Shown here piece by piece: positions 1-64,000 of a stretch of DNA of 64,000 bases; the first letter of the stretch is position 1; every line of letters starts with the position of its first letter. The notes under the pieces were generated by a model. It ran no database searches. It saw nothing but the letters and a program-made list of their open reading frames with translations, and was not told the origin of the DNA. A program made the position numbers and the translations under genes. Source of the stretch: an uncultured virus (IMG/VR IMGVR_UViG_3300013232_000195) (taxonomy: Duplodnaviria; Heunggongvirae; Uroviricota; Caudoviricetes); IMG/VR virus record IMGVR_UViG_3300013232_000195. One strand, 5' to 3'.

Positions 1-738
1 CATAACGGCATCCACCCGCTTGGGCTTCAACTCCAGGTCCAGATCACCCTTGGTCATCAGGACTGGTTTGTTCCTTAGACCCATTTCGTGCATTATCATG
101 CCGACCTTGTACGGGCTGGTCACGCCCTCGTCGTACACGTTCATCACTAGGGGAACCCCGAACCCCGTGGCGTCCTTCTCGTCGACCAGGAACTCGATGG
201 TCTTGGCGATGGTCTCCGCGCTGGTCATGCTGTTGGGCGTGTCGATCAGCTTGGTGTACGAAACGAGCTTGCTCAACGTGTTTCTTGGAGACGGTACTGG
301 CGAGTATACCTGGCGAGGCCTCAGAATGGCCACCTTGCGATTATGAGTTTCCTTGCTCATTACGGCCTCGCAGCAGACCTTCGTCCACGAGTAGAAACAA
401 GCTGGTGTCGGTGGGCTTCCAGGGAGGAATGGATGACCAGTTTCATCGTATGGGCCGTCCCATATGCACCCGCTGGAGATGTGGATGTACAATTGATCCT
501 TGATCTTCCTCAAGAGTCGTATGGGTTGGGCCACGTTACAATCAAATGCCCGAAGTGGATTCCTCTCGCAGTCTTCCAGCGATGTCTTCCCAGCCGTGTT
601 GATCACCACGTTTACGTTCATGTCATCCAGAGCGTCTTGTTCCAAGTGGTCCATGATGCCCACGAAGTGGTGGGCTGGACGAAGACGTTCCTTAAGGAAC
701 GTCCCTAGATGACCTCCGCCAATTACCAATGCGTTCAT
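1..738 (-). CDS. NAD-dependent epimerase / dTDP-4-dehydrorhamnose reductase (RmlD-like SDR), 3'-partial
   Basis: Manually translated (absent from ORF track): MNALVIGGGHLG Rossmann motif, INTAG, HISSG, YSWTK (YxxxK); open to the window edge. Confidence 0.8.
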   Translation of the reverse strand, partial: MNALVIGGGHLGTFLKERLRPAHHFVGIMDHLEQDALDDMNVNVVINTAGKTSLEDCERNPLRAFDCNVAQPIRLLRKIKDQLYIHISSGCIWDGPYDETGHPFLPGSPPTPACFYSWTKVCCEAVMSKETHNRKVAILRPRQVYSPVPSPRNTLSKLVSYTKLIDTPNSMTSAETIAKTIEFLVDEKDATGFGVPLVMNVYDEGVTSPYKVGMIMHEMGLRNKPVLMTKGDLDLELKPKRVDAVM

Positions 739-1178
739 GGGGCTTCCTCCCGTTCGAATGGCAGCATCAGGCAGACCTCGTATGAGAGTGTCACTGGAAC
801 TGGTGCGACAAACACGTGCATTTCTCCAGCCTTACGTGCCTTCTCTTGCTTCAATACTCGGATGGTATGCTTCTTGATGTCGTTGAAAGACTCCATAAAG
901 TTATCTGGAGACCTGAACTGATACACCACCGAGGTTACCGTCATGGACGGCCCGACCACTGACGCCTGAGTGTTCGACACGGGAATGGCGCTACACCATA
1001 TGCCCTTACGTCTGACAGACAACTCGGCGTCGTAGGTTAGTTCTGCCTCGGAGAGGATCTCAAGCCACAGTACCTTGATCATTGGTTTGATTTCGGCATA
1101 GAACATCCTCTCGTCTACCAGAACGGGATCCGTTTCAAAGGCTGGATTCATTCCTAAGTCCTCCATAGGAATGATCAT
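735..1178 (-). CDS. hypothetical protein
   Basis: 147-aa ORF, ATGA overlap with downstream SDR gene. Confidence 0.6.
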   Translation of the reverse strand: MIIPMEDLGMNPAFETDPVLVDERMFYAEIKPMIKVLWLEILSEAELTYDAELSVRRKGIWCSAIPVSNTQASVVGPSMTVTSVVYQFRSPDNFMESFNDIKKHTIRVLKQEKARKAGEMHVFVAPVPVTLSYEVCLMLPFEREEAP

Positions 1179-1207
1179 ACGCTCGCAAAAAGACGTGCCA
1201 AAAACAC

Positions 1208-1235
1208 TTGATGGGAAGAGAAGACGTGATATGCT
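1208..1235 (+). promoter_or_regulatory. sigma70-like promoter
   Basis: TTGATG-16bp-TATGCT with extended -10 TG. Confidence 0.5.
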
Positions 1236-1245
1236 CCCGCCGTGA

Positions 1246-1941
1246 TTGGAGGTAGGTATGCCTCAGACTTTAGTAGTGAACTTCCTGAAGGCGTTGTCAG
1301 AGTCAAGGATGTCGTATGTTTTGGCTGACCAAGTCTCTGCAAAGAACCTCGTGGTTCTGCTCTTGCGTCAATTGTCAGTCCGTAGTTTGTGGTATCTTGA
1401 CCCAGCAGTTCACTTGGCTGGTTTGGAGGCTCCCATTCTGAAGCTGGAACCTCATCGTGCCGACCCACCGTTCTCTGACTTTGGGTTCATCAAAGGCGGA
1501 CATGGATTTCATCTATATAATTACTCATGTGCGATTAAATTCGAACATTCTGATGCAATCTCTATCGGAAGCAGGGGTTTGCAGATCCCTCAATGGTCAA
1601 CGAGACCTTGCGTCAAGATAGACGTACAAAAAAATCCCAGTACGGTCTCGAAAACAGACGACTTCGTTGCTTCGATTGTGAACAATCAAATCGTCATACA
1701 CAAGGACCGACGAGGTTTTTTTGTGAGCAGCAACAACGCTTATGGATTCCAGATGCCGATCCTTGATTACCCTGAAGACGAAGCGAAAGAGGAGAAGCCG
1801 ATCTCTCCCCAAGAGGAGCTTGCCCAAGTGACCGAAAAGCTGTACGACGTGCGACACAAGAAGGCTTTCTATGACCCAAGAGTACTTTTGAAGAGATACA
1901 AGGAGTTGACGGGACGTGACCAGCCTGGTTTCTACGCGTAA
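1246..1941 (+). CDS. hypothetical protein
   Basis: Long ORF; start uncertain. Confidence 0.55.
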   Translation: MEVGMPQTLVVNFLKALSESRMSYVLADQVSAKNLVVLLLRQLSVRSLWYLDPAVHLAGLEAPILKLEPHRADPPFSDFGFIKGGHGFHLYNYSCAIKFEHSDAISIGSRGLQIPQWSTRPCVKIDVQKNPSTVSKTDDFVASIVNNQIVIHKDRRGFFVSSNNAYGFQMPILDYPEDEAKEEKPISPQEELAQVTEKLYDVRHKKAFYDPRVLLKRYKELTGRDQPGFYA

Positions 1942-1959
1942 AGGAGAAGCTTCACTAGG

Positions 1960-2340
1960 ATGAAGACCTCGCAGAGAGACATCGTTGAGCGCATGCTCAA
2001 TGATAAGGACGGCTGCTTTTTCAAAATCCGAGGATTCACCAAAGGTGACGGGGAGCGTGAGGTCTACGTGGACTTGGAACGTGTTGTCCACTCTGTTCCA
2101 GGCGGCTTATGGAACAGATACAACTTCAAGTTCAAGTTGACAGATGAAATCATCTCTCTCATGATCGAGCAAGCCGAGCTTGGTGAAAAGCAAGCGGCAG
2201 CTAAGAGAAAGGCCTTCGAAGAAGAAGTGAGAAAGCTAAAAACGGCTGAAATCAAGGCCCGCGAGGAAGAGTTCCTCAAGAAATACGATGTCATAGAAGA
2301 CGAGCATGGTGTCTGTCACATCGTGGAGAGGAATAAATGA
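1960..2340 (+). CDS. hypothetical protein
   Basis: AAGGAG RBS, ATGA overlap with next gene. Confidence 0.65.
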   Translation: MKTSQRDIVERMLNDKDGCFFKIRGFTKGDGEREVYVDLERVVHSVPGGLWNRYNFKFKLTDEIISLMIEQAELGEKQAAAKRKAFEEEVRKLKTAEIKAREEEFLKKYDVIEDEHGVCHIVERNK

Positions 2341-2924
2341 ACCAGCAATTCTCCATCGTTCTTGCCGACCTTCCAGATCCGACTGATGCGTCAGTCGTTG
2401 AGCGTGTCTTCGAGGCGGGATGCAATGACTGCACGCCATGCGTTCAGAACGGCGTCTTACGGTTGGACTTCGATCGGGAAGCAAAGTCGTGTCCAGAGGC
2501 ATTCGATAGCGCCATCAAGCAATTGAAGGCCGCTGGCTTCAACCCACGAACTTCCGACTATGTGAAGCGCCCCAAGAAGAAGAGAGACGTCAAGGCGTTC
2601 AAGTTCTCTGTCCAGCCATGGGGATTGCCTAAGAAAGAGATAGTTTTGTTCTTCAGCAAGCATCCGACTTGGGCCGAGGTCAAGGATGCTTTTGATGAAT
2701 ACGCCTTCCAGAGTTGGGGTGGGGTTCCTTGCGGTCAGACTCCCGAGGAGATTGAGCATTCTAAGTTCGTTGGGGAATGTGATAACATCATCCACAAGGC
2801 ATGCGGTGACGTAAAGGTTGATGGGTTCGGAAGCGAGTTTGTACCTCCAGCCAAGAAGAAGCCATACTTGAAGACCATCATGGTTGGTAATGGCCAAGTC
2901 GAACTCAAGAAGTCATGGTACTGA
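2337..2924 (+). CDS. hypothetical protein
   Basis: Coupled ORF in + strand run. Confidence 0.65.
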   Translation: MNQQFSIVLADLPDPTDASVVERVFEAGCNDCTPCVQNGVLRLDFDREAKSCPEAFDSAIKQLKAAGFNPRTSDYVKRPKKKRDVKAFKFSVQPWGLPKKEIVLFFSKHPTWAEVKDAFDEYAFQSWGGVPCGQTPEEIEHSKFVGECDNIIHKACGDVKVDGFGSEFVPPAKKKPYLKTIMVGNGQVELKKSWY

Positions 2925-2933
2925 GGGAAAAGA

Positions 2934-3182
2934 ATGCAGATCAAATTCACGACCTCCGAGCTTGAAAGACTGTGCGATGCTCTCGTGGCCATCCAAGGCA
3001 AAGAGATGGCTGGCAGCAGGGATTATAGACAAGAGGACGAGGACGATTCCATTATACGCAAACTCAAGGCGCTATTCAAGCAAGCCAAGGACGAGGAGAA
3101 AGAAGCCTTAAAGTTCAGGGCCGAAGTACTGGCCGAAGCAGAGAAGATCGTCAAAGCCAGACACAAGGAGAACAAAAAATGA
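2934..3182 (+). CDS. hypothetical protein
   Basis: Coupled ORF. Confidence 0.6.
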   Translation: MQIKFTTSELERLCDALVAIQGKEMAGSRDYRQEDEDDSIIRKLKALFKQAKDEEKEALKFRAEVLAEAEKIVKARHKENKK

Positions 3183-4219
3183 TCGTCATCAAGTTCGTTG
3201 TTCCATTGAATGATAAAAACATTGCATCCAAAGAGGTCAGATTCGAGGAGACGGAGGCTGGACACCTTGCCGCAATCGCCATGGCCCTTGACTGGCTTAA
3301 GGGGATCTCGCAGAATTGCCACGACCTAGACGAGTCTATCAAGAAAAAGTTCTCACCCAAGGACAAGTGGAGGTGGTACAATGAATGCGAATGGCTTTGG
3401 GACAAGGCCGCCATGCCGAGCCATTACACTCCCAGACCTCCAAAACCGTCAAGGCCATACGCGAAATCATCTGGACTGACAGCCATGCCAGAAGCAGATG
3501 TTGGAGGCCTCATGCCTTCACCGAGCTTGCCAGAAGAACATTACGGAGAGAACGCCCGAACGCTTAGCACGGCGGAGCGCGGCGCTGAGACTCTCGCCAA
3601 TGCAGTCGAGACTCTCGCGGAGCCAGCCAGGCCTCAAGCACAGATGCCTGGAGCGGTTCCGTCCGTGACTGACATGAAGTTCTTGAAGGAGCTGATAACC
3701 AAGAACATCTCCACGCATCTCAACGGGCCGAACGAATACGTTGAAGCCGAAAAGGACCTCGATGAGGTCATCAAGGTCTTACAAGACGGGGTTCTCAAGG
3801 CGACCGACACGCAACTCAGGATCAGGGTTCATTCAGAATGCAGAGACGATGGCGAACAAAGAAAAATCCTCTGCTTGCATTCGAACTGCCCGAATGACAT
3901 TCCGAAATACCAGACTCCAACCTTCATCATTGCCTTCAGCCTGGGGCCGAAAGGATACCCAATCAAAACTTACAGGTTCGACAATTGCGACGTGTTCAGT
4001 AGCGGCCTCCAGATCGGAGAGTTGAAGGACAAGGGAGAGTTGTGCAACTTCGCTCTTAGGCTCACTTGGGATAACACAAGCAAAGATATACGCTGCATCC
4101 CAGTCGAGGCGGTCAACTTGTTGCATAGGATGGACAAGGCCGTCGCAGCCAACTTGCAGAAGGCAATCGACGCCTTGAATGCCATACCCATCCCAAAAGA
4201 GGAGAAGAAAAGGAAGTAG
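3179..4219 (+). CDS. hypothetical protein
   Basis: 346-aa ORF with GGAG RBS. Confidence 0.7.
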   Translation: MIVIKFVVPLNDKNIASKEVRFEETEAGHLAAIAMALDWLKGISQNCHDLDESIKKKFSPKDKWRWYNECEWLWDKAAMPSHYTPRPPKPSRPYAKSSGLTAMPEADVGGLMPSPSLPEEHYGENARTLSTAERGAETLANAVETLAEPARPQAQMPGAVPSVTDMKFLKELITKNISTHLNGPNEYVEAEKDLDEVIKVLQDGVLKATDTQLRIRVHSECRDDGEQRKILCLHSNCPNDIPKYQTPTFIIAFSLGPKGYPIKTYRFDNCDVFSSGLQIGELKDKGELCNFALRLTWDNTSKDIRCIPVEAVNLLHRMDKAVAANLQKAIDALNAIPIPKEEKKRK

Positions 4220-4300
4220 AAACTTAGGCGCTTATTGCGTTTAGTGACATGGTGGCAATACTTCACCTTCGAAGTCCCCACCAAGTAAAAGGAGAGAAAG

Positions 4301-4684
4301 ATGCATCGACTCGCATTGATCGTACTCGCCGCTGGACTTCTCGCGGCCCCGGCATTCTGCGGAGAAGCAGAAGGCAAGGGTGAAGGTGGGCGCGGACCAA
4401 GGCATGGAATGGTCATCAAGTTCGTGCTCGACCATGCCAAGGAACTGGCCCTCACCGACGACCAGAAGGACAAGATTGAGGCCTTGGTCAAGGAACATGA
4501 GGCCCGAAAAGGAGAAGGCCGACCTGAACCAAAGCGCGGTGAGGGACGCCCAGAAGGAAAAGCCGAAGGCAAGCATAGAGGCCCATTGGCCGACATCCTC
4601 ACCGAGGAACAAGGGGCCAAGCTGCATGAACTTCTGAAGGCCAATCGTCCAGAAGGTAAGAAGGAATCGGAAGACAAGCCTTAG
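4301..4684 (+). CDS. secreted Spy/CpxP-like (LTxxQ) protein
   Basis: Sec signal peptide MHRLALIVLAAGLLAAPAFC; two LTxxQ motifs (LTDDQ, LTEEQ); AAGGAG RBS. Confidence 0.6.
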   Translation: MHRLALIVLAAGLLAAPAFCGEAEGKGEGGRGPRHGMVIKFVLDHAKELALTDDQKDKIEALVKEHEARKGEGRPEPKRGEGRPEGKAEGKHRGPLADILTEEQGAKLHELLKANRPEGKKESEDKP

Positions 4685-4703
4685 CACAATAATGACTTGA
4701 AAG

Positions 4704-4738
4704 ACAAGGCCGTGGCCTTTGATGCCACGGCCTTGTCG
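4704..4738. terminator. inverted-repeat hairpin, possible terminator
   Basis: GACAAGGCCGTGGC-7nt-GCCACGGCCTTGTC, 14-bp perfect stem; no U-tract. Confidence 0.45.
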
Positions 4739-4761
4739 TATCATCACGCAGGAGGAATTTT

Positions 4762-5313
4762 ATGGGGTTCATACGCGAAATCACCCTTCAGAACGGAGAT
4801 GCCACCTTTGCCATTTTCCAGGTCAGGACTTTCCAAGAGTCGGACTTCGGACTATGCGACGGGTTTTGCAAGTATGAGGGTGGCGAGGGATTGATTTATC
4901 CTCCAGAGTTGTGGGAGTCCAACGATAGCTTCAGACGTCGCCTAGAACAATTCCCAGAGGGATGTATGGCCGTCGTCAGCCCTTCAGGAGGGCTCGTGGC
5001 GTACTCCTTCAGCCACCCATGGGAAAAAGACTCCATCGTCCCTCTAAACTGCAAGGACTTGGTCATTCCCGTTGATGCTGACTGTTATTACCTCCATGAC
5101 TTGGCCGTCATACCAGCATATAGGCGTAGGGGAATCGCCCAAGTACTCTTGAATCTCGCCTTGGACATCGCCAGACGCCATGGTTTCAAACTGGTCAAGG
5201 GCGTGGCCGTCCAGAACTCACACAAGCATTGGGCGAAATGCGGGTTCGAGATAGGTGAAGAGATAACCTATGGGACGGTTCCAGGACGCATAATCACCAT
5301 GCGGCTGGGTTGA
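4762..5313 (+). CDS. GNAT-family N-acetyltransferase
   Basis: LHDLAVIPAYRRRGIA acetyl-CoA motif, W..CGF C-terminal motif; GGAGG RBS. Confidence 0.85.
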   Translation: MGFIREITLQNGDATFAIFQVRTFQESDFGLCDGFCKYEGGEGLIYPPELWESNDSFRRRLEQFPEGCMAVVSPSGGLVAYSFSHPWEKDSIVPLNCKDLVIPVDADCYYLHDLAVIPAYRRRGIAQVLLNLALDIARRHGFKLVKGVAVQNSHKHWAKCGFEIGEEITYGTVPGRIITMRLG

Positions 5314-5373
5314 TTTTTGGCTTGCACTTAGGCCGCTAGTCCATTATCATGTAGCCCAGAACGGAGGTTTCAC

Positions 5374-6354
5374 ATGGAATGCGGAACGCAAGGCGACACA
5401 GAGGTACGAAAGTCCCAACTCAAAGACTTCGATGTGTACAAGAGTTCCATGAAGGATCATTTTTATTTCATCTACGTGAGTCTGGCCACTGGTGAAAGGA
5501 TGAGGGTTCCTCTGAAGGTCATGCATATGAAGCATTGGCCAAAGGACGAACCAGTAGAGGGAAGATCCAGTTACTACTATGTTTCATGCTCCGATATGGG
5601 ATGGACCCCTTATCAAGGGTACCATGACCCCATGGCGATAGAACGTGTTTTTCTAGTACCACCCGTCTCGTATCCAGAACATGTGAAGGAAGTACTGAAG
5701 GAGCTTCATGATCTAGATGTTCCAGTCAAGTTGACTTCGTACGGGAACGTTGACGAGGAACAAAGGAAGTTTCTGAAGACCGAGGCGCTCGTACGGAGCC
5801 TGAGGGCGTTGCACAGCAAGCGCGAAATCTCAGACCAAGTTCTGATCAAGAGGCTTAAGGAAGTAGAAGCCACTGGTACGATCATGAACGAGTACATCAA
5901 GAACTTGATCAAGATCCATGAGAACAGACCAAGGCCGTCAAAGCCGTCGTCTCCCATTCAGTCCTATACATGGTTTGACTCTATAGACATGGATTACGAA
6001 ACCGAGGTAGCCAAACTAAGGGCTGAGCATCTGGAAACGGAGATTAAAAAGAGAGCTAACCCTTGCGGTGAAATCGAAATGAGCCCCAGAGCGATGACTC
6101 AAATTGGTTCTCCTCACAACGTCGATTCCCATACCGACGAAGACTTGGCGGCAAGGGGGAAGAGAAAGACGGCAGAAGCGTCCTTGATGTTTGAGATCTG
6201 CGCGTTCGACAAGATTAAGGCCAAGACCGTTGTTGCTACCTTGCGCCAGCTTGGATTCGAGTCTGACGAATCAGCCAAGTCATGCCTCTTGGCAATTGAC
6301 AACAAGATCAAGGAACTCAACGCTCTTAGGGACGTCGTCAAAGAGATGCAGTAG
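5374..6354 (+). CDS. hypothetical protein
   Basis: 326-aa ORF, GGAGG RBS. Confidence 0.7.
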   Translation: MECGTQGDTEVRKSQLKDFDVYKSSMKDHFYFIYVSLATGERMRVPLKVMHMKHWPKDEPVEGRSSYYYVSCSDMGWTPYQGYHDPMAIERVFLVPPVSYPEHVKEVLKELHDLDVPVKLTSYGNVDEEQRKFLKTEALVRSLRALHSKREISDQVLIKRLKEVEATGTIMNEYIKNLIKIHENRPRPSKPSSPIQSYTWFDSIDMDYETEVAKLRAEHLETEIKKRANPCGEIEMSPRAMTQIGSPHNVDSHTDEDLAARGKRKTAEASLMFEICAFDKIKAKTVVATLRQLGFESDESAKSCLLAIDNKIKELNALRDVVKEMQ

Positions 6355-6382
6355 TCGAACGTGCCAAAGGACATGCTACAAT
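6355..6382 (+). promoter_or_regulatory. GTGCC-class promoter
   Basis: TCGAAC-GTGCC..(16bp)-TGC-TACAAT. Confidence 0.55.
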
Positions 6383-6401
6383 CAATGCAGGAGGACTTTC
6401 C

Positions 6402-7136
6402 GTGAAGACCGTTGCCATCAAAGCGCCCCATGTGTCGCCAGACGAGAAGTACGTTGATGAGGCCATTGAACGTTTCATCCGAGGGACGACTACGAGCAAG
6501 GACGCGCTCACGCCAGTCTTCGTTGGAACTCATGTCTGCGTGGTTCTCTGGAAGGGTCACACGGCCTACATGGGACGAGGCCGCTCCGTCTACTTCCGCT
6601 CCGAACTTAAGCTCCTGGAATTCAAGCCAAACCTCGGAAACGAGCGTGGACAGATTTTCTACGATTTGCATCCAGAAGGATGCAAGCTCACCAAGAAGAT
6701 CATGGACGAGGCCATCGCAAAGGCCAGGCAGTACGATACTGGATACCTTGACGAGATTGCAAAGAAGGAAAAGCAAGCCGAGCTAAAAGAGGACGAATGG
6801 AATACCAGAGTCCGCTGGGCCAGCTTGTTTGCCGAAGGCATCGGCCTCAAGGGAGACTTCGAGTGTCGCAACTTCGATGGCGACAACTTCCTTGAGTACA
6901 TAGTGGACGACGTCGCCATTAGGGAACCAGCCTCCATCATTTTCGGAGAGAACAAGGTCAAGATGACCGTCGAGGTAGAGATGATGTTCGACATGAGGGC
7001 AAACCCTTGCGTCAGGATACACCTACGTGGCTACCATGCGTCTGTCCCTAGCCCTACCAGCGTCATCAACTCGACTTTCTACGAGACGACTCCTAACAAG
7101 GTGCGGGAATGGCTCAAAAAGGTGGGCGTCAAATGA
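6402..7136 (+). CDS. hypothetical protein
   Basis: GGAGG RBS + GTG start. Confidence 0.7.
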   Translation: MKTVAIKAPHVSPDEKYVDEAIERFIRGTTTSKDALTPVFVGTHVCVVLWKGHTAYMGRGRSVYFRSELKLLEFKPNLGNERGQIFYDLHPEGCKLTKKIMDEAIAKARQYDTGYLDEIAKKEKQAELKEDEWNTRVRWASLFAEGIGLKGDFECRNFDGDNFLEYIVDDVAIREPASIIFGENKVKMTVEVEMMFDMRANPCVRIHLRGYHASVPSPTSVINSTFYETTPNKVREWLKKVGVK

Positions 7137-7285
7137 GAAAGAGATCAATCAAATCTCTCTATTACGAACTGCTCTTTGCCGTAGAAAGCAAGTTCAACGG
7201 AGAGAGCAGACACGAAACTGCGCTAAGGTACATAAGAGAAGCGGAATCTCGTGAGTCAAAAATGGGACGCAAAATCAAGATTTAG
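7133..7285 (+). CDS. small hypothetical protein (50 aa)
   Basis: ATGA overlap; MRKRSIKSLYYELLFAVESKFNGESRHETALRYI... Confidence 0.55.
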   Translation: MRKRSIKSLYYELLFAVESKFNGESRHETALRYIREAESRESKMGRKIKI

Positions 7286-7315
7286 GACGTATCATCTCCA
7301 AACTGGAGATGAATT

Positions 7316-8308
7316 ATGTCAACTACTTCTGGATGGCATGTTACTACTGGTTGCGTATCTAGTGGCTATATATCGCAGGGGTCTGGTTTTATAGGTGGAT
7401 GGCATGTTGCTTGTGGATCGATCATGGTCAGAGACTCATGGCAGAAGTCAGACGAACCGCAATCTGGATTCCCAGCATTTACTGGTAGCCTTCTCGAGAA
7501 AGAAGCCTTGAGCAGGACGCCAAGGAACGGACAAGAAAAGACCGAAGAGATGTCATCTGGCTGGCCACATCACGACTGGCTACCTTGTGCTTGTTCTGGA
7601 TGGCCCCACAAGAAGACTCCATGTCCACATTTCGTCGTGAGGCAGCATCCGATCGGGGTCGTCAACACGTACCATCCAACCGATCCACATCTACGCCACA
7701 TCGCCCATGACGCCACTCGGTTCGCCACCGAGATATCGGGAGAGATGATGATATCGGAAATCAGGCATCCCATCTACGACGTGACGGGAAAGCTGGTCCA
7801 AGGCGCTCACTTGAGCGAGACTCCGCGTGACTGCGACTACTGCCCACAATATGTTGGTGGCTGGTCCATCAAGACGTGTTCTGGATGCCCGAACGAGACG
7901 ATCTACGCCCCTCCTGGGTTCTACAAGGACTACGGGATCCGACAGTCCATCGAACTTAACAAGACGAAGAAGGAGATAGAAATCCTAAAGGATCGAATCA
8001 AACATTTAGAAGAACATATTGACGCTAGGAAAGAGAAAACAGAGGTATTCAGGAAGACCTTCAACTGTACCTATAAGGAATCTTTCACTCTTTCTAGCGG
8101 ATCCATTTGCTACATTTGCCCGTCATGTGATCGCGTCGGTCGAGAATGCCTAGCCAACGACAAGCCTCCAGTATACGAACGTGACCCGCGTTCTCAATGT
8201 ACCGTGAACAGAAGGGGTGATCCGCCAGAGTCATGCGGCCCGATCCAAGGTAGCGGATCTTTCGTGGCGCGGTACGGAACACGCTCGCAAGCAGGACTAA
8301 TGTCTTGA
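7316..8308 (+). CDS. Cys-rich hypothetical protein with GW(H/P) repeats
   Basis: 330 aa, repeated GWH/GWP motifs, several CxxC. Confidence 0.65.
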   Translation: MSTTSGWHVTTGCVSSGYISQGSGFIGGWHVACGSIMVRDSWQKSDEPQSGFPAFTGSLLEKEALSRTPRNGQEKTEEMSSGWPHHDWLPCACSGWPHKKTPCPHFVVRQHPIGVVNTYHPTDPHLRHIAHDATRFATEISGEMMISEIRHPIYDVTGKLVQGAHLSETPRDCDYCPQYVGGWSIKTCSGCPNETIYAPPGFYKDYGIRQSIELNKTKKEIEILKDRIKHLEEHIDARKEKTEVFRKTFNCTYKESFTLSSGSICYICPSCDRVGRECLANDKPPVYERDPRSQCTVNRRGDPPESCGPIQGSGSFVARYGTRSQAGLMS

Positions 8309-8319
8309 TTGGCACGCAG

Positions 8320-8347
8320 TTGACTGTGCCTGGCATCATGGTATACT
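8320..8347 (+). promoter_or_regulatory. GTGCC-class promoter
   Basis: TTGACT-GTGCC..(16bp)-TGG-TATACT. Confidence 0.7.
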
Positions 8348-8363
8348 ATGGGCAGAGGAGACC

Positions 8364-8717
8364 ATGATGTCGAACGTGATCAAAGCCTTGTTCAGCCTGG
8401 AAGACGTCGGGTTCTGGATCTCGCCTGAAGGCAAGATGGTTGACGTCTACCATCCCATGTCCACCCATGAACAAGTGGCCAAAGACATCCTCAACGACCA
8501 GTCCGAGGACCGACCCATCAAGAAACTCATCCTCCAAGGCTGGATCAGGGTTTCCATGGGGACTCTCTTCCATGCCAAACGGTTCGGAGAGAGCCAGAAG
8601 GCTTTGCTTAAGTCCTTGATACGCAACAACTACCATCTGTACGAGGACGCGACCATCGAGTTGCAGACGCCCAAGGAAACGGTTCTCGTTCCCGCCAAAG
8701 AGTTCGTCAACTCCTAA
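8364..8717 (+). CDS. hypothetical protein (paralog of next gene)
   Basis: GAGGAG RBS; PEG...H..VA..IL...GWIRVS. Confidence 0.7.
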   Translation: MMSNVIKALFSLEDVGFWISPEGKMVDVYHPMSTHEQVAKDILNDQSEDRPIKKLILQGWIRVSMGTLFHAKRFGESQKALLKSLIRNNYHLYEDATIELQTPKETVLVPAKEFVNS

Positions 8718-8765
8718 AGGAAGGTCGTGGGCATTCTCCTAAGTGTCTTCTAGGAGAATGCTTAC

Positions 8766-9311
8766 ATGACCGTAGTAGAGTTCGTCAGAACCTTCCGCTT
8801 CTACCGTCAAGCCAACATCCTCAGCGAGTTCGGCCACTCCGATGACAATTTCCTATTGGCCCCAGATGGCCATGAAGTTCCTTGCCCAGGCCAGTCTCAC
8901 GTTGGTATGGCCCAAAAGATTTTGGAAGAAAGAGGGGTTCGTGATATCGACGGCGCATTGTTTACGCTCCTGAAAGAAGGCTGGATCAGGATATCGGGAA
9001 CGACCTTTGAAATGCATGGGTACACAGCCTCAAAGAAAGTACTCCTTGCCTCATTCATATCCAGACACCCAGAGATATACGATGGTGTCGATATCGTGGA
9101 GATCGACAACATCAAGAAGGGCTTTTCCAAGCAGTACCCCATCTCCTCGATACGCGGCGAAGACTTCAATCCAGCGGCGGCCGAGAACGCTGGAATGTTC
9201 ATGGCCGTACAGAACTACGATGCCGTTCCGCAAAAGCCAAAGGGGTACGTCCCAGACTACATGCGTAATGCACCAGAACTCGTGAAGCAACGCTTCAGGG
9301 AAGGCGACTAG
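8766..9311 (+). CDS. hypothetical protein (paralog of previous gene)
   Basis: AGGAG RBS; PDG...H..MA..IL...GWIRIS. Confidence 0.7.
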   Translation: MTVVEFVRTFRFYRQANILSEFGHSDDNFLLAPDGHEVPCPGQSHVGMAQKILEERGVRDIDGALFTLLKEGWIRISGTTFEMHGYTASKKVLLASFISRHPEIYDGVDIVEIDNIKKGFSKQYPISSIRGEDFNPAAAENAGMFMAVQNYDAVPQKPKGYVPDYMRNAPELVKQRFREGD

Positions 9312-9881
9312 ATGAACATCGTCAAGATAGCTGGATTCACCACTGACTTCATCGACTATGACATCATCGCCCATGAGTCCATCGTCAAAGAAAGCGATCA
9401 AGGCTTCTCCGTGTTCGAGAAGGGGACTGAGAATTACCTCCTCACCTTCAGGAACAAAGAGGACGCCGTGTCGTTCGCCGAGTTGTTTGACGCGGCAAAC
9501 CTCCGCAGGAAGAACGTGTCTAGAGTATGGGAAAAGTTCCTTCCATTGAGCGAGGACAAGGACAAACACATCCGCGAGGAGAACAAGGTCCTTCGCTCCA
9601 AGTTCGACGAGGAGCAAGAGGAACGGGACGAGCTTCTGGCACCATACAATGAAGAAGAAAGAAAAGAAAGATACAAGAAGTTGAAGTCAGAAGGCCTTCC
9701 GTTCGTCCCAGAGGTCGAAAAAGAGATTCAAGAGTTCAGGGAACATTCCGATAAGCCTCATGGCATCGAGTTACCCTCCATTCCTTCGCATCCAGAACTT
9801 CCATCCGTTCAGGAGTTGAAAGAGCGCCATAGGGAACGCCTGGTCGCTTTCGTGAAGTCCATCTGCCTCAAAGCTGGTTAG
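9312..9881 (+). CDS. hypothetical protein
   Basis: Abuts previous stop codon. Confidence 0.65.
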   Translation: MNIVKIAGFTTDFIDYDIIAHESIVKESDQGFSVFEKGTENYLLTFRNKEDAVSFAELFDAANLRRKNVSRVWEKFLPLSEDKDKHIREENKVLRSKFDEEQEERDELLAPYNEEERKERYKKLKSEGLPFVPEVEKEIQEFREHSDKPHGIELPSIPSHPELPSVQELKERHRERLVAFVKSICLKAG

Positions 9882-9895
9882 GCACGACTAAAACG

Positions 9896-9923
9896 TTGAC
9901 TTGGCGCTTGTCCATGGTATCCT
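9896..9923 (+). promoter_or_regulatory. sigma70-like promoter
   Basis: TTGACT-16bp-TATCCT with extended TG. Confidence 0.6.
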
Positions 9924-9943
9924 TCCCCGAGAAGGAGACCGAC

Positions 9944-10261
9944 ATGAACAGTTTTGAGGCTCCAGTTCCATTCGTGACAGCCACAGAAGCAAGGGAAATG
10001 AGCGATGCTAGTGATGCCTCATTCAACAAGCTCATGGCTAAAATTGACGCTCATATTCGAAAGGTTGCTGCCACGGGAGAGCGCGAATTGTCCATTCACA
10101 CCCTTACACAAGGTAGGGAACGGGAATATCCAGAGCTGTGTCCCTTCAACAGTGAAAAGCCGAGCGTCATACAAGGCAAGCTGATTAAGGCATTGATAGG
10201 CGCTGGTTTCGGGGTAAAGCCTCCCATAGAGAACTGCCCGAAATTCATCATTCGCTGGTGA
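9944..10261 (+). CDS. hypothetical protein
   Basis: AAGGAG RBS before ATG 9944. Confidence 0.65.
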   Translation: MNSFEAPVPFVTATEAREMSDASDASFNKLMAKIDAHIRKVAATGERELSIHTLTQGREREYPELCPFNSEKPSVIQGKLIKALIGAGFGVKPPIENCPKFIIRW

Positions 10262-10272
10262 AAGGTGATCCA

Positions 10273-10503
10273 ATGACGAACCGAACAAACGCAGACATTG
10301 AGGCCAAAGCGGGCGACGACTTGATGTTCCATCGTTTCCTAGCCGTACTCATGGACTTGTCCAAGATGGACCGCGAAGAGATCATGGACGTCGAGGCCCG
10401 CTTACAGAAGTACCTCAGGAAGCAAGATCCATGCTGTGTCTGCTTCTCTCACAAGGCCGCAGAGGCATTCCTCAAATGCCTACGCGAAGCAGCCGACTAC
10501 TAG
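10273..10503 (+). CDS. hypothetical protein
   Basis: AAGGTG RBS. Confidence 0.55.
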   Translation: MTNRTNADIEAKAGDDLMFHRFLAVLMDLSKMDREEIMDVEARLQKYLRKQDPCCVCFSHKAAEAFLKCLREAADY

Positions 10504-10511
10504 GAGTTCAC

Positions 10512-11066
10512 ATGCTCGAACTCGTCAAGGGCGACATAACCGATCAAAACGTTGATTGCATCGTCAATGCTGCCCATGAGGCGCTCATGGGTGGAGGAGG
10601 CGTGGACGGCGCGATTCACCGTAAGGCTGGCCCTCAACTCCTCAGAGAATGCCGAGCAATCCCAGAGGTCACGAAGGGCGTTCGTTGTCCGATGGGTCAT
10701 GCTAGGATGACCCAAGGCTACAACTTGAAGGCCACATTCATCATTCATACCGTGGCCCCAGTGTACGTCGGATGGAAGAAGACCACGCCTGGCGTCCTCA
10801 AGCCGATCTACGGTAACTCCAAGGTAGGTACGGAGCAAGACCTCAGGAATTGCTACGCCAATTCCATGGAACTGGCCCAGACAAAGAACGTGATCCGTTC
10901 CATCGCCTTCCCATCGCTTGGGACTGGAGGACATGCCTATCCCATCGAACTGGCGTGTCCCATAGCCGTCGAGATGCTGAGGAAGTGGGAGAAGTACATG
11001 AACGTCATTCGTTTCGTGGCGTACGATGACCTTACCTACAACGAATTCAAGAAGGCAATGGGATGA
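10512..11066 (+). CDS. macrodomain protein (ADP-ribose binding/hydrolase, YmdB-like)
   Basis: GDIT, IVNAA, GGGGVDGAIH, IIHTV, AFPSLGTG motifs. Confidence 0.92.
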   Translation: MLELVKGDITDQNVDCIVNAAHEALMGGGGVDGAIHRKAGPQLLRECRAIPEVTKGVRCPMGHARMTQGYNLKATFIIHTVAPVYVGWKKTTPGVLKPIYGNSKVGTEQDLRNCYANSMELAQTKNVIRSIAFPSLGTGGHAYPIELACPIAVEMLRKWEKYMNVIRFVAYDDLTYNEFKKAMG

Positions 11067-11179
11067 TCGCTGTTAATCCAGAAGGTAAAAATGCTTGACA
11101 AAGAAAGGCTCTTGCACCAAAATATAGTTGCTGAGGCTCCAGATGAAGTGGAAGAGGAAGCCTAAGCAAAGGGAGCAAG

Positions 11180-12310
11180 ATGATCCGTTTCCTAGACACC
11201 TTTAGTGGCATTGGTGGGTTCAGGGTTGCCGCTACGCAAGCGGCAACCCTTGTCAAGACACCTCACTCGTTCGTCGCCAGCGTGGAGATCAACGCTAAGG
11301 CCCGCGCCATATACCAGAAGAACTTCGGCGACACGCCACTCCATGACATAACCAAAATAGACCCCGCCACCTTGCCAGACTTCGACATCATCTTGGGTGG
11401 CTTTCCTTGCCCTGTCTTCTCAAGGAACGGGAAGTACTTCAACAAAGGTAAAGTAGCCCCGCAAAACGATGACAGAACAGACCTCTTTAAGAACCTCGTT
11501 GATATCTTGCGCGTAAAGAAGCCAGCGGGGTTCGTCTTCGAGAATGTCAAAGAGATCAGCACAATTTTGCACTATTCTGGAAAGATCATGAAGGATCATG
11601 TGCAAGACTCGATCCAGGAACTCGGGTATTCCGTGGTCTGTCAGACATATGACTCAAAGGATTTTGGTCTCGCCCAACAAAGAAAACGAGTCTATTTCTA
11701 TGGCTTCAAAGACGGTACATACCCGTTTGAATTTGTGAACAATCCAGATGACAAAGCCTACGTCATGGACGTGATGGACGAAGATGCTGATCCGAAACTA
11801 CTTTTAACAAACGCATGGGCCAAAAGAAAAGGTGGCTCTCCTCTTGCCCTTGCTGAAAAAATAGAAAAGTCCTTGGGGCAGTATGCGCTTCCTAAATTAG
11901 TAAAGGCTTTTAAGTCTGCTGGCGACAGAGTCGTTTCTAGGCTTGAACTTCTAAGTCTGGCTTCCAAGTCTGGCCAATGGCCAGAACCAATGCAAACAGC
12001 CAGTGTGGTATGGCCACTGGCCGTGCTCTACGGCATGACACCTAGCGCTGGGCCTAGGCAACAAGACAAGGTGTATAGCAGGAAGGGTATCTCCCCAACA
12101 CTGGCCACATTCTCCACCCCCGCCTTTGATCATCCTAAAGGCTGGCGCATTCTTTCTCCTCGTGAGTGCGCCAGGCTTCAAGGATTCCCAGACTCCTTCA
12201 TACTTCCAAGCAGCAAGGCGGATGCCTACCGTATGATAGGCAACGCGGTGTCCGTGGGAGTTGCCAAACACGTCATAGCGTTTATGTTGCGTTCGATTTT
12301 AGATTGTTGA
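11180..12310 (+). CDS. DNA (cytosine-5)-methyltransferase
   Basis: Motifs FSGIGG, GGFPC, ENV, QQRKR, LSPRECARLQGFP, GNAV. Confidence 0.95.
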   Translation: MIRFLDTFSGIGGFRVAATQAATLVKTPHSFVASVEINAKARAIYQKNFGDTPLHDITKIDPATLPDFDIILGGFPCPVFSRNGKYFNKGKVAPQNDDRTDLFKNLVDILRVKKPAGFVFENVKEISTILHYSGKIMKDHVQDSIQELGYSVVCQTYDSKDFGLAQQRKRVYFYGFKDGTYPFEFVNNPDDKAYVMDVMDEDADPKLLLTNAWAKRKGGSPLALAEKIEKSLGQYALPKLVKAFKSAGDRVVSRLELLSLASKSGQWPEPMQTASVVWPLAVLYGMTPSAGPRQQDKVYSRKGISPTLATFSTPAFDHPKGWRILSPRECARLQGFPDSFILPSSKADAYRMIGNAVSVGVAKHVIAFMLRSILDC

Positions 12311-12334
12311 TCGTGCCTATAAGCATGGTATGCT
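12307..12334 (+). promoter_or_regulatory. GTGCC-class promoter
   Basis: TTGATC-GTGCC..(16bp)-TGG-TATGCT. Confidence 0.7.
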
Positions 12335-12354
12335 AAATATCAGAGGAGAAAGTC

Positions 12355-12597
12355 ATGCCGAAACCAAGCGCCATGGACTTGATCAAAGACAAGAACTACT
12401 ATCCCCTTACGGGATGGCGTCGTAAGGAAGGTGACGACGATCTCGTCTGGAGCATCCCTACTGGCGACTGCGTGGACGCGCATTTCTCGGACTGTGTCCA
12501 GCGCCTTCTTAACCGCGTCTACCAAGAAGGTTTGAAGGATGGGCAAGAGCGCGTTCGATCGGCCATCCGCAAGGCCATGGGAGAAAAGACAGTATAA
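12355..12597 (+). CDS. hypothetical protein
   Basis: GAGGAG RBS. Confidence 0.65.
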   Translation: MPKPSAMDLIKDKNYYPLTGWRRKEGDDDLVWSIPTGDCVDAHFSDCVQRLLNRVYQEGLKDGQERVRSAIRKAMGEKTV

Positions 12598-12602
12598 TTA
12601 TT

Positions 12603-12678
12603 GGGAGCGTAGCTCAATAGGCAGAGCACTTGGCCCTAACCCAAGATGTTGCGGGTTCAACTCCCGTCGCTCCCTCCA
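12603..12678 (+). tRNA. tRNA with CUA anticodon (putative amber suppressor)
   Basis: Full cloverleaf GGGAGCG/CGCTCCC, GCTC/GAGC, CTTGG-CCCTAAC-CCAAG, GCGGG-TTCAACT-CCCGT, T73+CCA; C instead of U at 33. Confidence 0.85.
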
Positions 12679-12755
12679 ATATCGAGCAGGAAGACGTTCG
12701 GCCTAAGATGTATCCATTGATAGCTCCCGCCTAGTATCATTCGTTAGGAGATTCA

Positions 12756-13727
12756 ATGGCGACGTCCCCTGGTACAAGAACCGCTCCAGTCGGTTATATC
12801 GGTTACGGAACCGTGTTCGGTTACGTAGTCCGTGGCGTCAACTTTAATGTCAAGGCTCACCAGCAGATCTATCATGGTGACCCAGTTTCCAATGCCGTTG
12901 ACCAGCCTGTTTATCACGTCGGTCCCCTTGAGGTAGAGGGAGATGTTTCTTGGCCGCTAACTATGGGAACCAACTCCGCGACAAGCGATATCGCAAAGAT
13001 GGCCATCGAACGAGTCGGAGCTGGAGGAATAGGAACAAGAAAAACACTTAATACTGGAAGCATAACCGCTTTCTTCCCACCAGCAAGCGGATACGAAGCC
13101 TATTCAAGAACAGCCAATAATTGCATGATCAACCGTTTGTCCTATAAGGGCAATGCTGGGGAACGTATTGAGGCCACCATCAACGTCATTGGATTGTCAA
13201 TAACAGAGAAAGTTGGAGACTCAACGCAACAGTCCGTAGACATGGACCGCATCATGACATGGGATGATGTGTGGATAACATTTGGCGACGAGGTGTCTGG
13301 TGAAATAAAGCAATCTGGAATGGGAGACTCAGATGGGTGCGTAATCAAAGAATTCTCCCTAGAAATAAACAACAATATAACCAGGGCAAACACGTACTGC
13401 TGGCCATCCACGATGAAGGGGACCGACATCACCGCGACAGCACTAATACTTGGAAGACGCCAGGTATCTGGTTCTTTTACCTTCATCGGATCGTCCCCCA
13501 CGCAGAAAGTAGCCATTAACAACATATTGAGAACGTCCACGGGTGAGTACATGATGATGTCACTTGGTAGTGGTTCTACGATATTCGTTAACGGAATAAC
13601 ATATGAACTACAGCAAATCGACCTAACTTCTGGCGTCATCTACGGCAGAGTCTCCTTCACCGCCCATGGTGGAATAGCTGGTGGCGGAACCGATACTTTC
13701 CGTCAAGACAGCATAAGCGTTTCGTAG
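12756..13727 (+). CDS. putative phage tail tube protein
   Basis: Beta-rich 323 aa with EFSLEINNN...GRRQVSGSFT pattern typical of tail tube proteins; AGGAG RBS. Confidence 0.6.
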   Translation: MATSPGTRTAPVGYIGYGTVFGYVVRGVNFNVKAHQQIYHGDPVSNAVDQPVYHVGPLEVEGDVSWPLTMGTNSATSDIAKMAIERVGAGGIGTRKTLNTGSITAFFPPASGYEAYSRTANNCMINRLSYKGNAGERIEATINVIGLSITEKVGDSTQQSVDMDRIMTWDDVWITFGDEVSGEIKQSGMGDSDGCVIKEFSLEINNNITRANTYCWPSTMKGTDITATALILGRRQVSGSFTFIGSSPTQKVAINNILRTSTGEYMMMSLGSGSTIFVNGITYELQQIDLTSGVIYGRVSFTAHGGIAGGGTDTFRQDSISVS

Positions 13728-13734
13728 ATAGCCC

Positions 13735-13762
13735 TTGATCGTGCCGAACTTCGTGGTATCCT
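13735..13762 (+). promoter_or_regulatory. GTGCC-class promoter
   Basis: TTGATC-GTGCC..(16bp)-TGG-TATCCT. Confidence 0.7.
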
Positions 13763-13806
13763 CCTCTTGAATCCCTCCCATGACGGGAGGTCAAGGAGGA
13801 TCATCC

Positions 13807-14625
13807 GTGAAGATCAGAGACGGCCACGTCAGCAACAGCTCCAGCTCAAGCTTCATCGTCGCGTTCCCGCGCAAGCCAAAGTCCGCCAAGGACGTACTCG
13901 AGTTCATGTTTAATGGCAAGGAAGGCGGCGTCGGATGCGATTACATTGACGACGGTCTTTCCTATCGCCAGGTCGCCGAGCGCGTCTGGAACGACATCAG
14001 CCTCAAGAACGCCGCGAATGGGACTCCCGCCCAGATTATCGAGGAGATGAGCGGACGGTACCACTACAGCTCCAATCGAGGCGGTGGCGGGACGTTCTGG
14101 ATGAACGGACACGTGGACGAGGACGGGGGAAGCTGGCCCCAAGACAGGAATCGTTACTTCGGCTACGACGAAAAACTCCTCAACGAGTTCAAGCAACACG
14201 TCATCGACTCGGAAGACGAAGATAAAAAGCTGCAAGAAGAGGAACACAAGATCCTCGGGAAGCTCAAGGCCCCCAAAGCCAAGTACGCCTACGAGGGCGG
14301 CAAAGACGTCTTCACCAAGCAGCCATTCACCAAGGCTGAAATCAAGGCCCATGAAGCCTATCAGGAGGCCCTCAAACAGTTCAGAGAGACCAATCCCGAG
14401 TACCTCGCCTGGCAGAAGAAACAACGGGCCTTTTGGGACAAGAAGTGGAAGAAAGATCAGGCCTTGCGAGACAAAATTGCCAAGGTCGACGCCCAGAACT
14501 TCCTTGATGACAACAAGGGGAAGTTCATTTTCATCGTCAGCTATGCCGATGACGGTGGCGAGGCCGTCATGGAACATGGCCGTATCTTCCGCAACGTCCC
14601 CCATGTCGTGGTCAATCACCACTAG
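13807..14625 (+). CDS. conserved hypothetical protein (MKIR..VSNSSSSSF N-terminus)
   Basis: AAGGAGG RBS + GTG; N-terminal motif I recognise from phage hypothetical proteins. Confidence 0.75.
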   Translation: MKIRDGHVSNSSSSSFIVAFPRKPKSAKDVLEFMFNGKEGGVGCDYIDDGLSYRQVAERVWNDISLKNAANGTPAQIIEEMSGRYHYSSNRGGGGTFWMNGHVDEDGGSWPQDRNRYFGYDEKLLNEFKQHVIDSEDEDKKLQEEEHKILGKLKAPKAKYAYEGGKDVFTKQPFTKAEIKAHEAYQEALKQFRETNPEYLAWQKKQRAFWDKKWKKDQALRDKIAKVDAQNFLDDNKGKFIFIVSYADDGGEAVMEHGRIFRNVPHVVVNHH

Positions 14626-14689
14626 GAGCGCAACGTGTCTCGGAAGTTGAGGTACTTCAAGTGTGGTGAGCTATGGGAGGTCTATAGCC

Positions 14690-15310
14690 ATGCTGAGTAC
14701 AAGAGAAAAGACAGAGGTAAAGCGTACCATCGAAGACATCCTGAGGATGTACGAGCCTGAGAACCGTGAGCGCCTCCGTCGCATGGCCCGTAAGTCCATC
14801 ATCGCGTACAAGGTCCTCTGCTACATCAACGGAGAAGGCCCGTTCTCCTCGAACTCGGCATGCGAACCCATGAGCGGTCTGCGCAGGTTCATCGTCAAGT
14901 ATAACTTCCGCGAGCCTACCTTCCCCAGAAGCAAGAAGAGGAGGCTCTTCTGCGTCCTCAATGTTGACCAGGCAAGAAGCTTCAAGCAAGTCGTCGCGGA
15001 CTCTGCCAAGCCAGAGATAGGAACGTGCAAGGTAGTCATCCACCGATGCATCGCCCATAATCCAGTGATGATCGAACAAAGGGCGGCCCAAGCGAAAGAC
15101 TTCGAGTTGTTCTGGGAAAGGTTCTACTTCGACAACTACCCGCGTGGAGAGTACAACGAATACAACTACATCAAAAACCTGCCCTCTGGCAGAGACGCCT
15201 GGAGCCTCAAGATGAGGACGCTCTATACCCTCCGCGCTCCAGAAGGAACCTTGGTGGCTACGGCCATCACCTTGTTGGAGGAGATCGACGCTGAAGGAGT
15301 ACCAACATAA
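14690..15310 (+). CDS. hypothetical protein
   Basis: GGGAGG RBS. Confidence 0.65.
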   Translation: MLSTREKTEVKRTIEDILRMYEPENRERLRRMARKSIIAYKVLCYINGEGPFSSNSACEPMSGLRRFIVKYNFREPTFPRSKKRRLFCVLNVDQARSFKQVVADSAKPEIGTCKVVIHRCIAHNPVMIEQRAAQAKDFELFWERFYFDNYPRGEYNEYNYIKNLPSGRDAWSLKMRTLYTLRAPEGTLVATAITLLEEIDAEGVPT

Positions 15311-15615
15311 TGGACTACAAATTGATCGCCAACTTGCAAAACAAGAGCCTCAAGGATTTCGGCTCCCAAGATACACTCTACGTTCGTAAAACGGAAAGGG
15401 GATACTCCTTCCATTACCTCTGCCAGTTCGTCAAGATGGAGCGTGGAGTCGTCCACGTAAGGGTCATCAAGTCCACGGACGGAATCGGCATGCGTGACAT
15501 CGACATCCCAAAAACCTTGACCGTCAAATCTTGCAACTGCTACTTGTGGGGCAAAGATGCCGACGATGACAAGTGGGAACGCTGCCACTGGTGGAGAAAT
15601 GGCGTGTGGAAGTAG
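15310..15615 (+). CDS. hypothetical protein
   Basis: TAATG overlap, AAGGAG RBS. Confidence 0.65.
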   Translation: MDYKLIANLQNKSLKDFGSQDTLYVRKTERGYSFHYLCQFVKMERGVVHVRVIKSTDGIGMRDIDIPKTLTVKSCNCYLWGKDADDDKWERCHWWRNGVWK

Positions 15616-15620
15616 CCCAC

Positions 15621-15648
15621 TTGATCGTGCCACCGGACATGGTATTCT
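15621..15648 (+). promoter_or_regulatory. GTGCC-class promoter
   Basis: TTGATC-GTGCC..(16bp)-TGG-TATTCT. Confidence 0.7.
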
Positions 15649-15665
15649 TATCACGGAGGTAGGAC

Positions 15666-15935
15666 ATGAGAAAAAAGGCTCCGAGAATTCCCAACAAGAA
15701 GGCTTACGCCATGCTGAAGGCCGCCCTTCATGGCTTCGAGACGGATGGGGACAACCTCACCTATCGTAAGAGCAGCGAGCAAGTTTCAGTTGGGATCTGT
15801 CGCGGCGGAAAGATCAGCGTCATCCAGCGCTGCTTCCCCATGAGCGAGGGCTGGTCGATCTCAGAGTTCGGTTGCACCAAGAGCGGCATCAAGAACGCCA
15901 TCAGACGAGCCAAAGCGGAGGCTGGAATCTCATGA
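15666..15935 (+). CDS. hypothetical protein
   Basis: GGAGGT RBS. Confidence 0.65.
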   Translation: MRKKAPRIPNKKAYAMLKAALHGFETDGDNLTYRKSSEQVSVGICRGGKISVIQRCFPMSEGWSISEFGCTKSGIKNAIRRAKAEAGIS

Positions 15936-16300
15936 AGAAGGTGAAACTTGGCAATGACACCAAGCGCTTGCTGCGCCAAGCCAAGGAGGATAGTTGCGGA
16001 TCTACATCAGTCGGTGGATGGCCGAATCTGGGCTTGTCGAAGAAGACGTGGCTCCGCGAAGACATCAAGGTCTCTGGCGAGGGCGACTTTCCGTTGAAGA
16101 TGCTCTGGCTCTTCCAGTACTTCCCCAAAGGCCAGCTTGCTGTCAACGCTCTGACGATGACCAGCCATCGCGTCGTCTACCTCACGAGGTACTCTTGTCC
16201 GCTCTCCGAGGAGGCGAACGAGGCCTACAATAAAGCCGAGAACAAAACGTGGAAGCTGGCGGGATGGGAAGTCATCGAGCGCAAAGCCGAGAAACTGTAA
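15932..16300 (+). CDS. hypothetical protein
   Basis: ATGA overlap. Confidence 0.6.
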   Translation: MKKVKLGNDTKRLLRQAKEDSCGSTSVGGWPNLGLSKKTWLREDIKVSGEGDFPLKMLWLFQYFPKGQLAVNALTMTSHRVVYLTRYSCPLSEEANEAYNKAENKTWKLAGWEVIERKAEKL

Positions 16301-16319
16301 ACCAGAAAGGGAATGAAAG

Positions 16320-16841
16320 ATGAACACGAAGGGCGTTCTGTTAGGGTTGGGAATGGTTCTGCTGGGGGCATTGCTGCTGGCGGCTCCAGTTAGCTCCAGT
16401 CTAAGCTTCTCTTGGAACTGCGAGGAATACCTGAAGAGGGCCGCAGACTCGGCCTCCCCTGAAAAATGCGGCGAGGAACTGGACAAGGCAATCGCATACG
16501 CGAAGGACAATAACTTGACGAAAGGAAACACTGGTATCTTCTTCAAGACCCCGTCTTGCGACGTCAAGTTCTGGTTCGAGAACCTGGAGAAGGCCCGCGA
16601 AGCCCTCAAGGAAGTCGAGTCCTCTGGAAAAGAGTCCACGGTGACCGCCATGGAGAAGAGCAACGTCCTCATGCGAGTCAGGGAAACTCTTCTGGACAGC
16701 GCCAACAAGGGCGTCGAGGTCACGCTGCCTCCGAGGATTGAGCTTTACCCGCATGTGTTGATGTTGTCGGTACTTTTCTGGGTAGGGATAATCATCGGGG
16801 GCATTGGCTTGCTAATCGTCATGGTTTGCCTTAAGGATTGA
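16320..16841 (+). CDS. membrane protein
   Basis: N- and C-terminal hydrophobic helices. Confidence 0.7.
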   Translation: MNTKGVLLGLGMVLLGALLLAAPVSSSLSFSWNCEEYLKRAADSASPEKCGEELDKAIAYAKDNNLTKGNTGIFFKTPSCDVKFWFENLEKAREALKEVESSGKESTVTAMEKSNVLMRVRETLLDSANKGVEVTLPPRIELYPHVLMLSVLFWVGIIIGGIGLLIVMVCLKD

Positions 16842-16847
16842 CCTCGC

Positions 16848-17078
16848 TTGAAAAACTCTGTTCATACCGTACACGGCCAGAACCAGATCCTCACCGTCAC
16901 CCGACATTCAAGGAGGATGCGGCCACGATGCCGCATATGGACGCTTCAGATCGGCAAGCAGACGTACCGTTGCAGTAGCTTGAATCTAGCCCTCAACCTT
17001 GCCAATTTGTACTTCATTGACAAAGCCTCATGGCAAACTTTGATGGCAAAACGAGCTAAAGACATTGCATTAGAATGA
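16848..17078 (+). CDS. hypothetical protein flanked by 17-bp direct repeats
   Basis: ORF between GATTGACCTCGCTTGAA copies at 16836 and 17077. Confidence 0.4.
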   Translation: MKNSVHTVHGQNQILTVTRHSRRMRPRCRIWTLQIGKQTYRCSSLNLALNLANLYFIDKASWQTLMAKRAKDIALE

Positions 17079-17088
17079 TTGACCTCGC

Positions 17089-17116
17089 TTGAACGTGCCA
17101 AAGACCATGGTACAGT
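17089..17116 (+). promoter_or_regulatory. GTGCC-class promoter
   Basis: TTGAAC-GTGCC..(16bp)-TGG-TACAGT. Confidence 0.65.
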
Positions 17117-17142
17117 CAAGCATGGAAGCAAGGAGATGTACC

Positions 17143-17376
17143 ATGACCGAGGAGCGCCGCCGCAAGATCGTAGACGACTTCATCAGAGACCGCAAGATCC
17201 CTTGCCATCATCGCGAGTGGTTCGCCTCGGTTGCCCACAGCTTGGGCAACAGTTGTGGAACCATCTCCTTGCGTGACTTGGACATCCTTTGGGAAGGTTT
17301 CAAGTCTGGGATCGTGTCTCAAGTCGAGTTCGTTGTGAACTCTTGGCAGCATATGTCACAGAAGGAGAAGCGCTAG
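17143..17376 (+). CDS. hypothetical protein
   Basis: AAGGAG RBS. Confidence 0.6.
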   Translation: MTEERRRKIVDDFIRDRKIPCHHREWFASVAHSLGNSCGTISLRDLDILWEGFKSGIVSQVEFVVNSWQHMSQKEKR

Positions 17377-17972
17377 TGATCCCCATGGTCATCCCCAAGA
17401 GGGTTCTCAGCGAGGCCCGACAAGCCCTGAAGAAGTACCTCAAGGCCAACTACGAGGACGAGCCACTGAACCATCCCATGGGGCCTCCAGACATCAAGTG
17501 GAACCCAGAGCATTTCAAGATCAATAGGGAATGCGTCAACAAGTTCTGGGAAATCATGCTGAACGAGCATGTCGTCGCCAAACACCCGTACGGCGGGTAC
17601 ATGCATCCACGCTTCCAGTTCTCCGACCATCCCTCCGTGGCCGAGGTCAAGCAGAACGTCCTTGCCGAGTTGAAGCATGTCACGGACCCGAACGACGAGA
17701 TGGGCGAACCAACTCCCAAGGTCGTTTACGACTTCGCCATCGGCGATAAAAACCTCCGCGACCAAGCGGTCGAGTTGTTTCATCAATGGCTCCATAAACA
17801 TGGAACAGGTTTCAGCGATGAATTTGTTGACCCCTCTTCTGGTCAGCGCATCCTCATCTCGAGCGATCGTCCCTTGTGGGTTCGCTTCATGAGCGAGATC
17901 GACAACCCTGTCCCCGACTTGGCATACCGAGCGAGTCTGCGCTCCCAGTTGATAGGAGAAGACTTGCCATGA
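17376..17972 (+). CDS. hypothetical protein
   Basis: AAGGAG RBS + GTG. Confidence 0.65.
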   Translation: MIPMVIPKRVLSEARQALKKYLKANYEDEPLNHPMGPPDIKWNPEHFKINRECVNKFWEIMLNEHVVAKHPYGGYMHPRFQFSDHPSVAEVKQNVLAELKHVTDPNDEMGEPTPKVVYDFAIGDKNLRDQAVELFHQWLHKHGTGFSDEFVDPSSGQRILISSDRPLWVRFMSEIDNPVPDLAYRASLRSQLIGEDLP

Positions 17973-18247
17973 AGCGGCCTGTCTACTTGTACGTCTTCGA
18001 GCATGAGACTGATTTCATGTCTCTGGACGAGCCGACGCAGCATGACATTGTCTGCGTCGAGAATGGCCTCCTCGTGATCTACAAGATCTGCGGAGAGGCT
18101 GTCTCTACGCTCTGCATGAATGGTGTAACTGGCGCGACCTGGGAATGGGTCAAGGTCGAGAAGGGAAGGCTGATTCCTCCGCCTCCTGAACTCAAGGAGC
18201 TTGGGCCGTACCACGGCCTAAAGTCTCATGGAGGAGTCCAAACATGA
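17969..18247 (+). CDS. hypothetical protein
   Basis: ATGA overlap. Confidence 0.6.
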   Translation: MKRPVYLYVFEHETDFMSLDEPTQHDIVCVENGLLVIYKICGEAVSTLCMNGVTGATWEWVKVEKGRLIPPPPELKELGPYHGLKSHGGVQT

Positions 18248-18675
18248 AAGCCAACCCAACGAAGAAATACTACAAGATCGTATTCTTTCACGGTAAGTCA
18301 AGACTATCCTACTGCTTGATGCCGCACAACATCAGGGTTCACTACAAGCTTGGTAAGTGGGTCAAGCCAAAAATCGCGAACTCAAGACTATTCGTCTTCG
18401 ACTCCCTTGATGCCCCGCTAATTAAAAACGTGAGGAAAGGCTGTGGCTGTGGCTGTGAGTATTACGAGATCTACGAGTGTGAAATCAAAAATCCAGATAT
18501 GTCTCCTATGGTACTGAGACTCTCCAAGATCGACACCGAGAATGTCATGAACTTCTGGAGGGCCAAGAAGACGGGCGAGGACGACAACAAGCCTTGGCCG
18601 CGCTCCTATGACCCAGCCCCGCTTGGCACGGTTACGGCCTCAGCCGTCAAGCTAACCAAAAGGATCTACCCATGA
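18244..18675 (+). CDS. hypothetical protein
   Basis: ATGA overlap. Confidence 0.65.
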   Translation: MKANPTKKYYKIVFFHGKSRLSYCLMPHNIRVHYKLGKWVKPKIANSRLFVFDSLDAPLIKNVRKGCGCGCEYYEIYECEIKNPDMSPMVLRLSKIDTENVMNFWRAKKTGEDDNKPWPRSYDPAPLGTVTASAVKLTKRIYP

Positions 18676-19199
18676 CCAAGGTTTCCCTCTACGACCTCCC
18701 GACTCCCGTCCTCATCATCAAGAAGCCAACGGGAGTCATCTACTACAACCAAGTCGGTGGCTGCGGATGCTACCACAAGGAGCAAGAAGGCTACATCATC
18801 CCTTTGTGGGGCATCGACCCCATGGAACACAGAACCTTCAACCACCATGTCTGGTATGCCACCTACCACGCCGCTATTCCGTACGTCCTGACGAAGCCCG
18901 AAGTCCCCTTCCCTGGATTTGAAGCGGCCAGAGAAGAAAGACAAGAATGGCATGACCAGATGTGGTGGAACGAGGTCGTCGAAACCATCGAGGGCATGCG
19001 CGGAGGATACCCTAAAGCCCGCGACTTCATCCGCATGAAGGTCAAGAAGGAAGTCGGACACTACGAGGCATGGGTCGAGGTCAGGGCATTGATCCATACA
19101 AAGATGCATGATTGGTCTCCCATCCTAAAGACTGGAACCAAACGCGCCGATTGCAAGGAGTGGGTTGATGCCATCTTGACGTGGCAGAACTGCGATTAG
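18672..19199 (+). CDS. conserved hypothetical protein (DUF6210-like)
   Basis: TGVIYYNQVGG..C.H...EG..IPL and LTWQNCD motifs, recalled from memory. Confidence 0.55.
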   Translation: MTKVSLYDLPTPVLIIKKPTGVIYYNQVGGCGCYHKEQEGYIIPLWGIDPMEHRTFNHHVWYATYHAAIPYVLTKPEVPFPGFEAAREERQEWHDQMWWNEVVETIEGMRGGYPKARDFIRMKVKKEVGHYEAWVEVRALIHTKMHDWSPILKTGTKRADCKEWVDAILTWQNCD

Positions 19200-19459
19200 G
19201 AGCAATGAACAAGGCACAGAACCATGGGTACCCCGCTGCCAGCCAAGGTCGGAACTCAGCCATGGCTGATCATTCTCCGAGGAAGATCGCGCCCAGTGAT
19301 CGGCAAGAAGATCACTTTCCGAAATCATGAGCATGGTTCTAAGTGGATCACTGGAATCGTCACGAGGATCGATCCGCTGTCCATCTCGCTGTTGTGAGGC
19401 AGATAAATGTGCTTGACTTTCATGTGAAATGTGGCATCTTTGACCACGGAGGTTAACTC

Positions 19460-19858
19460 ATGGGCCTTGATCTAACCCTCGTCCCAATTCGCAGCCACAA
19501 GGGCATGGGCGGCAGCGCTTGGTGGCTCGGCTACGACCGCCTCTCCCTCGACCGCGACGGCCTGGGACACATGATCGGTGGAAACGATGACAATGAATCG
19601 ACCCCCGTCAAGACCAAGCCGCTCCCCAAGAACGTCAAGTTCGACTGGTATGACGACGATGGATGCAAGCAAACCCAAAACGACTCCTACGGTTCGCCCC
19701 TCGAGTATGCGCTCGCTGGCGACCTCGCCAACTCCATGGGTTCCTACATCATGGAGAACCTGGATGATGACCGCAAATTCTCCCCTTGGAACCATGCCGT
19801 CATCGCCTTCATCGACGCCTTGCCCAAGGATACCCCTGTCGTCCTCTACTGGCATTAA
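19460..19858 (+). CDS. hypothetical protein
   Basis: GGAGGT RBS; promoter-like TTGACT-16-CATCTT at 19413-19440. Confidence 0.7.
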   Translation: MGLDLTLVPIRSHKGMGGSAWWLGYDRLSLDRDGLGHMIGGNDDNESTPVKTKPLPKNVKFDWYDDDGCKQTQNDSYGSPLEYALAGDLANSMGSYIMENLDDDRKFSPWNHAVIAFIDALPKDTPVVLYWH

Positions 19859-19868
19859 AGGTGATTCC

Positions 19869-20123
19869 ATGACAAAGAAAAAGAAGAAACCGATGTCGCT
19901 AGATGAACAGAAGAAGCTGCAACTACAGTTCCTAGATGCCATGGTGATGCAGACGAAGGGCGAACTCGTCTACATGGCGTCCATGCGCCATTTCGCCACC
20001 AAGGCCGAGGAACGAGAGTGGGTTCAGACCATTGGCCAAGAGCATGACAAGGCCAAGAAACGCCTCGAAAAACTCGAGGAAACCATTCAACAGTTGAAGT
20101 CTGAGGTCGGAGACGAGCCATGA
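19869..20123 (+). CDS. hypothetical protein
   Basis: AAGGTG RBS. Confidence 0.6.
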   Translation: MTKKKKKPMSLDEQKKLQLQFLDAMVMQTKGELVYMASMRHFATKAEEREWVQTIGQEHDKAKKRLEKLEETIQQLKSEVGDEP

Positions 20124-20335
20124 TGTTCGGAACGAAAGAGATCATTGAGGCCATTGATGCGGCAATGACACGTCGCTTCGAGATCCTCATCAAACATGGC
20201 ATGGAACCAATCAAAGCCCGCCAACGCGTCCTCAAGGAACTCGAGAAGTCCCTCAATCGCCTCATGAAAGACTTCGTTTTTCCAGAGGAGATGGGTTCTG
20301 AGGCCAGACTCGACCTGGACGAGGATGGAGAGTGA
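20120..20335 (+). CDS. hypothetical protein
   Basis: ATGA overlap. Confidence 0.6.
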   Translation: MMFGTKEIIEAIDAAMTRRFEILIKHGMEPIKARQRVLKELEKSLNRLMKDFVFPEEMGSEARLDLDEDGE

Positions 20336-20338
20336 ACC

Positions 20339-20575
20339 ATGCGGTGGTTTAGAAAACCAGAACCACCCGCGAGGGCCGTGGGTGAAACGCGGTTCGTTAC
20401 CCGCTTCTTGTGGTGGCCAGTCGAATTGCTCGATCAACGAAGCGGAGGGGGCGGGATTCAAACCCGCTGGCTCGAACGTGCCACCATCTACCAAGAATAC
20501 GTTTCCGACCCCACCTACGAGGACAGGTCCAGATGTCACTGGAAAGACATCAGCTTTTTCGACGAAGATCTTTAG
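20339..20575 (+). CDS. hypothetical protein
   Basis: Coupled ORF. Confidence 0.6.
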   Translation: MRWFRKPEPPARAVGETRFVTRFLWWPVELLDQRSGGGGIQTRWLERATIYQEYVSDPTYEDRSRCHWKDISFFDEDL

Positions 20576-20584
20576 GAGTAGCCA

Positions 20585-20914
20585 ATGCCCCTTCGCGTCA
20601 CCATCGAAATCGTCCCCCATGGAGTCGAATCAGCCAAGCGCAAGCTCGCCTCCATCGAGATCATCAACGACCTCACGGGAACGCAAGACTTTGGAAACTA
20701 CACCATCATTGCCAATGGCGAACGCGAAAACGTTTGGGAGCGCATCTTCAAAGGCAAGATCATAGGAGTCCCACGTGGCGATTACCTCAGTTGCACGATT
20801 GCCTGTCTGAAGGCCCTCGAGGATGGAAAACATGAACAACCGTCCGAAGCATCCGATACTGGAAAAGAAGCTAAAGGTTCTGTACGCGGAAATGGACGCC
20901 GCCGAGGCAAGTAA
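20585..20914 (+). CDS. hypothetical protein
   Basis: TAGGAG RBS. Confidence 0.6.
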   Translation: MPLRVTIEIVPHGVESAKRKLASIEIINDLTGTQDFGNYTIIANGERENVWERIFKGKIIGVPRGDYLSCTIACLKALEDGKHEQPSEASDTGKEAKGSVRGNGRRRGK

Positions 20915-21044
20915 CGACTTCGTCGAATGCATGCTCCTCGCCGACAAGATCTGGAAGATAGAGGACAAGCTCTTCGGCAAGGAAGTCATCACGGGAAGCC
21001 TCCACGGCATCACCAAGGACGGGAAGAAAGTCAAGTTGGGTTGA
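20823..21044 (+). CDS. hypothetical protein
   Basis: Overlaps tail of previous ORF. Confidence 0.5.
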   Translation: MENMNNRPKHPILEKKLKVLYAEMDAAEASNDFVECMLLADKIWKIEDKLFGKEVITGSLHGITKDGKKVKLG

Positions 21045-21053
21045 GGAGCAACC

Positions 21054-21305
21054 ATGGAAGACGATAAGGAAGTCAAGAAGATCGTGTCTAGAATGCTCGG
21101 AAGCGAGGATCAACTACTCGCGACCATGATCGAGTATGACACCAACGACCTCCTCGAGGCCTATGGAAGAGTCTGCGCCCACATGAAAGAAATGCCATAC
21201 CCATCCGACCGCGACCTGGCCAAAATCCTCATCCACCTCGGGATGGGCCGCATCCTCTACGCCAAGGGAACCAGCGAACTCGAACAAAAGGATCAAAACC
21301 CATGA
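21054..21305 (+). CDS. hypothetical protein
   Basis: GAGGAG RBS. Confidence 0.6.
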   Translation: MEDDKEVKKIVSRMLGSEDQLLATMIEYDTNDLLEAYGRVCAHMKEMPYPSDRDLAKILIHLGMGRILYAKGTSELEQKDQNP

Positions 21306-22318
21306 ACCGCAGAGACTTCCTCTCCCTCACAGCAGCCTCCCTCGCCGCCATGAGCCTAAAGGCCAACGAGGTTTCATCAGAACCAACGCAAGGAAATGAA
21401 CCACTCCTCGCGTCATCCATGCTCTTCGAACCATCATTCATGTCCACTTCCTACTTGGTTGACCCAAGAGCCATACCCCATACCATCCTCCTCAACGACG
21501 AAAGCCCCTTCTGGAAGAATACGGAGAAGTACTTTGGCGTCAAGAGCGATTGGGGAGGATTCCCCATTCCAAAGCTGATCTTCTGGCGTGGAGATAACAT
21601 TCCCGCCGATAAGAGATACCAGTCCGTCTATTACGTGAACGACGAGAACTGCCGCGAGATGTCCAATCCCAGAATCCCGCCCAAGGACTCACACATCAGA
21701 AAGGTCATCAAACCGAAACCGTACACCATAAAAGACCTTCGCGAGAACAACTACACACACGTCATGCTGGACTGGATCACTCCACCCAACAAAGCCAATG
21801 ACGAGCTGGACGTCATGCTCGTCACCCTTCTTGATCTAGCATCCCATACCTCCGAACAACACATGCCAGCGCCCGTCTGGGGAACGCGCAAGCAGTCCCA
21901 GTCCCTCGTCTCGAGGATGCATGACGCGGACTACTACCTATACCGCAAAGGATACCCCACGTCCCGACAACTCCTTACACACCCCTCCAATATCAAGAAA
22001 GTCGTAGACACATTCCTGCGATGCCAGGAAGTCAACGACAAGCTAAACCAAGCCTTCGCCGAGTACGCCATGAAGCCCCACTTGGCGGGAGGCATCTGGA
22101 TAGTCCCCCAAGGCCCGGAGGTCGCGGGAAGGGTCGAGAAGTACAAGGTCGAACGTAAGAACGCCCAAACCTACGCCTACACCTCCAAGGCCTGCCCCAA
22201 GAACGTCGCCTACCTCACCGCGTCCAAGGAATGGCTCGGGCCGTTCCAGCAGTCCGAGAATGGCCAGATCATCATGGCCGTCCTAAACGATACCGCAGTC
22301 ACCAAGATCGAACTCTAA
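21302..22318 (+). CDS. Tat-signal protein, possible capsid-fold paralog
   Basis: MNRRDFL twin-arginine signal; C-terminus shared with next gene. Confidence 0.7.
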   Translation: MNRRDFLSLTAASLAAMSLKANEVSSEPTQGNEPLLASSMLFEPSFMSTSYLVDPRAIPHTILLNDESPFWKNTEKYFGVKSDWGGFPIPKLIFWRGDNIPADKRYQSVYYVNDENCREMSNPRIPPKDSHIRKVIKPKPYTIKDLRENNYTHVMLDWITPPNKANDELDVMLVTLLDLASHTSEQHMPAPVWGTRKQSQSLVSRMHDADYYLYRKGYPTSRQLLTHPSNIKKVVDTFLRCQEVNDKLNQAFAEYAMKPHLAGGIWIVPQGPEVAGRVEKYKVERKNAQTYAYTSKACPKNVAYLTASKEWLGPFQQSENGQIIMAVLNDTAVTKIEL

Positions 22319-22327
22319 GGAGCCACC

Positions 22328-23191
22328 ATGAACCGCAGAAGCTTCCTCTCCTTGTCCGCAGCGGCAACCGCCGCTGCCGCATTGCCCGTCAGTTCCTTGT
22401 TCGCTGGGGAAGAGAAGAAGCCCCAAAGACTTGCGCAGTTCGATGATGCGTGTACGGCCAGAACATTCCTCAACTACTACCAAGATCCAGACGACTACAA
22501 GTGGGTCGAGGCGGGCATGCGTCCTCCTTGTGAGCCGCGCAAACACGTTGGCTGGTACGCGAGAGCCTACTCCTTCCTCCCCGCAATGCCGAAGAAGTAC
22601 CCGCGCCTAGAAGAATGCCAGCCCACCATTCTGGATTACGAATACAAGATCGAAGGCGATATCCACAACATGCCCATCATGCGTTGCCATGTCGTCGTCC
22701 CATGGGTTGAGGTCTGGGGAAACTCCGCAAGGGAAGTCAACCTCGCCAAACAAAAGATGCTCGTTGACCTTCTGGAACATGCGGCCACCGCTTCATTCAG
22801 TAGGCATGGTGACGGAGAACCTTGGTGGAAAACGGAAGTCTTCCGCGACCACGTCCACAGCGCGGACCACCGTCTCAAGAACATGGGATTCCCAAACGTC
22901 CGACAGATCCTCATGCCGTGTAGGAAGCTGTCTCCACTTGGCGCAATCTCAACCAGCTCTAGAGCAGTCGACATGCTCGTCGAGGCCCTGGAAGTCATCC
23001 ACCTGGACAGCAATAGCCCCGTCGGAGTCATGGGCTGCGAGTCTTGCCCCGAAAACGTCATGTTCCTAACCGCTGGAAGCAAGCATCTCGGCTCCTTCGA
23101 GCAATGCTCCTACGTCCACGGGGGACATTACATCTCCCACGTCAACATGGCCGTCCTCAACGACTACGCCGTCACAAAGATCACGTTCTAG
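22328..23191 (+). CDS. Tat-signal protein, possible capsid-fold paralog
   Basis: MNRRSFL twin-arginine signal; CPENVMFLTA...MAVLNDYAVTKI. Confidence 0.7.
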   Translation: MNRRSFLSLSAAATAAAALPVSSLFAGEEKKPQRLAQFDDACTARTFLNYYQDPDDYKWVEAGMRPPCEPRKHVGWYARAYSFLPAMPKKYPRLEECQPTILDYEYKIEGDIHNMPIMRCHVVVPWVEVWGNSAREVNLAKQKMLVDLLEHAATASFSRHGDGEPWWKTEVFRDHVHSADHRLKNMGFPNVRQILMPCRKLSPLGAISTSSRAVDMLVEALEVIHLDSNSPVGVMGCESCPENVMFLTAGSKHLGSFEQCSYVHGGHYISHVNMAVLNDYAVTKITF

Positions 23192-23200
23192 GAGACCACC

Positions 23201-23908
23201 ATGCAACGCTTCCGATCCAGACACGTCATCGAGGCCGTCCAGTGGAAGGGCGATAACGAAGAGGAGGTCAGAGAGTTCTCTGACTTCATCGCCATCAAAC
23301 GCGGCAACTCTCCCATCGTCTTCACCCCCAAGCTGTCCGATTGCCTCGGCATCGTGGTGAACGACGTCCAACTGCTATCCCCTAACGGAACCATGCACCA
23401 AGTCAACAGAGGCCATTGGATCTTCCTGGACAACGATAACTTCGTCCGCGTCAAGGAGGACATCGCCTTCCGCATCCTCTTCGAACATGTCCCCGAACCC
23501 ATCCCAGAACCAGACGATCTGGTGCTGGATCTGGTTCTGGATGGACAAGAATACCCCCACTTGCCAGGACGGTTTCATGGCGTCTTCAAGAACAGCAACG
23601 AGATACTGTCCTACCTGCTGACCATGAAGAAAGGTGACCCCTTCGCAGATTGCCCCAGTTGCGGGAAGGAATGGCAAGTCCCCATGACTTCCAGGCTCTG
23701 GAAGTCCGCCAAGAACCATAATAAGAAGGGCAAGAAGGCCTCGGTCCTCTGCGTCAATTGCAACGAGCGGGAGGCCATCGCCAAACACCAGCGCTACGAG
23801 GACATCCCCGATCGCGAAGACCTGAAGGACGAGATCAAAGACTCCATGTCAGTCGGCATCGAGCGGGAGTCGTGCAGAACCAGCAAACGCAAGCATAGAA
23901 AAAGGTAG
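23201..23908 (+). CDS. hypothetical protein with zinc-ribbon-like CxxC pairs
   Basis: IEAVQWKG N-terminus; CPSC and CVNC. Confidence 0.65.
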   Translation: MQRFRSRHVIEAVQWKGDNEEEVREFSDFIAIKRGNSPIVFTPKLSDCLGIVVNDVQLLSPNGTMHQVNRGHWIFLDNDNFVRVKEDIAFRILFEHVPEPIPEPDDLVLDLVLDGQEYPHLPGRFHGVFKNSNEILSYLLTMKKGDPFADCPSCGKEWQVPMTSRLWKSAKNHNKKGKKASVLCVNCNEREAIAKHQRYEDIPDREDLKDEIKDSMSVGIERESCRTSKRKHRKR

Positions 23909-23910
23909 CC

Positions 23911-24222
23911 ATGACCGCCATCAAGGTGACCATAACGAGATTCGTGCGCGAAGACCAGCCTGGCTGGGTCGCCTTCGAGTTCGTGGATGCCCATGGAAGC
24001 CCACGGCAGTTCGTCGAAAAGGCTCCCATCGTCAGCATCGAGGAACTCACCAAGACATCCCAATACCCAAGACAAGGCTTCCTAGACGTGGAAGTCTTAG
24101 GGCGGAAGACAAAGGAAAGCCAAGAGGTCGTCATAGTCGACACGTCCAAGCCATGGGGCGTCGAGTCGGTCGATGGAGTCACCCAGTTCGAGGTCTCCCA
24201 AGATTCGCTCGTCATGCTGTAA
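23911..24222 (+). CDS. conserved hypothetical protein
   Basis: QPGWV.....DA.G....F.EK and PWGVES motifs. Confidence 0.65.
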   Translation: MTAIKVTITRFVREDQPGWVAFEFVDAHGSPRQFVEKAPIVSIEELTKTSQYPRQGFLDVEVLGRKTKESQEVVIVDTSKPWGVESVDGVTQFEVSQDSLVML

Positions 24223-24235
24223 AGGGAATGACACG

Positions 24236-24670
24236 ATGACCAGAGACGAACTCGCAACCTTCCTCCGCCTCAACCAGGAATTCCATGCCACTGCCGACGT
24301 GATCAAGAAACTACTGCAAAAGGGCATGTCCAAGGCAAACGTGGAGAAGCATATCGGCGTTTGCTCCAGCTTCGAAATCCTCTTCCAGCCCCACCACTAC
24401 CACCTACTCATGTTCGCCAACCCCCACGCGCTGGCCGAAAACGCGCACGTCTTGTTCGGGGAAGACGGAAACGACGATGGAGTCGTCCTGAAAGTCCCAC
24501 TCAAGGCCTTCTTCTGCACAGACGAGGAAAGAAAGCGCCTGGCCCAAGAATCCGTCAACGAGTTCGTCGCGGAATTCATGGAAGACCAAGCCCGCAGAGA
24601 CAGGCAAAACGAGGCCAAAGACCGCGAGACCTACGAGAGACTAAAGAAGAGGTTCGAGAAAGGAAGCTGA
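24236..24670 (+). CDS. hypothetical protein
   Basis: Coupled ORF. Confidence 0.6.
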   Translation: MTRDELATFLRLNQEFHATADVIKKLLQKGMSKANVEKHIGVCSSFEILFQPHHYHLLMFANPHALAENAHVLFGEDGNDDGVVLKVPLKAFFCTDEERKRLAQESVNEFVAEFMEDQARRDRQNEAKDRETYERLKKRFEKGS

Positions 24671-24672
24671 CC

Positions 24673-25086
24673 ATGCCTAAAATCCTCTCCAAGAAGGAAC
24701 TGCGCTTGCTACTGAAGGTTCCCACCACCGTCAGGCAAGCCAAGCAGATCATCAGACGCAACAAGCTAGCCCTGAAGGCCTTGCTGGCAAACGAGGAGAA
24801 AACATTCGCAGTCGGTTGCCCACATTGCAAGGGCTCTTGCGATTCATGCGCCTACCCAGAAGGAAACAGGCTATTCGGAGACCAATGCCTGAGCTACATG
24901 TTCGGAGGAGTGAACTACTACCTGGTCTGTAACTTCATATCTCTTTCACCAGAGGCCATCAAGGTTCATTCAAGCCCCGAATCAAGCGGAATGGATCGCC
25001 GCATCAAACAAGACCTCGCCATCCGCTGGCTCCAGGGTCACATCGAGTGGGCCGAGGCCGTCATCAAGGCCAAAGGAACCAAATGA
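24673..25086 (+). CDS. hypothetical protein
   Basis: AAGGA RBS; CxxC-x-CxxC. Confidence 0.6.
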   Translation: MPKILSKKELRLLLKVPTTVRQAKQIIRRNKLALKALLANEEKTFAVGCPHCKGSCDSCAYPEGNRLFGDQCLSYMFGGVNYYLVCNFISLSPEAIKVHSSPESSGMDRRIKQDLAIRWLQGHIEWAEAVIKAKGTK

Positions 25087-25316
25087 CCCTCTACCACCGT
25101 CGCCTCCATGCCGCCACCAAAGCCTTCAAGAAGGCCACCGCCAAGGAATACTCCAACATCAAGGCGGGCAAGTGGATCATCGACGACTCCACCGAGATGG
25201 GACACCCCGTCCAGTACTGGTGGCGCAAATGCCACTGGCATTGCTTGGGCAAGATGAATGGCGTTTTCTCCGTCTGCTTCGAGGGAAACTCTTCTAAGCC
25301 CATCCCTGTAACATAA
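25083..25316 (+). CDS. hypothetical protein
   Basis: ATGA overlap. Confidence 0.55.
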   Translation: MTLYHRRLHAATKAFKKATAKEYSNIKAGKWIIDDSTEMGHPVQYWWRKCHWHCLGKMNGVFSVCFEGNSSKPIPVT

Positions 25317-25477
25317 ATATCCATAACTAACGTTAATTCAAAGAGTTATTAAAAACAATCAATGTGACGCAGTTTTTGTTCTTGCCATGCGTTGGCGCTT
25401 GAGATATCTTGTCTGTTGACGTTGGTGGACAGCGGACAAGTAAATGTCCACGGGATTGAACCGACAAGGAGATCAAA

Positions 25478-27628
25478 ATGCCCATGCCACGGCAATACGT
25501 AGACGACACCAGGATTCCGCCAACGATTGGAGACCCATACGTTTCTAATCTGGCTACCTTGCTCGTTTGTTGCATCAGGGAATTTCATTCAAACAGCAAC
25601 AACTACGATGCTAAAAAGGCCTACGCCTTCATGGCTTACCACAACAAGAAAGATTACCTCATATACGCACATAACGGAGGTCCCTTTTTAAGCCTTGACA
25701 AAATCTGTACCTTGGGACTCACTCCATCAAAGACGGAATCCATGCGCGGCGCGTACAACGGACTCGGTCTCATCCACTCCGCCATGACCTTGCATGGCGA
25801 AGAACCATGCCTCATGATCGCTAGCCGTACCCCTCAAGACGGCTTCGTCGCCGCTTCCAGTCACATCAACGTGGAAGACAGGACGTCCGTCATCACCCCG
25901 AATGACGAGGAGGTTCTCGAACTCATCAAGGAACGCTGGGGAGAAAATGAACCATTGGAATACACCGTCTTCTACATCGTCAGAGTCGAGATCCGCGACA
26001 AGGACAGAAGCAGCAATGGAACCTACTTCTCTCAGCCAAACATGAACGACTTGCCGTTCCTGCATGAAGACCTCTTCCGTGACATCGAGTTCAGGTACGC
26101 AGAGCGACAAGTCGGGCTCCCCTCGTACGGTAAGATCCAGAAGTCGGCAATAAACGACGTAGAACGATACAAGTCCATCGAAAGCATGCACAAGTACGAG
26201 AAGCTCGACGGTGGCCGTGGCGTCGGCAGCAGCGGAAGCACCAGGGCTCCCGTTATGGCCATGGAAGACTTCAAAAAGGCATACTCGACGCACGAATTCT
26301 CCATGAAAACCGCACCCGTGGAATTCAAGCTTGAGTCCGCCGACGAAGATGTCGCCCGAATGGCATTCAAAATCGGCTTTTTCATCTGCCCAAACATCAG
26401 CGAGAAAGAAAATAGCCCGACTAGTTGGCTCACCGTCTTGAACCAAGTCGAAAGCGACCCCGTCGATGACATGATCCCCTCCAAGGGACATTGGCTCGCC
26501 GCCTCTGATGGCAAGGTGACTCTGTTCTCCATCCACGACGGAGAACGCTTCGTCCCTTGCGGACTCTCCAGCCCGGAATCCAATCCAAGAAAAGCCATGG
26601 AAAACCTCGGAGCTAAAGACGGTGGAGATGGCTACCAAGCAGACATGGAACTGGTCAAGAGAAAACGCTCCAAGCGCGGCTACTTCTTCTCCTTCAATGG
26701 CGGTAAACCTCAGTTCGTCCATGTCAAAAAATGGAAGTTCAGCGGCTCACAACCAGGAAAGAAACCCCGTAATGGAGCCTTCCTCACCTTCTCTTCCGCC
26801 GCCTCGGAGGTCTCCTCGGTCTCCCACAGCCGATTCAAAAACGGTGCATGCTTCTTCCAGGCCTCGCCAGCCGAGTTCATGAGCAAACTCGGCCTCAGTT
26901 ACTCCTTGAGCGAAGGCAAACGACGCGACAGGTCCCCCTTCGTCATCATGCAAATCGACGTGTTCTGGATGGATGAACATGTCACCATGTGTTCCTCAAG
27001 CCTTGACAAGAACGTAGAGATAAGGAAAATAAGCCCGTTCCGAATCCTCGAGAAGTACTTCCGACGTCGCGCCGATTTCCTCATGGGCAACCAGTCCCTC
27101 TGCTTCAATTTGATGAAGGAGGCATGCGCCGCTGCCGTAAACCAAGGCCTCGTCACTCGTGAGATGAAAGAAGTCTGCGCCAAGTACTGGCCCATCGACA
27201 GTACTGGAGTCTTCACCATTCCACTGGGATCAGAAATAGATTATCCCAAACCCGCCAAGGTCGTTGTGCATGACCTTCTTGCAGAGGGTTCCCCAAGACT
27301 CGCCAGAGACCTTCACCTCGGAGGAACCTACCTTTGCGCCTCCTTCTGCCGACCAGCGAACAAATGGCTCAGATACGGTGACTTCACCCCTTGCACCAAA
27401 GGCTTTGAAATCATGGACGGCAAGCCAATCGTCTTCGCCGCACAAGGAACCCAACGCAATATCATCGAGAAAAACATCAGAGCGCTCTCTGAACTCTATG
27501 GCCACGAACCCGTCCCCTTCCTGCTCGCCATAGATAAGTCCATCCAGAAACTCGTCCTCGAAGTCGAAGATGCCGAAACCCTCCAGAAGTTCGTCCTGGA
27601 TTCCGATGAAAAGGAGATCATGCCATGA
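25478..27628 (+). CDS. large protein with degenerate N-terminal GHKL (HATPase)-like motifs
   Basis: IREFHSNS..DA, HNGG, GAYNGLG resemble GHKL N/G1/G2 boxes; AAGGAG RBS. Confidence 0.55.
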   Translation: MPMPRQYVDDTRIPPTIGDPYVSNLATLLVCCIREFHSNSNNYDAKKAYAFMAYHNKKDYLIYAHNGGPFLSLDKICTLGLTPSKTESMRGAYNGLGLIHSAMTLHGEEPCLMIASRTPQDGFVAASSHINVEDRTSVITPNDEEVLELIKERWGENEPLEYTVFYIVRVEIRDKDRSSNGTYFSQPNMNDLPFLHEDLFRDIEFRYAERQVGLPSYGKIQKSAINDVERYKSIESMHKYEKLDGGRGVGSSGSTRAPVMAMEDFKKAYSTHEFSMKTAPVEFKLESADEDVARMAFKIGFFICPNISEKENSPTSWLTVLNQVESDPVDDMIPSKGHWLAASDGKVTLFSIHDGERFVPCGLSSPESNPRKAMENLGAKDGGDGYQADMELVKRKRSKRGYFFSFNGGKPQFVHVKKWKFSGSQPGKKPRNGAFLTFSSAASEVSSVSHSRFKNGACFFQASPAEFMSKLGLSYSLSEGKRRDRSPFVIMQIDVFWMDEHVTMCSSSLDKNVEIRKISPFRILEKYFRRRADFLMGNQSLCFNLMKEACAAAVNQGLVTREMKEVCAKYWPIDSTGVFTIPLGSEIDYPKPAKVVVHDLLAEGSPRLARDLHLGGTYLCASFCRPANKWLRYGDFTPCTKGFEIMDGKPIVFAAQGTQRNIIEKNIRALSELYGHEPVPFLLAIDKSIQKLVLEVEDAETLQKFVLDSDEKEIMP

Positions 27629-28230
27629 AGAAAAAAAAGCCAATCACCACCGCAAAATGGGTCAACGTCGATGAAACCTCCGAACTAACCGAAAGGGATA
27701 CCGTCAAACCCAATCGACGTGTCACCGCTACCGCCTTGGGTAACCTCGTCATCTTCGGAAACATCGTGGAATGCCCCGCCAGAAGAGCCCCGCCAACCCC
27801 ACGTCGTGGGAAAACCGAGGACATCATCGATAATGGCGAGTTCGACCCCTCTTGCTCAAGGGACGAGAGAATCCTCTGCGACTGGACGGAAGAATGTGGC
27901 GGAATGTTGCAACTCAACAGACACCACTCCTTCTACGCCTACTTCAAAGATGGCAAAAATCCACGAGTATACCCCCTCTTGCGGAAGATCTACGACTACC
28001 TCAACGCCTACGCCAAGTCGGTCGTCGCCTCCACAGAGAAAATCTCGTCCGTCGACATCTCGGAAGTCTGCATCGAAATACCATACAACCCGTCCAAACA
28101 CGACTACATCCTCAACGCCACCATCAAAGCTGCCATCGATAACCAGCACGGACCAGTACGTCGATGGATCGAGGAACTCGGCAACACCAGAAACAAATAC
28201 GCAAACGAACTCGCCAGTAACCAGGATTGA
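27625..28230 (+). CDS. hypothetical protein
   Basis: ATGA overlap. Confidence 0.65.
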   Translation: MKKKKPITTAKWVNVDETSELTERDTVKPNRRVTATALGNLVIFGNIVECPARRAPPTPRRGKTEDIIDNGEFDPSCSRDERILCDWTEECGGMLQLNRHHSFYAYFKDGKNPRVYPLLRKIYDYLNAYAKSVVASTEKISSVDISEVCIEIPYNPSKHDYILNATIKAAIDNQHGPVRRWIEELGNTRNKYANELASNQD

Positions 28231-28245
28231 GCAAAAGGAGATCCC

Positions 28246-28581
28246 ATGGCCAGCCCCGCAAAAATCAAAAAACTCCAACTCGCCGTCGAAACCCAGAGAA
28301 AATGGATCAGAGATCGTGGCCTGACCCCGGAAGGATACAAGGCCTTCTACGGCAACGACTTCGATCAAGAACCCATCCGCTTCGGCTCTGGTGGCCTCAC
28401 CATCTGGGCCTCCGACGTGGCTTGTCTGGCCGAAGCCATCGGTGAACTGCGCAAAGCCCAAAAAGGCGGCCCACAGTACACCCCCCTGGACGCCAGAATG
28501 GCCATAATGGTCGTCCTGCGAGAAGCTGAGACGCTAAAACGGTGCTACTCCAAGTCCTTGCCCCCAGAACATGCGAAATAA
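28246..28581 (+). CDS. hypothetical protein
   Basis: AAGGAG RBS. Confidence 0.6.
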   Translation: MASPAKIKKLQLAVETQRKWIRDRGLTPEGYKAFYGNDFDQEPIRFGSGGLTIWASDVACLAEAIGELRKAQKGGPQYTPLDARMAIMVVLREAETLKRCYSKSLPPEHAK

Positions 28582-28607
28582 CCTCCAACGCGAGAAAGGA
28601 AAAACAC

Positions 28608-28958
28608 ATGAAGAAAGATCGTTACTCAAGGGAAGAGGTCATCGTCCTCTCCTACCTGGCTAGATATGGAAACTCCTCCACAAACATGGAATCCATCATC
28701 TTCAACACAGTCCAAGTCATCCGCTCCTCTAAAGGCTTCGAGCCAAGACCCGTCAACCACATCAGAATGAAACTCCGTAACATCACCTCCTTGCTGAAAA
28801 ACCATGGCGTCGAATATAATAGGAAATTCACACCCCTCTCGGGAGTTAAACTTGGCTGCCCAGCCAGGTTGACCGATTGGAACGTAGTCAATGCTTGCCT
28901 TGGACTCGAACAAGCAGAACACAAGGCCTTGGTACGTCACTTCTGCTCCACGTTCTAG
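28608..28958 (+). CDS. hypothetical protein
   Basis: AAGGA RBS. Confidence 0.6.
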   Translation: MKKDRYSREEVIVLSYLARYGNSSTNMESIIFNTVQVIRSSKGFEPRPVNHIRMKLRNITSLLKNHGVEYNRKFTPLSGVKLGCPARLTDWNVVNACLGLEQAEHKALVRHFCSTF

Positions 28959-29047
28959 GCCAAATGCCTAGAACGTGCCAAACCCCTTTACTACACGCCA
29001 TGCCCATGCTATACTACCCATAGGTCAGACCCATAGGAGCCCTCAGC

Positions 29048-29803
29048 ATGAACATCCTCGTCACCAGCGGCGGAACAAGAGTCCCCATCGACCGCGTCCG
29101 TCACATCGGCAACATGTCCAACGGGACCTTCGCCTCCCGCATCGCCATCCAACTACTGCGTAACGCCAGATGGCTCAACCGCTTGGATGACCTCAAGCTC
29201 ACCTTCTTCCACGCCCGACACTCCAAAACCCCATTCACCATCCCCGTCAACGTCCTGACATCCAACTTCAACGAACAACGACTGGCCCTGAGCGCGTTGC
29301 ATGACGAGGTCGAACACTACTCCAGAGCCTACGAGGAACAGACCTACGGCAACTTCAACGAGTACGCCCAAGGCCTCCGCCTCGCCGCCCCACGCTACAA
29401 CGTCATCATCCTCGCCGCAGCCGTCTCCGACTACCTCCCCAAGATCTACGTGGATGCCAAAATCCGCTCCAAGAACGCCCTCAACATCGAACTCGAACCA
29501 GCCCCAAAGCTCATCAGCGAAATCAGAAGCCTCAACCCCTCTTGCTCCATCGTCGGCTTCAAGCTGCTCGTGGACAGCAACGACTCCGAACTCATCGCCG
29601 CCGCCCAGGAATCAGCCATCAAGAACGACTGCGCCTTCGTCGTCGCCAATGACCTCCGCGACATCCAACGCGGGAAACATCGCGTCATGCTGGTCAACAA
29701 GAAGGGCCTCGTCCAGATGAGGGAAGAAAGCCAAGACGACCCCAACGAACTCGCCGACTTCGTCGCCAAAGCCGTATGGGCAGACCCAAGGAGCCCAGCA
29801 TGA
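29048..29803 (+). CDS. coaB: phosphopantothenate--cysteine ligase
   Basis: ILVTSGGT..PID.VR.I.N.S.G, AAAVSDY, VGFKL, VVANDL. Confidence 0.9.
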   Translation: MNILVTSGGTRVPIDRVRHIGNMSNGTFASRIAIQLLRNARWLNRLDDLKLTFFHARHSKTPFTIPVNVLTSNFNEQRLALSALHDEVEHYSRAYEEQTYGNFNEYAQGLRLAAPRYNVIILAAAVSDYLPKIYVDAKIRSKNALNIELEPAPKLISEIRSLNPSCSIVGFKLLVDSNDSELIAAAQESAIKNDCAFVVANDLRDIQRGKHRVMLVNKKGLVQMREESQDDPNELADFVAKAVWADPRSPA

Positions 29804-30972
29804 ACATCCTCCTAGGCCTCACGGGCAGCGTGGCATCCTCCCTCGCCCCAAAACTCGTCACCCAACTACATACCAACCTCGTCGTCATCCCGACCGAGAA
29901 GGCCAAACACTTCTACGACCCAGAGGAACTGAAAGCCATCGAACTCGCCTCAAATGGACGCATATCCATCTTCGACGACGAGTCCGAATGGCATCTGTGG
30001 AAGCATAAGGGCGACCCCGTCAAACACATCGACTTGCGCAAGTGGGCGCACGTATTCGTCATCGCCCCCTTGACCGCCAATACCCTGGCCAAAATCGCCA
30101 ATGGCCTCTGCGATAACCTGCTGACATCAATCGCCAGAGCTTGGGACTACTCCAAACCCCTCGTCCTCGCCCCAGCCATGAACACCTACATGTGGGAACA
30201 TCCCATCACCCAAAAACACCTGAATGCCGTATCTTCCTTCGGCAGAGCCATCACTTGCCAAGACGGATCGGTCTCCAAGCCCGTCCTCGTCGTCGATCCA
30301 GCCACCAAGATCCTCGCTTGCGGCGACAAGGGCAAGGGAGCCATGGCCGACATCAACGACATCATCAGCGCGGTTGAGACAGCCACCCAATGGATCTGGC
30401 CCCTTGCCGCCTTCCATCACTGCAATGGCCTACCCGTAGGCGAACACCCGGGAGCCTTCGGCTTCCAGCGTAAGCATGACATCCATACGGGCGTCGATCT
30501 ATACTGCACGGAAGGTAGCCAGGTCTGGGCCATGGAAAGCGGAACCGTCGTCAAGATCATCCCCTTCACTGGCAGCAAGGTCATCATCAACGGGACGCCT
30601 TCAACGTGGTGGAACGATACCAGCGCCATCCTCGTGGAAGGCCCCTCTGGCATCATCTGCTACGGAGAAGTCGCCCCTCGCAATGACCTCAAGGAAGGGG
30701 ATCACGTTTCCAAGGGCAAACACATCGCCACCGTCGTACCCGTCATCCCGGAAGGCAAGGATCGCCCAGACATCCCTGGTCATTCCAGAAGCATGCTACA
30801 CATCGAACTCTACTCCAGCTTGCTCTCCGATACCTCAAGAGCCGTCTGGGAAGGATGGGACCTAGGTTCACCCAAGCCAGATAAGCTTCTGGATCCAACC
30901 CCAAGGCTGAGGAGGGCCAAGCCCTTCTCCATCCCAGTACTGACGGGCGAGCCCGTCTTACCGCTATCCTAA
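29800..30972 (+). CDS. coaC: phosphopantothenoylcysteine decarboxylase (HAL3/CoaC flavoprotein) fused to M23 peptidase-like domain
   Basis: TGSVA, HIDL..WA, APLTANTLAK, PAMN, LACGD.G.G; C-terminal HTGVDL...MLHIEL. Confidence 0.85.
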   Translation: MNILLGLTGSVASSLAPKLVTQLHTNLVVIPTEKAKHFYDPEELKAIELASNGRISIFDDESEWHLWKHKGDPVKHIDLRKWAHVFVIAPLTANTLAKIANGLCDNLLTSIARAWDYSKPLVLAPAMNTYMWEHPITQKHLNAVSSFGRAITCQDGSVSKPVLVVDPATKILACGDKGKGAMADINDIISAVETATQWIWPLAAFHHCNGLPVGEHPGAFGFQRKHDIHTGVDLYCTEGSQVWAMESGTVVKIIPFTGSKVIINGTPSTWWNDTSAILVEGPSGIICYGEVAPRNDLKEGDHVSKGKHIATVVPVIPEGKDRPDIPGHSRSMLHIELYSSLLSDTSRAVWEGWDLGSPKPDKLLDPTPRLRRAKPFSIPVLTGEPVLPLS

Positions 30973-31038
30973 CATCCTAGATGTTAGGATGCGGGTTCGG
31001 CGTTATCTCCAGTCGGCGTTTACATTTGCACGAATGAA

Positions 31039-32115
31039 CTAATCTGTCGAGGTCACGTTTTTAGGCTTCCTAGCTGTCGCAATAATCCCGTAAAAACGTG
31101 ACACAATGGTATCGTGTCCCTTCTGAACACCTTTGGCAAGCTTCAGCGCCTCATCCATCGTCTGGGCAGCATTGATCTTCCCAACCTCTGCACCCAGACT
31201 CTTCACCTCGTCAATCAAAGACTCGAGATCCTTTGCCAGTTCCGAGTTTGGTACCCCGTGATGTCTAGCGTGACAGTCTTCACAGAGAGTCACCGTGTCC
31301 AATACATCCTCTTTACCTTTGCGGACATACGTGGAATGATGAACGGACAACTTTCCCCTCTTTGTATTACATAGCCTGCATCTATGTCCGTCACGCTCCT
31401 TCGTTGCCGTTTTAACCGCCTCCCAGTGCTTTGTGAGGAGGTAAGCAAAATACGGCAGGTTCTTCAGCTCTCCTTCGGTAAAGTCTCTTTCACAGAGAGG
31501 CATTTCCTCAACTACAACATTAGAAACCGTCCTATCCCCATCACCATGCCACCCGTACTTTCCTTCTGGATCATGATCCCGTTTCCATAAAGCCCGCTCT
31601 TCGTCCCTTGTCTCCACTATCTCTCCGAATTTCTTCTTGATCATGCCACCGCTTAATAAGTAGTCCCTAACCTCCCTCGTCAAAGAATCTGACATAAGCC
31701 TTTTACAGTGTATGCAGTGAAGTCGATACGTAGTATGTTTGACGCTTATCACTAAAAGATGCTCAGCATAGACCTCTTCTGGATCATCTAAATTACTGCA
31801 CTCACATTCTGGTTTTGAATACTTCGTCATGGTGATCAGCTTTGTCCCAAAATCAACACGAACAGGCTTGCCAGCCATTGCAACTACAATCCCCCCATTC
31901 TTCATGAAGGAGACAACTTGGCTTAATGTCCAAGCCTTACTCTTCTCCTCTTCCTCGTCCAAATATTCCTGCCACCTCATTTCCTCTTCCCATTCTTCTT
32001 GTTCCTCGAGAGCCCTTTGGGACTCTATCTCCAGAGCCGCACAGCGCTCCTCTTCTTCAACATTGACTTCTGGTAGCTCCAACTCTTCCCATTTCATGAT
32101 CTTCATCGTACTCAT
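31039..32115 (-). CDS. HNH endonuclease domain protein
   Basis: W.....KERDGHRCRLC...VHH..Y...LCEDCHARHH; lower GC and opposite strand to neighbours; start uncertain. Confidence 0.8.
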   Translation of the reverse strand: MSTMKIMKWEELELPEVNVEEEERCAALEIESQRALEEQEEWEEEMRWQEYLDEEEEKSKAWTLSQVVSFMKNGGIVVAMAGKPVRVDFGTKLITMTKYSKPECECSNLDDPEEVYAEHLLVISVKHTTYRLHCIHCKRLMSDSLTREVRDYLLSGGMIKKKFGEIVETRDEERALWKRDHDPEGKYGWHGDGDRTVSNVVVEEMPLCERDFTEGELKNLPYFAYLLTKHWEAVKTATKERDGHRCRLCNTKRGKLSVHHSTYVRKGKEDVLDTVTLCEDCHARHHGVPNSELAKDLESLIDEVKSLGAEVGKINAAQTMDEALKLAKGVQKGHDTIVSRFYGIIATARKPKNVTSTD

Positions 32116-32679
32116 CCTTTCTTCGTTATCTTGCACCAATAATAATATACAGCAATCTAAAAACAAGATAGGTAAAATTTATCATAACTACTTTTTTTGT
32201 AATACGTTACTACGGTATTACCTTCTCTCCTTCCCTCCTTCTCTCTGTAGTGTTCTGCCAGGTCAGTCGGCGTTTGGACTTCCATGCCATTTGATGGAAC
32301 CCATTCGGCGTAAGCCCCAGTCGGCGTTAGTTCCCAATAGGGACATCTAGTGCTAATTCCCTCCCGCCCTGCCACGGACCCCAAAGGGGTTAGTCGGCGT
32401 TTAGACCCGAGTTGATCGCCCATCGGACGGCTTGCGCGTCATAACACGTTGTTTTAGAAATAACTTATGGCTGCGGCGTGTTGTGCCTATTTCTGCCCGT
32501 CCCAGTATGGCGTAAGCGCATGCAAGACGTTGGGTTATGGCCCAAGCCAATGCACGTGATTCCGATCTTCATAGGGGATTTCACTAGCTTACAGGTTTAT
32601 GCGCGTCCATGCGCGATCTTTGGTGCAAGTGAAGTCTAGACATGACCTTATAACGTACCACAGTTGCTTACAGGTTATT

Positions 32680-32707
32680 GTCCCACGCGGCACGTGCCGC
32701 GTGGGAC
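32680..32707. repeat. perfect 28-bp palindrome
   Basis: GTCCCACGCGGCAC|GTGCCGCGTGGGAC; right arm runs into a GGGACCCGATCGG repeat copy. Confidence 0.9.
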
Positions 32708-32969
32708 CCGATCGGCCCACGTTGGATGGCAGCCCAGGTCTGGATGGCACCGTGACGCATGATGCAAAATGCGACGTTGCATTCCGCAACAAACGGAATT
32801 AGTGACTGATTTCCGCATATAACGGAACGAAAATCGTTCGGAGCGTCTAATGTATGGACTCGGAATGTGAAGGGGCATCAGATTGAATCCTAGCCACGTA
32901 GGACCACGATCTTGCTCGAAAGGTGTCCCAGGTCGGTTTTACTGAGAAAGCTCGTTATAGGCAAAAAGA

Positions 32970-32999
32970 ACGGGCCGAGGACTGGCATCCTCGGCCCGT
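32970..32999 (-). terminator. rho-independent terminator-like hairpin
   Basis: ACGGGCCGAGGA/TCCTCGGCCCGT stem preceded on + strand by AAAAAGA (U-tract on -). Confidence 0.55.
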
Positions 33000-33275
33000 G
33001 TTCACGTTACTGGGGATCCAAATGGCAGGCCCAAGGTTGGGGTTTTGGATCCCCCCCACGACGTTCTTCAAGATGTCAAGCAACTGATGAGCCAACATTC
33101 TAACCAAAGAAGACCCTAAGTCAAGTGCCACTTTGGAACGTTTTGAGGCAATCAGGTTATTCCCAAGAACTTCTGGGCGGCCATACAAACTGGTATGGCA
33201 GCCCAGGCCCATGCCGATGGCAGCCCGAAACTGGATGGCACCCTGGCAACCTTCCTGGCCGCGTGCATTCGCCTC

Positions 33276-33304
33276 TTGACAAAGGGTGATTTTGACCGTA
33301 GAGT
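33276..33304 (+). promoter_or_regulatory. sigma70-like promoter followed by hairpin and + strand repeat copy
   Basis: TTGACA-17bp-TAGAGT; hairpin 33301-33323; CCGATCGGGTCCCAGAC at 33336-33352. Confidence 0.7.
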
Positions 33305-33414
33305 GATGACGTAGTCGTCACTCACGCAGACGGGGCCGATCGGGTCCCAGACGACTTGAGAACGGGGAAAGATCCCCAACCTTTTTAGAGCCCTCTGGGC
33401 AAGGAGACTTACCG

Positions 33415-34113
33415 ATGGCGACGAAGACGAAGACCGCGAAGGCCGACGAAACCCAGGCGACGGACATTCTGGGCATGCTGGGTGACGTGAAGGTGGCCGA
33501 GAAGGGCAAGAAGGAGTCTTCGACTCCGAAGGTCGTGGTGGACAAGGGCAACGTGGCGGTCTGCGAGGCTCTGATCAAGTTCAACCAGGCCAAGAAGGAA
33601 GTGAAGGACGCAGAGCAGCGTCGGGACGCGGCTGGTGAGGCGATCGATCCGCTGGCTCGTTCGACGCAGCAGGACAAGAGCCGTCTGGACAAGGCGGTAC
33701 ACAAGTCGATCCATCTGTATGAAGAGAAGACGATGGCTGGGGTGACGTACGTCCTCGGTCGGTTCTCGGAAGGCGAAGAGGCCAAGGGGGCCAAGTTGGG
33801 CGCGGCCCGGGCCGAGTTGAAGTCGATCTTTGGAACGGACTTCGACAAGTATTTCGCGGTGGCCGTGGCGCTGTCCATCAAGGAAGATGCGTGTACGGCT
33901 GAGACCATCAAGCTGCTCCAGGAGAAGCTTGGGGTCGAGTTGTTCAACCGTCTGTTCGTCGCCGCTCCTTGCCTCAAGATTCACTCGTTGAGCAACGAGG
34001 ACAAGCTCCAGAAGCTGATGGCCGACTACGTGATGGACGACGGCGTCCAGCAGAAGGTGGCCCAGGCGGCTGGCAAGAAGCTGCTCAAGCGCGGCTACGA
34101 CTCCCTCAAGTAA
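33415..34113 (+). CDS. hypothetical protein
   Basis: AAGGAG RBS; strongly biased codon usage. Confidence 0.75.
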   Translation: MATKTKTAKADETQATDILGMLGDVKVAEKGKKESSTPKVVVDKGNVAVCEALIKFNQAKKEVKDAEQRRDAAGEAIDPLARSTQQDKSRLDKAVHKSIHLYEEKTMAGVTYVLGRFSEGEEAKGAKLGAARAELKSIFGTDFDKYFAVAVALSIKEDACTAETIKLLQEKLGVELFNRLFVAAPCLKIHSLSNEDKLQKLMADYVMDDGVQQKVAQAAGKKLLKRGYDSLK

Positions 34114-34132
34114 CCCATAACAGTTCTGGTAC

Positions 34133-34164
34133 AGCCCCGCATTCCCGATCGGGAATGCGGGGCT
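34133..34164. repeat. perfect 32-bp palindrome / hairpin
   Basis: AGCCCCGCATTCCCGA|TCGGGAATGCGGGGCT. Confidence 0.85.
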
Positions 34165-34218
34165 ACGGACGCGGATCGGCGCGGTTCTGGCGCGGATGTG
34201 ACGCGGATCGGAGAAGTC

Positions 34219-34602
34219 ATGGAGATTACTGAGGTTCAGATGACGGCGACGGTCTACGTCGAGATAACGAAGGAAGACCTGGACGTCATTTGGGCATGTG
34301 CCGAGAGCCACTACGACCTCAAGGTTCAGCAGATGACCAAGCAAGGTGGCTTGCTGTATGGGATTAAGAACCATTTCAGTTGGCCTGACGTCAAAGACGA
34401 CAAGGTCAACATTCACTTGAACTTCGACGATTTGGACACGATGGCGAAGGCGTTGGAGCAAGCGCGTCGGTTCCTTGAGCCAACCCTTGGGACGAAGGGC
34501 GTGTACCTGAACGCCAAGATCCACAAGATGCTTCGATTCATGAATAAGCAGTTCTCCTCAAGTCCAGTGAAACACAACATCGAATACGAGGTGACCAAGT
34601 GA
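34219..34602 (+). CDS. hypothetical protein
   Basis: GGAG RBS. Confidence 0.65.
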   Translation: MEITEVQMTATVYVEITKEDLDVIWACAESHYDLKVQQMTKQGGLLYGIKNHFSWPDVKDDKVNIHLNFDDLDTMAKALEQARRFLEPTLGTKGVYLNAKIHKMLRFMNKQFSSSPVKHNIEYEVTK

Positions 34603-35249
34603 AAGACCTCATGAAGCGATACGGTGACGACCCCGTCATGGTGTCCCCCGATCTTTGGCTTCCCCGGGTGAATCGGGAGGAGCGGAAGCTGTGGTGGGCG
34701 ACGAAGAAGTACGATGGGTGGCGTCGGTTCATCTACTGGACGGGCATCCTCACGCTGCTCTCGAAGAGTCGTGGGGCTGGAGAAGAGGCCCGTAAGGCGT
34801 TGCCCGATCCACTGATGGACCAGTTGAAGGCGCTCTGCGCGGTGTTCCCCGAAGGGACGGCGTTGGATGCGGAGTGGTTGGGACCACGAGGCGGGTTCGA
34901 GCATGAGTTGGTGATCCATGATATTCTGTATTCGGCTGGCGAGTGGGTTGGGCATTTGGGATATGAGCGTCGGCATCCGTTGACGGCGAAGTTGTTGGAG
35001 GCGGCGAACGCGAAGGTGATCGCGCCTCGGATACGGTTGGTGGAGGCGTACTATGACGTTGACTTGGAGGAGTTGTTCGAGCAGCAGCGGCATGATCCGA
35101 AGTCTGAGGGGTTGGTGATGAAGCGGGTTGGCATTCCGCTGATTCAGACTGACGTGTTCAAGATTTCGGACAAGGTTCGGGACAATCCGAACTACGTGAA
35201 GATCAAGTATCGGGACGTGTCGGCTGCGGACATGGCCAGGAAGAAATAG
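34599..35249 (+). CDS. ATP-dependent ligase-like nucleotidyltransferase (adenylation domain only)
   Basis: KYDGWR (I), LDAEW (III), HDIL (IIIa), EGLVMK (IV), KIK (V). Confidence 0.8.
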   Translation: MKDLMKRYGDDPVMVSPDLWLPRVNREERKLWWATKKYDGWRRFIYWTGILTLLSKSRGAGEEARKALPDPLMDQLKALCAVFPEGTALDAEWLGPRGGFEHELVIHDILYSAGEWVGHLGYERRHPLTAKLLEAANAKVIAPRIRLVEAYYDVDLEELFEQQRHDPKSEGLVMKRVGIPLIQTDVFKISDKVRDNPNYVKIKYRDVSAADMARKK

Positions 35250-35472
35250 CAGTCGGCGTTAGCTGGATCGGCGTAAGTCTTTGGTGCCGTTTGGTTTGAA
35301 TGTGATTTTTTATTTGTTGCTTTGGGAATCTATCGGGGGTAAAAGGGGCATACTCGGGGAGCGAAAGCCTTGGCAGGCCCAATTTCCGAGAAAAATTAAA
35401 GAGACGGCGGGGAATGGACGATACCCGTGATGGGGCGCATGAGGCGCTCCGTCAACCAATGGGGGTGAGCTC

Positions 35473-36015
35473 ATGCTCTACGACGTCACGATTCGTGCTG
35501 CACAAGATTTAGCCGTGGTGGACTGGGCTGGGGCCATGCGTTGTAGTGGGAGTCTTCTTGAGGTACCCGCGAAGGACGAGGATCGCTGTCGCGCTCGAGT
35601 GAGGTTTGTAACGGAGAAGACGTTCAAGTTTCCATTGGAGCCGCTGGTGGTGATTCCGAAGCCAGAGAAGAAGTTTGTGTTTCGGCGGGAGTTACCGCTG
35701 AGCTACAACTACATGGTGTCTGCCTGGTTGGTGAGTCATGAGAACAACAGTGACGAGGCGCGGGCCATTATCTGGGACGCGATGGATGGTGGCAAGGTTC
35801 GTGTGGCGTCAGTGAAGGGGCCTGGTGGCTTCTGTGAGGTGGAGGTTGGAGTGACTGCCGTGTCGCCATGCCATGCGGAGGGGCTGGTACGGGATCGGCT
35901 CACGCAAGCTTGTCTGGAGCATGGGCTCGAGTTTGTCCCGTTCACGACGGACGAGGATGGCGTGTGGGTTGAGCGGCGTTTAGCACATTCCGGTTATTCT
36001 GGTTATTCTGGTTGA
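35473..36015 (+). CDS. hypothetical protein
   Basis: GGGGTG RBS. Confidence 0.6.
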   Translation: MLYDVTIRAAQDLAVVDWAGAMRCSGSLLEVPAKDEDRCRARVRFVTEKTFKFPLEPLVVIPKPEKKFVFRRELPLSYNYMVSAWLVSHENNSDEARAIIWDAMDGGKVRVASVKGPGGFCEVEVGVTAVSPCHAEGLVRDRLTQACLEHGLEFVPFTTDEDGVWVERRLAHSGYSGYSG

Positions 36016-36276
36016 CATTGCACCGAAATGGGGATAGATTACTAACTGCGTCGTACCTGTGTCGTAGGAGCCTCGGATGGACAAAAAGAACCCCACTAAC
36101 CCCACCATCCGAGGCTCCATGTTCTTCGCTCCTACCGACCCGTCGTGGTTGCAGGCTGACGTGGCCCGTACTGGCAACGGCGCTACGCTGAGTCTGGGCG
36201 GGTAAAATCCTACGATGGCGTCCTCTGCCCCGTACGGGGCGTGAACCCCAGGCGTTAAGCCTGGGGTTCATTTTTT
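36012..36276 (+). ncRNA. candidate structured small RNA / riboregulated 42-aa ORF
   Basis: TTGACA-17-TAGATT promoter, several stems, terminator at 36242-36276. Confidence 0.4.
36242..36276 (+). terminator. rho-independent terminator at convergence point
   Basis: TGAACCCCAGGC-GTTAA-GCCTGGGGTTCA followed by TTTTTT. Confidence 0.85.
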
Positions 36277-36286
36277 GTTGGCGATC

Positions 36287-36697
36287 CTACTTGTTGAACC
36301 AGACGACGTGGGTAGTACCTTCTGGGACGTCATCGTATTCCGAGGGGTGGAGGATGACGTTTGGGTCCATGCAGAGTTTTCCCTCGACGATGCCGCTTTG
36401 GCATCCCGCTGGGCTACCGTGGCCGTCGTAGTCGATGAAGAAGCCACTGGCGCAGTGATCCTGGAACTCTTTGAGGGTCATGAGGTCGCCGTACTCTGGG
36501 ATCGGCGAGAAGAAGTTTCCCTTCAAGGTCTTGTTCGGGATGGCACGTCCGACCTCGATGACGGCTTGGACGAGGTCGTGGACGATGGTTTGGGTCATGT
36601 CGATGTCGCCTTGTTTCTCCAGCTTCAAGGTGAAGCAGAGAATTCGTGAGAAGTTCTTCTCCAGGCGCTCGTAGCGCTTCTTTTGGAAGTCGGTCAT
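36287..36697 (-). CDS. hypothetical protein
   Basis: Coupled ORF; FIDYDGHG and THVVWFNK motifs. Confidence 0.7.
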   Translation of the reverse strand: MTDFQKKRYERLEKNFSRILCFTLKLEKQGDIDMTQTIVHDLVQAVIEVGRAIPNKTLKGNFFSPIPEYGDLMTLKEFQDHCASGFFIDYDGHGSPAGCQSGIVEGKLCMDPNVILHPSEYDDVPEGTTHVVWFNK

Positions 36698-37023
36698 TTG
36701 ATGCTCCTGCGTTCTTGGCGGGCCTTCAGTTCGGCCTTGGCCTTCTTGACGTTGATCTTTCCCGTTTTGGCCGAGTAGATGGCGGGGTTGGCTCCCGCGA
36801 CGGTCCAGCCGAACATGGAACCGATGATCATGGCTTCCATCTGGGCCGGGGAGATATCATACTCCGCGTTCAACGCGATGGCCTTGGCCTTCCCGCCAAC
36901 CAAGTCGGTTTGGCGGTAGCCATGCTCACCACGGAAGATCTTGATGACCAGGCCGTCCTCGTCTTCGGCATTGTAGGCGAAACACCACTCGGGCAGTGAG
37001 TTCTTGGGGTTGGGTTTCTTCAT
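36694..37023 (-). CDS. hypothetical protein
   Basis: AAGGAG RBS after repeat; GSMFGW..GANP motif. Confidence 0.7.
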   Translation of the reverse strand: MKKPNPKNSLPEWCFAYNAEDEDGLVIKIFRGEHGYRQTDLVGGKAKAIALNAEYDISPAQMEAMIIGSMFGWTVAGANPAIYSAKTGKINVKKAKAELKARQERRSIK

Positions 37024-37061
37024 TCACTTCTCCTTTACTCTGGGACTGGGACCCGAATGGC

Positions 37062-37250
37062 CTAGGCTTCTTGCACGTCGATGATCTTCAAGATGCCATC
37101 GCCTCCGCTGTTACCCATGTCGTTATCGCTGGCGCGGATCGTGGCGTCCACTTCGTCCCTGGCCTCGACGGTGAGCCATCGCAGCTCACCGTCATCGGCG
37201 ACGTAGCGGATCCGATAGGGCCTCAGCTTGTCAGTCTCCGAGGAGCTCAT
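37062..37250 (-). CDS. small hypothetical protein
   Basis: TAG stop abuts repeat. Confidence 0.6.
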   Translation of the reverse strand: MSSSETDKLRPYRIRYVADDGELRWLTVEARDEVDATIRASDNDMGNSGGDGILKIIDVQEA

Positions 37251-37620
37251 CGTTCTCTGCCTTCCAGCTAGGATCGGAGATGTTCTTTCCGACCTTCTCC
37301 AGTTCGACCACGAGGACGGTGATCTCCCGTGGCGTGACCCAGAGGAACAAGACTGAGACGGTTCCGTCCTTGCCGATGGCCTTTAGCTTCACGACCTTGG
37401 AGTAAGCTCCGCCGTTTCCGAGGGTTTTAGGCCCGTCGAAGACACGGAAGTTAGCTCCTTGCTCCAGGGCTCGCGTGAGTTGATCCACGGAGGCGAAGTG
37501 AGTGAACATGAGGCCCGCGAGGTATGGCCCAGCGAATTCGGCGACCCTCTGGCTGGCGACGTCATCGGACTCTGGGGGAACCATGTAGCGGGCAGTGGGG
37601 ATCAGGTTGTCTCTAATCAT
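37231..37620 (-). CDS. hypothetical protein
   Basis: GAGGTG RBS. Confidence 0.6.
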   Translation of the reverse strand: MIRDNLIPTARYMVPPESDDVASQRVAEFAGPYLAGLMFTHFASVDQLTRALEQGANFRVFDGPKTLGNGGAYSKVVKLKAIGKDGTVSVLFLWVTPREITVLVVELEKVGKNISDPSWKAENDELLGD

Positions 37621-37984
37621 TGGCCACCTCTTCATCGTTGACCTCTCCGGCAAAGGAGAAGGACCCATTCGTTCCCCTGTTGTAAGCGGCGTTTTTGCCG
37701 TTTTCTAGGGGGAAGAGCAAGGATTCGTTTGTTTCGTGGGCGAAGGTTCTGGTTCCGTCCATGGGGCCGCCTTGGAGGACCACGATGTTACCATCGGAGT
37801 AGACCTCCTTGAATACGTAGCGTTCGCCGTTGGCTCGTACGTATACGTGATGCTTGCCCGTCGGCATTTTACTCTCGCCTTCACCGACGACCTCGTTGAT
37901 GACGATTTCGGAGTCTTCTTCGTCGGCGGTTGCGGAGGCTCCATCGAGTCTGCCACCGATGAGAATTACGCGTTTCGAGTTCAT
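37613..37984 (-). CDS. hypothetical protein with internal duplication (GGxxDG x2)
   Basis: LIGGRLDG / LQGGPMDG; AAGGAG RBS. Confidence 0.65.
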   Translation of the reverse strand: MNSKRVILIGGRLDGASATADEEDSEIVINEVVGEGESKMPTGKHHVYVRANGERYVFKEVYSDGNIVVLQGGPMDGTRTFAHETNESLLFPLENGKNAAYNRGTNGSFSFAGEVNDEEVAND

Positions 37985-38012
37985 GGTGTGATCTCCTTGA
38001 TGTTTCTATAGC

Positions 38013-38642
38013 CTACCCCGCTTTCTTGCCGACTTCTCGGCTGTAGATTCGGTGGGCCGTCATTCCTCGGACCTCACGGAGACCCAGTTCCTTCTCAATC
38101 TGGTAGAAGGCCATCCCCTTCTTCCTCAGGGAGACGACTTTCTTCCTCAGCGCCGTCGGGGCGTTCTTTGCGGTGAAGCCCTCCTTGGGTTCAAGCTTGA
38201 CAAGCTCTTCGGCATCGTCCTTGGCGAGGATGATTTCCTCTTCCTCGGTCTCGGTTTCTTGCGCATGCTCCTCAGTGACCCGGGTCGCGATGACGGACAA
38301 GATCTTGTTGAGGTCGATATCCGCGATCTCGCGGTTCAAGGCCTCGACTTCGATGACGCGGCGCCACATGCCCATGGTGATGTTGCCCTGGTAGATCTCG
38401 TCGGAGCGGAACTTGATCTGCTTGTGGATCTTCTCGGCTGGCACGAACTTGCCTTGGATGTTGATCTTCCCAGTGGGCTTGACGAGAGGGCTCTTCAGAG
38501 CAAGGAGAGCGCCTCGGACTTGTTCGTTGTCCATTTCAAGGGCTTTGTCGACGAGAGTACTTAGTTGCTCGTCGAGACCTTTCTCCTTGAAGCTGGATTC
38601 CATTTCCAACGTTAGTTGCTGAACGACCTCTGACCTATCCAT
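38013..38642 (-). CDS. hypothetical protein with C-terminal HTH-like segment
   Basis: LRKKGMAFYQIEKELG; AAAGGA RBS. Confidence 0.65.
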   Translation of the reverse strand: MDRSEVVQQLTLEMESSFKEKGLDEQLSTLVDKALEMDNEQVRGALLALKSPLVKPTGKINIQGKFVPAEKIHKQIKFRSDEIYQGNITMGMWRRVIEVEALNREIADIDLNKILSVIATRVTEEHAQETETEEEEIILAKDDAEELVKLEPKEGFTAKNAPTALRKKVVSLRKKGMAFYQIEKELGLREVRGMTAHRIYSREVGKKAG

Positions 38643-38811
38643 TTTTTCCGTCCTTTCAATGCCCCCCGTAGGGGTACTCCATGGTTTGCCCGACCTTGTA
38701 CTCTAGACCATTGCTAGAGTTCTAGTCATATCCTCGGACCCGATCGGTCCCATGTCTTGTTAGGGTAATGCGTGGGTAATGCGCGGGTAGGATGCCTTAC
38801 GGCGGGAGATG

Positions 38812-38900
38812 AGACCTCTGGCGGGTTCGAACCACCGTCTCCAGGCGATCTTCGGGTATTCCCTAGAGCCTGGCGTCCTAGGCCACTAGACGAAGAGGTC
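38812..38900 (-). tRNA. tRNA-like gene with 16-nt insertion in anticodon loop (CUA if spliced at 37/38)
   Basis: GACCTCT/AGAGGTC acceptor, GTCTAGTGGCCTAGGAC D-arm, CCAGG/CCTGG anticodon stem with 23-nt loop, GGTGG-TTCGAAC-CCGCC T-arm; no encoded CCA. Confidence 0.75.
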
Positions 38901-39017
38901 TAAAAGTGACGGGGAATCTCTTGCGAGATTCCCCGTCTTGTATTTCCTCGGACTTCCCGCTGGATGTCGGAGGCGTTTCGTAGCGGAACGAATCAAGGGT
39001 TCGACGCTTGTCGGCGT

Positions 39018-39407
39018 TTAGACCTCGACGGGCTCCGCTTTCTGAACCTCGACGGGTTCGGCCTTCGGAACCTTTGCGGCGGCTCGGCGTTTCGCGGCGA
39101 GAAGCCGTTTTCCATCGTTTCGGGCGTTCCAGAAGTTCATGCCGTTCCGCCACTTACAGTGGAGGATGCATTCGCCGATGCGATCAGGGACGTTGCCTTT
39201 GGAGTAGAGGAGGTGAGCGAGGACGCGGTCGTTGGGGGTGAGCCAGCGTTTCTTGGAACCGTTCTTGCTGGCGCTGGTTCGGGACCAGCCCTTGCGTTCG
39301 TTGAAGTTATCGCGGGCACGGCGACGAAGATGTTCGTCGGTGATTGCGGCGATGACTTCCAGGACTTCCTCACGACTCGGGCGGGGGTATTTCTTGGACT
39401 TCGACAT
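39018..39407 (-). CDS. basic hypothetical protein
   Basis: AAAGGA RBS. Confidence 0.6.
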   Translation of the reverse strand: MSKSKKYPRPSREEVLEVIAAITDEHLRRRARDNFNERKGWSRTSASKNGSKKRWLTPNDRVLAHLLYSKGNVPDRIGECILHCKWRNGMNFWNARNDGKRLLAAKRRAAAKVPKAEPVEVQKAEPVEV

Positions 39408-39569
39408 GGCAGTTTCCTTTCGTTTTGAGTCCTCTCTAGGACTCCGTTGTACGACTGTTTTCGATCTTGTCTCCACAAGGAGACCTTTTACATCGGGGGC
39501 CTGCCACAGTCCCCAGCGCCCCGAAGTCTCTCGCCTCCCCGAGAGGACTCCCTAGCGCCTTGCTAGGGA

Positions 39570-39598
39570 AACATACCTCACGAGGATTAGATTGTCAA
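39570..39598 (-). promoter_or_regulatory. sigma70-like promoter
   Basis: - strand TTGACA-17bp-TATGTT. Confidence 0.65.
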
Positions 39599-39645
39599 GC
39601 ACTTCCTAGAATTTGCCCCGTTGTGCCTAATCCCAATTTCAAGAC

Positions 39646-40056
39646 CTAATCGTCCATGAAATTCTTCACGCTTCCGAACAGCATGGAGATGGGGGCCATG
39701 CACAACCAGAGGACACCGACTATGGCCAAGAGGGGAATTGTGATCGGCCAGAAGGGAGGCAGAGCGAGGATCATTGCCACCCCGACCAATCCACCCTTGA
39801 TGATCTTCCCGCCTCCGCCACCCGAACCGCAAGAAATTCCGCTGAAGCACCGTCCAACAATCCAGATGCAGAACAAGAATCCACCGACCCCTAGGACGAT
39901 TTCCCAGCAAGTCAAGGCGATGAAGCAGACGATGGACAAGGGGGCAGTGAGGGCCGCGAGTCCAGTGGGTTCGTTGGTAGTCCAGCTACGACCCAGAACC
40001 TTGCAACTCCAGACGAAGGCTAGGATTGAAGCGAGTACGCCAAGTGAAGTCAGCAT
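39646..40056 (-). CDS. membrane protein
   Basis: Multiple hydrophobic helices; RBS after repeat. Confidence 0.7.
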   Translation of the reverse strand: MLTSLGVLASILAFVWSCKVLGRSWTTNEPTGLAALTAPLSIVCFIALTCWEIVLGVGGFLFCIWIVGRCFSGISCGSGGGGGKIIKGGLVGVAMILALPPFWPITIPLLAIVGVLWLCMAPISMLFGSVKNFMDD

Positions 40057-40098
40057 TTTGACGTCTCCTTTCAATCCTAGTCTGGGACCCGATCGGCC

Positions 40099-40341
40099 CT
40101 AGTGTCCAGTGTAGAAGGGCTTGTCCTTGGTCAACTCGACGACATTGCCCTCGGGAATACGATCAGCCCGCCTTGACCCGTCAATGACGAAGTTGGTGAT
40201 GCCGAACTTGCGTTCGATGTAGTCCTCGGCGATGGCTTTGGCCGCTTCGGCATCTTTGGCCTTGACGAAGACGACCTTGGTCTCGTTCTTGTTGCGAGGG
40301 AGCTTGATCCAGGTAACGCGGAACTCGGTCAGGTCGAACAT
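40099..40341 (-). CDS. hypothetical protein
   Basis: AAGGAG RBS. Confidence 0.65.
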   Translation of the reverse strand: MFDLTEFRVTWIKLPRNKNETKVVFVKAKDAEAAKAIAEDYIERKFGITNFVIDGSRRADRIPEGNVVELTKDKPFYTGH

Positions 40342-40404
40342 TGTCTTTCTCCTTGGCGCGAAGTTAAGGGCCTCGTAGCGCCAATTGGGCCTCATGTCAT
40401 GTCG

Positions 40405-40674
40405 CTAGCGTTCTAGCGACTCCAAGTATTCCTCTGCCTCGTCGAAGAACATCTCCTTGCGCCCGATCCTTACTTTCGCCAGGCCGTGGCAATCCAAGTG
40501 ATCGCGAACTTCATCCACATCGGTCTTGAACTTGGCGGGCCAGTTGAGGGAATCAAGATCAACTTTGTTGTTCTCGTCGGTGAAGAACATGTGTTGGAGC
40601 GTCCTGGCGAGACGGACGAGGGAACGTTTGGACATCTTCGCCGGATCGACCAGTTTCATCTTGGGCGGCTTCAT
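40405..40674 (-). CDS. hypothetical protein
   Basis: RBS after repeat. Confidence 0.65.
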   Translation of the reverse strand: MKPPKMKLVDPAKMSKRSLVRLARTLQHMFFTDENNKVDLDSLNWPAKFKTDVDEVRDHLDCHGLAKVRIGRKEMFFDEAEEYLESLER

Positions 40675-40716
40675 GAAATCTGTCTCCTTTGAAGATTGCC
40701 TAGGACCCGATCGGTC

Positions 40717-41181
40717 CTAGGACAATTCCGCCTCGGCCCGATTGATGTCGTCCTCCATGAGGTCCTCGTTGAAGTCTCGGTTAGTCTGTCTGGCTTCCTT
40801 CACTCTGAGGCCAGTGAGTGGTCCGAAGGCGACAGTGGGCGAGAACTTGAAGAGTTTGCCGTCGGACTTACGGGCGGCGAGGATGCAGTTCCTTGAGCGG
40901 GGGAGGAGGCCACGAACCACGTACGTCTTTCCACCAGAAGTGAACTCTTTGCCGAGTCCGTCCTCGGGGAGGCCGAACATGTATGACTGGAACTTGTAGT
41001 CCTCGGCTTCCTTGGAGACCACAGAACCGTCCTTTTTCATTTCGGCGAACTCAAACTTCAAGGAACAGAATCCATCGTGAATAGACCCACTCTTGTAGGT
41101 GGCCTTGATGCCTTCCTGTTCCAAGGCCTTCAAGAGCTTGGTTGCGGCGTCGATCACGTGTCGGGCGCGTTGCTTGTCCAT
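40717..41181 (-). CDS. hypothetical protein
   Basis: Repeat-flanked, AAGGAG RBS. Confidence 0.7.
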   Translation of the reverse strand: MDKQRARHVIDAATKLLKALEQEGIKATYKSGSIHDGFCSLKFEFAEMKKDGSVVSKEAEDYKFQSYMFGLPEDGLGKEFTSGGKTYVVRGLLPRSRNCILAARKSDGKLFKFSPTVAFGPLTGLRVKEARQTNRDFNEDLMEDDINRAEAELS

Positions 41182-41222
41182 GTTTCAAGTCTCCTTTAAG
41201 GGTTGTCTGGGACCCGAATGGC

Positions 41223-41576
41223 CTAGCATTTCTTCTTGCAATGTTGGCAATCGCACGGTTTGTTGTAAGAGCGATGATTGGCATTCTCATGCCAATGCTT
41301 CTTGTAGAAGGTGAGGTAAGGGGGCATGTCACCCTTGACGACGAAGTACTTGAGAGCAACCGCGATGTAGTACTCTTGCTTGGTGAGGGGGAACCCTCCC
41401 ATGATGCGAATGGCGATGTCTGTGAAGAAGTCTTGCGTCTTGGGGAATTGCTTGGGAGCAAGGTCGTCCATGTGACCACGCTCGGCCCGTTCGACGACAT
41501 GGGCGAAGTCGGTCTCCTTGACCTTCTTGCCCCAGTAGTTCATCAACTTGCGTTCGTCAGACAGTTTGGGCTTCAT
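41223..41576 (-). CDS. hypothetical protein
   Basis: TAGGAG RBS. Confidence 0.65.
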   Translation of the reverse strand: MKPKLSDERKLMNYWGKKVKETDFAHVVERAERGHMDDLAPKQFPKTQDFFTDIAIRIMGGFPLTKQEYYIAVALKYFVVKGDMPPYLTFYKKHWHENANHRSYNKPCDCQHCKKKC

Positions 41577-41585
41577 GGAAGGCTC

Positions 41586-41891
41586 CTAGTACCACTTGCC
41601 AGCTTTGATCTCGCTCAACATGTACTCCATGTTTTCCTTGGCTGACTTCTGCAACGCCTCGGGAGTACGATCCTCGCATGCCCAATCGGCCCAATGCCGT
41701 CCAGGCCTTGAGTTACACCACTCGAAGAACATGTCCTCGCTCAGGCCCAGCTCCGTCGCCGCTCGGCAGACGGCATTTTCGGCTTTGGCGCGGAACTTCT
41801 TGGGGAGCTCTTCAACGGTTCCGAGGAATCCGTATCCGCCCCATTCCTCTCGCTCACAGAACTTGTCGAGGGTCTTGCGTGTGAATTTCAT
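41586..41891 (-). CDS. hypothetical protein
   Basis: AGGAGG RBS after repeat. Confidence 0.65.
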   Translation of the reverse strand: MKFTRKTLDKFCEREEWGGYGFLGTVEELPKKFRAKAENAVCRAATELGLSEDMFFEWCNSRPGRHWADWACEDRTPEALQKSAKENMEYMLSEIKAGKWY

Positions 41892-41939
41892 TTTGTATCC
41901 TCCTAGATCAAGTCTGGGACCCGATCGGGCCAGTCGGCG

Positions 41940-43004
41940 TTACTCCTCTTCGGCCTTGTACTTCAACTGGTCCATGTCGCAAGCCACTTGGTCGAGGTCG
42001 TCACGGATGCCGATCAAGGTCGGCTGATACAGACTGCCACCCTTGTAGGCATACAGATACCGAATCTCGACGATGTCCCCAGCCTTGGGGATGGGTTGGT
42101 TTGCGGGAACCGTACAGTTTCCCACGTTCACGACAGCAATGTCTCGCGGCCCCTTCACGTCGTTCAAAGCAAGGCCAATGCTTCGCTTGCCGTCTCGACC
42201 AGCAACCACCATGCAGGAGCAAGTGGCGTAGAACTTGTGTTTGAGCATGTCTCCGCCAGAGGATGGGCGACCAGGCTTGTAGATGGAGGACAAGCGCTTG
42301 AAGACGATGCCTTCCTTGTTCTCCTTCTTGAGCTTCTCGTACAATGCCCGCTTGTTAGCCTCGGTTCGGGCCAATGGTACGACCTTGACCGCAGTCATGC
42401 CGACAAGCCCATCCAACTGGAAGTGTCTGTCGTCGTAAGGGCTTGCGCGGAGGTCTTTTCCGTCGGAGGACAAGCAATCGAAGACGTGGTACGTGTCCCC
42501 GATCATCTCGCCGTCCAGTTCCACGACAAATCCTTCCAAGGCCTTGGCGACTGGTTCTGGGATGCCGACTTGGAGGCCTTTGCGGTTGGAGGCGACGACA
42601 ACACCGTCCGCCTTGACCATGATATGCTTGCCGTCCTTCTTTTCCTGGGCGCCCCACTGAGGGTTCTTGAGGTACTGCTCGACCTCGCACTCGTCGATGG
42701 GGTTGAGAAGTTGAGGGAACATCCCCGTGACGCGATCTTGCTTGTCGCCGCCGACGTAGGGTGTTCCCTCGGTTCCTTCGGTGTATCCTTTGGCCATCTG
42801 CTTCTTGACGATATCGGCGAAGATTTTCTCGGCCTTGTCAAGGGGCAGTGGGGAAGGGGTCTTGCAACCGTCGGTCAACGTTGAGCCTCGGCGACCGTAC
42901 TGGAACTTGACCAGATACAGATCGCTTCCTGGGGCTTGGACGACTTGGACGTGGTATTCCTTGTCGCTTGAGCCTTCCTTGTAGAACAAGCTGATCTTCT
43001 TCAT
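41940..43004 (-). CDS. WGR-domain ATP-dependent DNA ligase-like protein
   Basis: SDKEY...YGRRG WGR domain; EKKDG, LDGE, FDCL, EGIVFK, KHK; OB-like C-terminus (EIRY). Confidence 0.88.
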   Translation of the reverse strand: MKKISLFYKEGSSDKEYHVQVVQAPGSDLYLVKFQYGRRGSTLTDGCKTPSPLPLDKAEKIFADIVKKQMAKGYTEGTEGTPYVGGDKQDRVTGMFPQLLNPIDECEVEQYLKNPQWGAQEKKDGKHIMVKADGVVVASNRKGLQVGIPEPVAKALEGFVVELDGEMIGDTYHVFDCLSSDGKDLRASPYDDRHFQLDGLVGMTAVKVVPLARTEANKRALYEKLKKENKEGIVFKRLSSIYKPGRPSSGGDMLKHKFYATCSCMVVAGRDGKRSIGLALNDVKGPRDIAVVNVGNCTVPANQPIPKAGDIVEIRYLYAYKGGSLYQPTLIGIRDDLDQVACDMDQLKYKAEEE

Positions 43005-43053
43005 CTCGTGTTCTCCTCTGGAGGATGTCTGGGACCCGATCGGTCTCACAACC

Positions 43054-43488
43054 TTACCAAAAATAAGGGCAACGGGACGGGTCCCTTCTCCGATTGTGGT
43101 ATTCCGTGCTCGTTTCGCCGATTACGCGGACAGCATGCCCTTTACGGAGCAACCATCCATTCATGCCGTTCCTTGGCTGTAAGCGCATGAACATTTCGAT
43201 GTCCGCATTAGTGAATCCCCTTGAGAACAGGAGTTCAGCCGTTTCCTTGCAGACGATGTTTTTGTGTTTCCCAGCTTTGCGCCTCAAAGTATCGCGGTAA
43301 CTCCCTGAGAACTCAAAAGGCATCTCTGGAGAGTTCGTCACCATGAACCTGGGGTAGTCGCTCAGACTTAGGTGGCAGGGAGTCCAGTTGGAGATAATGT
43401 TCTTAATGTACTCCTCGCATTTTGATTTTGACTTACTCCAGAACTGGTGTCTTGGGGAGTTGTCTCGAAAAACGTAATACGTAAACAT
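43054..43488 (-). CDS. hypothetical protein
   Basis: Repeat-flanked, more AT-rich. Confidence 0.6.
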   Translation of the reverse strand: MFTYYVFRDNSPRHQFWSKSKSKCEEYIKNIISNWTPCHLSLSDYPRFMVTNSPEMPFEFSGSYRDTLRRKAGKHKNIVCKETAELLFSRGFTNADIEMFMRLQPRNGMNGWLLRKGHAVRVIGETSTEYHNRRRDPSRCPYFW

Positions 43489-43533
43489 GTTTTCCTCTCC
43501 TTTGAATGTGGTCTGGGACCCGATCGGTCGGCG

Positions 43534-43752
43534 TTATGTCAGACCATTGTGAACCAACGCATGAAGTTCAATGAACTCTTTGTCAGAGAGTGACTTCGGC
43601 GCAAGCCGCGACATGATGTAATCCGTGGCGTCCATGGACGCTGACCCCAAGCTGTTGTACCCAGGGAACAAGTTACGGGCCTCGTGGAACAACTCGTCCG
43701 CCCGCTTGGAGTAATACAACTTCTCGACACGACTCATCGGCTTGGTCTTCAT
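43534..43752 (-). CDS. hypothetical protein
   Basis: TAA stop within extended repeat. Confidence 0.55.
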   Translation of the reverse strand: MKTKPMSRVEKLYYSKRADELFHEARNLFPGYNSLGSASMDATDYIMSRLAPKSLSDKEFIELHALVHNGLT

Positions 43753-43765
43753 TTTGCCCTCGGCG

Positions 43766-44104
43766 TTACTGGTTGATCGGCTCCTGGAGGCAATGAGCCG
43801 CATTGCTCGGAGGCAAGCCCTTCTGCGTCCGCCACTCTTCCAGCAAGATCAACATCCGCTGGATGGCGGCAACCCCCATCGTCCCGCTCTTGTTGATAAT
43901 GTTCAACCCGGGATTCGGACCATCGGGTTCATGAATGATTGCCACATTGACAATCTTTCCACCACACGGTGGTTCGACATCAAAAGCGAGAACCATGTGG
44001 GCGTCAGCAACTCGCTTGCCTTCGGGAGAGGGGGTCCACGAGATTTCTCGTTCGCGAAGAATGACGTTCCCCATGGACATGCTTAGTTGTTTTGGCATTT
44101 GCAT
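43766..44104 (-). CDS. hypothetical protein
   Basis: GAGGAG RBS. Confidence 0.55.
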   Translation of the reverse strand: MQMPKQLSMSMGNVILREREISWTPSPEGKRVADAHMVLAFDVEPPCGGKIVNVAIIHEPDGPNPGLNIINKSGTMGVAAIQRMLILLEEWRTQKGLPPSNAAHCLQEPINQ

Positions 44105-44646
44105 TCTCTCCTCTTCGACGACCAGATCTGGAAATCGGTCTGCGTCGGATCACCGTCGCCGACCAGTTCGAGGTACGTCTTCTCCAACTCCGCGTACTTC
44201 TCCCGCTGAGTCGGAGTGTTCTTGGGCGCTTTCACTCCTCGTTCCCGCAACCACGCCAACACGTGACGATCAAGGATCGCAAACCGTTGGTTGGGACGGG
44301 TGAAACTCACGAAGAAGCGGGCCGTCTTCGGGCCGATGCCATGGAGTTGCTCCAGTTCGTCGATGGAGCAGTTCTCGACGTCGGGCTTGCTCTCACGGGC
44401 GAACTTGAGGAACCGCTTGTAGTTGCCCAGCTTATGCTTGTAGACGAGTTCCTCCAGCAACCCCTCCGAGTCCAACTGCTGCATGGCGGAGAAGATGCCA
44501 TCGTCGTTGGGATCGGCATCCTCGCAGAAGGCATTCACCTTGTTGAGGACGAGTTGGGCATTCTTGCCTGCGACCATCATGCAGAAGAGCAGGAAGGCCT
44601 CGCGTTCTTGCTGGGATCGTTCGTGGTTGATGTCGTTGTTGATCAT
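44083..44646 (-). CDS. HhH N-glycosylase/AP lyase (Ogg2-like 8-oxoguanine glycosylase)
   Basis: LHGIGPKTARFF helix-hairpin-helix with catalytic K, AILDRHV with catalytic D, Y.ELE. Confidence 0.8.
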   Translation of the reverse strand: MINNDINHERSQQEREAFLLFCMMVAGKNAQLVLNKVNAFCEDADPNDDGIFSAMQQLDSEGLLEELVYKHKLGNYKRFLKFARESKPDVENCSIDELEQLHGIGPKTARFFVSFTRPNQRFAILDRHVLAWLRERGVKAPKNTPTQREKYAELEKTYLELVGDGDPTQTDFQIWSSKRRECKCQNN

Positions 44647-44698
44647 TGGTCTCTCCCTCGTGAATTGGCTGGGACCCGAATGGACGTGGGGTATGGCA

Positions 44699-44965
44699 CT
44701 AGGAACGCATGGGTTCCATCATGGCCAGCGCTTCTTTGGGGGTGAGCTTGCGCCAACGTTTGGTCTTGTGGTTATAGGTTCGCTGAGAGGAAATCAAGAA
44801 GGCGATAACCTTGTCGCGGGGGCCAGAGAGGATGCCGTTAAGCTCCCCGTCCATCCACTCCGTCCCTTCCCAGTCGAGGCCACGACGCTTGAACTCCTTG
44901 GACATCTTGGTCATGTACTGGGGCATGATTGCGTAGTCGGTCTGGAAGTAATCGATCATTGGCAT
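44699..44965 (-). CDS. hypothetical protein
   Basis: AAGGAGG RBS after repeat. Confidence 0.6.
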   Translation of the reverse strand: MPMIDYFQTDYAIMPQYMTKMSKEFKRRGLDWEGTEWMDGELNGILSGPRDKVIAFLISSQRTYNHKTKRWRKLTPKEALAMMEPMRS

Positions 44966-45023
44966 TGGTTGCCTCCTTGCGTACTGGCTGGGACCCGATT
45001 GGTCGCAAGGAGATGGCACCAGA

Positions 45024-45398
45024 CTACATCATGGAGTACTTGGAGCCGATCTCGGTAAGTTGCTCCCAGAAGTCGGTTCCTTCCGCAGGCATCGCTTCCA
45101 GTTCTTCCTCGGCGATGTATTGGGCGCTGGTTCTGTCTTCATCAGAGCCACCAGCCATCAAGAGGAAACAAGCAGCCAAGAGTTCTGAATCGATGTCGGA
45201 AAGCTGGTTTGGCGTCAAGCCAGCCTTGGCAAGAACGGCCTCGACCTCATCGGCCATCTCGTCCCGCATGCCTGGAGCCCTGAAAGTCGCGATCTGGAGT
45301 TGTCCGCCAGAAGTCATGATGCCCCAGCCAAAGAAGACGGAGGGGTTCTTGAGGTCGAACGACCATTCTTCTTTGTAGTGGTAACAGTTGGTGGCCAT
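45024..45398 (-). CDS. hypothetical protein
   Basis: AAGGAG RBS. Confidence 0.65.
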   Translation of the reverse strand: MATNCYHYKEEWSFDLKNPSVFFGWGIMTSGGQLQIATFRAPGMRDEMADEVEAVLAKAGLTPNQLSDIDSELLAACFLLMAGGSDEDRTSAQYIAEEELEAMPAEGTDFWEQLTEIGSKYSMM

Positions 45399-45510
45399 TG
45401 GACTTGCTCCTTGCGGGCTAAATGATGGCAGACTACCTTATCACGGAGCCCGGGCCGTGAGTTTGGTGACGAGCCCTTCCTCCCGTCTGCCAGGGGCAGT
45501 GCCGTAAGTC

Positions 45511-45885
45511 TTAGCCCTGATTGCCTTCCAGAGGATCAGAACCATCATCTTCCACGACGGTCAAGCCTTCCATGAATCCGCCAGAGTATTCCCCGACGGT
45601 GGGGACGCCGTTCTTGTCGATGTCCAAGAACCCGATGTAGTTCTCTTTGTCGGGATCGTCCTCGCGACGGATTCGTTGCATCTCCTTGTCGCGGGCGGTG
45701 GTCGTCTTAAAAGGCCCGCGTACCTCGGCCTCGGTGTCACCAACGACCACGAGGATGTATCTCTTCGGGAAACTCAGAACCTTCTTTGATTTGTTGATGC
45801 GAGCAAGGAGTTGTCTGGTTGTTACCCTTTTGAATCCAAGCGCCTTGTTTTCTTCCTCGAACTCATCAACTCTTTTGCTCTTCAT
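45511..45885 (-). CDS. hypothetical protein
   Basis: GAGG RBS after repeat. Confidence 0.65.
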   Translation of the reverse strand: MKSKRVDEFEEENKALGFKRVTTRQLLARINKSKKVLSFPKRYILVVVGDTEAEVRGPFKTTTARDKEMQRIRREDDPDKENYIGFLDIDKNGVPTVGEYSGGFMEGLTVVEDDGSDPLEGNQG

Positions 45886-45927
45886 GGCATCCTCTCTTTC
45901 TTTGCTTAGGATCGGACCCGATCGCTC

Positions 45928-46149
45928 CTAGTCTGGTAGGTATTCTGGTTCTTCTGTCTGGTATGGGCCGTAACCACCAGGGATGACTTTTGGCTTACGG
46001 CCCTCATCCAAGGCCTTCCAGAAAGCCTTCTGTATGGTTCTCTCGTGGATTTTGGCATCTCGCTCACGACGGAACTTCTTTCCGTCGCTGGTGATCCACG
46101 GGCGACGTTTGCGGCGTATTAGCTTGTAGTCTGCCATCTTCATGTTCAT
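45928..46149 (-). CDS. hypothetical protein
   Basis: TAGGAG RBS. Confidence 0.55.
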   Translation of the reverse strand: MNMKMADYKLIRRKRRPWITSDGKKFRRERDAKIHERTIQKAFWKALDEGRKPKVIPGGYGPYQTEEPEYLPD

Positions 46150-46152
46150 CTC

Positions 46153-46467
46153 CTAGATGAAGGGCAGACAAGCCCGTTCCTTGCCGTTGACGACGTAACT
46201 GCCATTGCTCTCGCGGATGACCTCGCGCAGCTTGGCGGAAAGCTCGCAGATTGCCTCGTTGCGGGCATCCGTCCAGTTGCCATCGTTCATCTCGGCGAAG
46301 GCCAAGATGCTTTCGATGACGATCTTGCCGTACCCTTGCTGAAGCGTCCGATGCGTTCGGCGTAACTCGTCCAAGAAGCCTTCCACGAACTCGCGATCAC
46401 TGCAACAATTCACCCCGTCCATGATCTTGCGAGCAGCCTCGCGTCCAGCGTCTTCGTCGTTTCTCAT
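46153..46467 (-). CDS. hypothetical protein
   Basis: GGGAGG RBS after repeat; HRTLQQ motif. Confidence 0.65.
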   Translation of the reverse strand: MRNDEDAGREAARKIMDGVNCCSDREFVEGFLDELRRTHRTLQQGYGKIVIESILAFAEMNDGNWTDARNEAICELSAKLREVIRESNGSYVVNGKERACLPFI

Positions 46468-46514
46468 GTCAGTCCTCCCTTTCTCCACTTGGTCTGGGAC
46501 CCAAATGGTCGGCG

Positions 46515-46913
46515 TTATCGCACGTGAGATCGGAGCCAGGTCATGAGGATCTTCGCCCGCTTCGACGGTTTCTTGGTGAGGAACCCAGAGCCTCGGCCAT
46601 ACTCGTACTTGGGCCATGCATTGAACTGGTCCACGGTCGGGTCGAGGATGTCTCCCTCGGCGTTTTGGAGATACCAGTGAGTCGTGTTCTTGTCCATGCG
46701 AAGGACGTGAGGGAAATAGCCCAGGCCCTTGGCGACCAGGTGGTAGAGCGCCTCTGCGGTGACGTAGCAGTGGCCCTTGTACGGGGAATCGAACTGGCCC
46801 ACCCTCTTGCGCCATTCGGGCGTCAAGAGCTTGTGGGCATCCCAGCGGTACTGGGTGAGGAAGACGTTCACCCCACCCAGCAGTCGCCGCAACTTAGCTT
46901 GCTTCTTTTTCAT
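46515..46913 (-). CDS. hypothetical protein (GHCY...HW...D.T..QF, possible Cys-His-Asp fold)
   Basis: GHCYVTAEALY, THWYL, DPTVDQF. Confidence 0.65.
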   Translation of the reverse strand: MKKKQAKLRRLLGGVNVFLTQYRWDAHKLLTPEWRKRVGQFDSPYKGHCYVTAEALYHLVAKGLGYFPHVLRMDKNTTHWYLQNAEGDILDPTVDQFNAWPKYEYGRGSGFLTKKPSKRAKILMTWLRSHVR

Positions 46914-47502
46914 GTTTGATCCATGCCGCGAGGGATTCAATGTACGGCCCCCATTGGTCGGCCATTGCCTTAGCGATCCCAGTGAATGTCCGAGACCGTT
47001 CCTTCCATCGCGTCTCGCTCGGAGGAAGCATGTGAACCCGCTGTTCACGTCCGCTCACGACCTTGGTCGGAACCAAGTTCGGCAAGTTCTTCAACCACAA
47101 GCAAGTGGCCTTGCATTCCCCGTGGCCGAACATCCACGGTTGGATGACTTGGTTGGGCTTGCGGATCTTGGTCGAGATGATGGAGATGGGATTCTCCAAC
47201 GCAATGAAGGGGATGGGAGCATCAAGGAGGGAGCGGACGAACTTCAGCGCTTCCTTCTGCTCGTACTGCTTGAACTTGAACCACCGCGCCCCCGAGACAC
47301 ACAAGTGAGTGCAAGGAGGATGGGCCACCATGAGATCCCAGCCGTCGCCGATGATGTCGTTGACATCGCCTTGGTAGTGGTTGCCCTCTGCCTTCTCCGA
47401 GGGGAGGAGGTCGCAAGACCACGCTTCCCAGCCACGCTTGGCGAAGGCGTCCCGAACCGTCCCGCTGTACTCACACGCAACCAAAACACGAGGCTTTCGC
47501 AT
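46894..47502 (-). CDS. phage-type DNA cytosine methyltransferase
   Basis: VLVACEYSGTVRDAF, SCDL, AHPPCT, LENP, QPWMFGH, K.TCLWL, RSRTF.GIA.AMA.QWG. Confidence 0.85.
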   Translation of the reverse strand: MRKPRVLVACEYSGTVRDAFAKRGWEAWSCDLLPSEKAEGNHYQGDVNDIIGDGWDLMVAHPPCTHLCVSGARWFKFKQYEQKEALKFVRSLLDAPIPFIALENPISIISTKIRKPNQVIQPWMFGHGECKATCLWLKNLPNLVPTKVVSGREQRVHMLPPSETRWKERSRTFTGIAKAMADQWGPYIESLAAWIKHEKEAS

Positions 47503-47545
47503 TCGTTGATCTCCTTTATTTTGGTCTGGGACCCGAATGGACTGG

Positions 47546-47809
47546 TTAAGATGGCACGGCGCTGTAACCCCCACCACAGACCTCAATGACCTTGATCGCT
47601 TGGGGAAGGTCCTTCACCAAGCCACCCATCCCGTGTTTTTTCATTTCGGCGACAAGGTGGGTATAAGACTCGGCCACACGTAGAGCCTCGTTCCTCAGGT
47701 CACGTGCCTTCGCGGCGCACTGTTCGGCATTCTTGAGATCCCAGTACAGGTCAAACACGTACGGGATATTGCCCGTCGGGATGGTGAACGCATGCTTCCG
47801 CTTGCCCAT
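47546..47809 (-). CDS. hypothetical protein
   Basis: Repeat-flanked. Confidence 0.6.
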   Translation of the reverse strand: MGKRKHAFTIPTGNIPYVFDLYWDLKNAEQCAAKARDLRNEALRVAESYTHLVAEMKKHGMGGLVKDLPQAIKVIEVCGGGYSAVPS

Positions 47810-47876
47810 TGGTATTCTCCTTTACCTTTGTCTGGGACCCGAATGGGCGGGCTAAGATGGCACGGCTAGAGGACGG

Positions 47877-48086
47877 TCAGCTTGCAGTCGCTAATCCCGT
47901 AGACCGCAATGAGGTTGTGTTCGCGGCCATTGTTGACCTCTGAAGACAGTCGTCAACGCCATTGCATTTGACGACCTTTCTTAAGGCCACTTCCTTGAGC
48001 GTGGCATCGTCCAGGTCTTCAACGGGGACGACGTCGTCCGTTCCTTGCCAGCGTCCTAACTGGACGCGAAGAGCGTACTTGCCCAT
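47877..48086 (-). CDS. hypothetical protein
   Basis: AGGAGG RBS. Confidence 0.55.
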   Translation of the reverse strand: MGKYALRVQLGRWQGTDDVVPVEDLDDATLKEVALRKVVKCNGVDDCLQRSTMAANTTSLRSTGLATAS

Positions 48087-48095
48087 GACGACCTC

Positions 48096-48314
48096 CTAGT
48101 AGACCAGCTTCGTCCCCACGACACGGATGAAGAACGAACGGACGATGATGTTCGTGTCTTCGTGATGGAAGTTGATTCGCCACAACGAACCCTTGCCGCC
48201 AGACACATCGTGGTCGCGGCGGTACTCCCCTCGCTTCGTCGGCAACTCCTTCTGAATGGCGTCCAGCGCCTGCTTGGGACTCAACGTGATGGGGGCTTCA
48301 AGGGCTTCGGTCAT
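48096..48314 (-). CDS. hypothetical protein
   Basis: GGAGGAG RBS, ATGA overlap. Confidence 0.6.
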   Translation of the reverse strand: MTEALEAPITLSPKQALDAIQKELPTKRGEYRRDHDVSGGKGSLWRINFHHEDTNIIVRSFFIRVVGTKLVY

Positions 48315-48541
48315 TGCTCCTCCTGTTCGGGTTGTTTCTCTGGCAGTGGTTCGGGGCGCAAGCCACGACGGGACAAGGCGCGGGCGATGTCCTCGATTGC
48401 TCCGACATCCCATTCCTTGTCGGGATTCCAGCCGTCCTCTTGCTCGTACAAGATGGACTGAATGTCGGCGACAATGGCGATGAGTTGCTCTTTCGACAAC
48501 TCTTCGGGATCTTTGGGGCGATTCGGAAGCAGGCTGATCAT
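48311..48541 (-). CDS. hypothetical protein
   Basis: GGGAGG RBS after repeat. Confidence 0.6.
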   Translation of the reverse strand: MISLLPNRPKDPEELSKEQLIAIVADIQSILYEQEDGWNPDKEWDVGAIEDIARALSRRGLRPEPLPEKQPEQEEQ

Positions 48542-48779
48542 GGGTGTCCTCCCTTTCATTTAGGGCTGGGACCCGATCGGTTTCGTTCCAGCCAATAGTC
48601 ATTCATCATGTTGTGTAAGTCAAGAGTGGCTTGCATCCATCCTCATCTCCGTTTTGGCCTCGCCCTCTCCCATTTCGTCAATATCTCGAAGAAGGACATT
48701 GTACTCCTTGTAGAGGAGCGACATGAGTTTTAGACGTGTGCCCGGGGACAACCGATCTACCAATTCTTGAGCTTCCATG

Positions 48780-49115
48780 CTAGTCTCCCTTTCGCATGTA
48801 CTTCATGTTGCGGGAGCCGAAGTCCAGCTTGCGCAACTCGTTCAACTCCTTGACGCCAATCTCTTTCCAGCCGATGCCGCAGACGACGAAGTACTTGCCG
48901 TCCGATTCCAGCGGAGCCTTCACCACGTCGCCAACCGACATGGAGCGGATGCGAAGGCGGACGCAGTCCTCCGTCTTGGCATCGCCAGTGACACAGTTAA
49001 AGCGGCGGAAGGTCTCGTTCAGAGCGGCCTCGACCTCTTCGACCACGGTCTCGACGACGAACTTCTGCTCGGGCTTGACGGCTTCATCGGGCGGGTAAAT
49101 GACCATGATTCGCAT
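48780..49115 (-). CDS. hypothetical protein (RSMSVGDV motif, YodL-like)
   Basis: RSMSVGDVV...YFV..IGW. Confidence 0.6.
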   Translation of the reverse strand: MRIMVIYPPDEAVKPEQKFVVETVVEEVEAALNETFRRFNCVTGDAKTEDCVRLRIRSMSVGDVVKAPLESDGKYFVVCGIGWKEIGVKELNELRKLDFGSRNMKYMRKGD

Positions 49116-49153
49116 TGGGTTTCTCCTTACTCTATGTCTGGGACCCAATCGGC

Positions 49154-49300
49154 CTACATGATCTTGAAGTGGACCAGCAGCTTGTACACGACGAACGCAA
49201 TCCCAGCGAGGACAAGCAAGACGACGATGCCCCAGGCGATGAAAGCCCCAAAGATGAAGCTTTGCATCTTCTTGAAGCTCTTGTCGAAGTCGTTGTTCAT
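49154..49300 (-). CDS. small membrane protein (48 aa)
   Basis: AAGGAG RBS; MNNDFDKSFKKMQSFIFGAFIAWGIVVLLVLAGIAFVVYKLL. Confidence 0.6.
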   Translation of the reverse strand: MNNDFDKSFKKMQSFIFGAFIAWGIVVLLVLAGIAFVVYKLLVHFKIM

Positions 49301-49309
49301 TGTTGCTCC

Positions 49310-49783
49310 TTAGACGGGCGAGGTCCATTCCTTGGGCTTGTTCTCGACATCAGCTTGGTAATGAGCGGGTAGGAGATGCATCATCTCCCGTTGCCACTGG
49401 ACGTCGTACTGAGCGTTGAGGCTGGCGAGATGCTGGATGATGCCCTTGGTGTAGACGTGGTCTGCCTGCTCCATGAAGTCGGGCCACCAACCGTTGCCGT
49501 CGGGCGTCTCTTCCACGCTCGTAATCTTGAGGTAGGCCGCGCAGTACGTCTTGTGATACAGAGCCTCGGCATCCTTGAACGTCATCGTCCTGGCCTTGGG
49601 ACAGAGGATGGAGCGGATCTTGACCAGGTGCAAGATGATGCCCTTGGCCATTTCCTGGACATCACCTTCATCGTCGTCCTCCCGCGATGAATCGTCCTCG
49701 AAGAGGCGGGCGAGGAACTCGCGGCGGATGAGGTCTGTCACGTCGTCTTTGGTGAGTTCTTCACGGCTGTAAAGTCCTAGCAT
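49310..49783 (-). CDS. hypothetical protein
   Basis: AAGGAG RBS after repeat. Confidence 0.65.
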   Translation of the reverse strand: MLGLYSREELTKDDVTDLIRREFLARLFEDDSSREDDDEGDVQEMAKGIILHLVKIRSILCPKARTMTFKDAEALYHKTYCAAYLKITSVEETPDGNGWWPDFMEQADHVYTKGIIQHLASLNAQYDVQWQREMMHLLPAHYQADVENKPKEWTSPV

Positions 49784-49953
49784 TGGTTATCTCCTTGCCC
49801 TAGGTCTGGGACCCGAATGGTCATCATGGGCCAAGGAGCGGACGTCGCATCGTGCCTCGGGAGCCCGCATCCGCCCCTTGGATTGTCCATGACTAGCCCC
49901 GTTTCTCGCCGCTGGCCCTTTGCGCTCGGGCCTACGGCCACCGTGGGCAACCT

Positions 49954-50247
49954 CTATGACTTTTCCGTTTTCATCAGCATGGAAACTTGGCCCTTGCTGT
50001 CCATCTTGACCGTGGTGAAGTCAAGGAACTGCTTTTCCGTCCCGTCGCGCTTCGCCAACCACACTTTCGGGGTCGGCTCAAGCCCCAAGGCCTGCTCAAA
50101 CAGCGCCACGAGAGGACTCCACTTCAATGCTCCACCGAAGGAGCCGCAAGTCTGCAACCGCGCCTTGGCGTAATCCAGGCATGCCTTGAGCGACTTCTTG
50201 GACTGGCGTTTCTGGGGGCCACGAACCGTCCGTTCTTCCAGCGTCAT
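49954..50247 (-). CDS. hypothetical protein
   Basis: GAGGAG RBS. Confidence 0.55.
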   Translation of the reverse strand: MTLEERTVRGPQKRQSKKSLKACLDYAKARLQTCGSFGGALKWSPLVALFEQALGLEPTPKVWLAKRDGTEKQFLDFTTVKMDSKGQVSMLMKTEKS

Positions 50248-50304
50248 GGTACTCTCCTCGGGCCTTTGGCCCATCTGTCATTCGCGGGCGCCAATCGTGA
50301 CGCC

Positions 50305-50508
50305 TCATTCGTTTGTTGTCTGGGACCCGATCGGTCGGCGTTCCCACTCCTCCTTGTCCGTCTTAGAGAATGTCTTGCAGATGAGTATCTCATCGTGCAA
50401 TGTCTGGAAGGGCATGAACCCTTGCCGATCCAGGAAGATGAGGAACCTCGGGATATCGGACGGCGTTATGGTCAGGTAAACAGCCATGTCGGGCGCTGTC
50501 AGCCTCAT
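50305..50508 (-). CDS. hypothetical protein (reads through a repeat copy)
   Basis: ATGA overlap; ends ...ERRPIGSQTTNE. Confidence 0.5.
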   Translation of the reverse strand: MRLTAPDMAVYLTITPSDIPRFLIFLDRQGFMPFQTLHDEILICKTFSKTDKEEWERRPIGSQTTNE

Positions 50509-51029
50509 AGCTTCACCATGACCGCCACGCTCCATGAGTTCACCCATGAACCCACGACCTCGTGGCCCTTTATCCCGCTCATGTTAAGAAGCTCTTCTTT
50601 GGTGTAGCCCTTCTGGAATGTCCCGTTCTTGGTGAGCCAGCCGTCGGCGTATTTCTTCCACTTGGCCCGCTTGGCTTCTCGGTCAACCGTCCCCTTTGGG
50701 CGGACGGCCACGCAGAGAAGGCCTTTGCTGCTATCCCACGCCGCGTCAATCAGCGCCTCTCGCTGGTCGGCGTCTGGGATGACGCAGAGGACGTAGTTGG
50801 CCATGACGGCGTCAAACCTGCTGGTCGGAAGGGTCGGCGCAAAGTGGGGATCGTACCCCAAGGCCTTGTACCCCATCGACGTAAGCCACTTGACGTCTGC
50901 ACCCTTGCCGCAACCGTAGTCAAGGATCGTCCCGACCCGTTGACGCCTGAAAATTTTCTCGTACGCCAAGGTCGGCGTTGACGGTCCCTTGCGGGCGATC
51001 GCGGTTCGTTCAGGTCGAATCGTCGGCAT
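50505..51029 (-). CDS. class I SAM-dependent methyltransferase
   Basis: ILDYGCGKG.D, GYDP, NYVL.VI, T..GTFQK.YT; resembles phosphorothioation-associated MTase domain. Confidence 0.8.
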   Translation of the reverse strand: MPTIRPERTAIARKGPSTPTLAYEKIFRRQRVGTILDYGCGKGADVKWLTSMGYKALGYDPHFAPTLPTSRFDAVMANYVLCVIPDADQREALIDAAWDSSKGLLCVAVRPKGTVDREAKRAKWKKYADGWLTKNGTFQKGYTKEELLNMSGIKGHEVVGSWVNSWSVAVMVKL

Positions 51030-51066
51030 TGCTGTCCTCCCGCCTTGAACTAGGACCCAATTGACC

Positions 51067-51771
51067 CTAGTTCGAACCGTTGGCCTTTTCCAGCATCGCC
51101 TTCAGTTTGCGCGTCGGGCCGTGACCCGCGAACGTCACTACGAGACCAGCCTTGCGCATGAGCTTATCCCGCATGCAGATTCTGCAAGTCTTGCAGTCGG
51201 GAACCTTTTCCGTCTGAGCGGGACACGGCAGAAGGCGAAGGCCTTCCGTCACCTTCGCGACGTCCCCGTCATGTTTGGCGACAACCAGCGCGGCGGCATA
51301 GCCCAAGGATATCGCCATGTGGACGTCCCGAAGCGTCTCGCAAGAGGCAATGACCGAGACCTTGCCCCATGCTTCGCGGGGGACGTCGCGCCACGCATGC
51401 GTATACGTCCAGCAGCTTCCACCCGACTTGGCCATGAAATCCTCTGCCGCGCCAGACACGATGCGGGCGGCTTCGGGCGACTTGCAATCGCCAGAGGTAT
51501 GCAACCGCAGATCGGTCTTGCGGTCAATCTGGCGAATCAACTTCGCCTCTGCCTTGGCGGTGGCAATGTGGCTTTGTTTCGCCACCTTCTGGCGCTCGCC
51601 GAGACGGCGATTGATAATGCCAACCATGCCCGAGCAAGCGTAGCAAGAACCGCTCTTCTTCATGGGGCAAGAAGAGGGACACGTGTGAAAGCTTGCGTAG
51701 GTGGTCGCGACGTCGCCAATCTTGCGGTTTTCTGACTGAGCCATGACAGTGACGGGCAGAGCGTTAGGCAT
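51067..51771 (-). CDS. Gp88-like / radical-SAM-like Cys-cluster protein
   Basis: N.KIG, CPSSCPM....CYA, RLHTSGD, WTYTH, CPAQ...C..C..C; GGGAGG RBS. Confidence 0.65.
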   Translation of the reverse strand: MPNALPVTVMAQSENRKIGDVATTYASFHTCPSSCPMKKSGSCYACSGMVGIINRRLGERQKVAKQSHIATAKAEAKLIRQIDRKTDLRLHTSGDCKSPEAARIVSGAAEDFMAKSGGSCWTYTHAWRDVPREAWGKVSVIASCETLRDVHMAISLGYAAALVVAKHDGDVAKVTEGLRLLPCPAQTEKVPDCKTCRICMRDKLMRKAGLVVTFAGHGPTRKLKAMLEKANGSN

Positions 51772-51895
51772 GTTCAATCCTCCCTTTAATGTTAGTCTGG
51801 GACCCGATCGGGCGCAAGGGCGAACTAGGATGGCACGGATCTTTTGCGGCGGTACGTCCGCTTGCCTGGGACCCAAATGCCCGACCTCATTGCAC

Positions 51896-52501
51896 CTAGC
51901 CAACGTCCACGGCCATTTGTCCCGCGTACGCTTCCTTGAACTCTTTGAGCATCTGGTCGTACCGCTTCTTGAGGGTTTCAAGGCTGACCTTTTTGCCGAA
52001 TAGTTTCTGGTGCCCTGGGCGGACATACCGAGTGACCTCGGCAACGGGGAACTTGCCACCCCAACCGAAATGATGGTCAGTCCAGCGGTCAGGACACCAG
52101 CCACGCCATTCCACTTGACACGTCTTGCCCTTGATCGCGGTAATGACGTAATTGGCCGATCCATCCCCCACTCCAACGGAGAACTGATGTCCCACGTGTA
52201 GCTTCCCATCATCGGGAAGGCCACGTTCCTTGATTTCTGCGGCAAGTTGGGCCAAGGTACGGTAGTCCTCGGCCTCACCACCACCCCAATAGTACCCGAT
52301 GGTTTCATCCCACTTGCCCATCTTGTCACCAGGTATGTCTACTACATCGCTGTTCTTGACGCTGTAGAGGGTCGGGCGAACCAAGTCGGAAACGAGGGTA
52401 TGCCCTCGGGCGGCTTCCTTCTTGGCGTCCTCATGGTATTCCTCGACGATGCCATAATGACAGATACCGTTGAGGTTGTATCGGCAGAAGTATCGGAACA
52501 T
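51896..52501 (-). CDS. hypothetical protein
   Basis: AGGAGG RBS. Confidence 0.7.
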   Translation of the reverse strand: MFRYFCRYNLNGICHYGIVEEYHEDAKKEAARGHTLVSDLVRPTLYSVKNSDVVDIPGDKMGKWDETIGYYWGGGEAEDYRTLAQLAAEIKERGLPDDGKLHVGHQFSVGVGDGSANYVITAIKGKTCQVEWRGWCPDRWTDHHFGWGGKFPVAEVTRYVRPGHQKLFGKKVSLETLKKRYDQMLKEFKEAYAGQMAVDVG

Positions 52502-52509
52502 GGTTCCTC

Positions 52510-52947
52510 CTAATGAGAGTCCACGAGTTGACGGAGAGTCGCCGCATTCTTGTACAGAAAGAAACGTTCCACGGCGCTGGCCAAGTCACGGTAGTAATGC
52601 CCGTGGTAGAACCCGTTGTCTTGGTTGTTGTACGTCCAGACCACCCACTCCACGGGGAAGCCCTTGTCACGCTTCCACACGCAGAGGACGTACTCCAGGC
52701 GCTTCTCGGTTGGATCGACGAACCGCGCAACGCAGTTGTTCAGACGCGAAATTGCCTCTTGGCTTGGACCATTCCGCTCGTCGCGAATTTCGATCTCGTA
52801 CCCAAGGTTCTGGAACTTCACCATGGTCTTTGCGAGAACAGCATCGGACGTTTCAGGACTGATGACGGGATCAGACCCCATTCCGTTGTCTCCACGGAAA
52901 GAGACGTGGTCGTTGTAAGCGGTAATGAAGACGTACTTTTTGGACAT
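52510..52947 (-). CDS. hypothetical protein
   Basis: GGGAGG RBS after repeat. Confidence 0.7.
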   Translation of the reverse strand: MSKKYVFITAYNDHVSFRGDNGMGSDPVISPETSDAVLAKTMVKFQNLGYEIEIRDERNGPSQEAISRLNNCVARFVDPTEKRLEYVLCVWKRDKGFPVEWVVWTYNNQDNGFYHGHYYRDLASAVERFFLYKNAATLRQLVDSH

Positions 52948-52962
52948 GATATCCTCCCTTTC

Positions 52963-53265
52963 CTACCGTCTGGGACCCGAATGGTTCAACATCGTTAGAA
53001 CAACCAACGGAAGGAAGGCACCAGGATCTCCGCCCTCGCTCTTGATCGGCTTGCGCCACCAGGTTCCTTGGATCTGGAACAAGGCGACCTTGTTTCCGTC
53101 CTTCATCACGAACACCGTCTTGCCGTTAACCCGTTCCTTGCCAATGACTTCGGAGTCGTGTGGTTCGTCGCCGATGACGTACCGAACGTCGTCGCCCTTG
53201 CGGGGTTCCTCACCCCGCAAGCGCGTCCAACAATCGTGGGTCTTGAGGAGTTCCTTGCTAACCAT
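52963..53265 (-). CDS. hypothetical protein
   Basis: Overlap-coupled; reads through a repeat copy. Confidence 0.6.
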   Translation of the reverse strand: MVSKELLKTHDCWTRLRGEEPRKGDDVRYVIGDEPHDSEVIGKERVNGKTVFVMKDGNKVALFQIQGTWWRKPIKSEGGDPGAFLPLVVLTMLNHSGPRR

Positions 53266-53503
53266 TGTTTTCGATTTCCTTGGCCAAGCAATTCAGCTTA
53301 TTGGCCAAGTCCCGTAGGACAGCGGGGTTAGACGGCAAGCAGACAGAACAATTGCCGATCTTGCTCTTAGATGTGATGGGCTGAATGTCCACATCCGTGC
53401 CGTTATCGGTGACGATAACCCCTATGGTCTGGATGTCGCCGTTTCGTCCTTGAGACAAGACTGGATGCTCGCGGCTGGGCCAAAAGCAGTCAACACTTCT
53501 CAT
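53258..53503 (-). CDS. hypothetical protein
   Basis: GGGAGGT RBS after repeat. Confidence 0.6.
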   Translation of the reverse strand: MRSVDCFWPSREHPVLSQGRNGDIQTIGVIVTDNGTDVDIQPITSKSKIGNCSVCLPSNPAVLRDLANKLNCLAKEIENNG

Positions 53504-53541
53504 GTCAACCTCCCTTTCTAATGGTCTGGGACCCGAATGGC

Positions 53542-53826
53542 CTACTCGCCTTCGGGAAGAGGTTCTTCGTCCTCAAAATCCTCGTCAAAGTCGGGTTCTT
53601 TGGGGAAGCAGTCGTCACAAATCTGACTGATGAACATCTCTCGGTCCTTGGCGGGCATGAGCGGGAAGGCGTCTTGAATGAACGCCCCATTCTCTCTGGC
53701 CTTGATTCCCACGATAGGAGCCTTGATCTCAACGGTCTTGCGACAACTCACACACATGATCTCGACGATGACGTTTTTGTCGTCACCAGGAATGGCCTTG
53801 AAAGACATCGGTCTGGTCAGAAACAT
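53542..53826 (-). CDS. hypothetical protein
   Basis: C..C, IQDAFP, RE.FIS.IC..C motifs. Confidence 0.65.
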   Translation of the reverse strand: MFLTRPMSFKAIPGDDKNVIVEIMCVSCRKTVEIKAPIVGIKARENGAFIQDAFPLMPAKDREMFISQICDDCFPKEPDFDEDFEDEEPLPEGE

Positions 53827-53850
53827 GTTTGATCCTCCCTTTCACTTGGT

Positions 53851-54243
53851 CTAGGACCCGATCGCCACGCCTTCTCGCACCGCCCGCAGCGTCATGGGTT
53901 GCCACCTAGACATGTCGGCGCTTTCCCCGATGCAGATGGGGTCGATATGGTCATTAACCTCGTTGGCGAACTGGTCGGCGGTCACGTCCACGATGATCGT
54001 CCCAACGCGAACCCACCAATGGAACGGATACTTGGCGTCCTCGGGGTCGGCGTCTTCGTCGTACTGCGACATGTCGGGGTCGTCCAGAACAAACCTCCCC
54101 CGAACAACGCGACACTTGCCACCGTCCTCGCGGATCATGTTGGCGATGTACTTGGACGCCTTAAGGCATCCGCCCTGGGGAGGATTGCCGTACTTCCGAA
54201 CGATGAACTCACGCGCCTTCTTCGCAATCGCCTGTAGGTTCAT
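53851..54243 (-). CDS. hypothetical protein (GGC...HWW...D.TADQF, possible Cys-His-Asp fold)
   Basis: Stop lies inside repeat. Confidence 0.65.
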   Translation of the reverse strand: MNLQAIAKKAREFIVRKYGNPPQGGCLKASKYIANMIREDGGKCRVVRGRFVLDDPDMSQYDEDADPEDAKYPFHWWVRVGTIIVDVTADQFANEVNDHIDPICIGESADMSRWQPMTLRAVREGVAIGS

Positions 54244-54279
54244 CGATCTTCTCCCTTCGCGCTCGCTTCTTGTCAACTC

Positions 54280-54310
54280 GCAGACTCCGCCGACGATGGG
54301 CGGAGTCTGC
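54280..54310. terminator. hairpin, possible terminator
   Basis: GCAGACTCCGCC-7nt-GGCGGAGTCTGC. Confidence 0.5.
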
Positions 54311-54341
54311 TGATTTACGACGACCAGAGATGCCCTTGAGT

Positions 54342-54815
54342 TTAGGGCTTCCGTATGGCTTCATCGACGGGCCTCCCGAACAACTCGTTCATGATGATCG
54401 CGTCGGGGTGATCCTTCTTGATCTTGGCCACGAACTCCGTGGTGTAGGGAACCTTCCACGTCCCGTACTGCCCCTTCTTGGCATTCGGCAACTTCCACAC
54501 CAACTTGGTCTTACACCAACGCTTGATTGACTGGAGTTCCTCGTGGGATGTCACGATGTCGATCATGGCGGAGTCATAGGCCGTTCCCTCGCCCAGCGTG
54601 GGGAACTTCTTGCGCGAGTCAAAGAACGCCCGACTTTCGCGCAACTCGGCCTTAACCGCCGCAATGTCGATGTCCTTGTACCATTGCCACTTCAAACATC
54701 CACCATTGGCTTCGTCAATGACGAACGCCACGGGCTTGCCGCTTTGCAGCAACTCCGCGTTGAACCCGTATCCTTCCATCCCACGGAACGACTTGAACTT
54801 GCGAATGGTCAACAT
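54342..54815 (-). CDS. hypothetical protein
   Basis: GGGAGG RBS after repeat. Confidence 0.7.
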   Translation of the reverse strand: MLTIRKFKSFRGMEGYGFNAELLQSGKPVAFVIDEANGGCLKWQWYKDIDIAAVKAELRESRAFFDSRKKFPTLGEGTAYDSAMIDIVTSHEELQSIKRWCKTKLVWKLPNAKKGQYGTWKVPYTTEFVAKIKKDHPDAIIMNELFGRPVDEAIRKP

Positions 54816-54860
54816 TGTCCTTGTCCTCCCTTTCAAGGATAGGCTAGGACCCGATCGCCC

Positions 54861-55067
54861 CTACTGGAAGACGGTAGGTATTGCGGCTTGCACGCGGGCC
54901 TCCAACACCATGGCAGGGCCATTCGGACACCGCGACAATTGCTCCAGCATCCGTCTGTTGGCCCAATGTAACTCACCAATCTTCAACGTTGTGGGATCGG
55001 TAGTCAACTCGCGTTCAAGTTGATGATGGAGTTCCTGGAAGAGGATTTCGTGGTATTTGCGGGTCAC
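54861..55067 (-). CDS. hypothetical protein
   Basis: GTGA overlap, AAGGAGG RBS. Confidence 0.55.
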   Translation of the reverse strand: MTRKYHEILFQELHHQLERELTTDPTTLKIGELHWANRRMLEQLSRCPNGPAMVLEARVQAAIPTVFQ

Positions 55068-55333
55068 TTGGCCTCCTTGATGGAACAGATGCTGAAGACG
55101 TATCCCCCGTCACGGTCGATCAAGCTGGCAGCATCCAACTTGTCCAACTCCTTGTCAGAGAAACCCGCCTCAGTGGACATCCCAGCGTACTCGTTAAGCT
55201 CCAGGTAGGTCAATTCGCCGAAGGGCTTTGCACTTCCAGCCATGACCTTTTTGATGGCCTCGGCCTTGTCTTCAGCCTCTACGGCGTACTTCTGGACGTG
55301 GGTTTCGTACTGCTCGACAATGAACTTAGGCAT
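55064..55333 (-). CDS. hypothetical protein (VEA-motif family)
   Basis: MPKF.V...YAVEAED..EAI. Confidence 0.65.
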   Translation of the reverse strand: MPKFIVEQYETHVQKYAVEAEDKAEAIKKVMAGSAKPFGELTYLELNEYAGMSTEAGFSDKELDKLDAASLIDRDGGYVFSICSIKEAK

Positions 55334-55500
55334 TCTCTTGCCCTCCAAAATGGTCTGGGACCCAAATGGCCCTTAGATATATCCGAAGCACCTCAAAATA
55401 CACAGGACGGCAACCACGGCAAAGAGGAGTTCCTTAAGGTCCACGCTGAATGTAATCTTTTTTTCGATTCTCTTTACCTTGAAGATGAACATGGCATCTC

Positions 55501-55854
55501 CTACCAGTTGAACTTAACCAGTTCCTCGCATTCCTCGCCGTCCTTGTCAAGGTTCACGGCAAAGAAGCGTTCCTTCATGGCTTGGTGAATGAGCGTGATG
55601 AAAGCCTCACTCATGCCAGCAGCAAGGAGGTCCTTGCGGAGGTCGTCCAGCGTTCCCGCTTGCTGCGAGTCTTCCAGGGACGGGACGGAAACATAGAACC
55701 CGTACTCGTACTTGGACACCCTTAAGGGGAATGCGGGAATGGAGTTCTGGAAACACGGATCGCTGCCCGCTTCAGCATTCGCCTCAAGAATCAGACAGTC
55801 ATCACGGGTGATGTGGCACGTGGAAACATCGGCCATTTTACGTGCAGTCAGCAT
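55501..55854 (-). CDS. hypothetical protein (DUF5983-like)
   Basis: DVSTCHIT..D, YEYGFYV, LDKDG; family name from memory. Confidence 0.6.
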   Translation of the reverse strand: MLTARKMADVSTCHITRDDCLILEANAEAGSDPCFQNSIPAFPLRVSKYEYGFYVSVPSLEDSQQAGTLDDLRKDLLAAGMSEAFITLIHQAMKERFFAVNLDKDGEECEELVKFNW

Positions 55855-55893
55855 TGTCTTTCCTCCCTTTGTCATGGACTGGGACCCGATCGG

Positions 55894-56550
55894 TCATGTG
55901 TCTTTGTCCCCTCGCCGCGCCTTGGCGGCGTACTTGTCTCGTTGTTTTTCCATCTTCTTGGTTTCGGGATGGTTCGGATTCTGCTCAACCCAAAGGTCGT
56001 GATAGGCTGTCCACCAGTTCCAGATTTCCTTCCCCTTTCGCCAAACGCTACGGATGCCATGAACACACCAGCAAATCTGCTCACCCTTTATGTCAGCATT
56101 CGTGACGGCGCAGAAATCAGAGAGGTCGGATCCGAAGTCGTCCAAGCTTGAAATCTTGTACCTCTTGCGAGCAGACTGATACTTCTTCCCAGACATGCAG
56201 AACTTCTTGCTCTCATTGGAAACGATCTCGTCACCAACTCGGATGATCTGCTTGAGTCGGTAATCCAGAAGGTCAGTGAAATCAAGGTCTTCCAGAAACC
56301 GATCACTCTCCAGTAGCTTGGCTTCGCATTCGGCCAAGGTCAGCGGGCATTCGGATGCCGCCTTTTTCACGCTGGCTTGGAACTTTTCCTGGCTCTCGGA
56401 CATGATGGCATTGAGGAAATCCGATCCAACCATGTGGTGGTCTCTGAAAACCTGGTAGAGTATAGCGACATGTACCTCGAGCTTGTCGGCGGCAGCTTGC
56501 CAACGCAACTTGCTCCGAATGCTTTTGGGAACGTATGGTTGAGTCTTCAT
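55894..56550 (-). CDS. hypothetical protein
   Basis: Repeat-flanked, more AT-rich. Confidence 0.7.
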   Translation of the reverse strand: MKTQPYVPKSIRSKLRWQAAADKLEVHVAILYQVFRDHHMVGSDFLNAIMSESQEKFQASVKKAASECPLTLAECEAKLLESDRFLEDLDFTDLLDYRLKQIIRVGDEIVSNESKKFCMSGKKYQSARKRYKISSLDDFGSDLSDFCAVTNADIKGEQICWCVHGIRSVWRKGKEIWNWWTAYHDLWVEQNPNHPETKKMEKQRDKYAAKARRGDKDT

Positions 56551-56584
56551 GTAGATCCCCTTTTATAAATGGTCTGGGACCCAA

Positions 56585-56854
56585 TTAGCCCCAGATCTCC
56601 TTGACCACCTTCGCAGGGGCTTCCATGAGTGTCGTGACAGTAATCTCGCCAAGCTGCTGGCCGTAGAAGTTGGGCTTCCCATTCCTTAAAGGGACCTTGA
56701 TGACCTTACCCTTCTCAAGGACCACGGGGACGCAAGGATTGTATGCGTGTTGCCCGATCTCGAAAGCCTGCCCATCCCGGGCGACCAGGACGTATCCTCG
56801 CAAGCCAAACCCATTGGTGTTGCTGGATGCCGCCACGACCTTGAACTCTTTCAT
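56585..56854 (-). CDS. hypothetical protein
   Basis: SSNTNGFGL motif; repeat-flanked. Confidence 0.65.
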   Translation of the reverse strand: MKEFKVVAASSNTNGFGLRGYVLVARDGQAFEIGQHAYNPCVPVVLEKGKVIKVPLRNGKPNFYGQQLGEITVTTLMEAPAKVVKEIWG

Positions 56855-56886
56855 CGTTGTTCCTCCCCCAATGGTCTGGGACCCAA

Positions 56887-57123
56887 TCAACCTCGGCAAG
56901 GGGCGAACTCGTCCGCCGCCTTGAGGTAGCCCTCAATCTCGTCGAAGCTACCAGACACAAGGATCGTCACTCCGTCGTTCTGGATGACCATGCGGGGAGG
57001 TTCTCGACTCTCGTCCACCCTCAGAACCAAGTCGTTCTTGACTGCACGGGCCTTGAGACGTTCCCAACGGATGATCGTCCGTTCAAGGTCGGAGAGAGGC
57101 GGCAAAACGCTATTCTTGCTCAT
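56887..57123 (-). CDS. hypothetical protein
   Basis: GGAGG RBS. Confidence 0.55.
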   Translation of the reverse strand: MSKNSVLPPLSDLERTIIRWERLKARAVKNDLVLRVDESREPPRMVIQNDGVTILVSGSFDEIEGYLKAADEFAPCRG

Positions 57124-57382
57124 CAATGTTCCTCCATTCACCAGCAGCCTTCCTCAACGCTTCGTTGCTTGGGTTGGGGCGTTCTTTCGACAAAAACTTG
57201 TCTGCATCAAATTCTTCTTTGCCTTGCTTACGCGCCTCCATGATCTGCCGTTGACGGAATGCAACCTCGTTAGCCAGTCGGATGCATTCCATCCGCGCCT
57301 GGATCTCAGACTCCCTTGCGCGTATCCATGCATCGTGAACGTTCCTCAGACATTCCTCGTGCCAAGCCAACTTCTTTTTCAT
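57110..57382 (-). CDS. hypothetical protein
   Basis: GGAGG RBS after repeat. Confidence 0.6.
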   Translation of the reverse strand: MKKKLAWHEECLRNVHDAWIRARESEIQARMECIRLANEVAFRQRQIMEARKQGKEEFDADKFLSKERPNPSNEALRKAAGEWRNIDEQE

Positions 57383-57419
57383 GGTCTGTCCTCCAAGGAT
57401 CGTCTGGGACCCAAATGGA

Positions 57420-57791
57420 CTAGGCCAATTCGTCAATCTTCTTCTGCGCCCACTGTTGGGCGTCAATCCAGTAGTCCTTGCCGTTCTTGACCACGACAGC
57501 CCCACCGCCGAACTCGTCCAGACGGGGCTTGCTGCAAGTATGCGCCCATGAGAAGGTGATGGCGTCCGTCAGCTTGAAACAGTTCTGGAACTCACACAGA
57601 ACATCGACGATCCGTTCCAAGTCCGCGTTCTCTTCGCTATTGAGCCAAACCGTTTTGTTGTCTTCCTGGATCTCAGCATCACAACTCGGGCCGAACTCAC
57701 CGTCCTTGTTGAGTTCCTCAGCAAGCCATGTGGCTTGCTCCTCTGTGGCGCATTCAATCTGCGTACTGAACTGAGTGTAGTTGTTCGCCAT
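57420..57791 (-). CDS. hypothetical protein
   Basis: MANNYTQFS, WA.TCSKPRLDEFGGGA motif. Confidence 0.7.
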   Translation of the reverse strand: MANNYTQFSTQIECATEEQATWLAEELNKDGEFGPSCDAEIQEDNKTVWLNSEENADLERIVDVLCEFQNCFKLTDAITFSWAHTCSKPRLDEFGGGAVVVKNGKDYWIDAQQWAQKKIDELA

Positions 57792-57828
57792 TCAAATCTC
57801 CTTTGTCTTGGTCTGGGACCCGAACATC

Positions 57829-58644
57829 CTAGTACCGCATGGCACGTAGCCGCTTTGCCCGATCCTCCTTCGCCGTCCCCCATGCCTCCTTGGTCATGTC
57901 ACCACCATACCCAGAAGCGCGGTCAGCATCGTCACGATACTCGTCCGATCCCCACAACCGCCCACCAGTCCCTCGCGTCCAGTTCACGTTGCGTAGCGCC
58001 CTCCAGAACACCCGCGCCATCGGTTCCTCATGCGCCCGATCAACCGCGTGATTGTTCTCGGACACCACCCACGTCACCACCCGCTTGTCGGCGTTAAGGT
58101 AGATGTTTCCCTCGTACCCCACGCGGAAGCTGACTGTGGCCTTGGTTGCCTTGGGGAAGTCCTTCTTCTTCGGCGCTTTTGGCCGCTTGCGGTCTGTCCA
58201 CTGGTTGCCCCAGATCTTGCCTTCGGCGTCTACGCGACGGCCCATGCCGTTGTAGCATGTTCGGTTCTTCTCGGTCACCCACGCCTCAACCCCAGTCGTG
58301 GGAGGGCAAGTATTGCCCATCACCACTTCCCTCTTGTCTTGCATGAGGGCATGGCGAACAACGTCAGACTCCAGCTTGAACCTCTCACAAAGAATCGACA
58401 AGAGCGTCCGAATTCCATCGGGACTGGTCGGCGTAAGGTTGCAGCAATGAGTCGCCAGCAACGCCTTGACCTCGGCCTTGGCGTTGTTCTTGAGAAGCCG
58501 ATCCATCTCGGTCTTGACCTTCAGGGTGTCGGCGTACCGCTTCTCTTGCAACTCGTTGTAGCCAGCTATCACGGCATCCCGCAGCTTGCGGAACTCGGCG
58601 CAAGACAAATGCCATTCGCCCTTTTCCCATTCATTGCAACTCAT
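57829..58644 (-). CDS. hypothetical protein
   Basis: Repeat-flanked 271 aa. Confidence 0.72.
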   Translation of the reverse strand: MSCNEWEKGEWHLSCAEFRKLRDAVIAGYNELQEKRYADTLKVKTEMDRLLKNNAKAEVKALLATHCCNLTPTSPDGIRTLLSILCERFKLESDVVRHALMQDKREVVMGNTCPPTTGVEAWVTEKNRTCYNGMGRRVDAEGKIWGNQWTDRKRPKAPKKKDFPKATKATVSFRVGYEGNIYLNADKRVVTWVVSENNHAVDRAHEEPMARVFWRALRNVNWTRGTGGRLWGSDEYRDDADRASGYGGDMTKEAWGTAKEDRAKRLRAMRY

Positions 58645-58691
58645 GCTTGTCTTCCTCCAAAAATGGTCTGGGACCCGATCGTGTGGTTATG

Positions 58692-58736
58692 GGGAGGCCC
58701 TGGCGCGGAGGGAGGGCCGCGCCAGGGCAGGGAGAA
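58692..58736. repeat. 45-bp hairpin element, copy 1
   Basis: 44/45 identical to 62143-62187; stem GCCCTGGCGCGG/CCGCGCCAGGGC. Confidence 0.85.
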
Positions 58737-59336
58737 CTAGGCTAGGACTTCGATCTTGGTTGGTTCGCCTGGAGTCTGCGTGACCTTGAACCGCAGACAT
58801 TCCTTTTCGAACTCGGCATTCTGCTCGGCCAGCTTGTCGTGATACGCCCTAACCGCCTCGTTGTACTGGAGCTGCGCGTCTTGTCTGAGGATCTCGCCCT
58901 TGCGCAGCTTCTTGTTGAGACTGGTCTTGAGCGCCACAATCTCGCGGTCCCATCGGCAGCGTTCCCGCCACCGTCGCGCCGACGTATTGTCGGGGCAAGG
59001 CACCATTTCGAAGTAGCTGAGGGGGCATTTCGACTCACATGGCCCCATCGACTCTTCCATGTCCTTGTAACCCCAACCCTCGTCTCGCTTTGAGTACAGC
59101 ATCATCGCCACAAAGATCCAACGGTGGGAAGCCAGCAAGTCGGGCGTTCCATCGGGCGCGGTAATGGTGTCTTCGAAGACCGCGTACAGCGTACCCTTGA
59201 AGGAACTGCCCTTGTAACACTTGGTCAGACACTTGCGGCTGACCTTGCTGCCGTCCTCACGTTCCCACTGCTGAGGCTGAACCAACTCCTCGATGACCGA
59301 ACCGCGTCTTGAACCTGGAATGAATGTCCAACCCAT
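58737..59336 (-). CDS. hypothetical protein (DUF6927-like)
   Basis: MGW..., WGYKDMEESMGP...CP, WRERC; family name from memory. Confidence 0.65.
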   Translation of the reverse strand: MGWTFIPGSRRGSVIEELVQPQQWEREDGSKVSRKCLTKCYKGSSFKGTLYAVFEDTITAPDGTPDLLASHRWIFVAMMLYSKRDEGWGYKDMEESMGPCESKCPLSYFEMVPCPDNTSARRWRERCRWDREIVALKTSLNKKLRKGEILRQDAQLQYNEAVRAYHDKLAEQNAEFEKECLRFKVTQTPGEPTKIEVLA

Positions 59337-59378
59337 TTTCGTATCCTCCCTTTCCCCTAGTCTGGGACCCGAATGGCT

Positions 59379-59753
59379 CTAGTCTTGTCCGCATGTCCTC
59401 AAGACTTCAAGGACGCGGCCCCAGACCAGCATGGTGTCTGGCTTCCAGTTGTACCATTTCTTGTCGTACGTCCACCAGTACCCGCCATGATCCAAGTCGG
59501 GGTTTTTCGCCTTCTCGTTTCCCTTGAGACTTCTCGCCGTCAAGTCAATGTCGAAGGTCACAGTTGACGTGTTCTTGCGGTTCCACTCCAGACGCAAGTT
59601 GCTGTAACAGCCTTGCGTACCATTCGTGACGAGCGACACCATGACGCAGTTGTCGGGCTTGCCGAAGACGAAGTACTGTCCAGAACGAGCGCCATGCCCC
59701 ATCAAAAGAGCGCCCAGTTCCTTTTCAATCATCTCGTTAATGGTCATCTTCAT
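59379..59753 (-). CDS. hypothetical protein
   Basis: Repeat-flanked. Confidence 0.65.
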   Translation of the reverse strand: MKMTINEMIEKELGALLMGHGARSGQYFVFGKPDNCVMVSLVTNGTQGCYSNLRLEWNRKNTSTVTFDIDLTARSLKGNEKAKNPDLDHGGYWWTYDKKWYNWKPDTMLVWGRVLEVLRTCGQD

Positions 59754-59783
59754 GTCCTCCCTTTCCAATAGTCTGGGACCCAA

Positions 59784-60026
59784 CTAGGCGCGGATCATCG
59801 CACGGGCTTCCTCGTCCCGCGCTTGCGCCTCAGTGATGTAGTAGAAGTTCACCATCGGATCGGACCATGCGGGAGCGCCCAGGTCTTCCACGATCCCCAC
59901 CGTCCGCTTCTCGTTCAGCGCCTTGTTGCAGGCGAGAACCAAGGCGAAGTCAAGGGACGGGCAATGCCGTCCTTCCACCGAGTACTTGACGCCTTCTCCC
60001 TTGTTCATCCGCAGGAACAATGACAT
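59784..60026 (-). CDS. hypothetical protein
   Basis: GGGAGG RBS. Confidence 0.6.
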   Translation of the reverse strand: MSLFLRMNKGEGVKYSVEGRHCPSLDFALVLACNKALNEKRTVGIVEDLGAPAWSDPMVNFYYITEAQARDEEARAMIRA

Positions 60027-60036
60027 GTGATCCTCC

Positions 60037-60336
60037 CTATCCGTAGACCGTTTTTCTGGCGGTCTTCCAAACCAACTTGGCTTTCTCAGTGTTTAGCCAG
60101 TCATTCCTCGCAAAGTAAGGTACCAGTTTGTACCTATGATCCCCAAAAACTAGGCTGGCATGATGTGGCCCGTTTCTGTCTTCAAACATCATGACTATTA
60201 GGTCTGAAACTCCCTTAAGACGATAATGCCATTCTTTCCACTTCTCCATTGGCGGGAACTCGGAGAACTCAGCGATCTCCCGCATGATGCAACCAAGCAG
60301 CTTTACAAGCGCTGGCTCAAGTAATTCAGAGTCCAT
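60037..60336 (-). CDS. hypothetical protein
   Basis: GGGAGG RBS after repeat. Confidence 0.6.
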   Translation of the reverse strand: MDSELLEPALVKLLGCIMREIAEFSEFPPMEKWKEWHYRLKGVSDLIVMMFEDRNGPHHASLVFGDHRYKLVPYFARNDWLNTEKAKLVWKTARKTVYG

Positions 60337-60355
60337 TGATTCCTCCCACCATAAC

Positions 60356-60583
60356 CTAGGACCCGATCGACCTACGCTTCTGGTCCGCAATCATGGCGTC
60401 CATCAAAAGGCGGAACTTGTGGATCATCTCACATATCGTTATTGCGCCAGCGTCCAGACCACTGTTGGCTTGCTTCTCAGCCGCCTTGACAGCCGTCTGG
60501 AACATGACGAAATCCCCACCTCCGTCCTCGCCAGTGAACACATCGACAATGCGGTCAACGTCTGGTTTCAGTTTGATCTTCAT
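60356..60583 (-). CDS. hypothetical protein
   Basis: ATGA overlap; stop inside repeat. Confidence 0.55.
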   Translation of the reverse strand: MKIKLKPDVDRIVDVFTGEDGGGDFVMFQTAVKAAEKQANSGLDAGAITICEMIHKFRLLMDAMIADQKRRSIGS

Positions 60584-60990
60584 GCGGCCACCTTCATTCG
60601 CCTAGACGATGCCTTCGCCTCTGTCTTCTTGGCAACGTCCCGCCGCGCCAGACTAGCGGCAGCGCCCACCGCGTTAATGACCACCAGTAGCCCCAGACAC
60701 CCTATGGCTATCGCTTGAATGCCGCTGAGGATCATCGTCCCCTCCAGCAGCATGACGAACCCCAGCGACTTGGGTTTGTTCTGGAAGGCGGCTTGCGCCC
60801 ACTCGTACACGGTCGGCGCGGAAACCAGCAACCCGCCAAGGACAATCGTCCAGAGCCAAGGCTGGCCCTTGCTCGCCTCATAGTGGGAAACGAGGTACGT
60901 CGCCACGGGGACGGTAGCCCCGAAAAGGCAACCAACCCATGCCGCCAACGGATTCTTCCAAGCCTCACGAATCTGCCGAAGAACTGTCAT
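60580..60990 (-). CDS. membrane protein
   Basis: About four hydrophobic helices; RBS after repeat. Confidence 0.7.
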   Translation of the reverse strand: MTVLRQIREAWKNPLAAWVGCLFGATVPVATYLVSHYEASKGQPWLWTIVLGGLLVSAPTVYEWAQAAFQNKPKSLGFVMLLEGTMILSGIQAIAIGCLGLLVVINAVGAAASLARRDVAKKTEAKASSRRMKVAA

Positions 60991-61039
60991 CTCCCTATCC
61001 TCCCTTTTGGCCCAGTCATAGCCTGGGACCCGATCGATG

Positions 61040-61297
61040 CTATTTCGGGACGGGAATGCACGGACCAAACAAGAGAACCCCTTGCCGTCGTTCCTCTTCC
61101 TTGGAACGACCAAAGACGTACATCCCGCCTCTTGCGACCTCAACCATGGTAATGTGTTTGCCACGCAAGGGCATGGAGAACCCTATCGACTTGGCATTGA
61201 GGACAAGGGCGGGGCTTCTGGTAAGTCCATGCTTGCCATGGTACTTGACCCAATACCATCCCTCGTCCTTCGGCGGTGTCTTCGTCCAGGTTTTCAT
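61040..61297 (-). CDS. hypothetical protein
   Basis: MKTWTKTPPKDEGWYW; GAGG RBS. Confidence 0.6.
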   Translation of the reverse strand: MKTWTKTPPKDEGWYWVKYHGKHGLTRSPALVLNAKSIGFSMPLRGKHITMVEVARGGMYVFGRSKEEERRQGVLLFGPCIPVPK

Positions 61298-61310
61298 GGC
61301 ATCCTCAAAT

Positions 61311-61385
61311 TGGAAGCATCGGTGGGAGTCGAACCCACTTAAACCCGCTTTGCAGGCGGGTACCTGGCCGTCCAGTCCCAATGCT
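61311..61385 (-). tRNA. tRNA-Cys(GCA)
   Basis: AGCATTG/CGATGCT acceptor, U73+CCA, CCCGC-CTGCAAA-GCGGG, GTGGG-TTCGACT-CCCAC; atypical short D-arm. Confidence 0.85.
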
Positions 61386-61410
61386 TCAACATCCAACGTC
61401 TAGGACCCAA

Positions 61411-61596
61411 TCAGCCCTTGATCTCCTCGGTCTTCCAGTGGGTACGCTCCTCCGTACTCTCAAACTCGTCGTCGATCTCCTCGCCCATGCCGTCCGTCTG
61501 GATCGCCTCAATGGCGAGTTCCTCGTTCTTCGCCTCCACCTCGTAGGTGGTGAAGTAAATGCGCTTCTCTTGGAACTTCACTCTGAACTTGGGCAT
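61411..61596 (-). CDS. small hypothetical protein (VEA-motif family)
   Basis: MPKF.V...YEVEAKNEELAI. Confidence 0.6.
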   Translation of the reverse strand: MPKFRVKFQEKRIYFTTYEVEAKNEELAIEAIQTDGMGEEIDDEFESTEERTHWKTEEIKG

Positions 61597-61598
61597 GG

Positions 61599-61874
61599 TC
61601 ACTCCTTCTCGTTGTAGAAGTTCATCAGCCACTCGGAATACGGCTCAATGAAAACGCCCTTCACTGGCTGCATCCCGTCCTTGAACCACCCACGTTCCCA
61701 TATCTGCATCACGGCCAGTCCAGACGTCCCCTCAAGGCAAACCGCCGCGTCTGCCGTGGCAGATCCCCAGCCCATCTCCTTCACCTTGTCCTTGCCCCAG
61801 ACGGACGCCTCGCCGTAGCCATTGTCCTTCAGCCACTTGGCAAAGTCATGGGCAGCCTTCAGAGCTTTGGTCAT
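61599..61874 (-). CDS. hypothetical protein
   Basis: GGAG RBS. Confidence 0.6.
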   Translation of the reverse strand: MTKALKAAHDFAKWLKDNGYGEASVWGKDKVKEMGWGSATADAAVCLEGTSGLAVMQIWERGWFKDGMQPVKGVFIEPYSEWLMNFYNEKE

Positions 61875-61877
61875 GGG

Positions 61878-62093
61878 TCACTCCATCGCATTCATGGCTT
61901 CGGTAAGCTCGGTCAACGGAACAACACGACAAAAATCATCGCCTTTGTTATGCTCAATGACGTGTTTTGACCCGATTGGATGACGGGCGACTTCCTTCAG
62001 GTTAGACACTAGGGGCTTGTCCCCAGTGGCGTCAATGACCATGATTACTCGACAACGCAGCCCTTGTAGCTCAAGTCTTCCAATCGCATACAT
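61878..62093 (-). CDS. hypothetical protein
   Basis: GGGAGG RBS after repeat. Confidence 0.55.
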   Translation of the reverse strand: MYAIGRLELQGLRCRVIMVIDATGDKPLVSNLKEVARHPIGSKHVIEHNKGDDFCRVVPLTELTEAMNAME

Positions 62094-62142
62094 TCGTTAT
62101 TTCCTCCCCTTAAAGTCTAGGACCCGATCGTTCTGGCACGAA

Positions 62143-62187
62143 GGGAGGCCCTGGCGCGGAGGGAGAGCCGCGCCAGGGCAGGGAGAA
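62143..62187. repeat. 45-bp hairpin element, copy 2
   Basis: Near-identical to 58692-58736. Confidence 0.85.
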
Positions 62188-62272
62188 ACTTAGTCGGGGA
62201 ATCCGCCAGCTTGGGCTTCGTCGCAATTGCCTTCGCAATTCTGGCCGCAGTACTCGCATTCAAAGCCGTTTG

Positions 62273-62560
62273 CTAGCCATTCTTCTCTTTCTCCTTGCGC
62301 TGTGCAAGCCGCTCCTCCATGGCCTTCTTGGCGGCGTCCCGTTCGACCTTGCGCATCGCGCAAGTCTTCATCAGAATCAACTCGGAGATGGAGATGGAGA
62401 TGCCGCATTCAACCTCTTGGGCGAGAAGCCGAAGCTCGACTTGGGTCGCGTTGTCGGTGATGACCTTGAGCCGAGCCATGAATTCCTGTTCGGCGGCGTG
62501 GATGTACTCCTGCGCCTCTAGGTTCAGGACACCGTATTCGTTGTAGGTCATCTTCAGCAT
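62273..62560 (-). CDS. hypothetical protein
   Basis: GGGAGG RBS after repeat. Confidence 0.6.
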   Translation of the reverse strand: MLKMTYNEYGVLNLEAQEYIHAAEQEFMARLKVITDNATQVELRLLAQEVECGISISISELILMKTCAMRKVERDAAKKAMEERLAQRKEKEKNG

Positions 62561-62594
62561 CGGCGCTTTCCTCCCCTCACCGTCTGGGACCCAA

Positions 62595-62729
62595 CTAGCC
62601 CTTGCGCTTCGGCGGCGGCAACTTGCCGTCTTCAATCAGTTTGTTCCAGGCAACCCGTTCCAGCATTTTGCCAATGTAGAAGCCAACGAAGAAATGCAGC
62701 GGACACGCGAGGATAAGTATTGTGAACAT
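62595..62729 (-). CDS. small membrane protein (44 aa)
   Basis: MFTILILACPLHFFVGFYIG...; TAG abuts repeat. Confidence 0.5.
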   Translation of the reverse strand: MFTILILACPLHFFVGFYIGKMLERVAWNKLIEDGKLPPPKRKG

Positions 62730-62734
62730 CGGCG

Positions 62735-62938
62735 TTAGTATCCTCCCGTTAACTCGACCATGTAGACCGAGTCATTGTTGTCGCGTTGCGTCTTGAACGT
62801 CACGCCTTCCCGAACGAGCTGCGAGATGAACACAGCCATCAGCTTCACGCCTTCTTCTGTCATGCTGAACAACACTTCCTTTTCCTTCACGGGGCACCGC
62901 GCCGGATAACTCAGGTTCTCTCCAAGCTTCGTATTCAT
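62735..62938 (-). CDS. hypothetical protein
   Basis: L.REGVTF...TGGY; RBS after repeat. Confidence 0.6.
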   Translation of the reverse strand: MNTKLGENLSYPARCPVKEKEVLFSMTEEGVKLMAVFISQLVREGVTFKTQRDNNDSVYMVELTGGY

Positions 62939-62974
62939 TCTCTTGTCCTCCCTTTCCAACAGTCTGGGACCCAA

Positions 62975-63238
62975 TCAGCCTTCCTCGCGGCATTCCTCGG
63001 ACGCCCGCGCAAGGTCCAGCCGCTTCCCGTTCTCGGTCGCGATGTCGTCGAAAACCGTGAGGATCGGCGTTCCGTACTCGACCTCTAGCACGATCGGCGT
63101 CCCGAAACCGTTCACCGAGTTGGCGTCCCCGAACCCCTTCGGGCGAATCAAGAGGGCGCCAGTCGATGCCATCTCGACCGTCACTTCCAGGTCGGGGCCA
63201 CCCTTGTTGTCCTTCACCTTGAATGTCGCTGATTCCAT
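62975..63238 (-). CDS. hypothetical protein
   Basis: Repeat-flanked, GGGAGG RBS. Confidence 0.65.
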   Translation of the reverse strand: MESATFKVKDNKGGPDLEVTVEMASTGALLIRPKGFGDANSVNGFGTPIVLEVEYGTPILTVFDDIATENGKRLDLARASEECREEG

Positions 63239-63285
63239 TGGCGTTTTCCTCCCTTTCCCATTGACTAGGACCCGATCGGTCGGCG

Positions 63286-63630
63286 TTAGGCCTTGCGCTC
63301 GCAAAAGAAGTCCAGCTTCTTCATGATCAAGGAAGCGACTTCGGGATAGAAGTCGGGATGAGCGGCGTTTGTGGACAAGAAGTCCAAGACCGTCCCCGCG
63401 CTCATATACTCCGAACCATGCGCCCCGAAACGGACGCAAACATGCGCCTGGTTGACGCCGATGTCCCCCTCGTGGATATACACGTCCACGGGATCAAACT
63501 CCAGCTTGTTCCGAACGAGGACCGATCCGATGTACTCGCTTTCCTTATGCCCACAACCGTCAGGCCAAGCCCGCTTGGGCAACTCCTCGATATACGCATC
63601 GAACCTGGCATGGGTCATTCGCATTCGCAT
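63286..63630 (-). CDS. hypothetical protein
   Basis: Repeat-flanked, GGGAGG RBS. Confidence 0.65.
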   Translation of the reverse strand: MRMRMTHARFDAYIEELPKRAWPDGCGHKESEYIGSVLVRNKLEFDPVDVYIHEGDIGVNQAHVCVRFGAHGSEYMSAGTVLDFLSTNAAHPDFYPEVASLIMKKLDFFCERKA

Positions 63631-63700
63631 CGTCTGTCCTCCCCTTACCAGTCTGGGACCCGAACGGGGCGGGAATGACCCGCCCCGTTCGGAACTCCCC

Positions 63701-64000
63701 TTAGTCCATCCGAGAACCCATGTAGGCCTTGATGCCAGCCTCTGCACAAACCTTGGCGAAGGCGCTGGCATACGCCTCTTTCCTCTGCATGCTCTGTCCG
63801 CCCTCGTGAACCCACAACTGCATTCCGCCGTAGTAGCCCCGCGATGCCTGCGTGTTCTTCCGAAGCCAGATCGCGAACGAGCAGTTCGCTGGCTGAATCG
63901 TGACCCACGCGAACCCGCAAACCCCGCCCTCGACAAACCATTCCTTCTTGACGGGCGATGCATCGTCCAGAGGGCTTTGCCGCTCTTGGACAACCATGGG
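63701..64000 (-). CDS. conserved phage hypothetical protein, 5'-partial
   Basis: GVCGFAWV...QSM.RKEAYA.AFA...SRMD pattern; frame open at window edge. Confidence 0.65.
   Translation of the reverse strand, partial: PMVVQERQSPLDDASPVKKEWFVEGGVCGFAWVTIQPANCSFAIWLRKNTQASRGYYGGMQLWVHEGGQSMQRKEAYASAFAKVCAEAGIKAYMGSRMD

Follow-up and report, generated by a model that had tools for sequence, protein, structure and literature searches.

A co-oriented 19-base element precedes non-coupled genes in a phage of about 200 kb and is a candidate gene-expression signal

Introduction

Cluster A stoperator sites occur in both arms. The PeSLs of T4-like phages are regulatory cassettes built on sigma70-like promoters, at which genes are gained and lost, and cluster K phages have start-associated sequences (SAS). 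Stoperators are described in PMC9283540 as more than 20 asymmetric sites that lie in short gaps between genes and are oriented according to the direction of transcription.

Here we describe a repeated element in a 64-kb window (the whole stretch of DNA analyzed) from an uncultivated phage whose genome spans at least 197 kb (~200 kb). Its layout agrees with that description of stoperators. The original prediction held that the motif was unlike the named analogues, and this is borne out in that the element differs from SAS in both consensus and position and, unlike PeSLs, is not built on sigma70-like promoters, although relatives of this phage likewise gain or lose genes at the elements. The best explanation is that the element acts in cis as a gene-expression signal at the start of each independently expressed unit.

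Results and Discussion

An exact search for TYGGGTCCYAG on both strands of the window recovered 41 copies, compared with 0.16 ± 0.39 in 100 shuffles, none of which reached 41. Forty of these cores are on the - strand, from 37046-37056 to 63653-63663, and one is on the + strand at 33340-33350; a PWM scan detected three more copies on the - strand, all degenerate (core starts 45921, 38743, and 32711), along with a chance-level hit at 17691, shuffled windows yielding 0 to 3 hits. The 42 copies originally counted between 37046 and 63664 thus correspond to 40 exact and 2 degenerate copies within that span, and the spacing of about 600 bp given for them is close to the measured median of 572 nt (mean, 682; range, 69 to 3036). 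Also as predicted, all 40 exact cores in the array are co-oriented with its - strand genes, exact searching finds no copy in 1-32 kb, and the array reaches the window edge. The full element, G.CC(GA/AT)TYGGGTCCYAGAC, is a 19-base signal of ~28 bits (28.4 bits over positions -6 to +14, contiguous) with a conserved block of 19 to 21 nt and a G+C-rich core lacking an A+T-rich melting box. The GC content of the units had been called varying, but its standard deviation (0.027) equals that of equal-sized windows in the + block. The copies and associated features are as follows.

63651..63669 (-), element; core 63663-63653; then gene 63286-63630; GC hairpin directly upstream
63263..63281 (-), element, T variant; then gene 62975-63238
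62962..62980 (-), element; core adjoined by upstream TGA; then gene 62735-62938
62582..62600 (-), element; core adjoined by upstream TAG; then gene 62273-62560
62115..62133 (-), element, T variant; then gene 61878-62093
61398..61416 (-), element; then tRNA-Cys(GCA) 61311-61385 (-)
61021..61039 (-), element; then gene 60580-60990 (32 nt)
60354..60372 (-), element, T variant; core TAG in frame of upstream ORF; then gene 60037-60336
59771..59789 (-), element; then gene 59379-59753
59360..59378 (-), element; then gene 58737-59336
58666..58684 (-), element; then gene 57829-58644; replacement in a relative begins exactly at core edge 58678
57811..57829 (-), element; TGCCAT box at -21; then gene 57420-57791
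57402..57420 (-), element; then gene 57110-57382
56874..56892 (-), element; then gene 56585-56854
56572..56590 (-), element; then ORF 55894-56550
55877..55895 (-), element; then gene 55501-55854
55353..55371 (-), element; then gene 55064-55333
54842..54860 (-), element, T variant; then gene 54342-54815; L143 ortholog also has a copy
53849..53867 (-), element, T variant; core TAG ends gene 53851-54243; then gene 53542-53826
53524..53542 (-), element; then gene 53258-53503
52968..52986 (-), element; then gene 52510-52947; joint at 52984 in a relative
51864..51882 (-), element, "empty" unit; next copy 69 nt downstream, no gene between
51795..51813 (-), element; TGCCAT box at -28; then DUF7227 gene 51067-51771
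51048..51066 (-), element, T variant; 8-bp stem with wobble pairs; then methyltransferase-like gene 50505-51029
50318..50336 (-), element; next strong start 72 nt off, gene 49954-50247
49804..49822 (-), element; then gene 49310-49783
49136..49154 (-), element; then gene 48780-49115
48564..48582 (-), element; then gene 48311-48541; copy kept in a relative without gene 48620-48778
47830..47848 (-), element; TGCCAT box at -20; then gene 47546-47809
47524..47542 (-), element; TGCCAT box at -20; then DNA methyltransferase gene 46894-47502
46492..46510 (-), element; then gene 46153-46467
45909..45927 (-), degenerate element; PWM 13.3 bits; then SD and gene 45511-45885
44986..45004 (-), element; TGCCAT box at -20; then gene 44699-44965
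44667..44685 (-), element; TGCCAT box at -19; then HhH glycosylase-like gene 44083-44646
43511..43529 (-), element; then gene 43054-43488
43027..43045 (-), element; then ATP-dependent DNA ligase gene 41940-43004
41912..41930 (-), element; then gene 41586-41891
41205..41223 (-), element; then gene 40717-41181
40698..40716 (-), element, T variant; perfect 9-bp stem; then gene 40405-40674
40080..40098 (-), element; then gene 39646-40056
38731..38749 (-), degenerate element; PWM 16.5 bits; downstream of intron-bearing tRNA(CUA)
37044..37062 (-), last array element; then genes 36694-37023 and 36287-36697, terminator 36241-36271
36241..36271 (+), terminator, 13-bp stem; - strand array meets + strand operon 33415-36191
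33334..33352 (+), sole + strand element; ahead of + strand operon, ATG 33415
32699..32717 (-), degenerate element; PWM 22.9 bits; in non-coding hub
32170..33410 (no strand), non-coding hub between divergent blocks

The order of features in the short gaps is stop codon, element, 7 to 9 nt, strong SD, and ATG, matching the layout first proposed. In 36 of 40 copies the start codon lies 18 to 28 nt past the core, and the distance from core end to ATG has a median of 23 nt (standard deviation, 2.5). The upstream stop codon ends 0 to 10 nt ahead of the core in 24 of 40 copies and is the core's own TAG in 4 further copies, and several upstream genes draw their last codons or stop from the unit. An element is found ≤60 nt upstream of 37 of the 62 strictly called array genes (~60%), where the median upstream gap is 45 nt with the element versus 9 nt without it, and 18 of the 25 gaps without it are ≤13 nt. 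Array genes without an element are coupled to the preceding gene, and nearly all non-coupled junctions of the 27-kb array contain the element. One copy is followed, 14 nt past its core, by tRNA-Cys(GCA) in place of an SD and ATG, which indicates that the element is not tied to translation, and the two cores of the "empty" unit have no gene between them.

Some copies carry a second box: TGCCAT is present 18 to 21 nt before the core in 10 of the 51 copies listed (6 in the window, 3 of 3 in the relative L135, and 1 in the distant relative L143), with ~0.1 expected by an estimate from the background rate, while separate inspection of L143 found the box in 3 of 6 copies. The geometry is TGCCAT-N16-GGGTCC with an unconserved spacer, and ~80% of copies are without the box.

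The six copies in L143 are co-oriented within 3.8 kb and have an invariant GATCGGGTCC..., variable positions +8 to +10, and AC at +11/+12. Upstream of gene 54342-54815 and its L143 ortholog (50% amino acid identity) only GATCGGGTCCTA and the SD are conserved, and the element appears to be under purifying selection. Relatives differ from the window by whole genes at the elements. In L135, a single unit stands in place of the two that flank gene 47546-47809 in the window, and this unit is a chimera of those two, with a crossover inside the shared unit that can be placed anywhere in ~45 nt of shared sequence and across which identity to the window jumps from 68% to 88%. An X2 contig has the same 308-nt skip. 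This indel is exactly one gene (47546-47809) plus one unit, a whole-gene difference at the repeat of the kind that the integron-like model of the original prediction called for; a relative joins 52984 to 53570, and the genes between those two copies are absent. Some indels instead end at ordinary gene boundaries that carry no element (43743 to 44121, and the methyltransferase stop codon in L135). Altogether, 23 of 36 listed joint endpoints (10 of 16 for well-supported joints) are ≤35 nt from a core against a background of 12.9% that was drawn from random positions, while an element precedes ~60% of called gene starts; the excess at elements is not above that of gene boundaries in general, and joints with short sides may be alignment artifacts of the repeat itself. 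The indel at gene 47546-47809 fits homologous exchange between regulatory cassettes, as with PeSLs, better than site-specific capture. A search of 185,579 species genomes gave 37 hits at chance level, each to a single core and unaccompanied by a protein match.

Signals of other kinds are distributed differently. The hub contains sigma70-like promoters, five GCCAT boxes, and a strong terminator (32999-32970, - strand), with no ORF of coding-like codon use, and consensus-like sigma70 sites are concentrated in the hub region at 33-36 kb. Between 44 and 64 kb the array has 1 sigma70-like site (shuffles, 6.7 ± 2.8), and its coding strand has 1 terminator-like site; because internal sigma70-like sites are so scarce, the array would need some non-sigma70 signal. 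The + block, from which the element is absent, has its own sigma70-like promoter class (GTGCC-N8-TG(G/C)TA...T), with six strict matches, all on the + strand and each preceded by TTGA-like letters, ahead of genes 6402, 8364, 12355, 13807, 15666, and 17143. Read by eye, the -10 hexamers of this class end 16 to 44 nt (median, ~20) ahead of the start codon, and the AGAC of the element ends at the same distance.

Our tentative preference is to regard the element as a promoter read by a phage-specific factor encoded outside the window, a reading ranked first here that was absent from the three models of the original prediction, two of which, the operator and the RNA signal, are live rivals. Several observations argue for a promoter: the element's place at non-coupled junctions, the tRNA-Cys copy, the scarcity of sigma70-like sites in the array, the different promoter class at the same start codon distance in the + block, the bipartite box geometry, the retention of core and SD alone before the L143 ortholog, the high contiguous information (as in operators or dedicated-polymerase promoters), and the cassette behavior of the units in relatives. 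Each element would start a unit of 1 to 4 genes or a tRNA, and the block as a whole may be a hyperplastic set of small non-structural genes. The factor could be an RNA polymerase of the phage itself, or else a sigma factor or activator; GGGTCC would be a -10-like box, and the optional TGCCAT 16 bp upstream would be a -35-like or activator box, with transcription perhaps starting near the conserved A at +14, so that the leader would be minimal, its first bases immediately preceding the SD. The recurring unit of ~20 to 45 nt (box, core, and SD), ~570 nt apart in one orientation, could then serve as a homology patch, so that recombination between units would delete, insert, or swap whole genes among related phages in the manner of PeSL cassettes. 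Against a promoter are the lack of any RNA polymerase, sigma factor, activator, or repressor family match among all window proteins (64 of at least 197 kb), the G+C-rich core without a melting box, the rarity of the TGCCAT box, and an SD distance tighter than a promoter strictly requires. The + strand copy also weighs against it. A good sigma70-like promoter (33276-33304) precedes this copy, its -10 hexamer lying ~30 to 50 nt upstream, and a small hairpin with a T-run (33364-33377), an SD, and the ATG follow; an operator, roadblock, or leader-RNA site would explain the copy no less well than a second promoter.

Unlikely, but the strongest of the alternatives, is a stoperator-like operator, in which asymmetric sites would let a phage immunity repressor or shut-off factor block elongating host polymerase along an array transcribed from a few promoters past the window edge. 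Internal sigma70-like promoters are lacking, as would be the case in a long arm served by one promoter; the + strand copy is oriented with transcription, the information content is high and contiguous, and the fixed-phase TGCCAT box could be a second protein contact. However, the window contains neither a repressor nor an integrase nor anything else that points to lysogeny, and there is no prophage-like multi-copy match among the species genomes; the sites are absent from the + block, unlike the both-arm pattern of cluster A, and neither the near-constant SD distance nor the tRNA copy has an obvious reason.

We consider it rather improbable that the element is an RNA-level cleavage or binding site (a small hairpin plus CCAGAC) in a long polycistronic transcript, yielding or marking separate mRNAs or controlling the SD 7 to 9 nt downstream. 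In favor of such a signal, the SD and start codon follow the element at tightly constrained distances, there are no terminators between units, and the + strand copy would be in a transcribed leader if its sigma70-like promoter is real. The hairpin originally noted in many copies is perfect over 9 bp at 40699-40721, its inner 4 pairs (GACC/GGTC) form in 77 to 100% of 44 copies, and 31 of 40 copies have a purine at position -5 that would form an A-U or G-U pair. The stem shows no covariation above chance, however (94 of 500 shuffles attain the observed score), appears in the MFE fold of 19 of 40 copies, and is of marginal stability (mean MFE, -6.3 versus -4.8 kcal/mol shuffled), and the most conserved letters, +7 to +12, are unpaired. 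Further, a tRNA gene is also served, an upstream box at a fixed distance across an unconserved spacer is more typical of a DNA site, and an Rfam search matched tRNAs and no other family.

An integron-like site, at which a dedicated recombinase captures and shuffles gene cassettes, is very improbable. The co-oriented array in which each unit of small unrelated ORFans has its one site, the whole-unit differences among relatives, the "empty" unit, and the upstream genes ending within units would all suit it, but the short conserved block has no long imperfect inverted repeat and at most a 4-bp stem that shows no covariation, GC is homogeneous, and no integrase or recombinase family match was found among all window proteins, in keeping with the original prediction; the fixed SD relation and the conservation before the L143 ortholog point to expression, the documented crossover could be anywhere in its shared tract, as in homologous exchange, and some indels end at boundaries without an element. 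Least probable of all is another one-strand DNA mark unrelated to expression, such as site-specific nicks or a Chi-type recombination hot-spot, which would account for the strict strand asymmetry and many copies but gives no reason for a position 18 to 28 nt before start codons and solely in non-coupled gaps.

The degenerate hub copy at 32699..32717 has two GCCATCC boxes before it, one of them at -20, and a 9-bp hairpin takes one of its arms from the 3' half of this copy.

Sequence and placement of the element

The core TYGGGTCCYAG is matched 41 times in the window, where 0.16 matches are expected; 40 of these copies lie on the - strand from 37046 to 63663, in the block of small genes that we refer to as the array, and the single + strand copy is at 33340. 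A weight matrix built from the 40 array copies recovered three further degenerate - strand copies (45921, 38743, and 32711), and its scan of 1 to 32 kb gave no credible copy. When the copies are aligned on the core, a block from -6 to +12 is conserved as G.CC(GA/AT)T(C/T)GGGTCC(C/T)AGAC, and the element has a conserved length of 19 to 21 nt; position +14 is A in 27 of 40 copies, purine-rich SD letters follow at +20 to +26, and the information content over -6 to +14 is 28.4 bits. Neighboring copies are spaced by a median of 572 nt, and the array holds 40 of them per 27 kb.

All copies are found between - strand ORFs, in gaps or at the 3' edge of an ORF, and orientation is without exception: 40 of 40 array copies point with their own genes, and the lone + strand copy is co-oriented with the + strand operon. 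A start codon with an SD follows the core at 18 to 28 nt in 36 of the 40 copies, the exceptions being one copy with a tRNA-Cys gene (61311 to 61385) directly after it in place of an SD and ATG gene, one "empty" unit in which the next copy is only 69 nt away, and two longer gaps. On the other side, the upstream stop codon ends 0 to 10 nt ahead of the core in 24 of 40 copies, and in four copies of the T variant the core itself supplies a TAG in the reading frame of the preceding ORF. Under strict gene calling, a copy lies no more than 60 nt upstream of 37 of the 62 array genes, and intergenic gaps have a median length of 45 nt with a copy versus 9 nt without one. Since 18 of the 25 copy-less gaps measure at most 13 nt, the genes there are coupled to the preceding gene; copies thus head the non-coupled genes, and the element marks units of one to four genes. 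We conclude that it is a cis signal of gene expression that opens each unit.

Two minor groupings are visible among the copies. Those at 62140 to 62165 and 58690 to 58715 (-) share an additional upstream stretch of ∼21 nt, CCCTCCGCGCCAGGGCCTCCC, that could fold, and TAACGCCGACC stands immediately 5' of the core in a subfamily comprising window copies 63275, 46504, and 43523 and two copies of L135, a related metagenome locus, with near-matches at window copies 50330 and 41924.

Promoter-like classes and an upstream box

We rank first, while stopping short of calling it probable, the reading that the element would be a phage-specific promoter. Four lines of evidence place it there: the element heads a tRNA gene as well as protein genes, host-type promoters are lacking in the array while the other gene block has its own promoter class at an equal distance from start codons, a second box occurs at promoter-like spacing, and the core is conserved across deep divergence.

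The array from 44 to 64 kb contains one sigma70-like site, compared to 6.7 ± 2.8 in shuffled sequences, and one terminator-like site on its coding strand; sigma70-type -35/-10 hexamers are also absent from the element itself. The + block, the + strand genes of 1 to 31 kb, carries another conserved signal, GTGCC-N8-TG(G/C)TA...T with TTGA-like letters ahead of it, whose six strict matches are all on the + strand and all precede + strand genes. Their -10 hexamers, as read off the sequences, end 16 to 44 nt before the start codon (median, about 20), the same distance as that from the end of the array element to its start codons. Leaders of this class are predicted to be very short, with the SD almost at the RNA 5' end. 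Plain consensus-like sigma70 sites are found in a third place, the hub, which is the noncoding stretch between the divergent blocks. Taken together, the three classes suggest a temporal cascade, with the array as the class that would need a phage factor.

Promoter and terminator features
6361, 8326, 12313, 13741, 15627, 17095 (+): + block promoter class, strict pattern
33276-33304 (+): sigma70-like promoter of the hub, divergent from the next
33124-33097 (-): sigma70-like promoter of the hub
32999-32970 (-): hub terminator, 13-bp stem, roughly 100 nt downstream of the - promoter

The sequence TGCCAT begins 18 to 21 nt ahead of the core in 10 of 51 copies, where chance would give about 0.1 as estimated from the background rate. 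The box is carried by the hub copy and five array copies in the window, by each of the three L135 copies, and by one copy of L143, a more distant metagenome relative; a separate L143 comparison found the box in three of six copies. The other copies, in the window as in the relatives, show none. Because the spacer is not conserved, the composite reduces to TGCCAT-N16-GGGTCC, which is the spacing of a two-box promoter. Promoters of the sigma70-family type have two boxes about 16 to 18 bp apart with an unconserved spacer, and transcription from them begins some 7 nt past the -10 box; if GGGTCC acted as a -10-like box, the conserved A at +14 would fall 7 nt after it, a coincidence that is suggestive only. 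A sigma54 reading of GTGCCA boxes, made by eye, was dropped because neither strand nor spacing fits. In an unrelated viral contig of 44% G+C (L292, 5910 to 6003), a textbook sigma70-like promoter and an SD stand ahead of a homolog of array gene 54342-54815, at the place taken by the element in the window.

In phages that encode an RNA polymerase or sigma factor of their own, the promoters have a highly conserved contiguous block whose end is a few bases short of the presumed start; they are co-oriented with genes, lie in short gaps, and are accompanied by few terminators. The element differs from such promoter sets in a density far above what is usual for them, and no RNA polymerase or sigma gene was seen in the 64-kb window. 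If the element is a promoter, it would represent a new specificity and define a temporal class of about 40 transcription units, and it could guide a search of the full genome for its cognate factor. More broadly, for this uncultivated ∼200-kb phage it supplies a regulatory code that can be tested.

Operator and RNA-level readings

The second-ranked reading, a stoperator-like operator, is in our view doubtful. Stoperators of cluster A mycobacteriophages are 13-mers bound by the monomeric immunity repressor of a temperate phage (PMC9283540). They resemble the element in that more than 20 asymmetric sites occupy short intergenic spaces, all pointing in the direction of transcription, with a site next to a promoter (PMC9283540). 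The orientation rule and the lack of internal promoters in the array fit this reading, and so does the + strand copy, which follows closely on a sigma70-like promoter. Against it, the element has a 19-nt block, is confined to one gene block, and keeps a fixed distance to the SD, and no repressor or lysogeny gene was seen among the window proteins. Searches for a regulator that could read the element gave none, either with Pfam at E ≤ 1 on the hub-adjacent proteins or with NCBIfam on 86 proteins, and comparison of the first gene of the + operon with PDB sequences and the ESM Atlas likewise gave no regulator.

A site acting at the RNA level is unlikely. The tight spacing to the SD and a small stem speak for it: a GNCC/GGTC stem with a 5-nt loop can form, and its inner four pairs are standard in 77 to 100% of 44 copies. 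To this extent the stem of the original prediction is borne out, but nothing beyond four pairs is supported, and covariation is absent (94 of 500 shuffles equal the observed score); none is possible, since the 3' side of the stem is invariant. Windows of 28 nt around the element have a mean minimum free energy (MFE) of -6.3 versus -4.8 kcal/mol for shuffles, the stem is present in 19 of 40 MFE folds, and CCAGAC, the most conserved letters past the stem, is unpaired. Structure at the element is therefore possible but not supported, and sequence-specific recognition is supported. An RNA-level site would also leave the upstream TGCCAT box unexplained.

Start-associated sequences (SAS) of cluster K mycobacteriophages are another point of comparison. 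They are 13-bp repeats, GGGATAGGAGCCC, that contain the SD, stand 3 to 7 bp from the start codon, and number 11 to 19 copies; according to a 2025 paper, the function of SAS and ESAS still requires experimental verification (PMC3203893, PMC12699233). The likeness lies in an asymmetric repeat of one orientation just upstream of gene starts, restricted to the nonstructural half, with upstream stop codons sometimes inside it and a second upstream element in a subset. Our element differs from SAS in its sequence, in being separate from the SD and 18 to 28 nt from the start, in preceding a tRNA as well, and in its 40 copies in 27 kb.

Conservation in relatives

Of 54 loci from a metagenome scan, two are true relatives, L135 and L143. 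L135 (1670 bp) is 88% identical over the methyltransferase gene and has three co-oriented copies in the same layout as in the window. The distant relative L143 (3.8 kb) has six co-oriented copies of GATCGGGTCC, each followed by a variable triplet, AC, the SD, and ATG. The L143 ortholog of 54342-54815 has 50% amino acid identity, and alignment of the DNA ahead of the two genes shows conservation of GATCGGGTCCTA and the SD alone, which argues that selection acts on the core and that it is more than a repeat of recent spread. Two further loci (L153 and L157) each have two weak co-oriented matches and no homology to the window.

The specific element pattern had no match in IMG/VR, and a loose pattern gave at least 118 matches that were single and chance-like. 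No repeat was present in 80 IMG/VR loci recovered through the methyltransferase, which share no other array gene with the window except for one more in L224, or in three loci recovered through the 54342-54815 family. Species genomes gave 37 single matches, none with two cores or any window-protein match, and no prophage copy. Full-text literature searches with the 11-mers of the motif, and with a 9-mer plus "bacteriophage," returned no phage element among the matches listed.

The methyltransferase gene itself (46894-47502, -) belongs to PHROG 757 and forms a unit of its own behind an element. It is promiscuous, with 257 IMG/VR relatives and ∼66% nucleotide identity to genes of Prochlorococcus podoviruses, Pseudomonas Pf-like phages, and Burkholderia phages, and the element was not found with its relatives in named phages or in IMG/VR (80 loci examined).

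Gene gain and loss at units

In the window, two units flank the gene at 47546 to 47809, and L135 has a single unit at this place. That unit is chimeric: its left side matches the left window unit and its right side the right one, identity to the window changes across it from 68% to 88%, and the crossover falls within about 45 nt of shared sequence. Logan contigs of a DNA run (X2), which match the window at 80 to 95% identity, share the 308-nt skip of L135 and also show loss of the gene at 48620 to 48778 with a copy kept, loss of the genes between the copies at 53536 and 52980, and a replacement that begins exactly at the core edge at 58678.

Endpoints of such joints lie within 35 nt of a core in 23 of the 36 listed, versus a background of 12.9%, and in 10 of 16 for the well-supported joints; short-sided joints are possible artefacts of the repeat itself. 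Because ∼60% of called gene starts have a copy, this excess is not above that of gene-boundary breakpoints in general, and some indels lie away from any copy (43743 to 44121, and at the methyltransferase stop codon in L135). As to whether genes are gained and lost exactly at the repeat, unit-sized indels do occur at elements, yet others sit at plain gene boundaries and there is no excess over a gene-boundary null. The original prediction described units as varying in GC, which did not hold up, as the GC of units varies no more than it does elsewhere. No paralogs were found within the array.

A close parallel is provided by the PeSL and PmSL cassettes of T4-like phages (Arbiol 2010; Comeau 2014), which consist of sigma70-like -35/-10 boxes, or a Mot box and a -10, with a stem-loop upstream of the promoter in PeSLs, and in which recombination between tandem units accounts for indels of "gene plus one unit" (PMC4122927). 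Both are composite regulatory units ending in an SD and start codon, repeated between small ORFans of a hyperplastic region beside indels and swaps among close relatives. The differences are that the element has no sigma70-like promoter but a G+C-rich 19-mer, a stem of at most 4 bp, and a higher density of 40 copies in 27 kb, in a window without T4 core genes. Clear hairpins stand just upstream of only a few copies of the element (e.g., 63663); in most copies a stop codon lies 0 to 10 nt from the core. By analogy with PeSLs, the units may also act as homology patches for gene-sized exchange, whatever reads the element (PMC4122927). This would extend the PeSL idea, of repeated regulatory cassettes that double as joints for ORFan shuffling, beyond T4-like phages and sigma70-type promoters, and it bears on how large phages acquire and lose accessory genes. 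We do not consider this a new kind of system, and the mechanism proposed is one deduced from sequence.

A stronger version is a long shot: the element would be the working joint of a phage gene-cassette exchange in which circles of "gene plus element" are excised and inserted, through either a recombinase devoted to this task or the recombination enzymes of the phage with a preference for the element. The array would then be an integron-like platform of ORFans, each cassette with its own signal read by an undescribed polymerase or sigma factor, in a lineage without a cultured relative. Integron-like capture proper, despite the shared layout of co-oriented small unrelated ORFs with one site per unit and unit-sized differences among relatives, is very improbable, since attC sites are long imperfect inverted repeats that fold as a bulged hairpin and no such repeat is present, no recombinase or integrase family matched any of the 129 (Pfam, PHROGs) or 86 (NCBIfam) window proteins, and each unit here brings its own expression signal.

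Phage context and the hub

The window appears to belong to a large phage of at least 197 kb. Family searches of its proteins identified a tail-tube-like protein, which is carried by a 196,989-bp contig, a ligase, an HNH protein, a macro-domain protein, three DNA methyltransferase-like genes, and many ORFans; no T4 core genes were found among them with Pfam or PHROGs. Among 50,697 phage genomes there was no record like this phage apart from the one promiscuous methyltransferase gene. By ligase, the closest named phage is Tunturiibacter phage Tunturi_5 (308 kb, 29.6% identity), which has no copies of the motif.

The array ends at a strong terminator (36241 to 36271), where it meets a short + strand operon (33415 to 36191) whose + strand frames are coding-like by codon use, while the opposite frames are not. 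The noncoding hub (32170 to 33410, about 1.25 kb) combines sigma70-like promoters, a strong terminator, five GCCAT(C) boxes that are all in - orientation, and three copies of GTCGGCGTT in 32265 to 32400. Its - promoter and terminator could give a small RNA, and the region may be a control region or an origin.

Directly adjoining the hub is the gene of the HNH protein (31039 to 32106, -; 355 amino acids with an acidic N terminus), which has a weak match to the HNH part of an IscB model (E value of 7e-10, 38.5 bits versus a cutoff of 175) and probably encodes a plain HNH nuclease. At 29048 to 30972 (+) are CoaB-like and CoaC-like genes (phosphopantothenoylcysteine synthetase and decarboxylase), the second of them fused to a peptidase M23 domain, which is a strange pairing for a phage. 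The + block also encodes a macro-domain ADP-ribose hydrolase-like protein (10431 to 11066, +) and a GNAT acetyltransferase (4762 to 5313, +), for which counter-defense is a possible role.

TAG codons and amber-type tRNAs

Two tRNA genes with the anticodon CUA, of the amber-suppressor type, are present at 12603 to 12678 (+) and 38811 to 38900 (-). ARAGORN labels both tRNA-Pyl, and the second, whose anticodon loop holds a 16-nt intron, is detected only with introns allowed. In the array, TAG is the most frequent stop codon, used by 35 of 61 genes versus 14 of 43 in the + block, which suggests that other parts of the genome use stage-specific read-through or recoding of TAG. When 15.5 to 25.6 kb was read with TAG as Q, no clearly interrupted gene emerged. 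Four consecutive genes within 39646 to 41181 (-), namely, 40717-41181, 40405-40674, 40099-40341, and 39646-40056, share one frame and are parted only by TAG codons and by element-bearing gaps without TAA or TGA; they would fuse under amber suppression, and the arrangement may be due to chance. In 16 array genes ending in TAG, the frame stays open for at least 40 codons beyond the stop, which chance could also produce.
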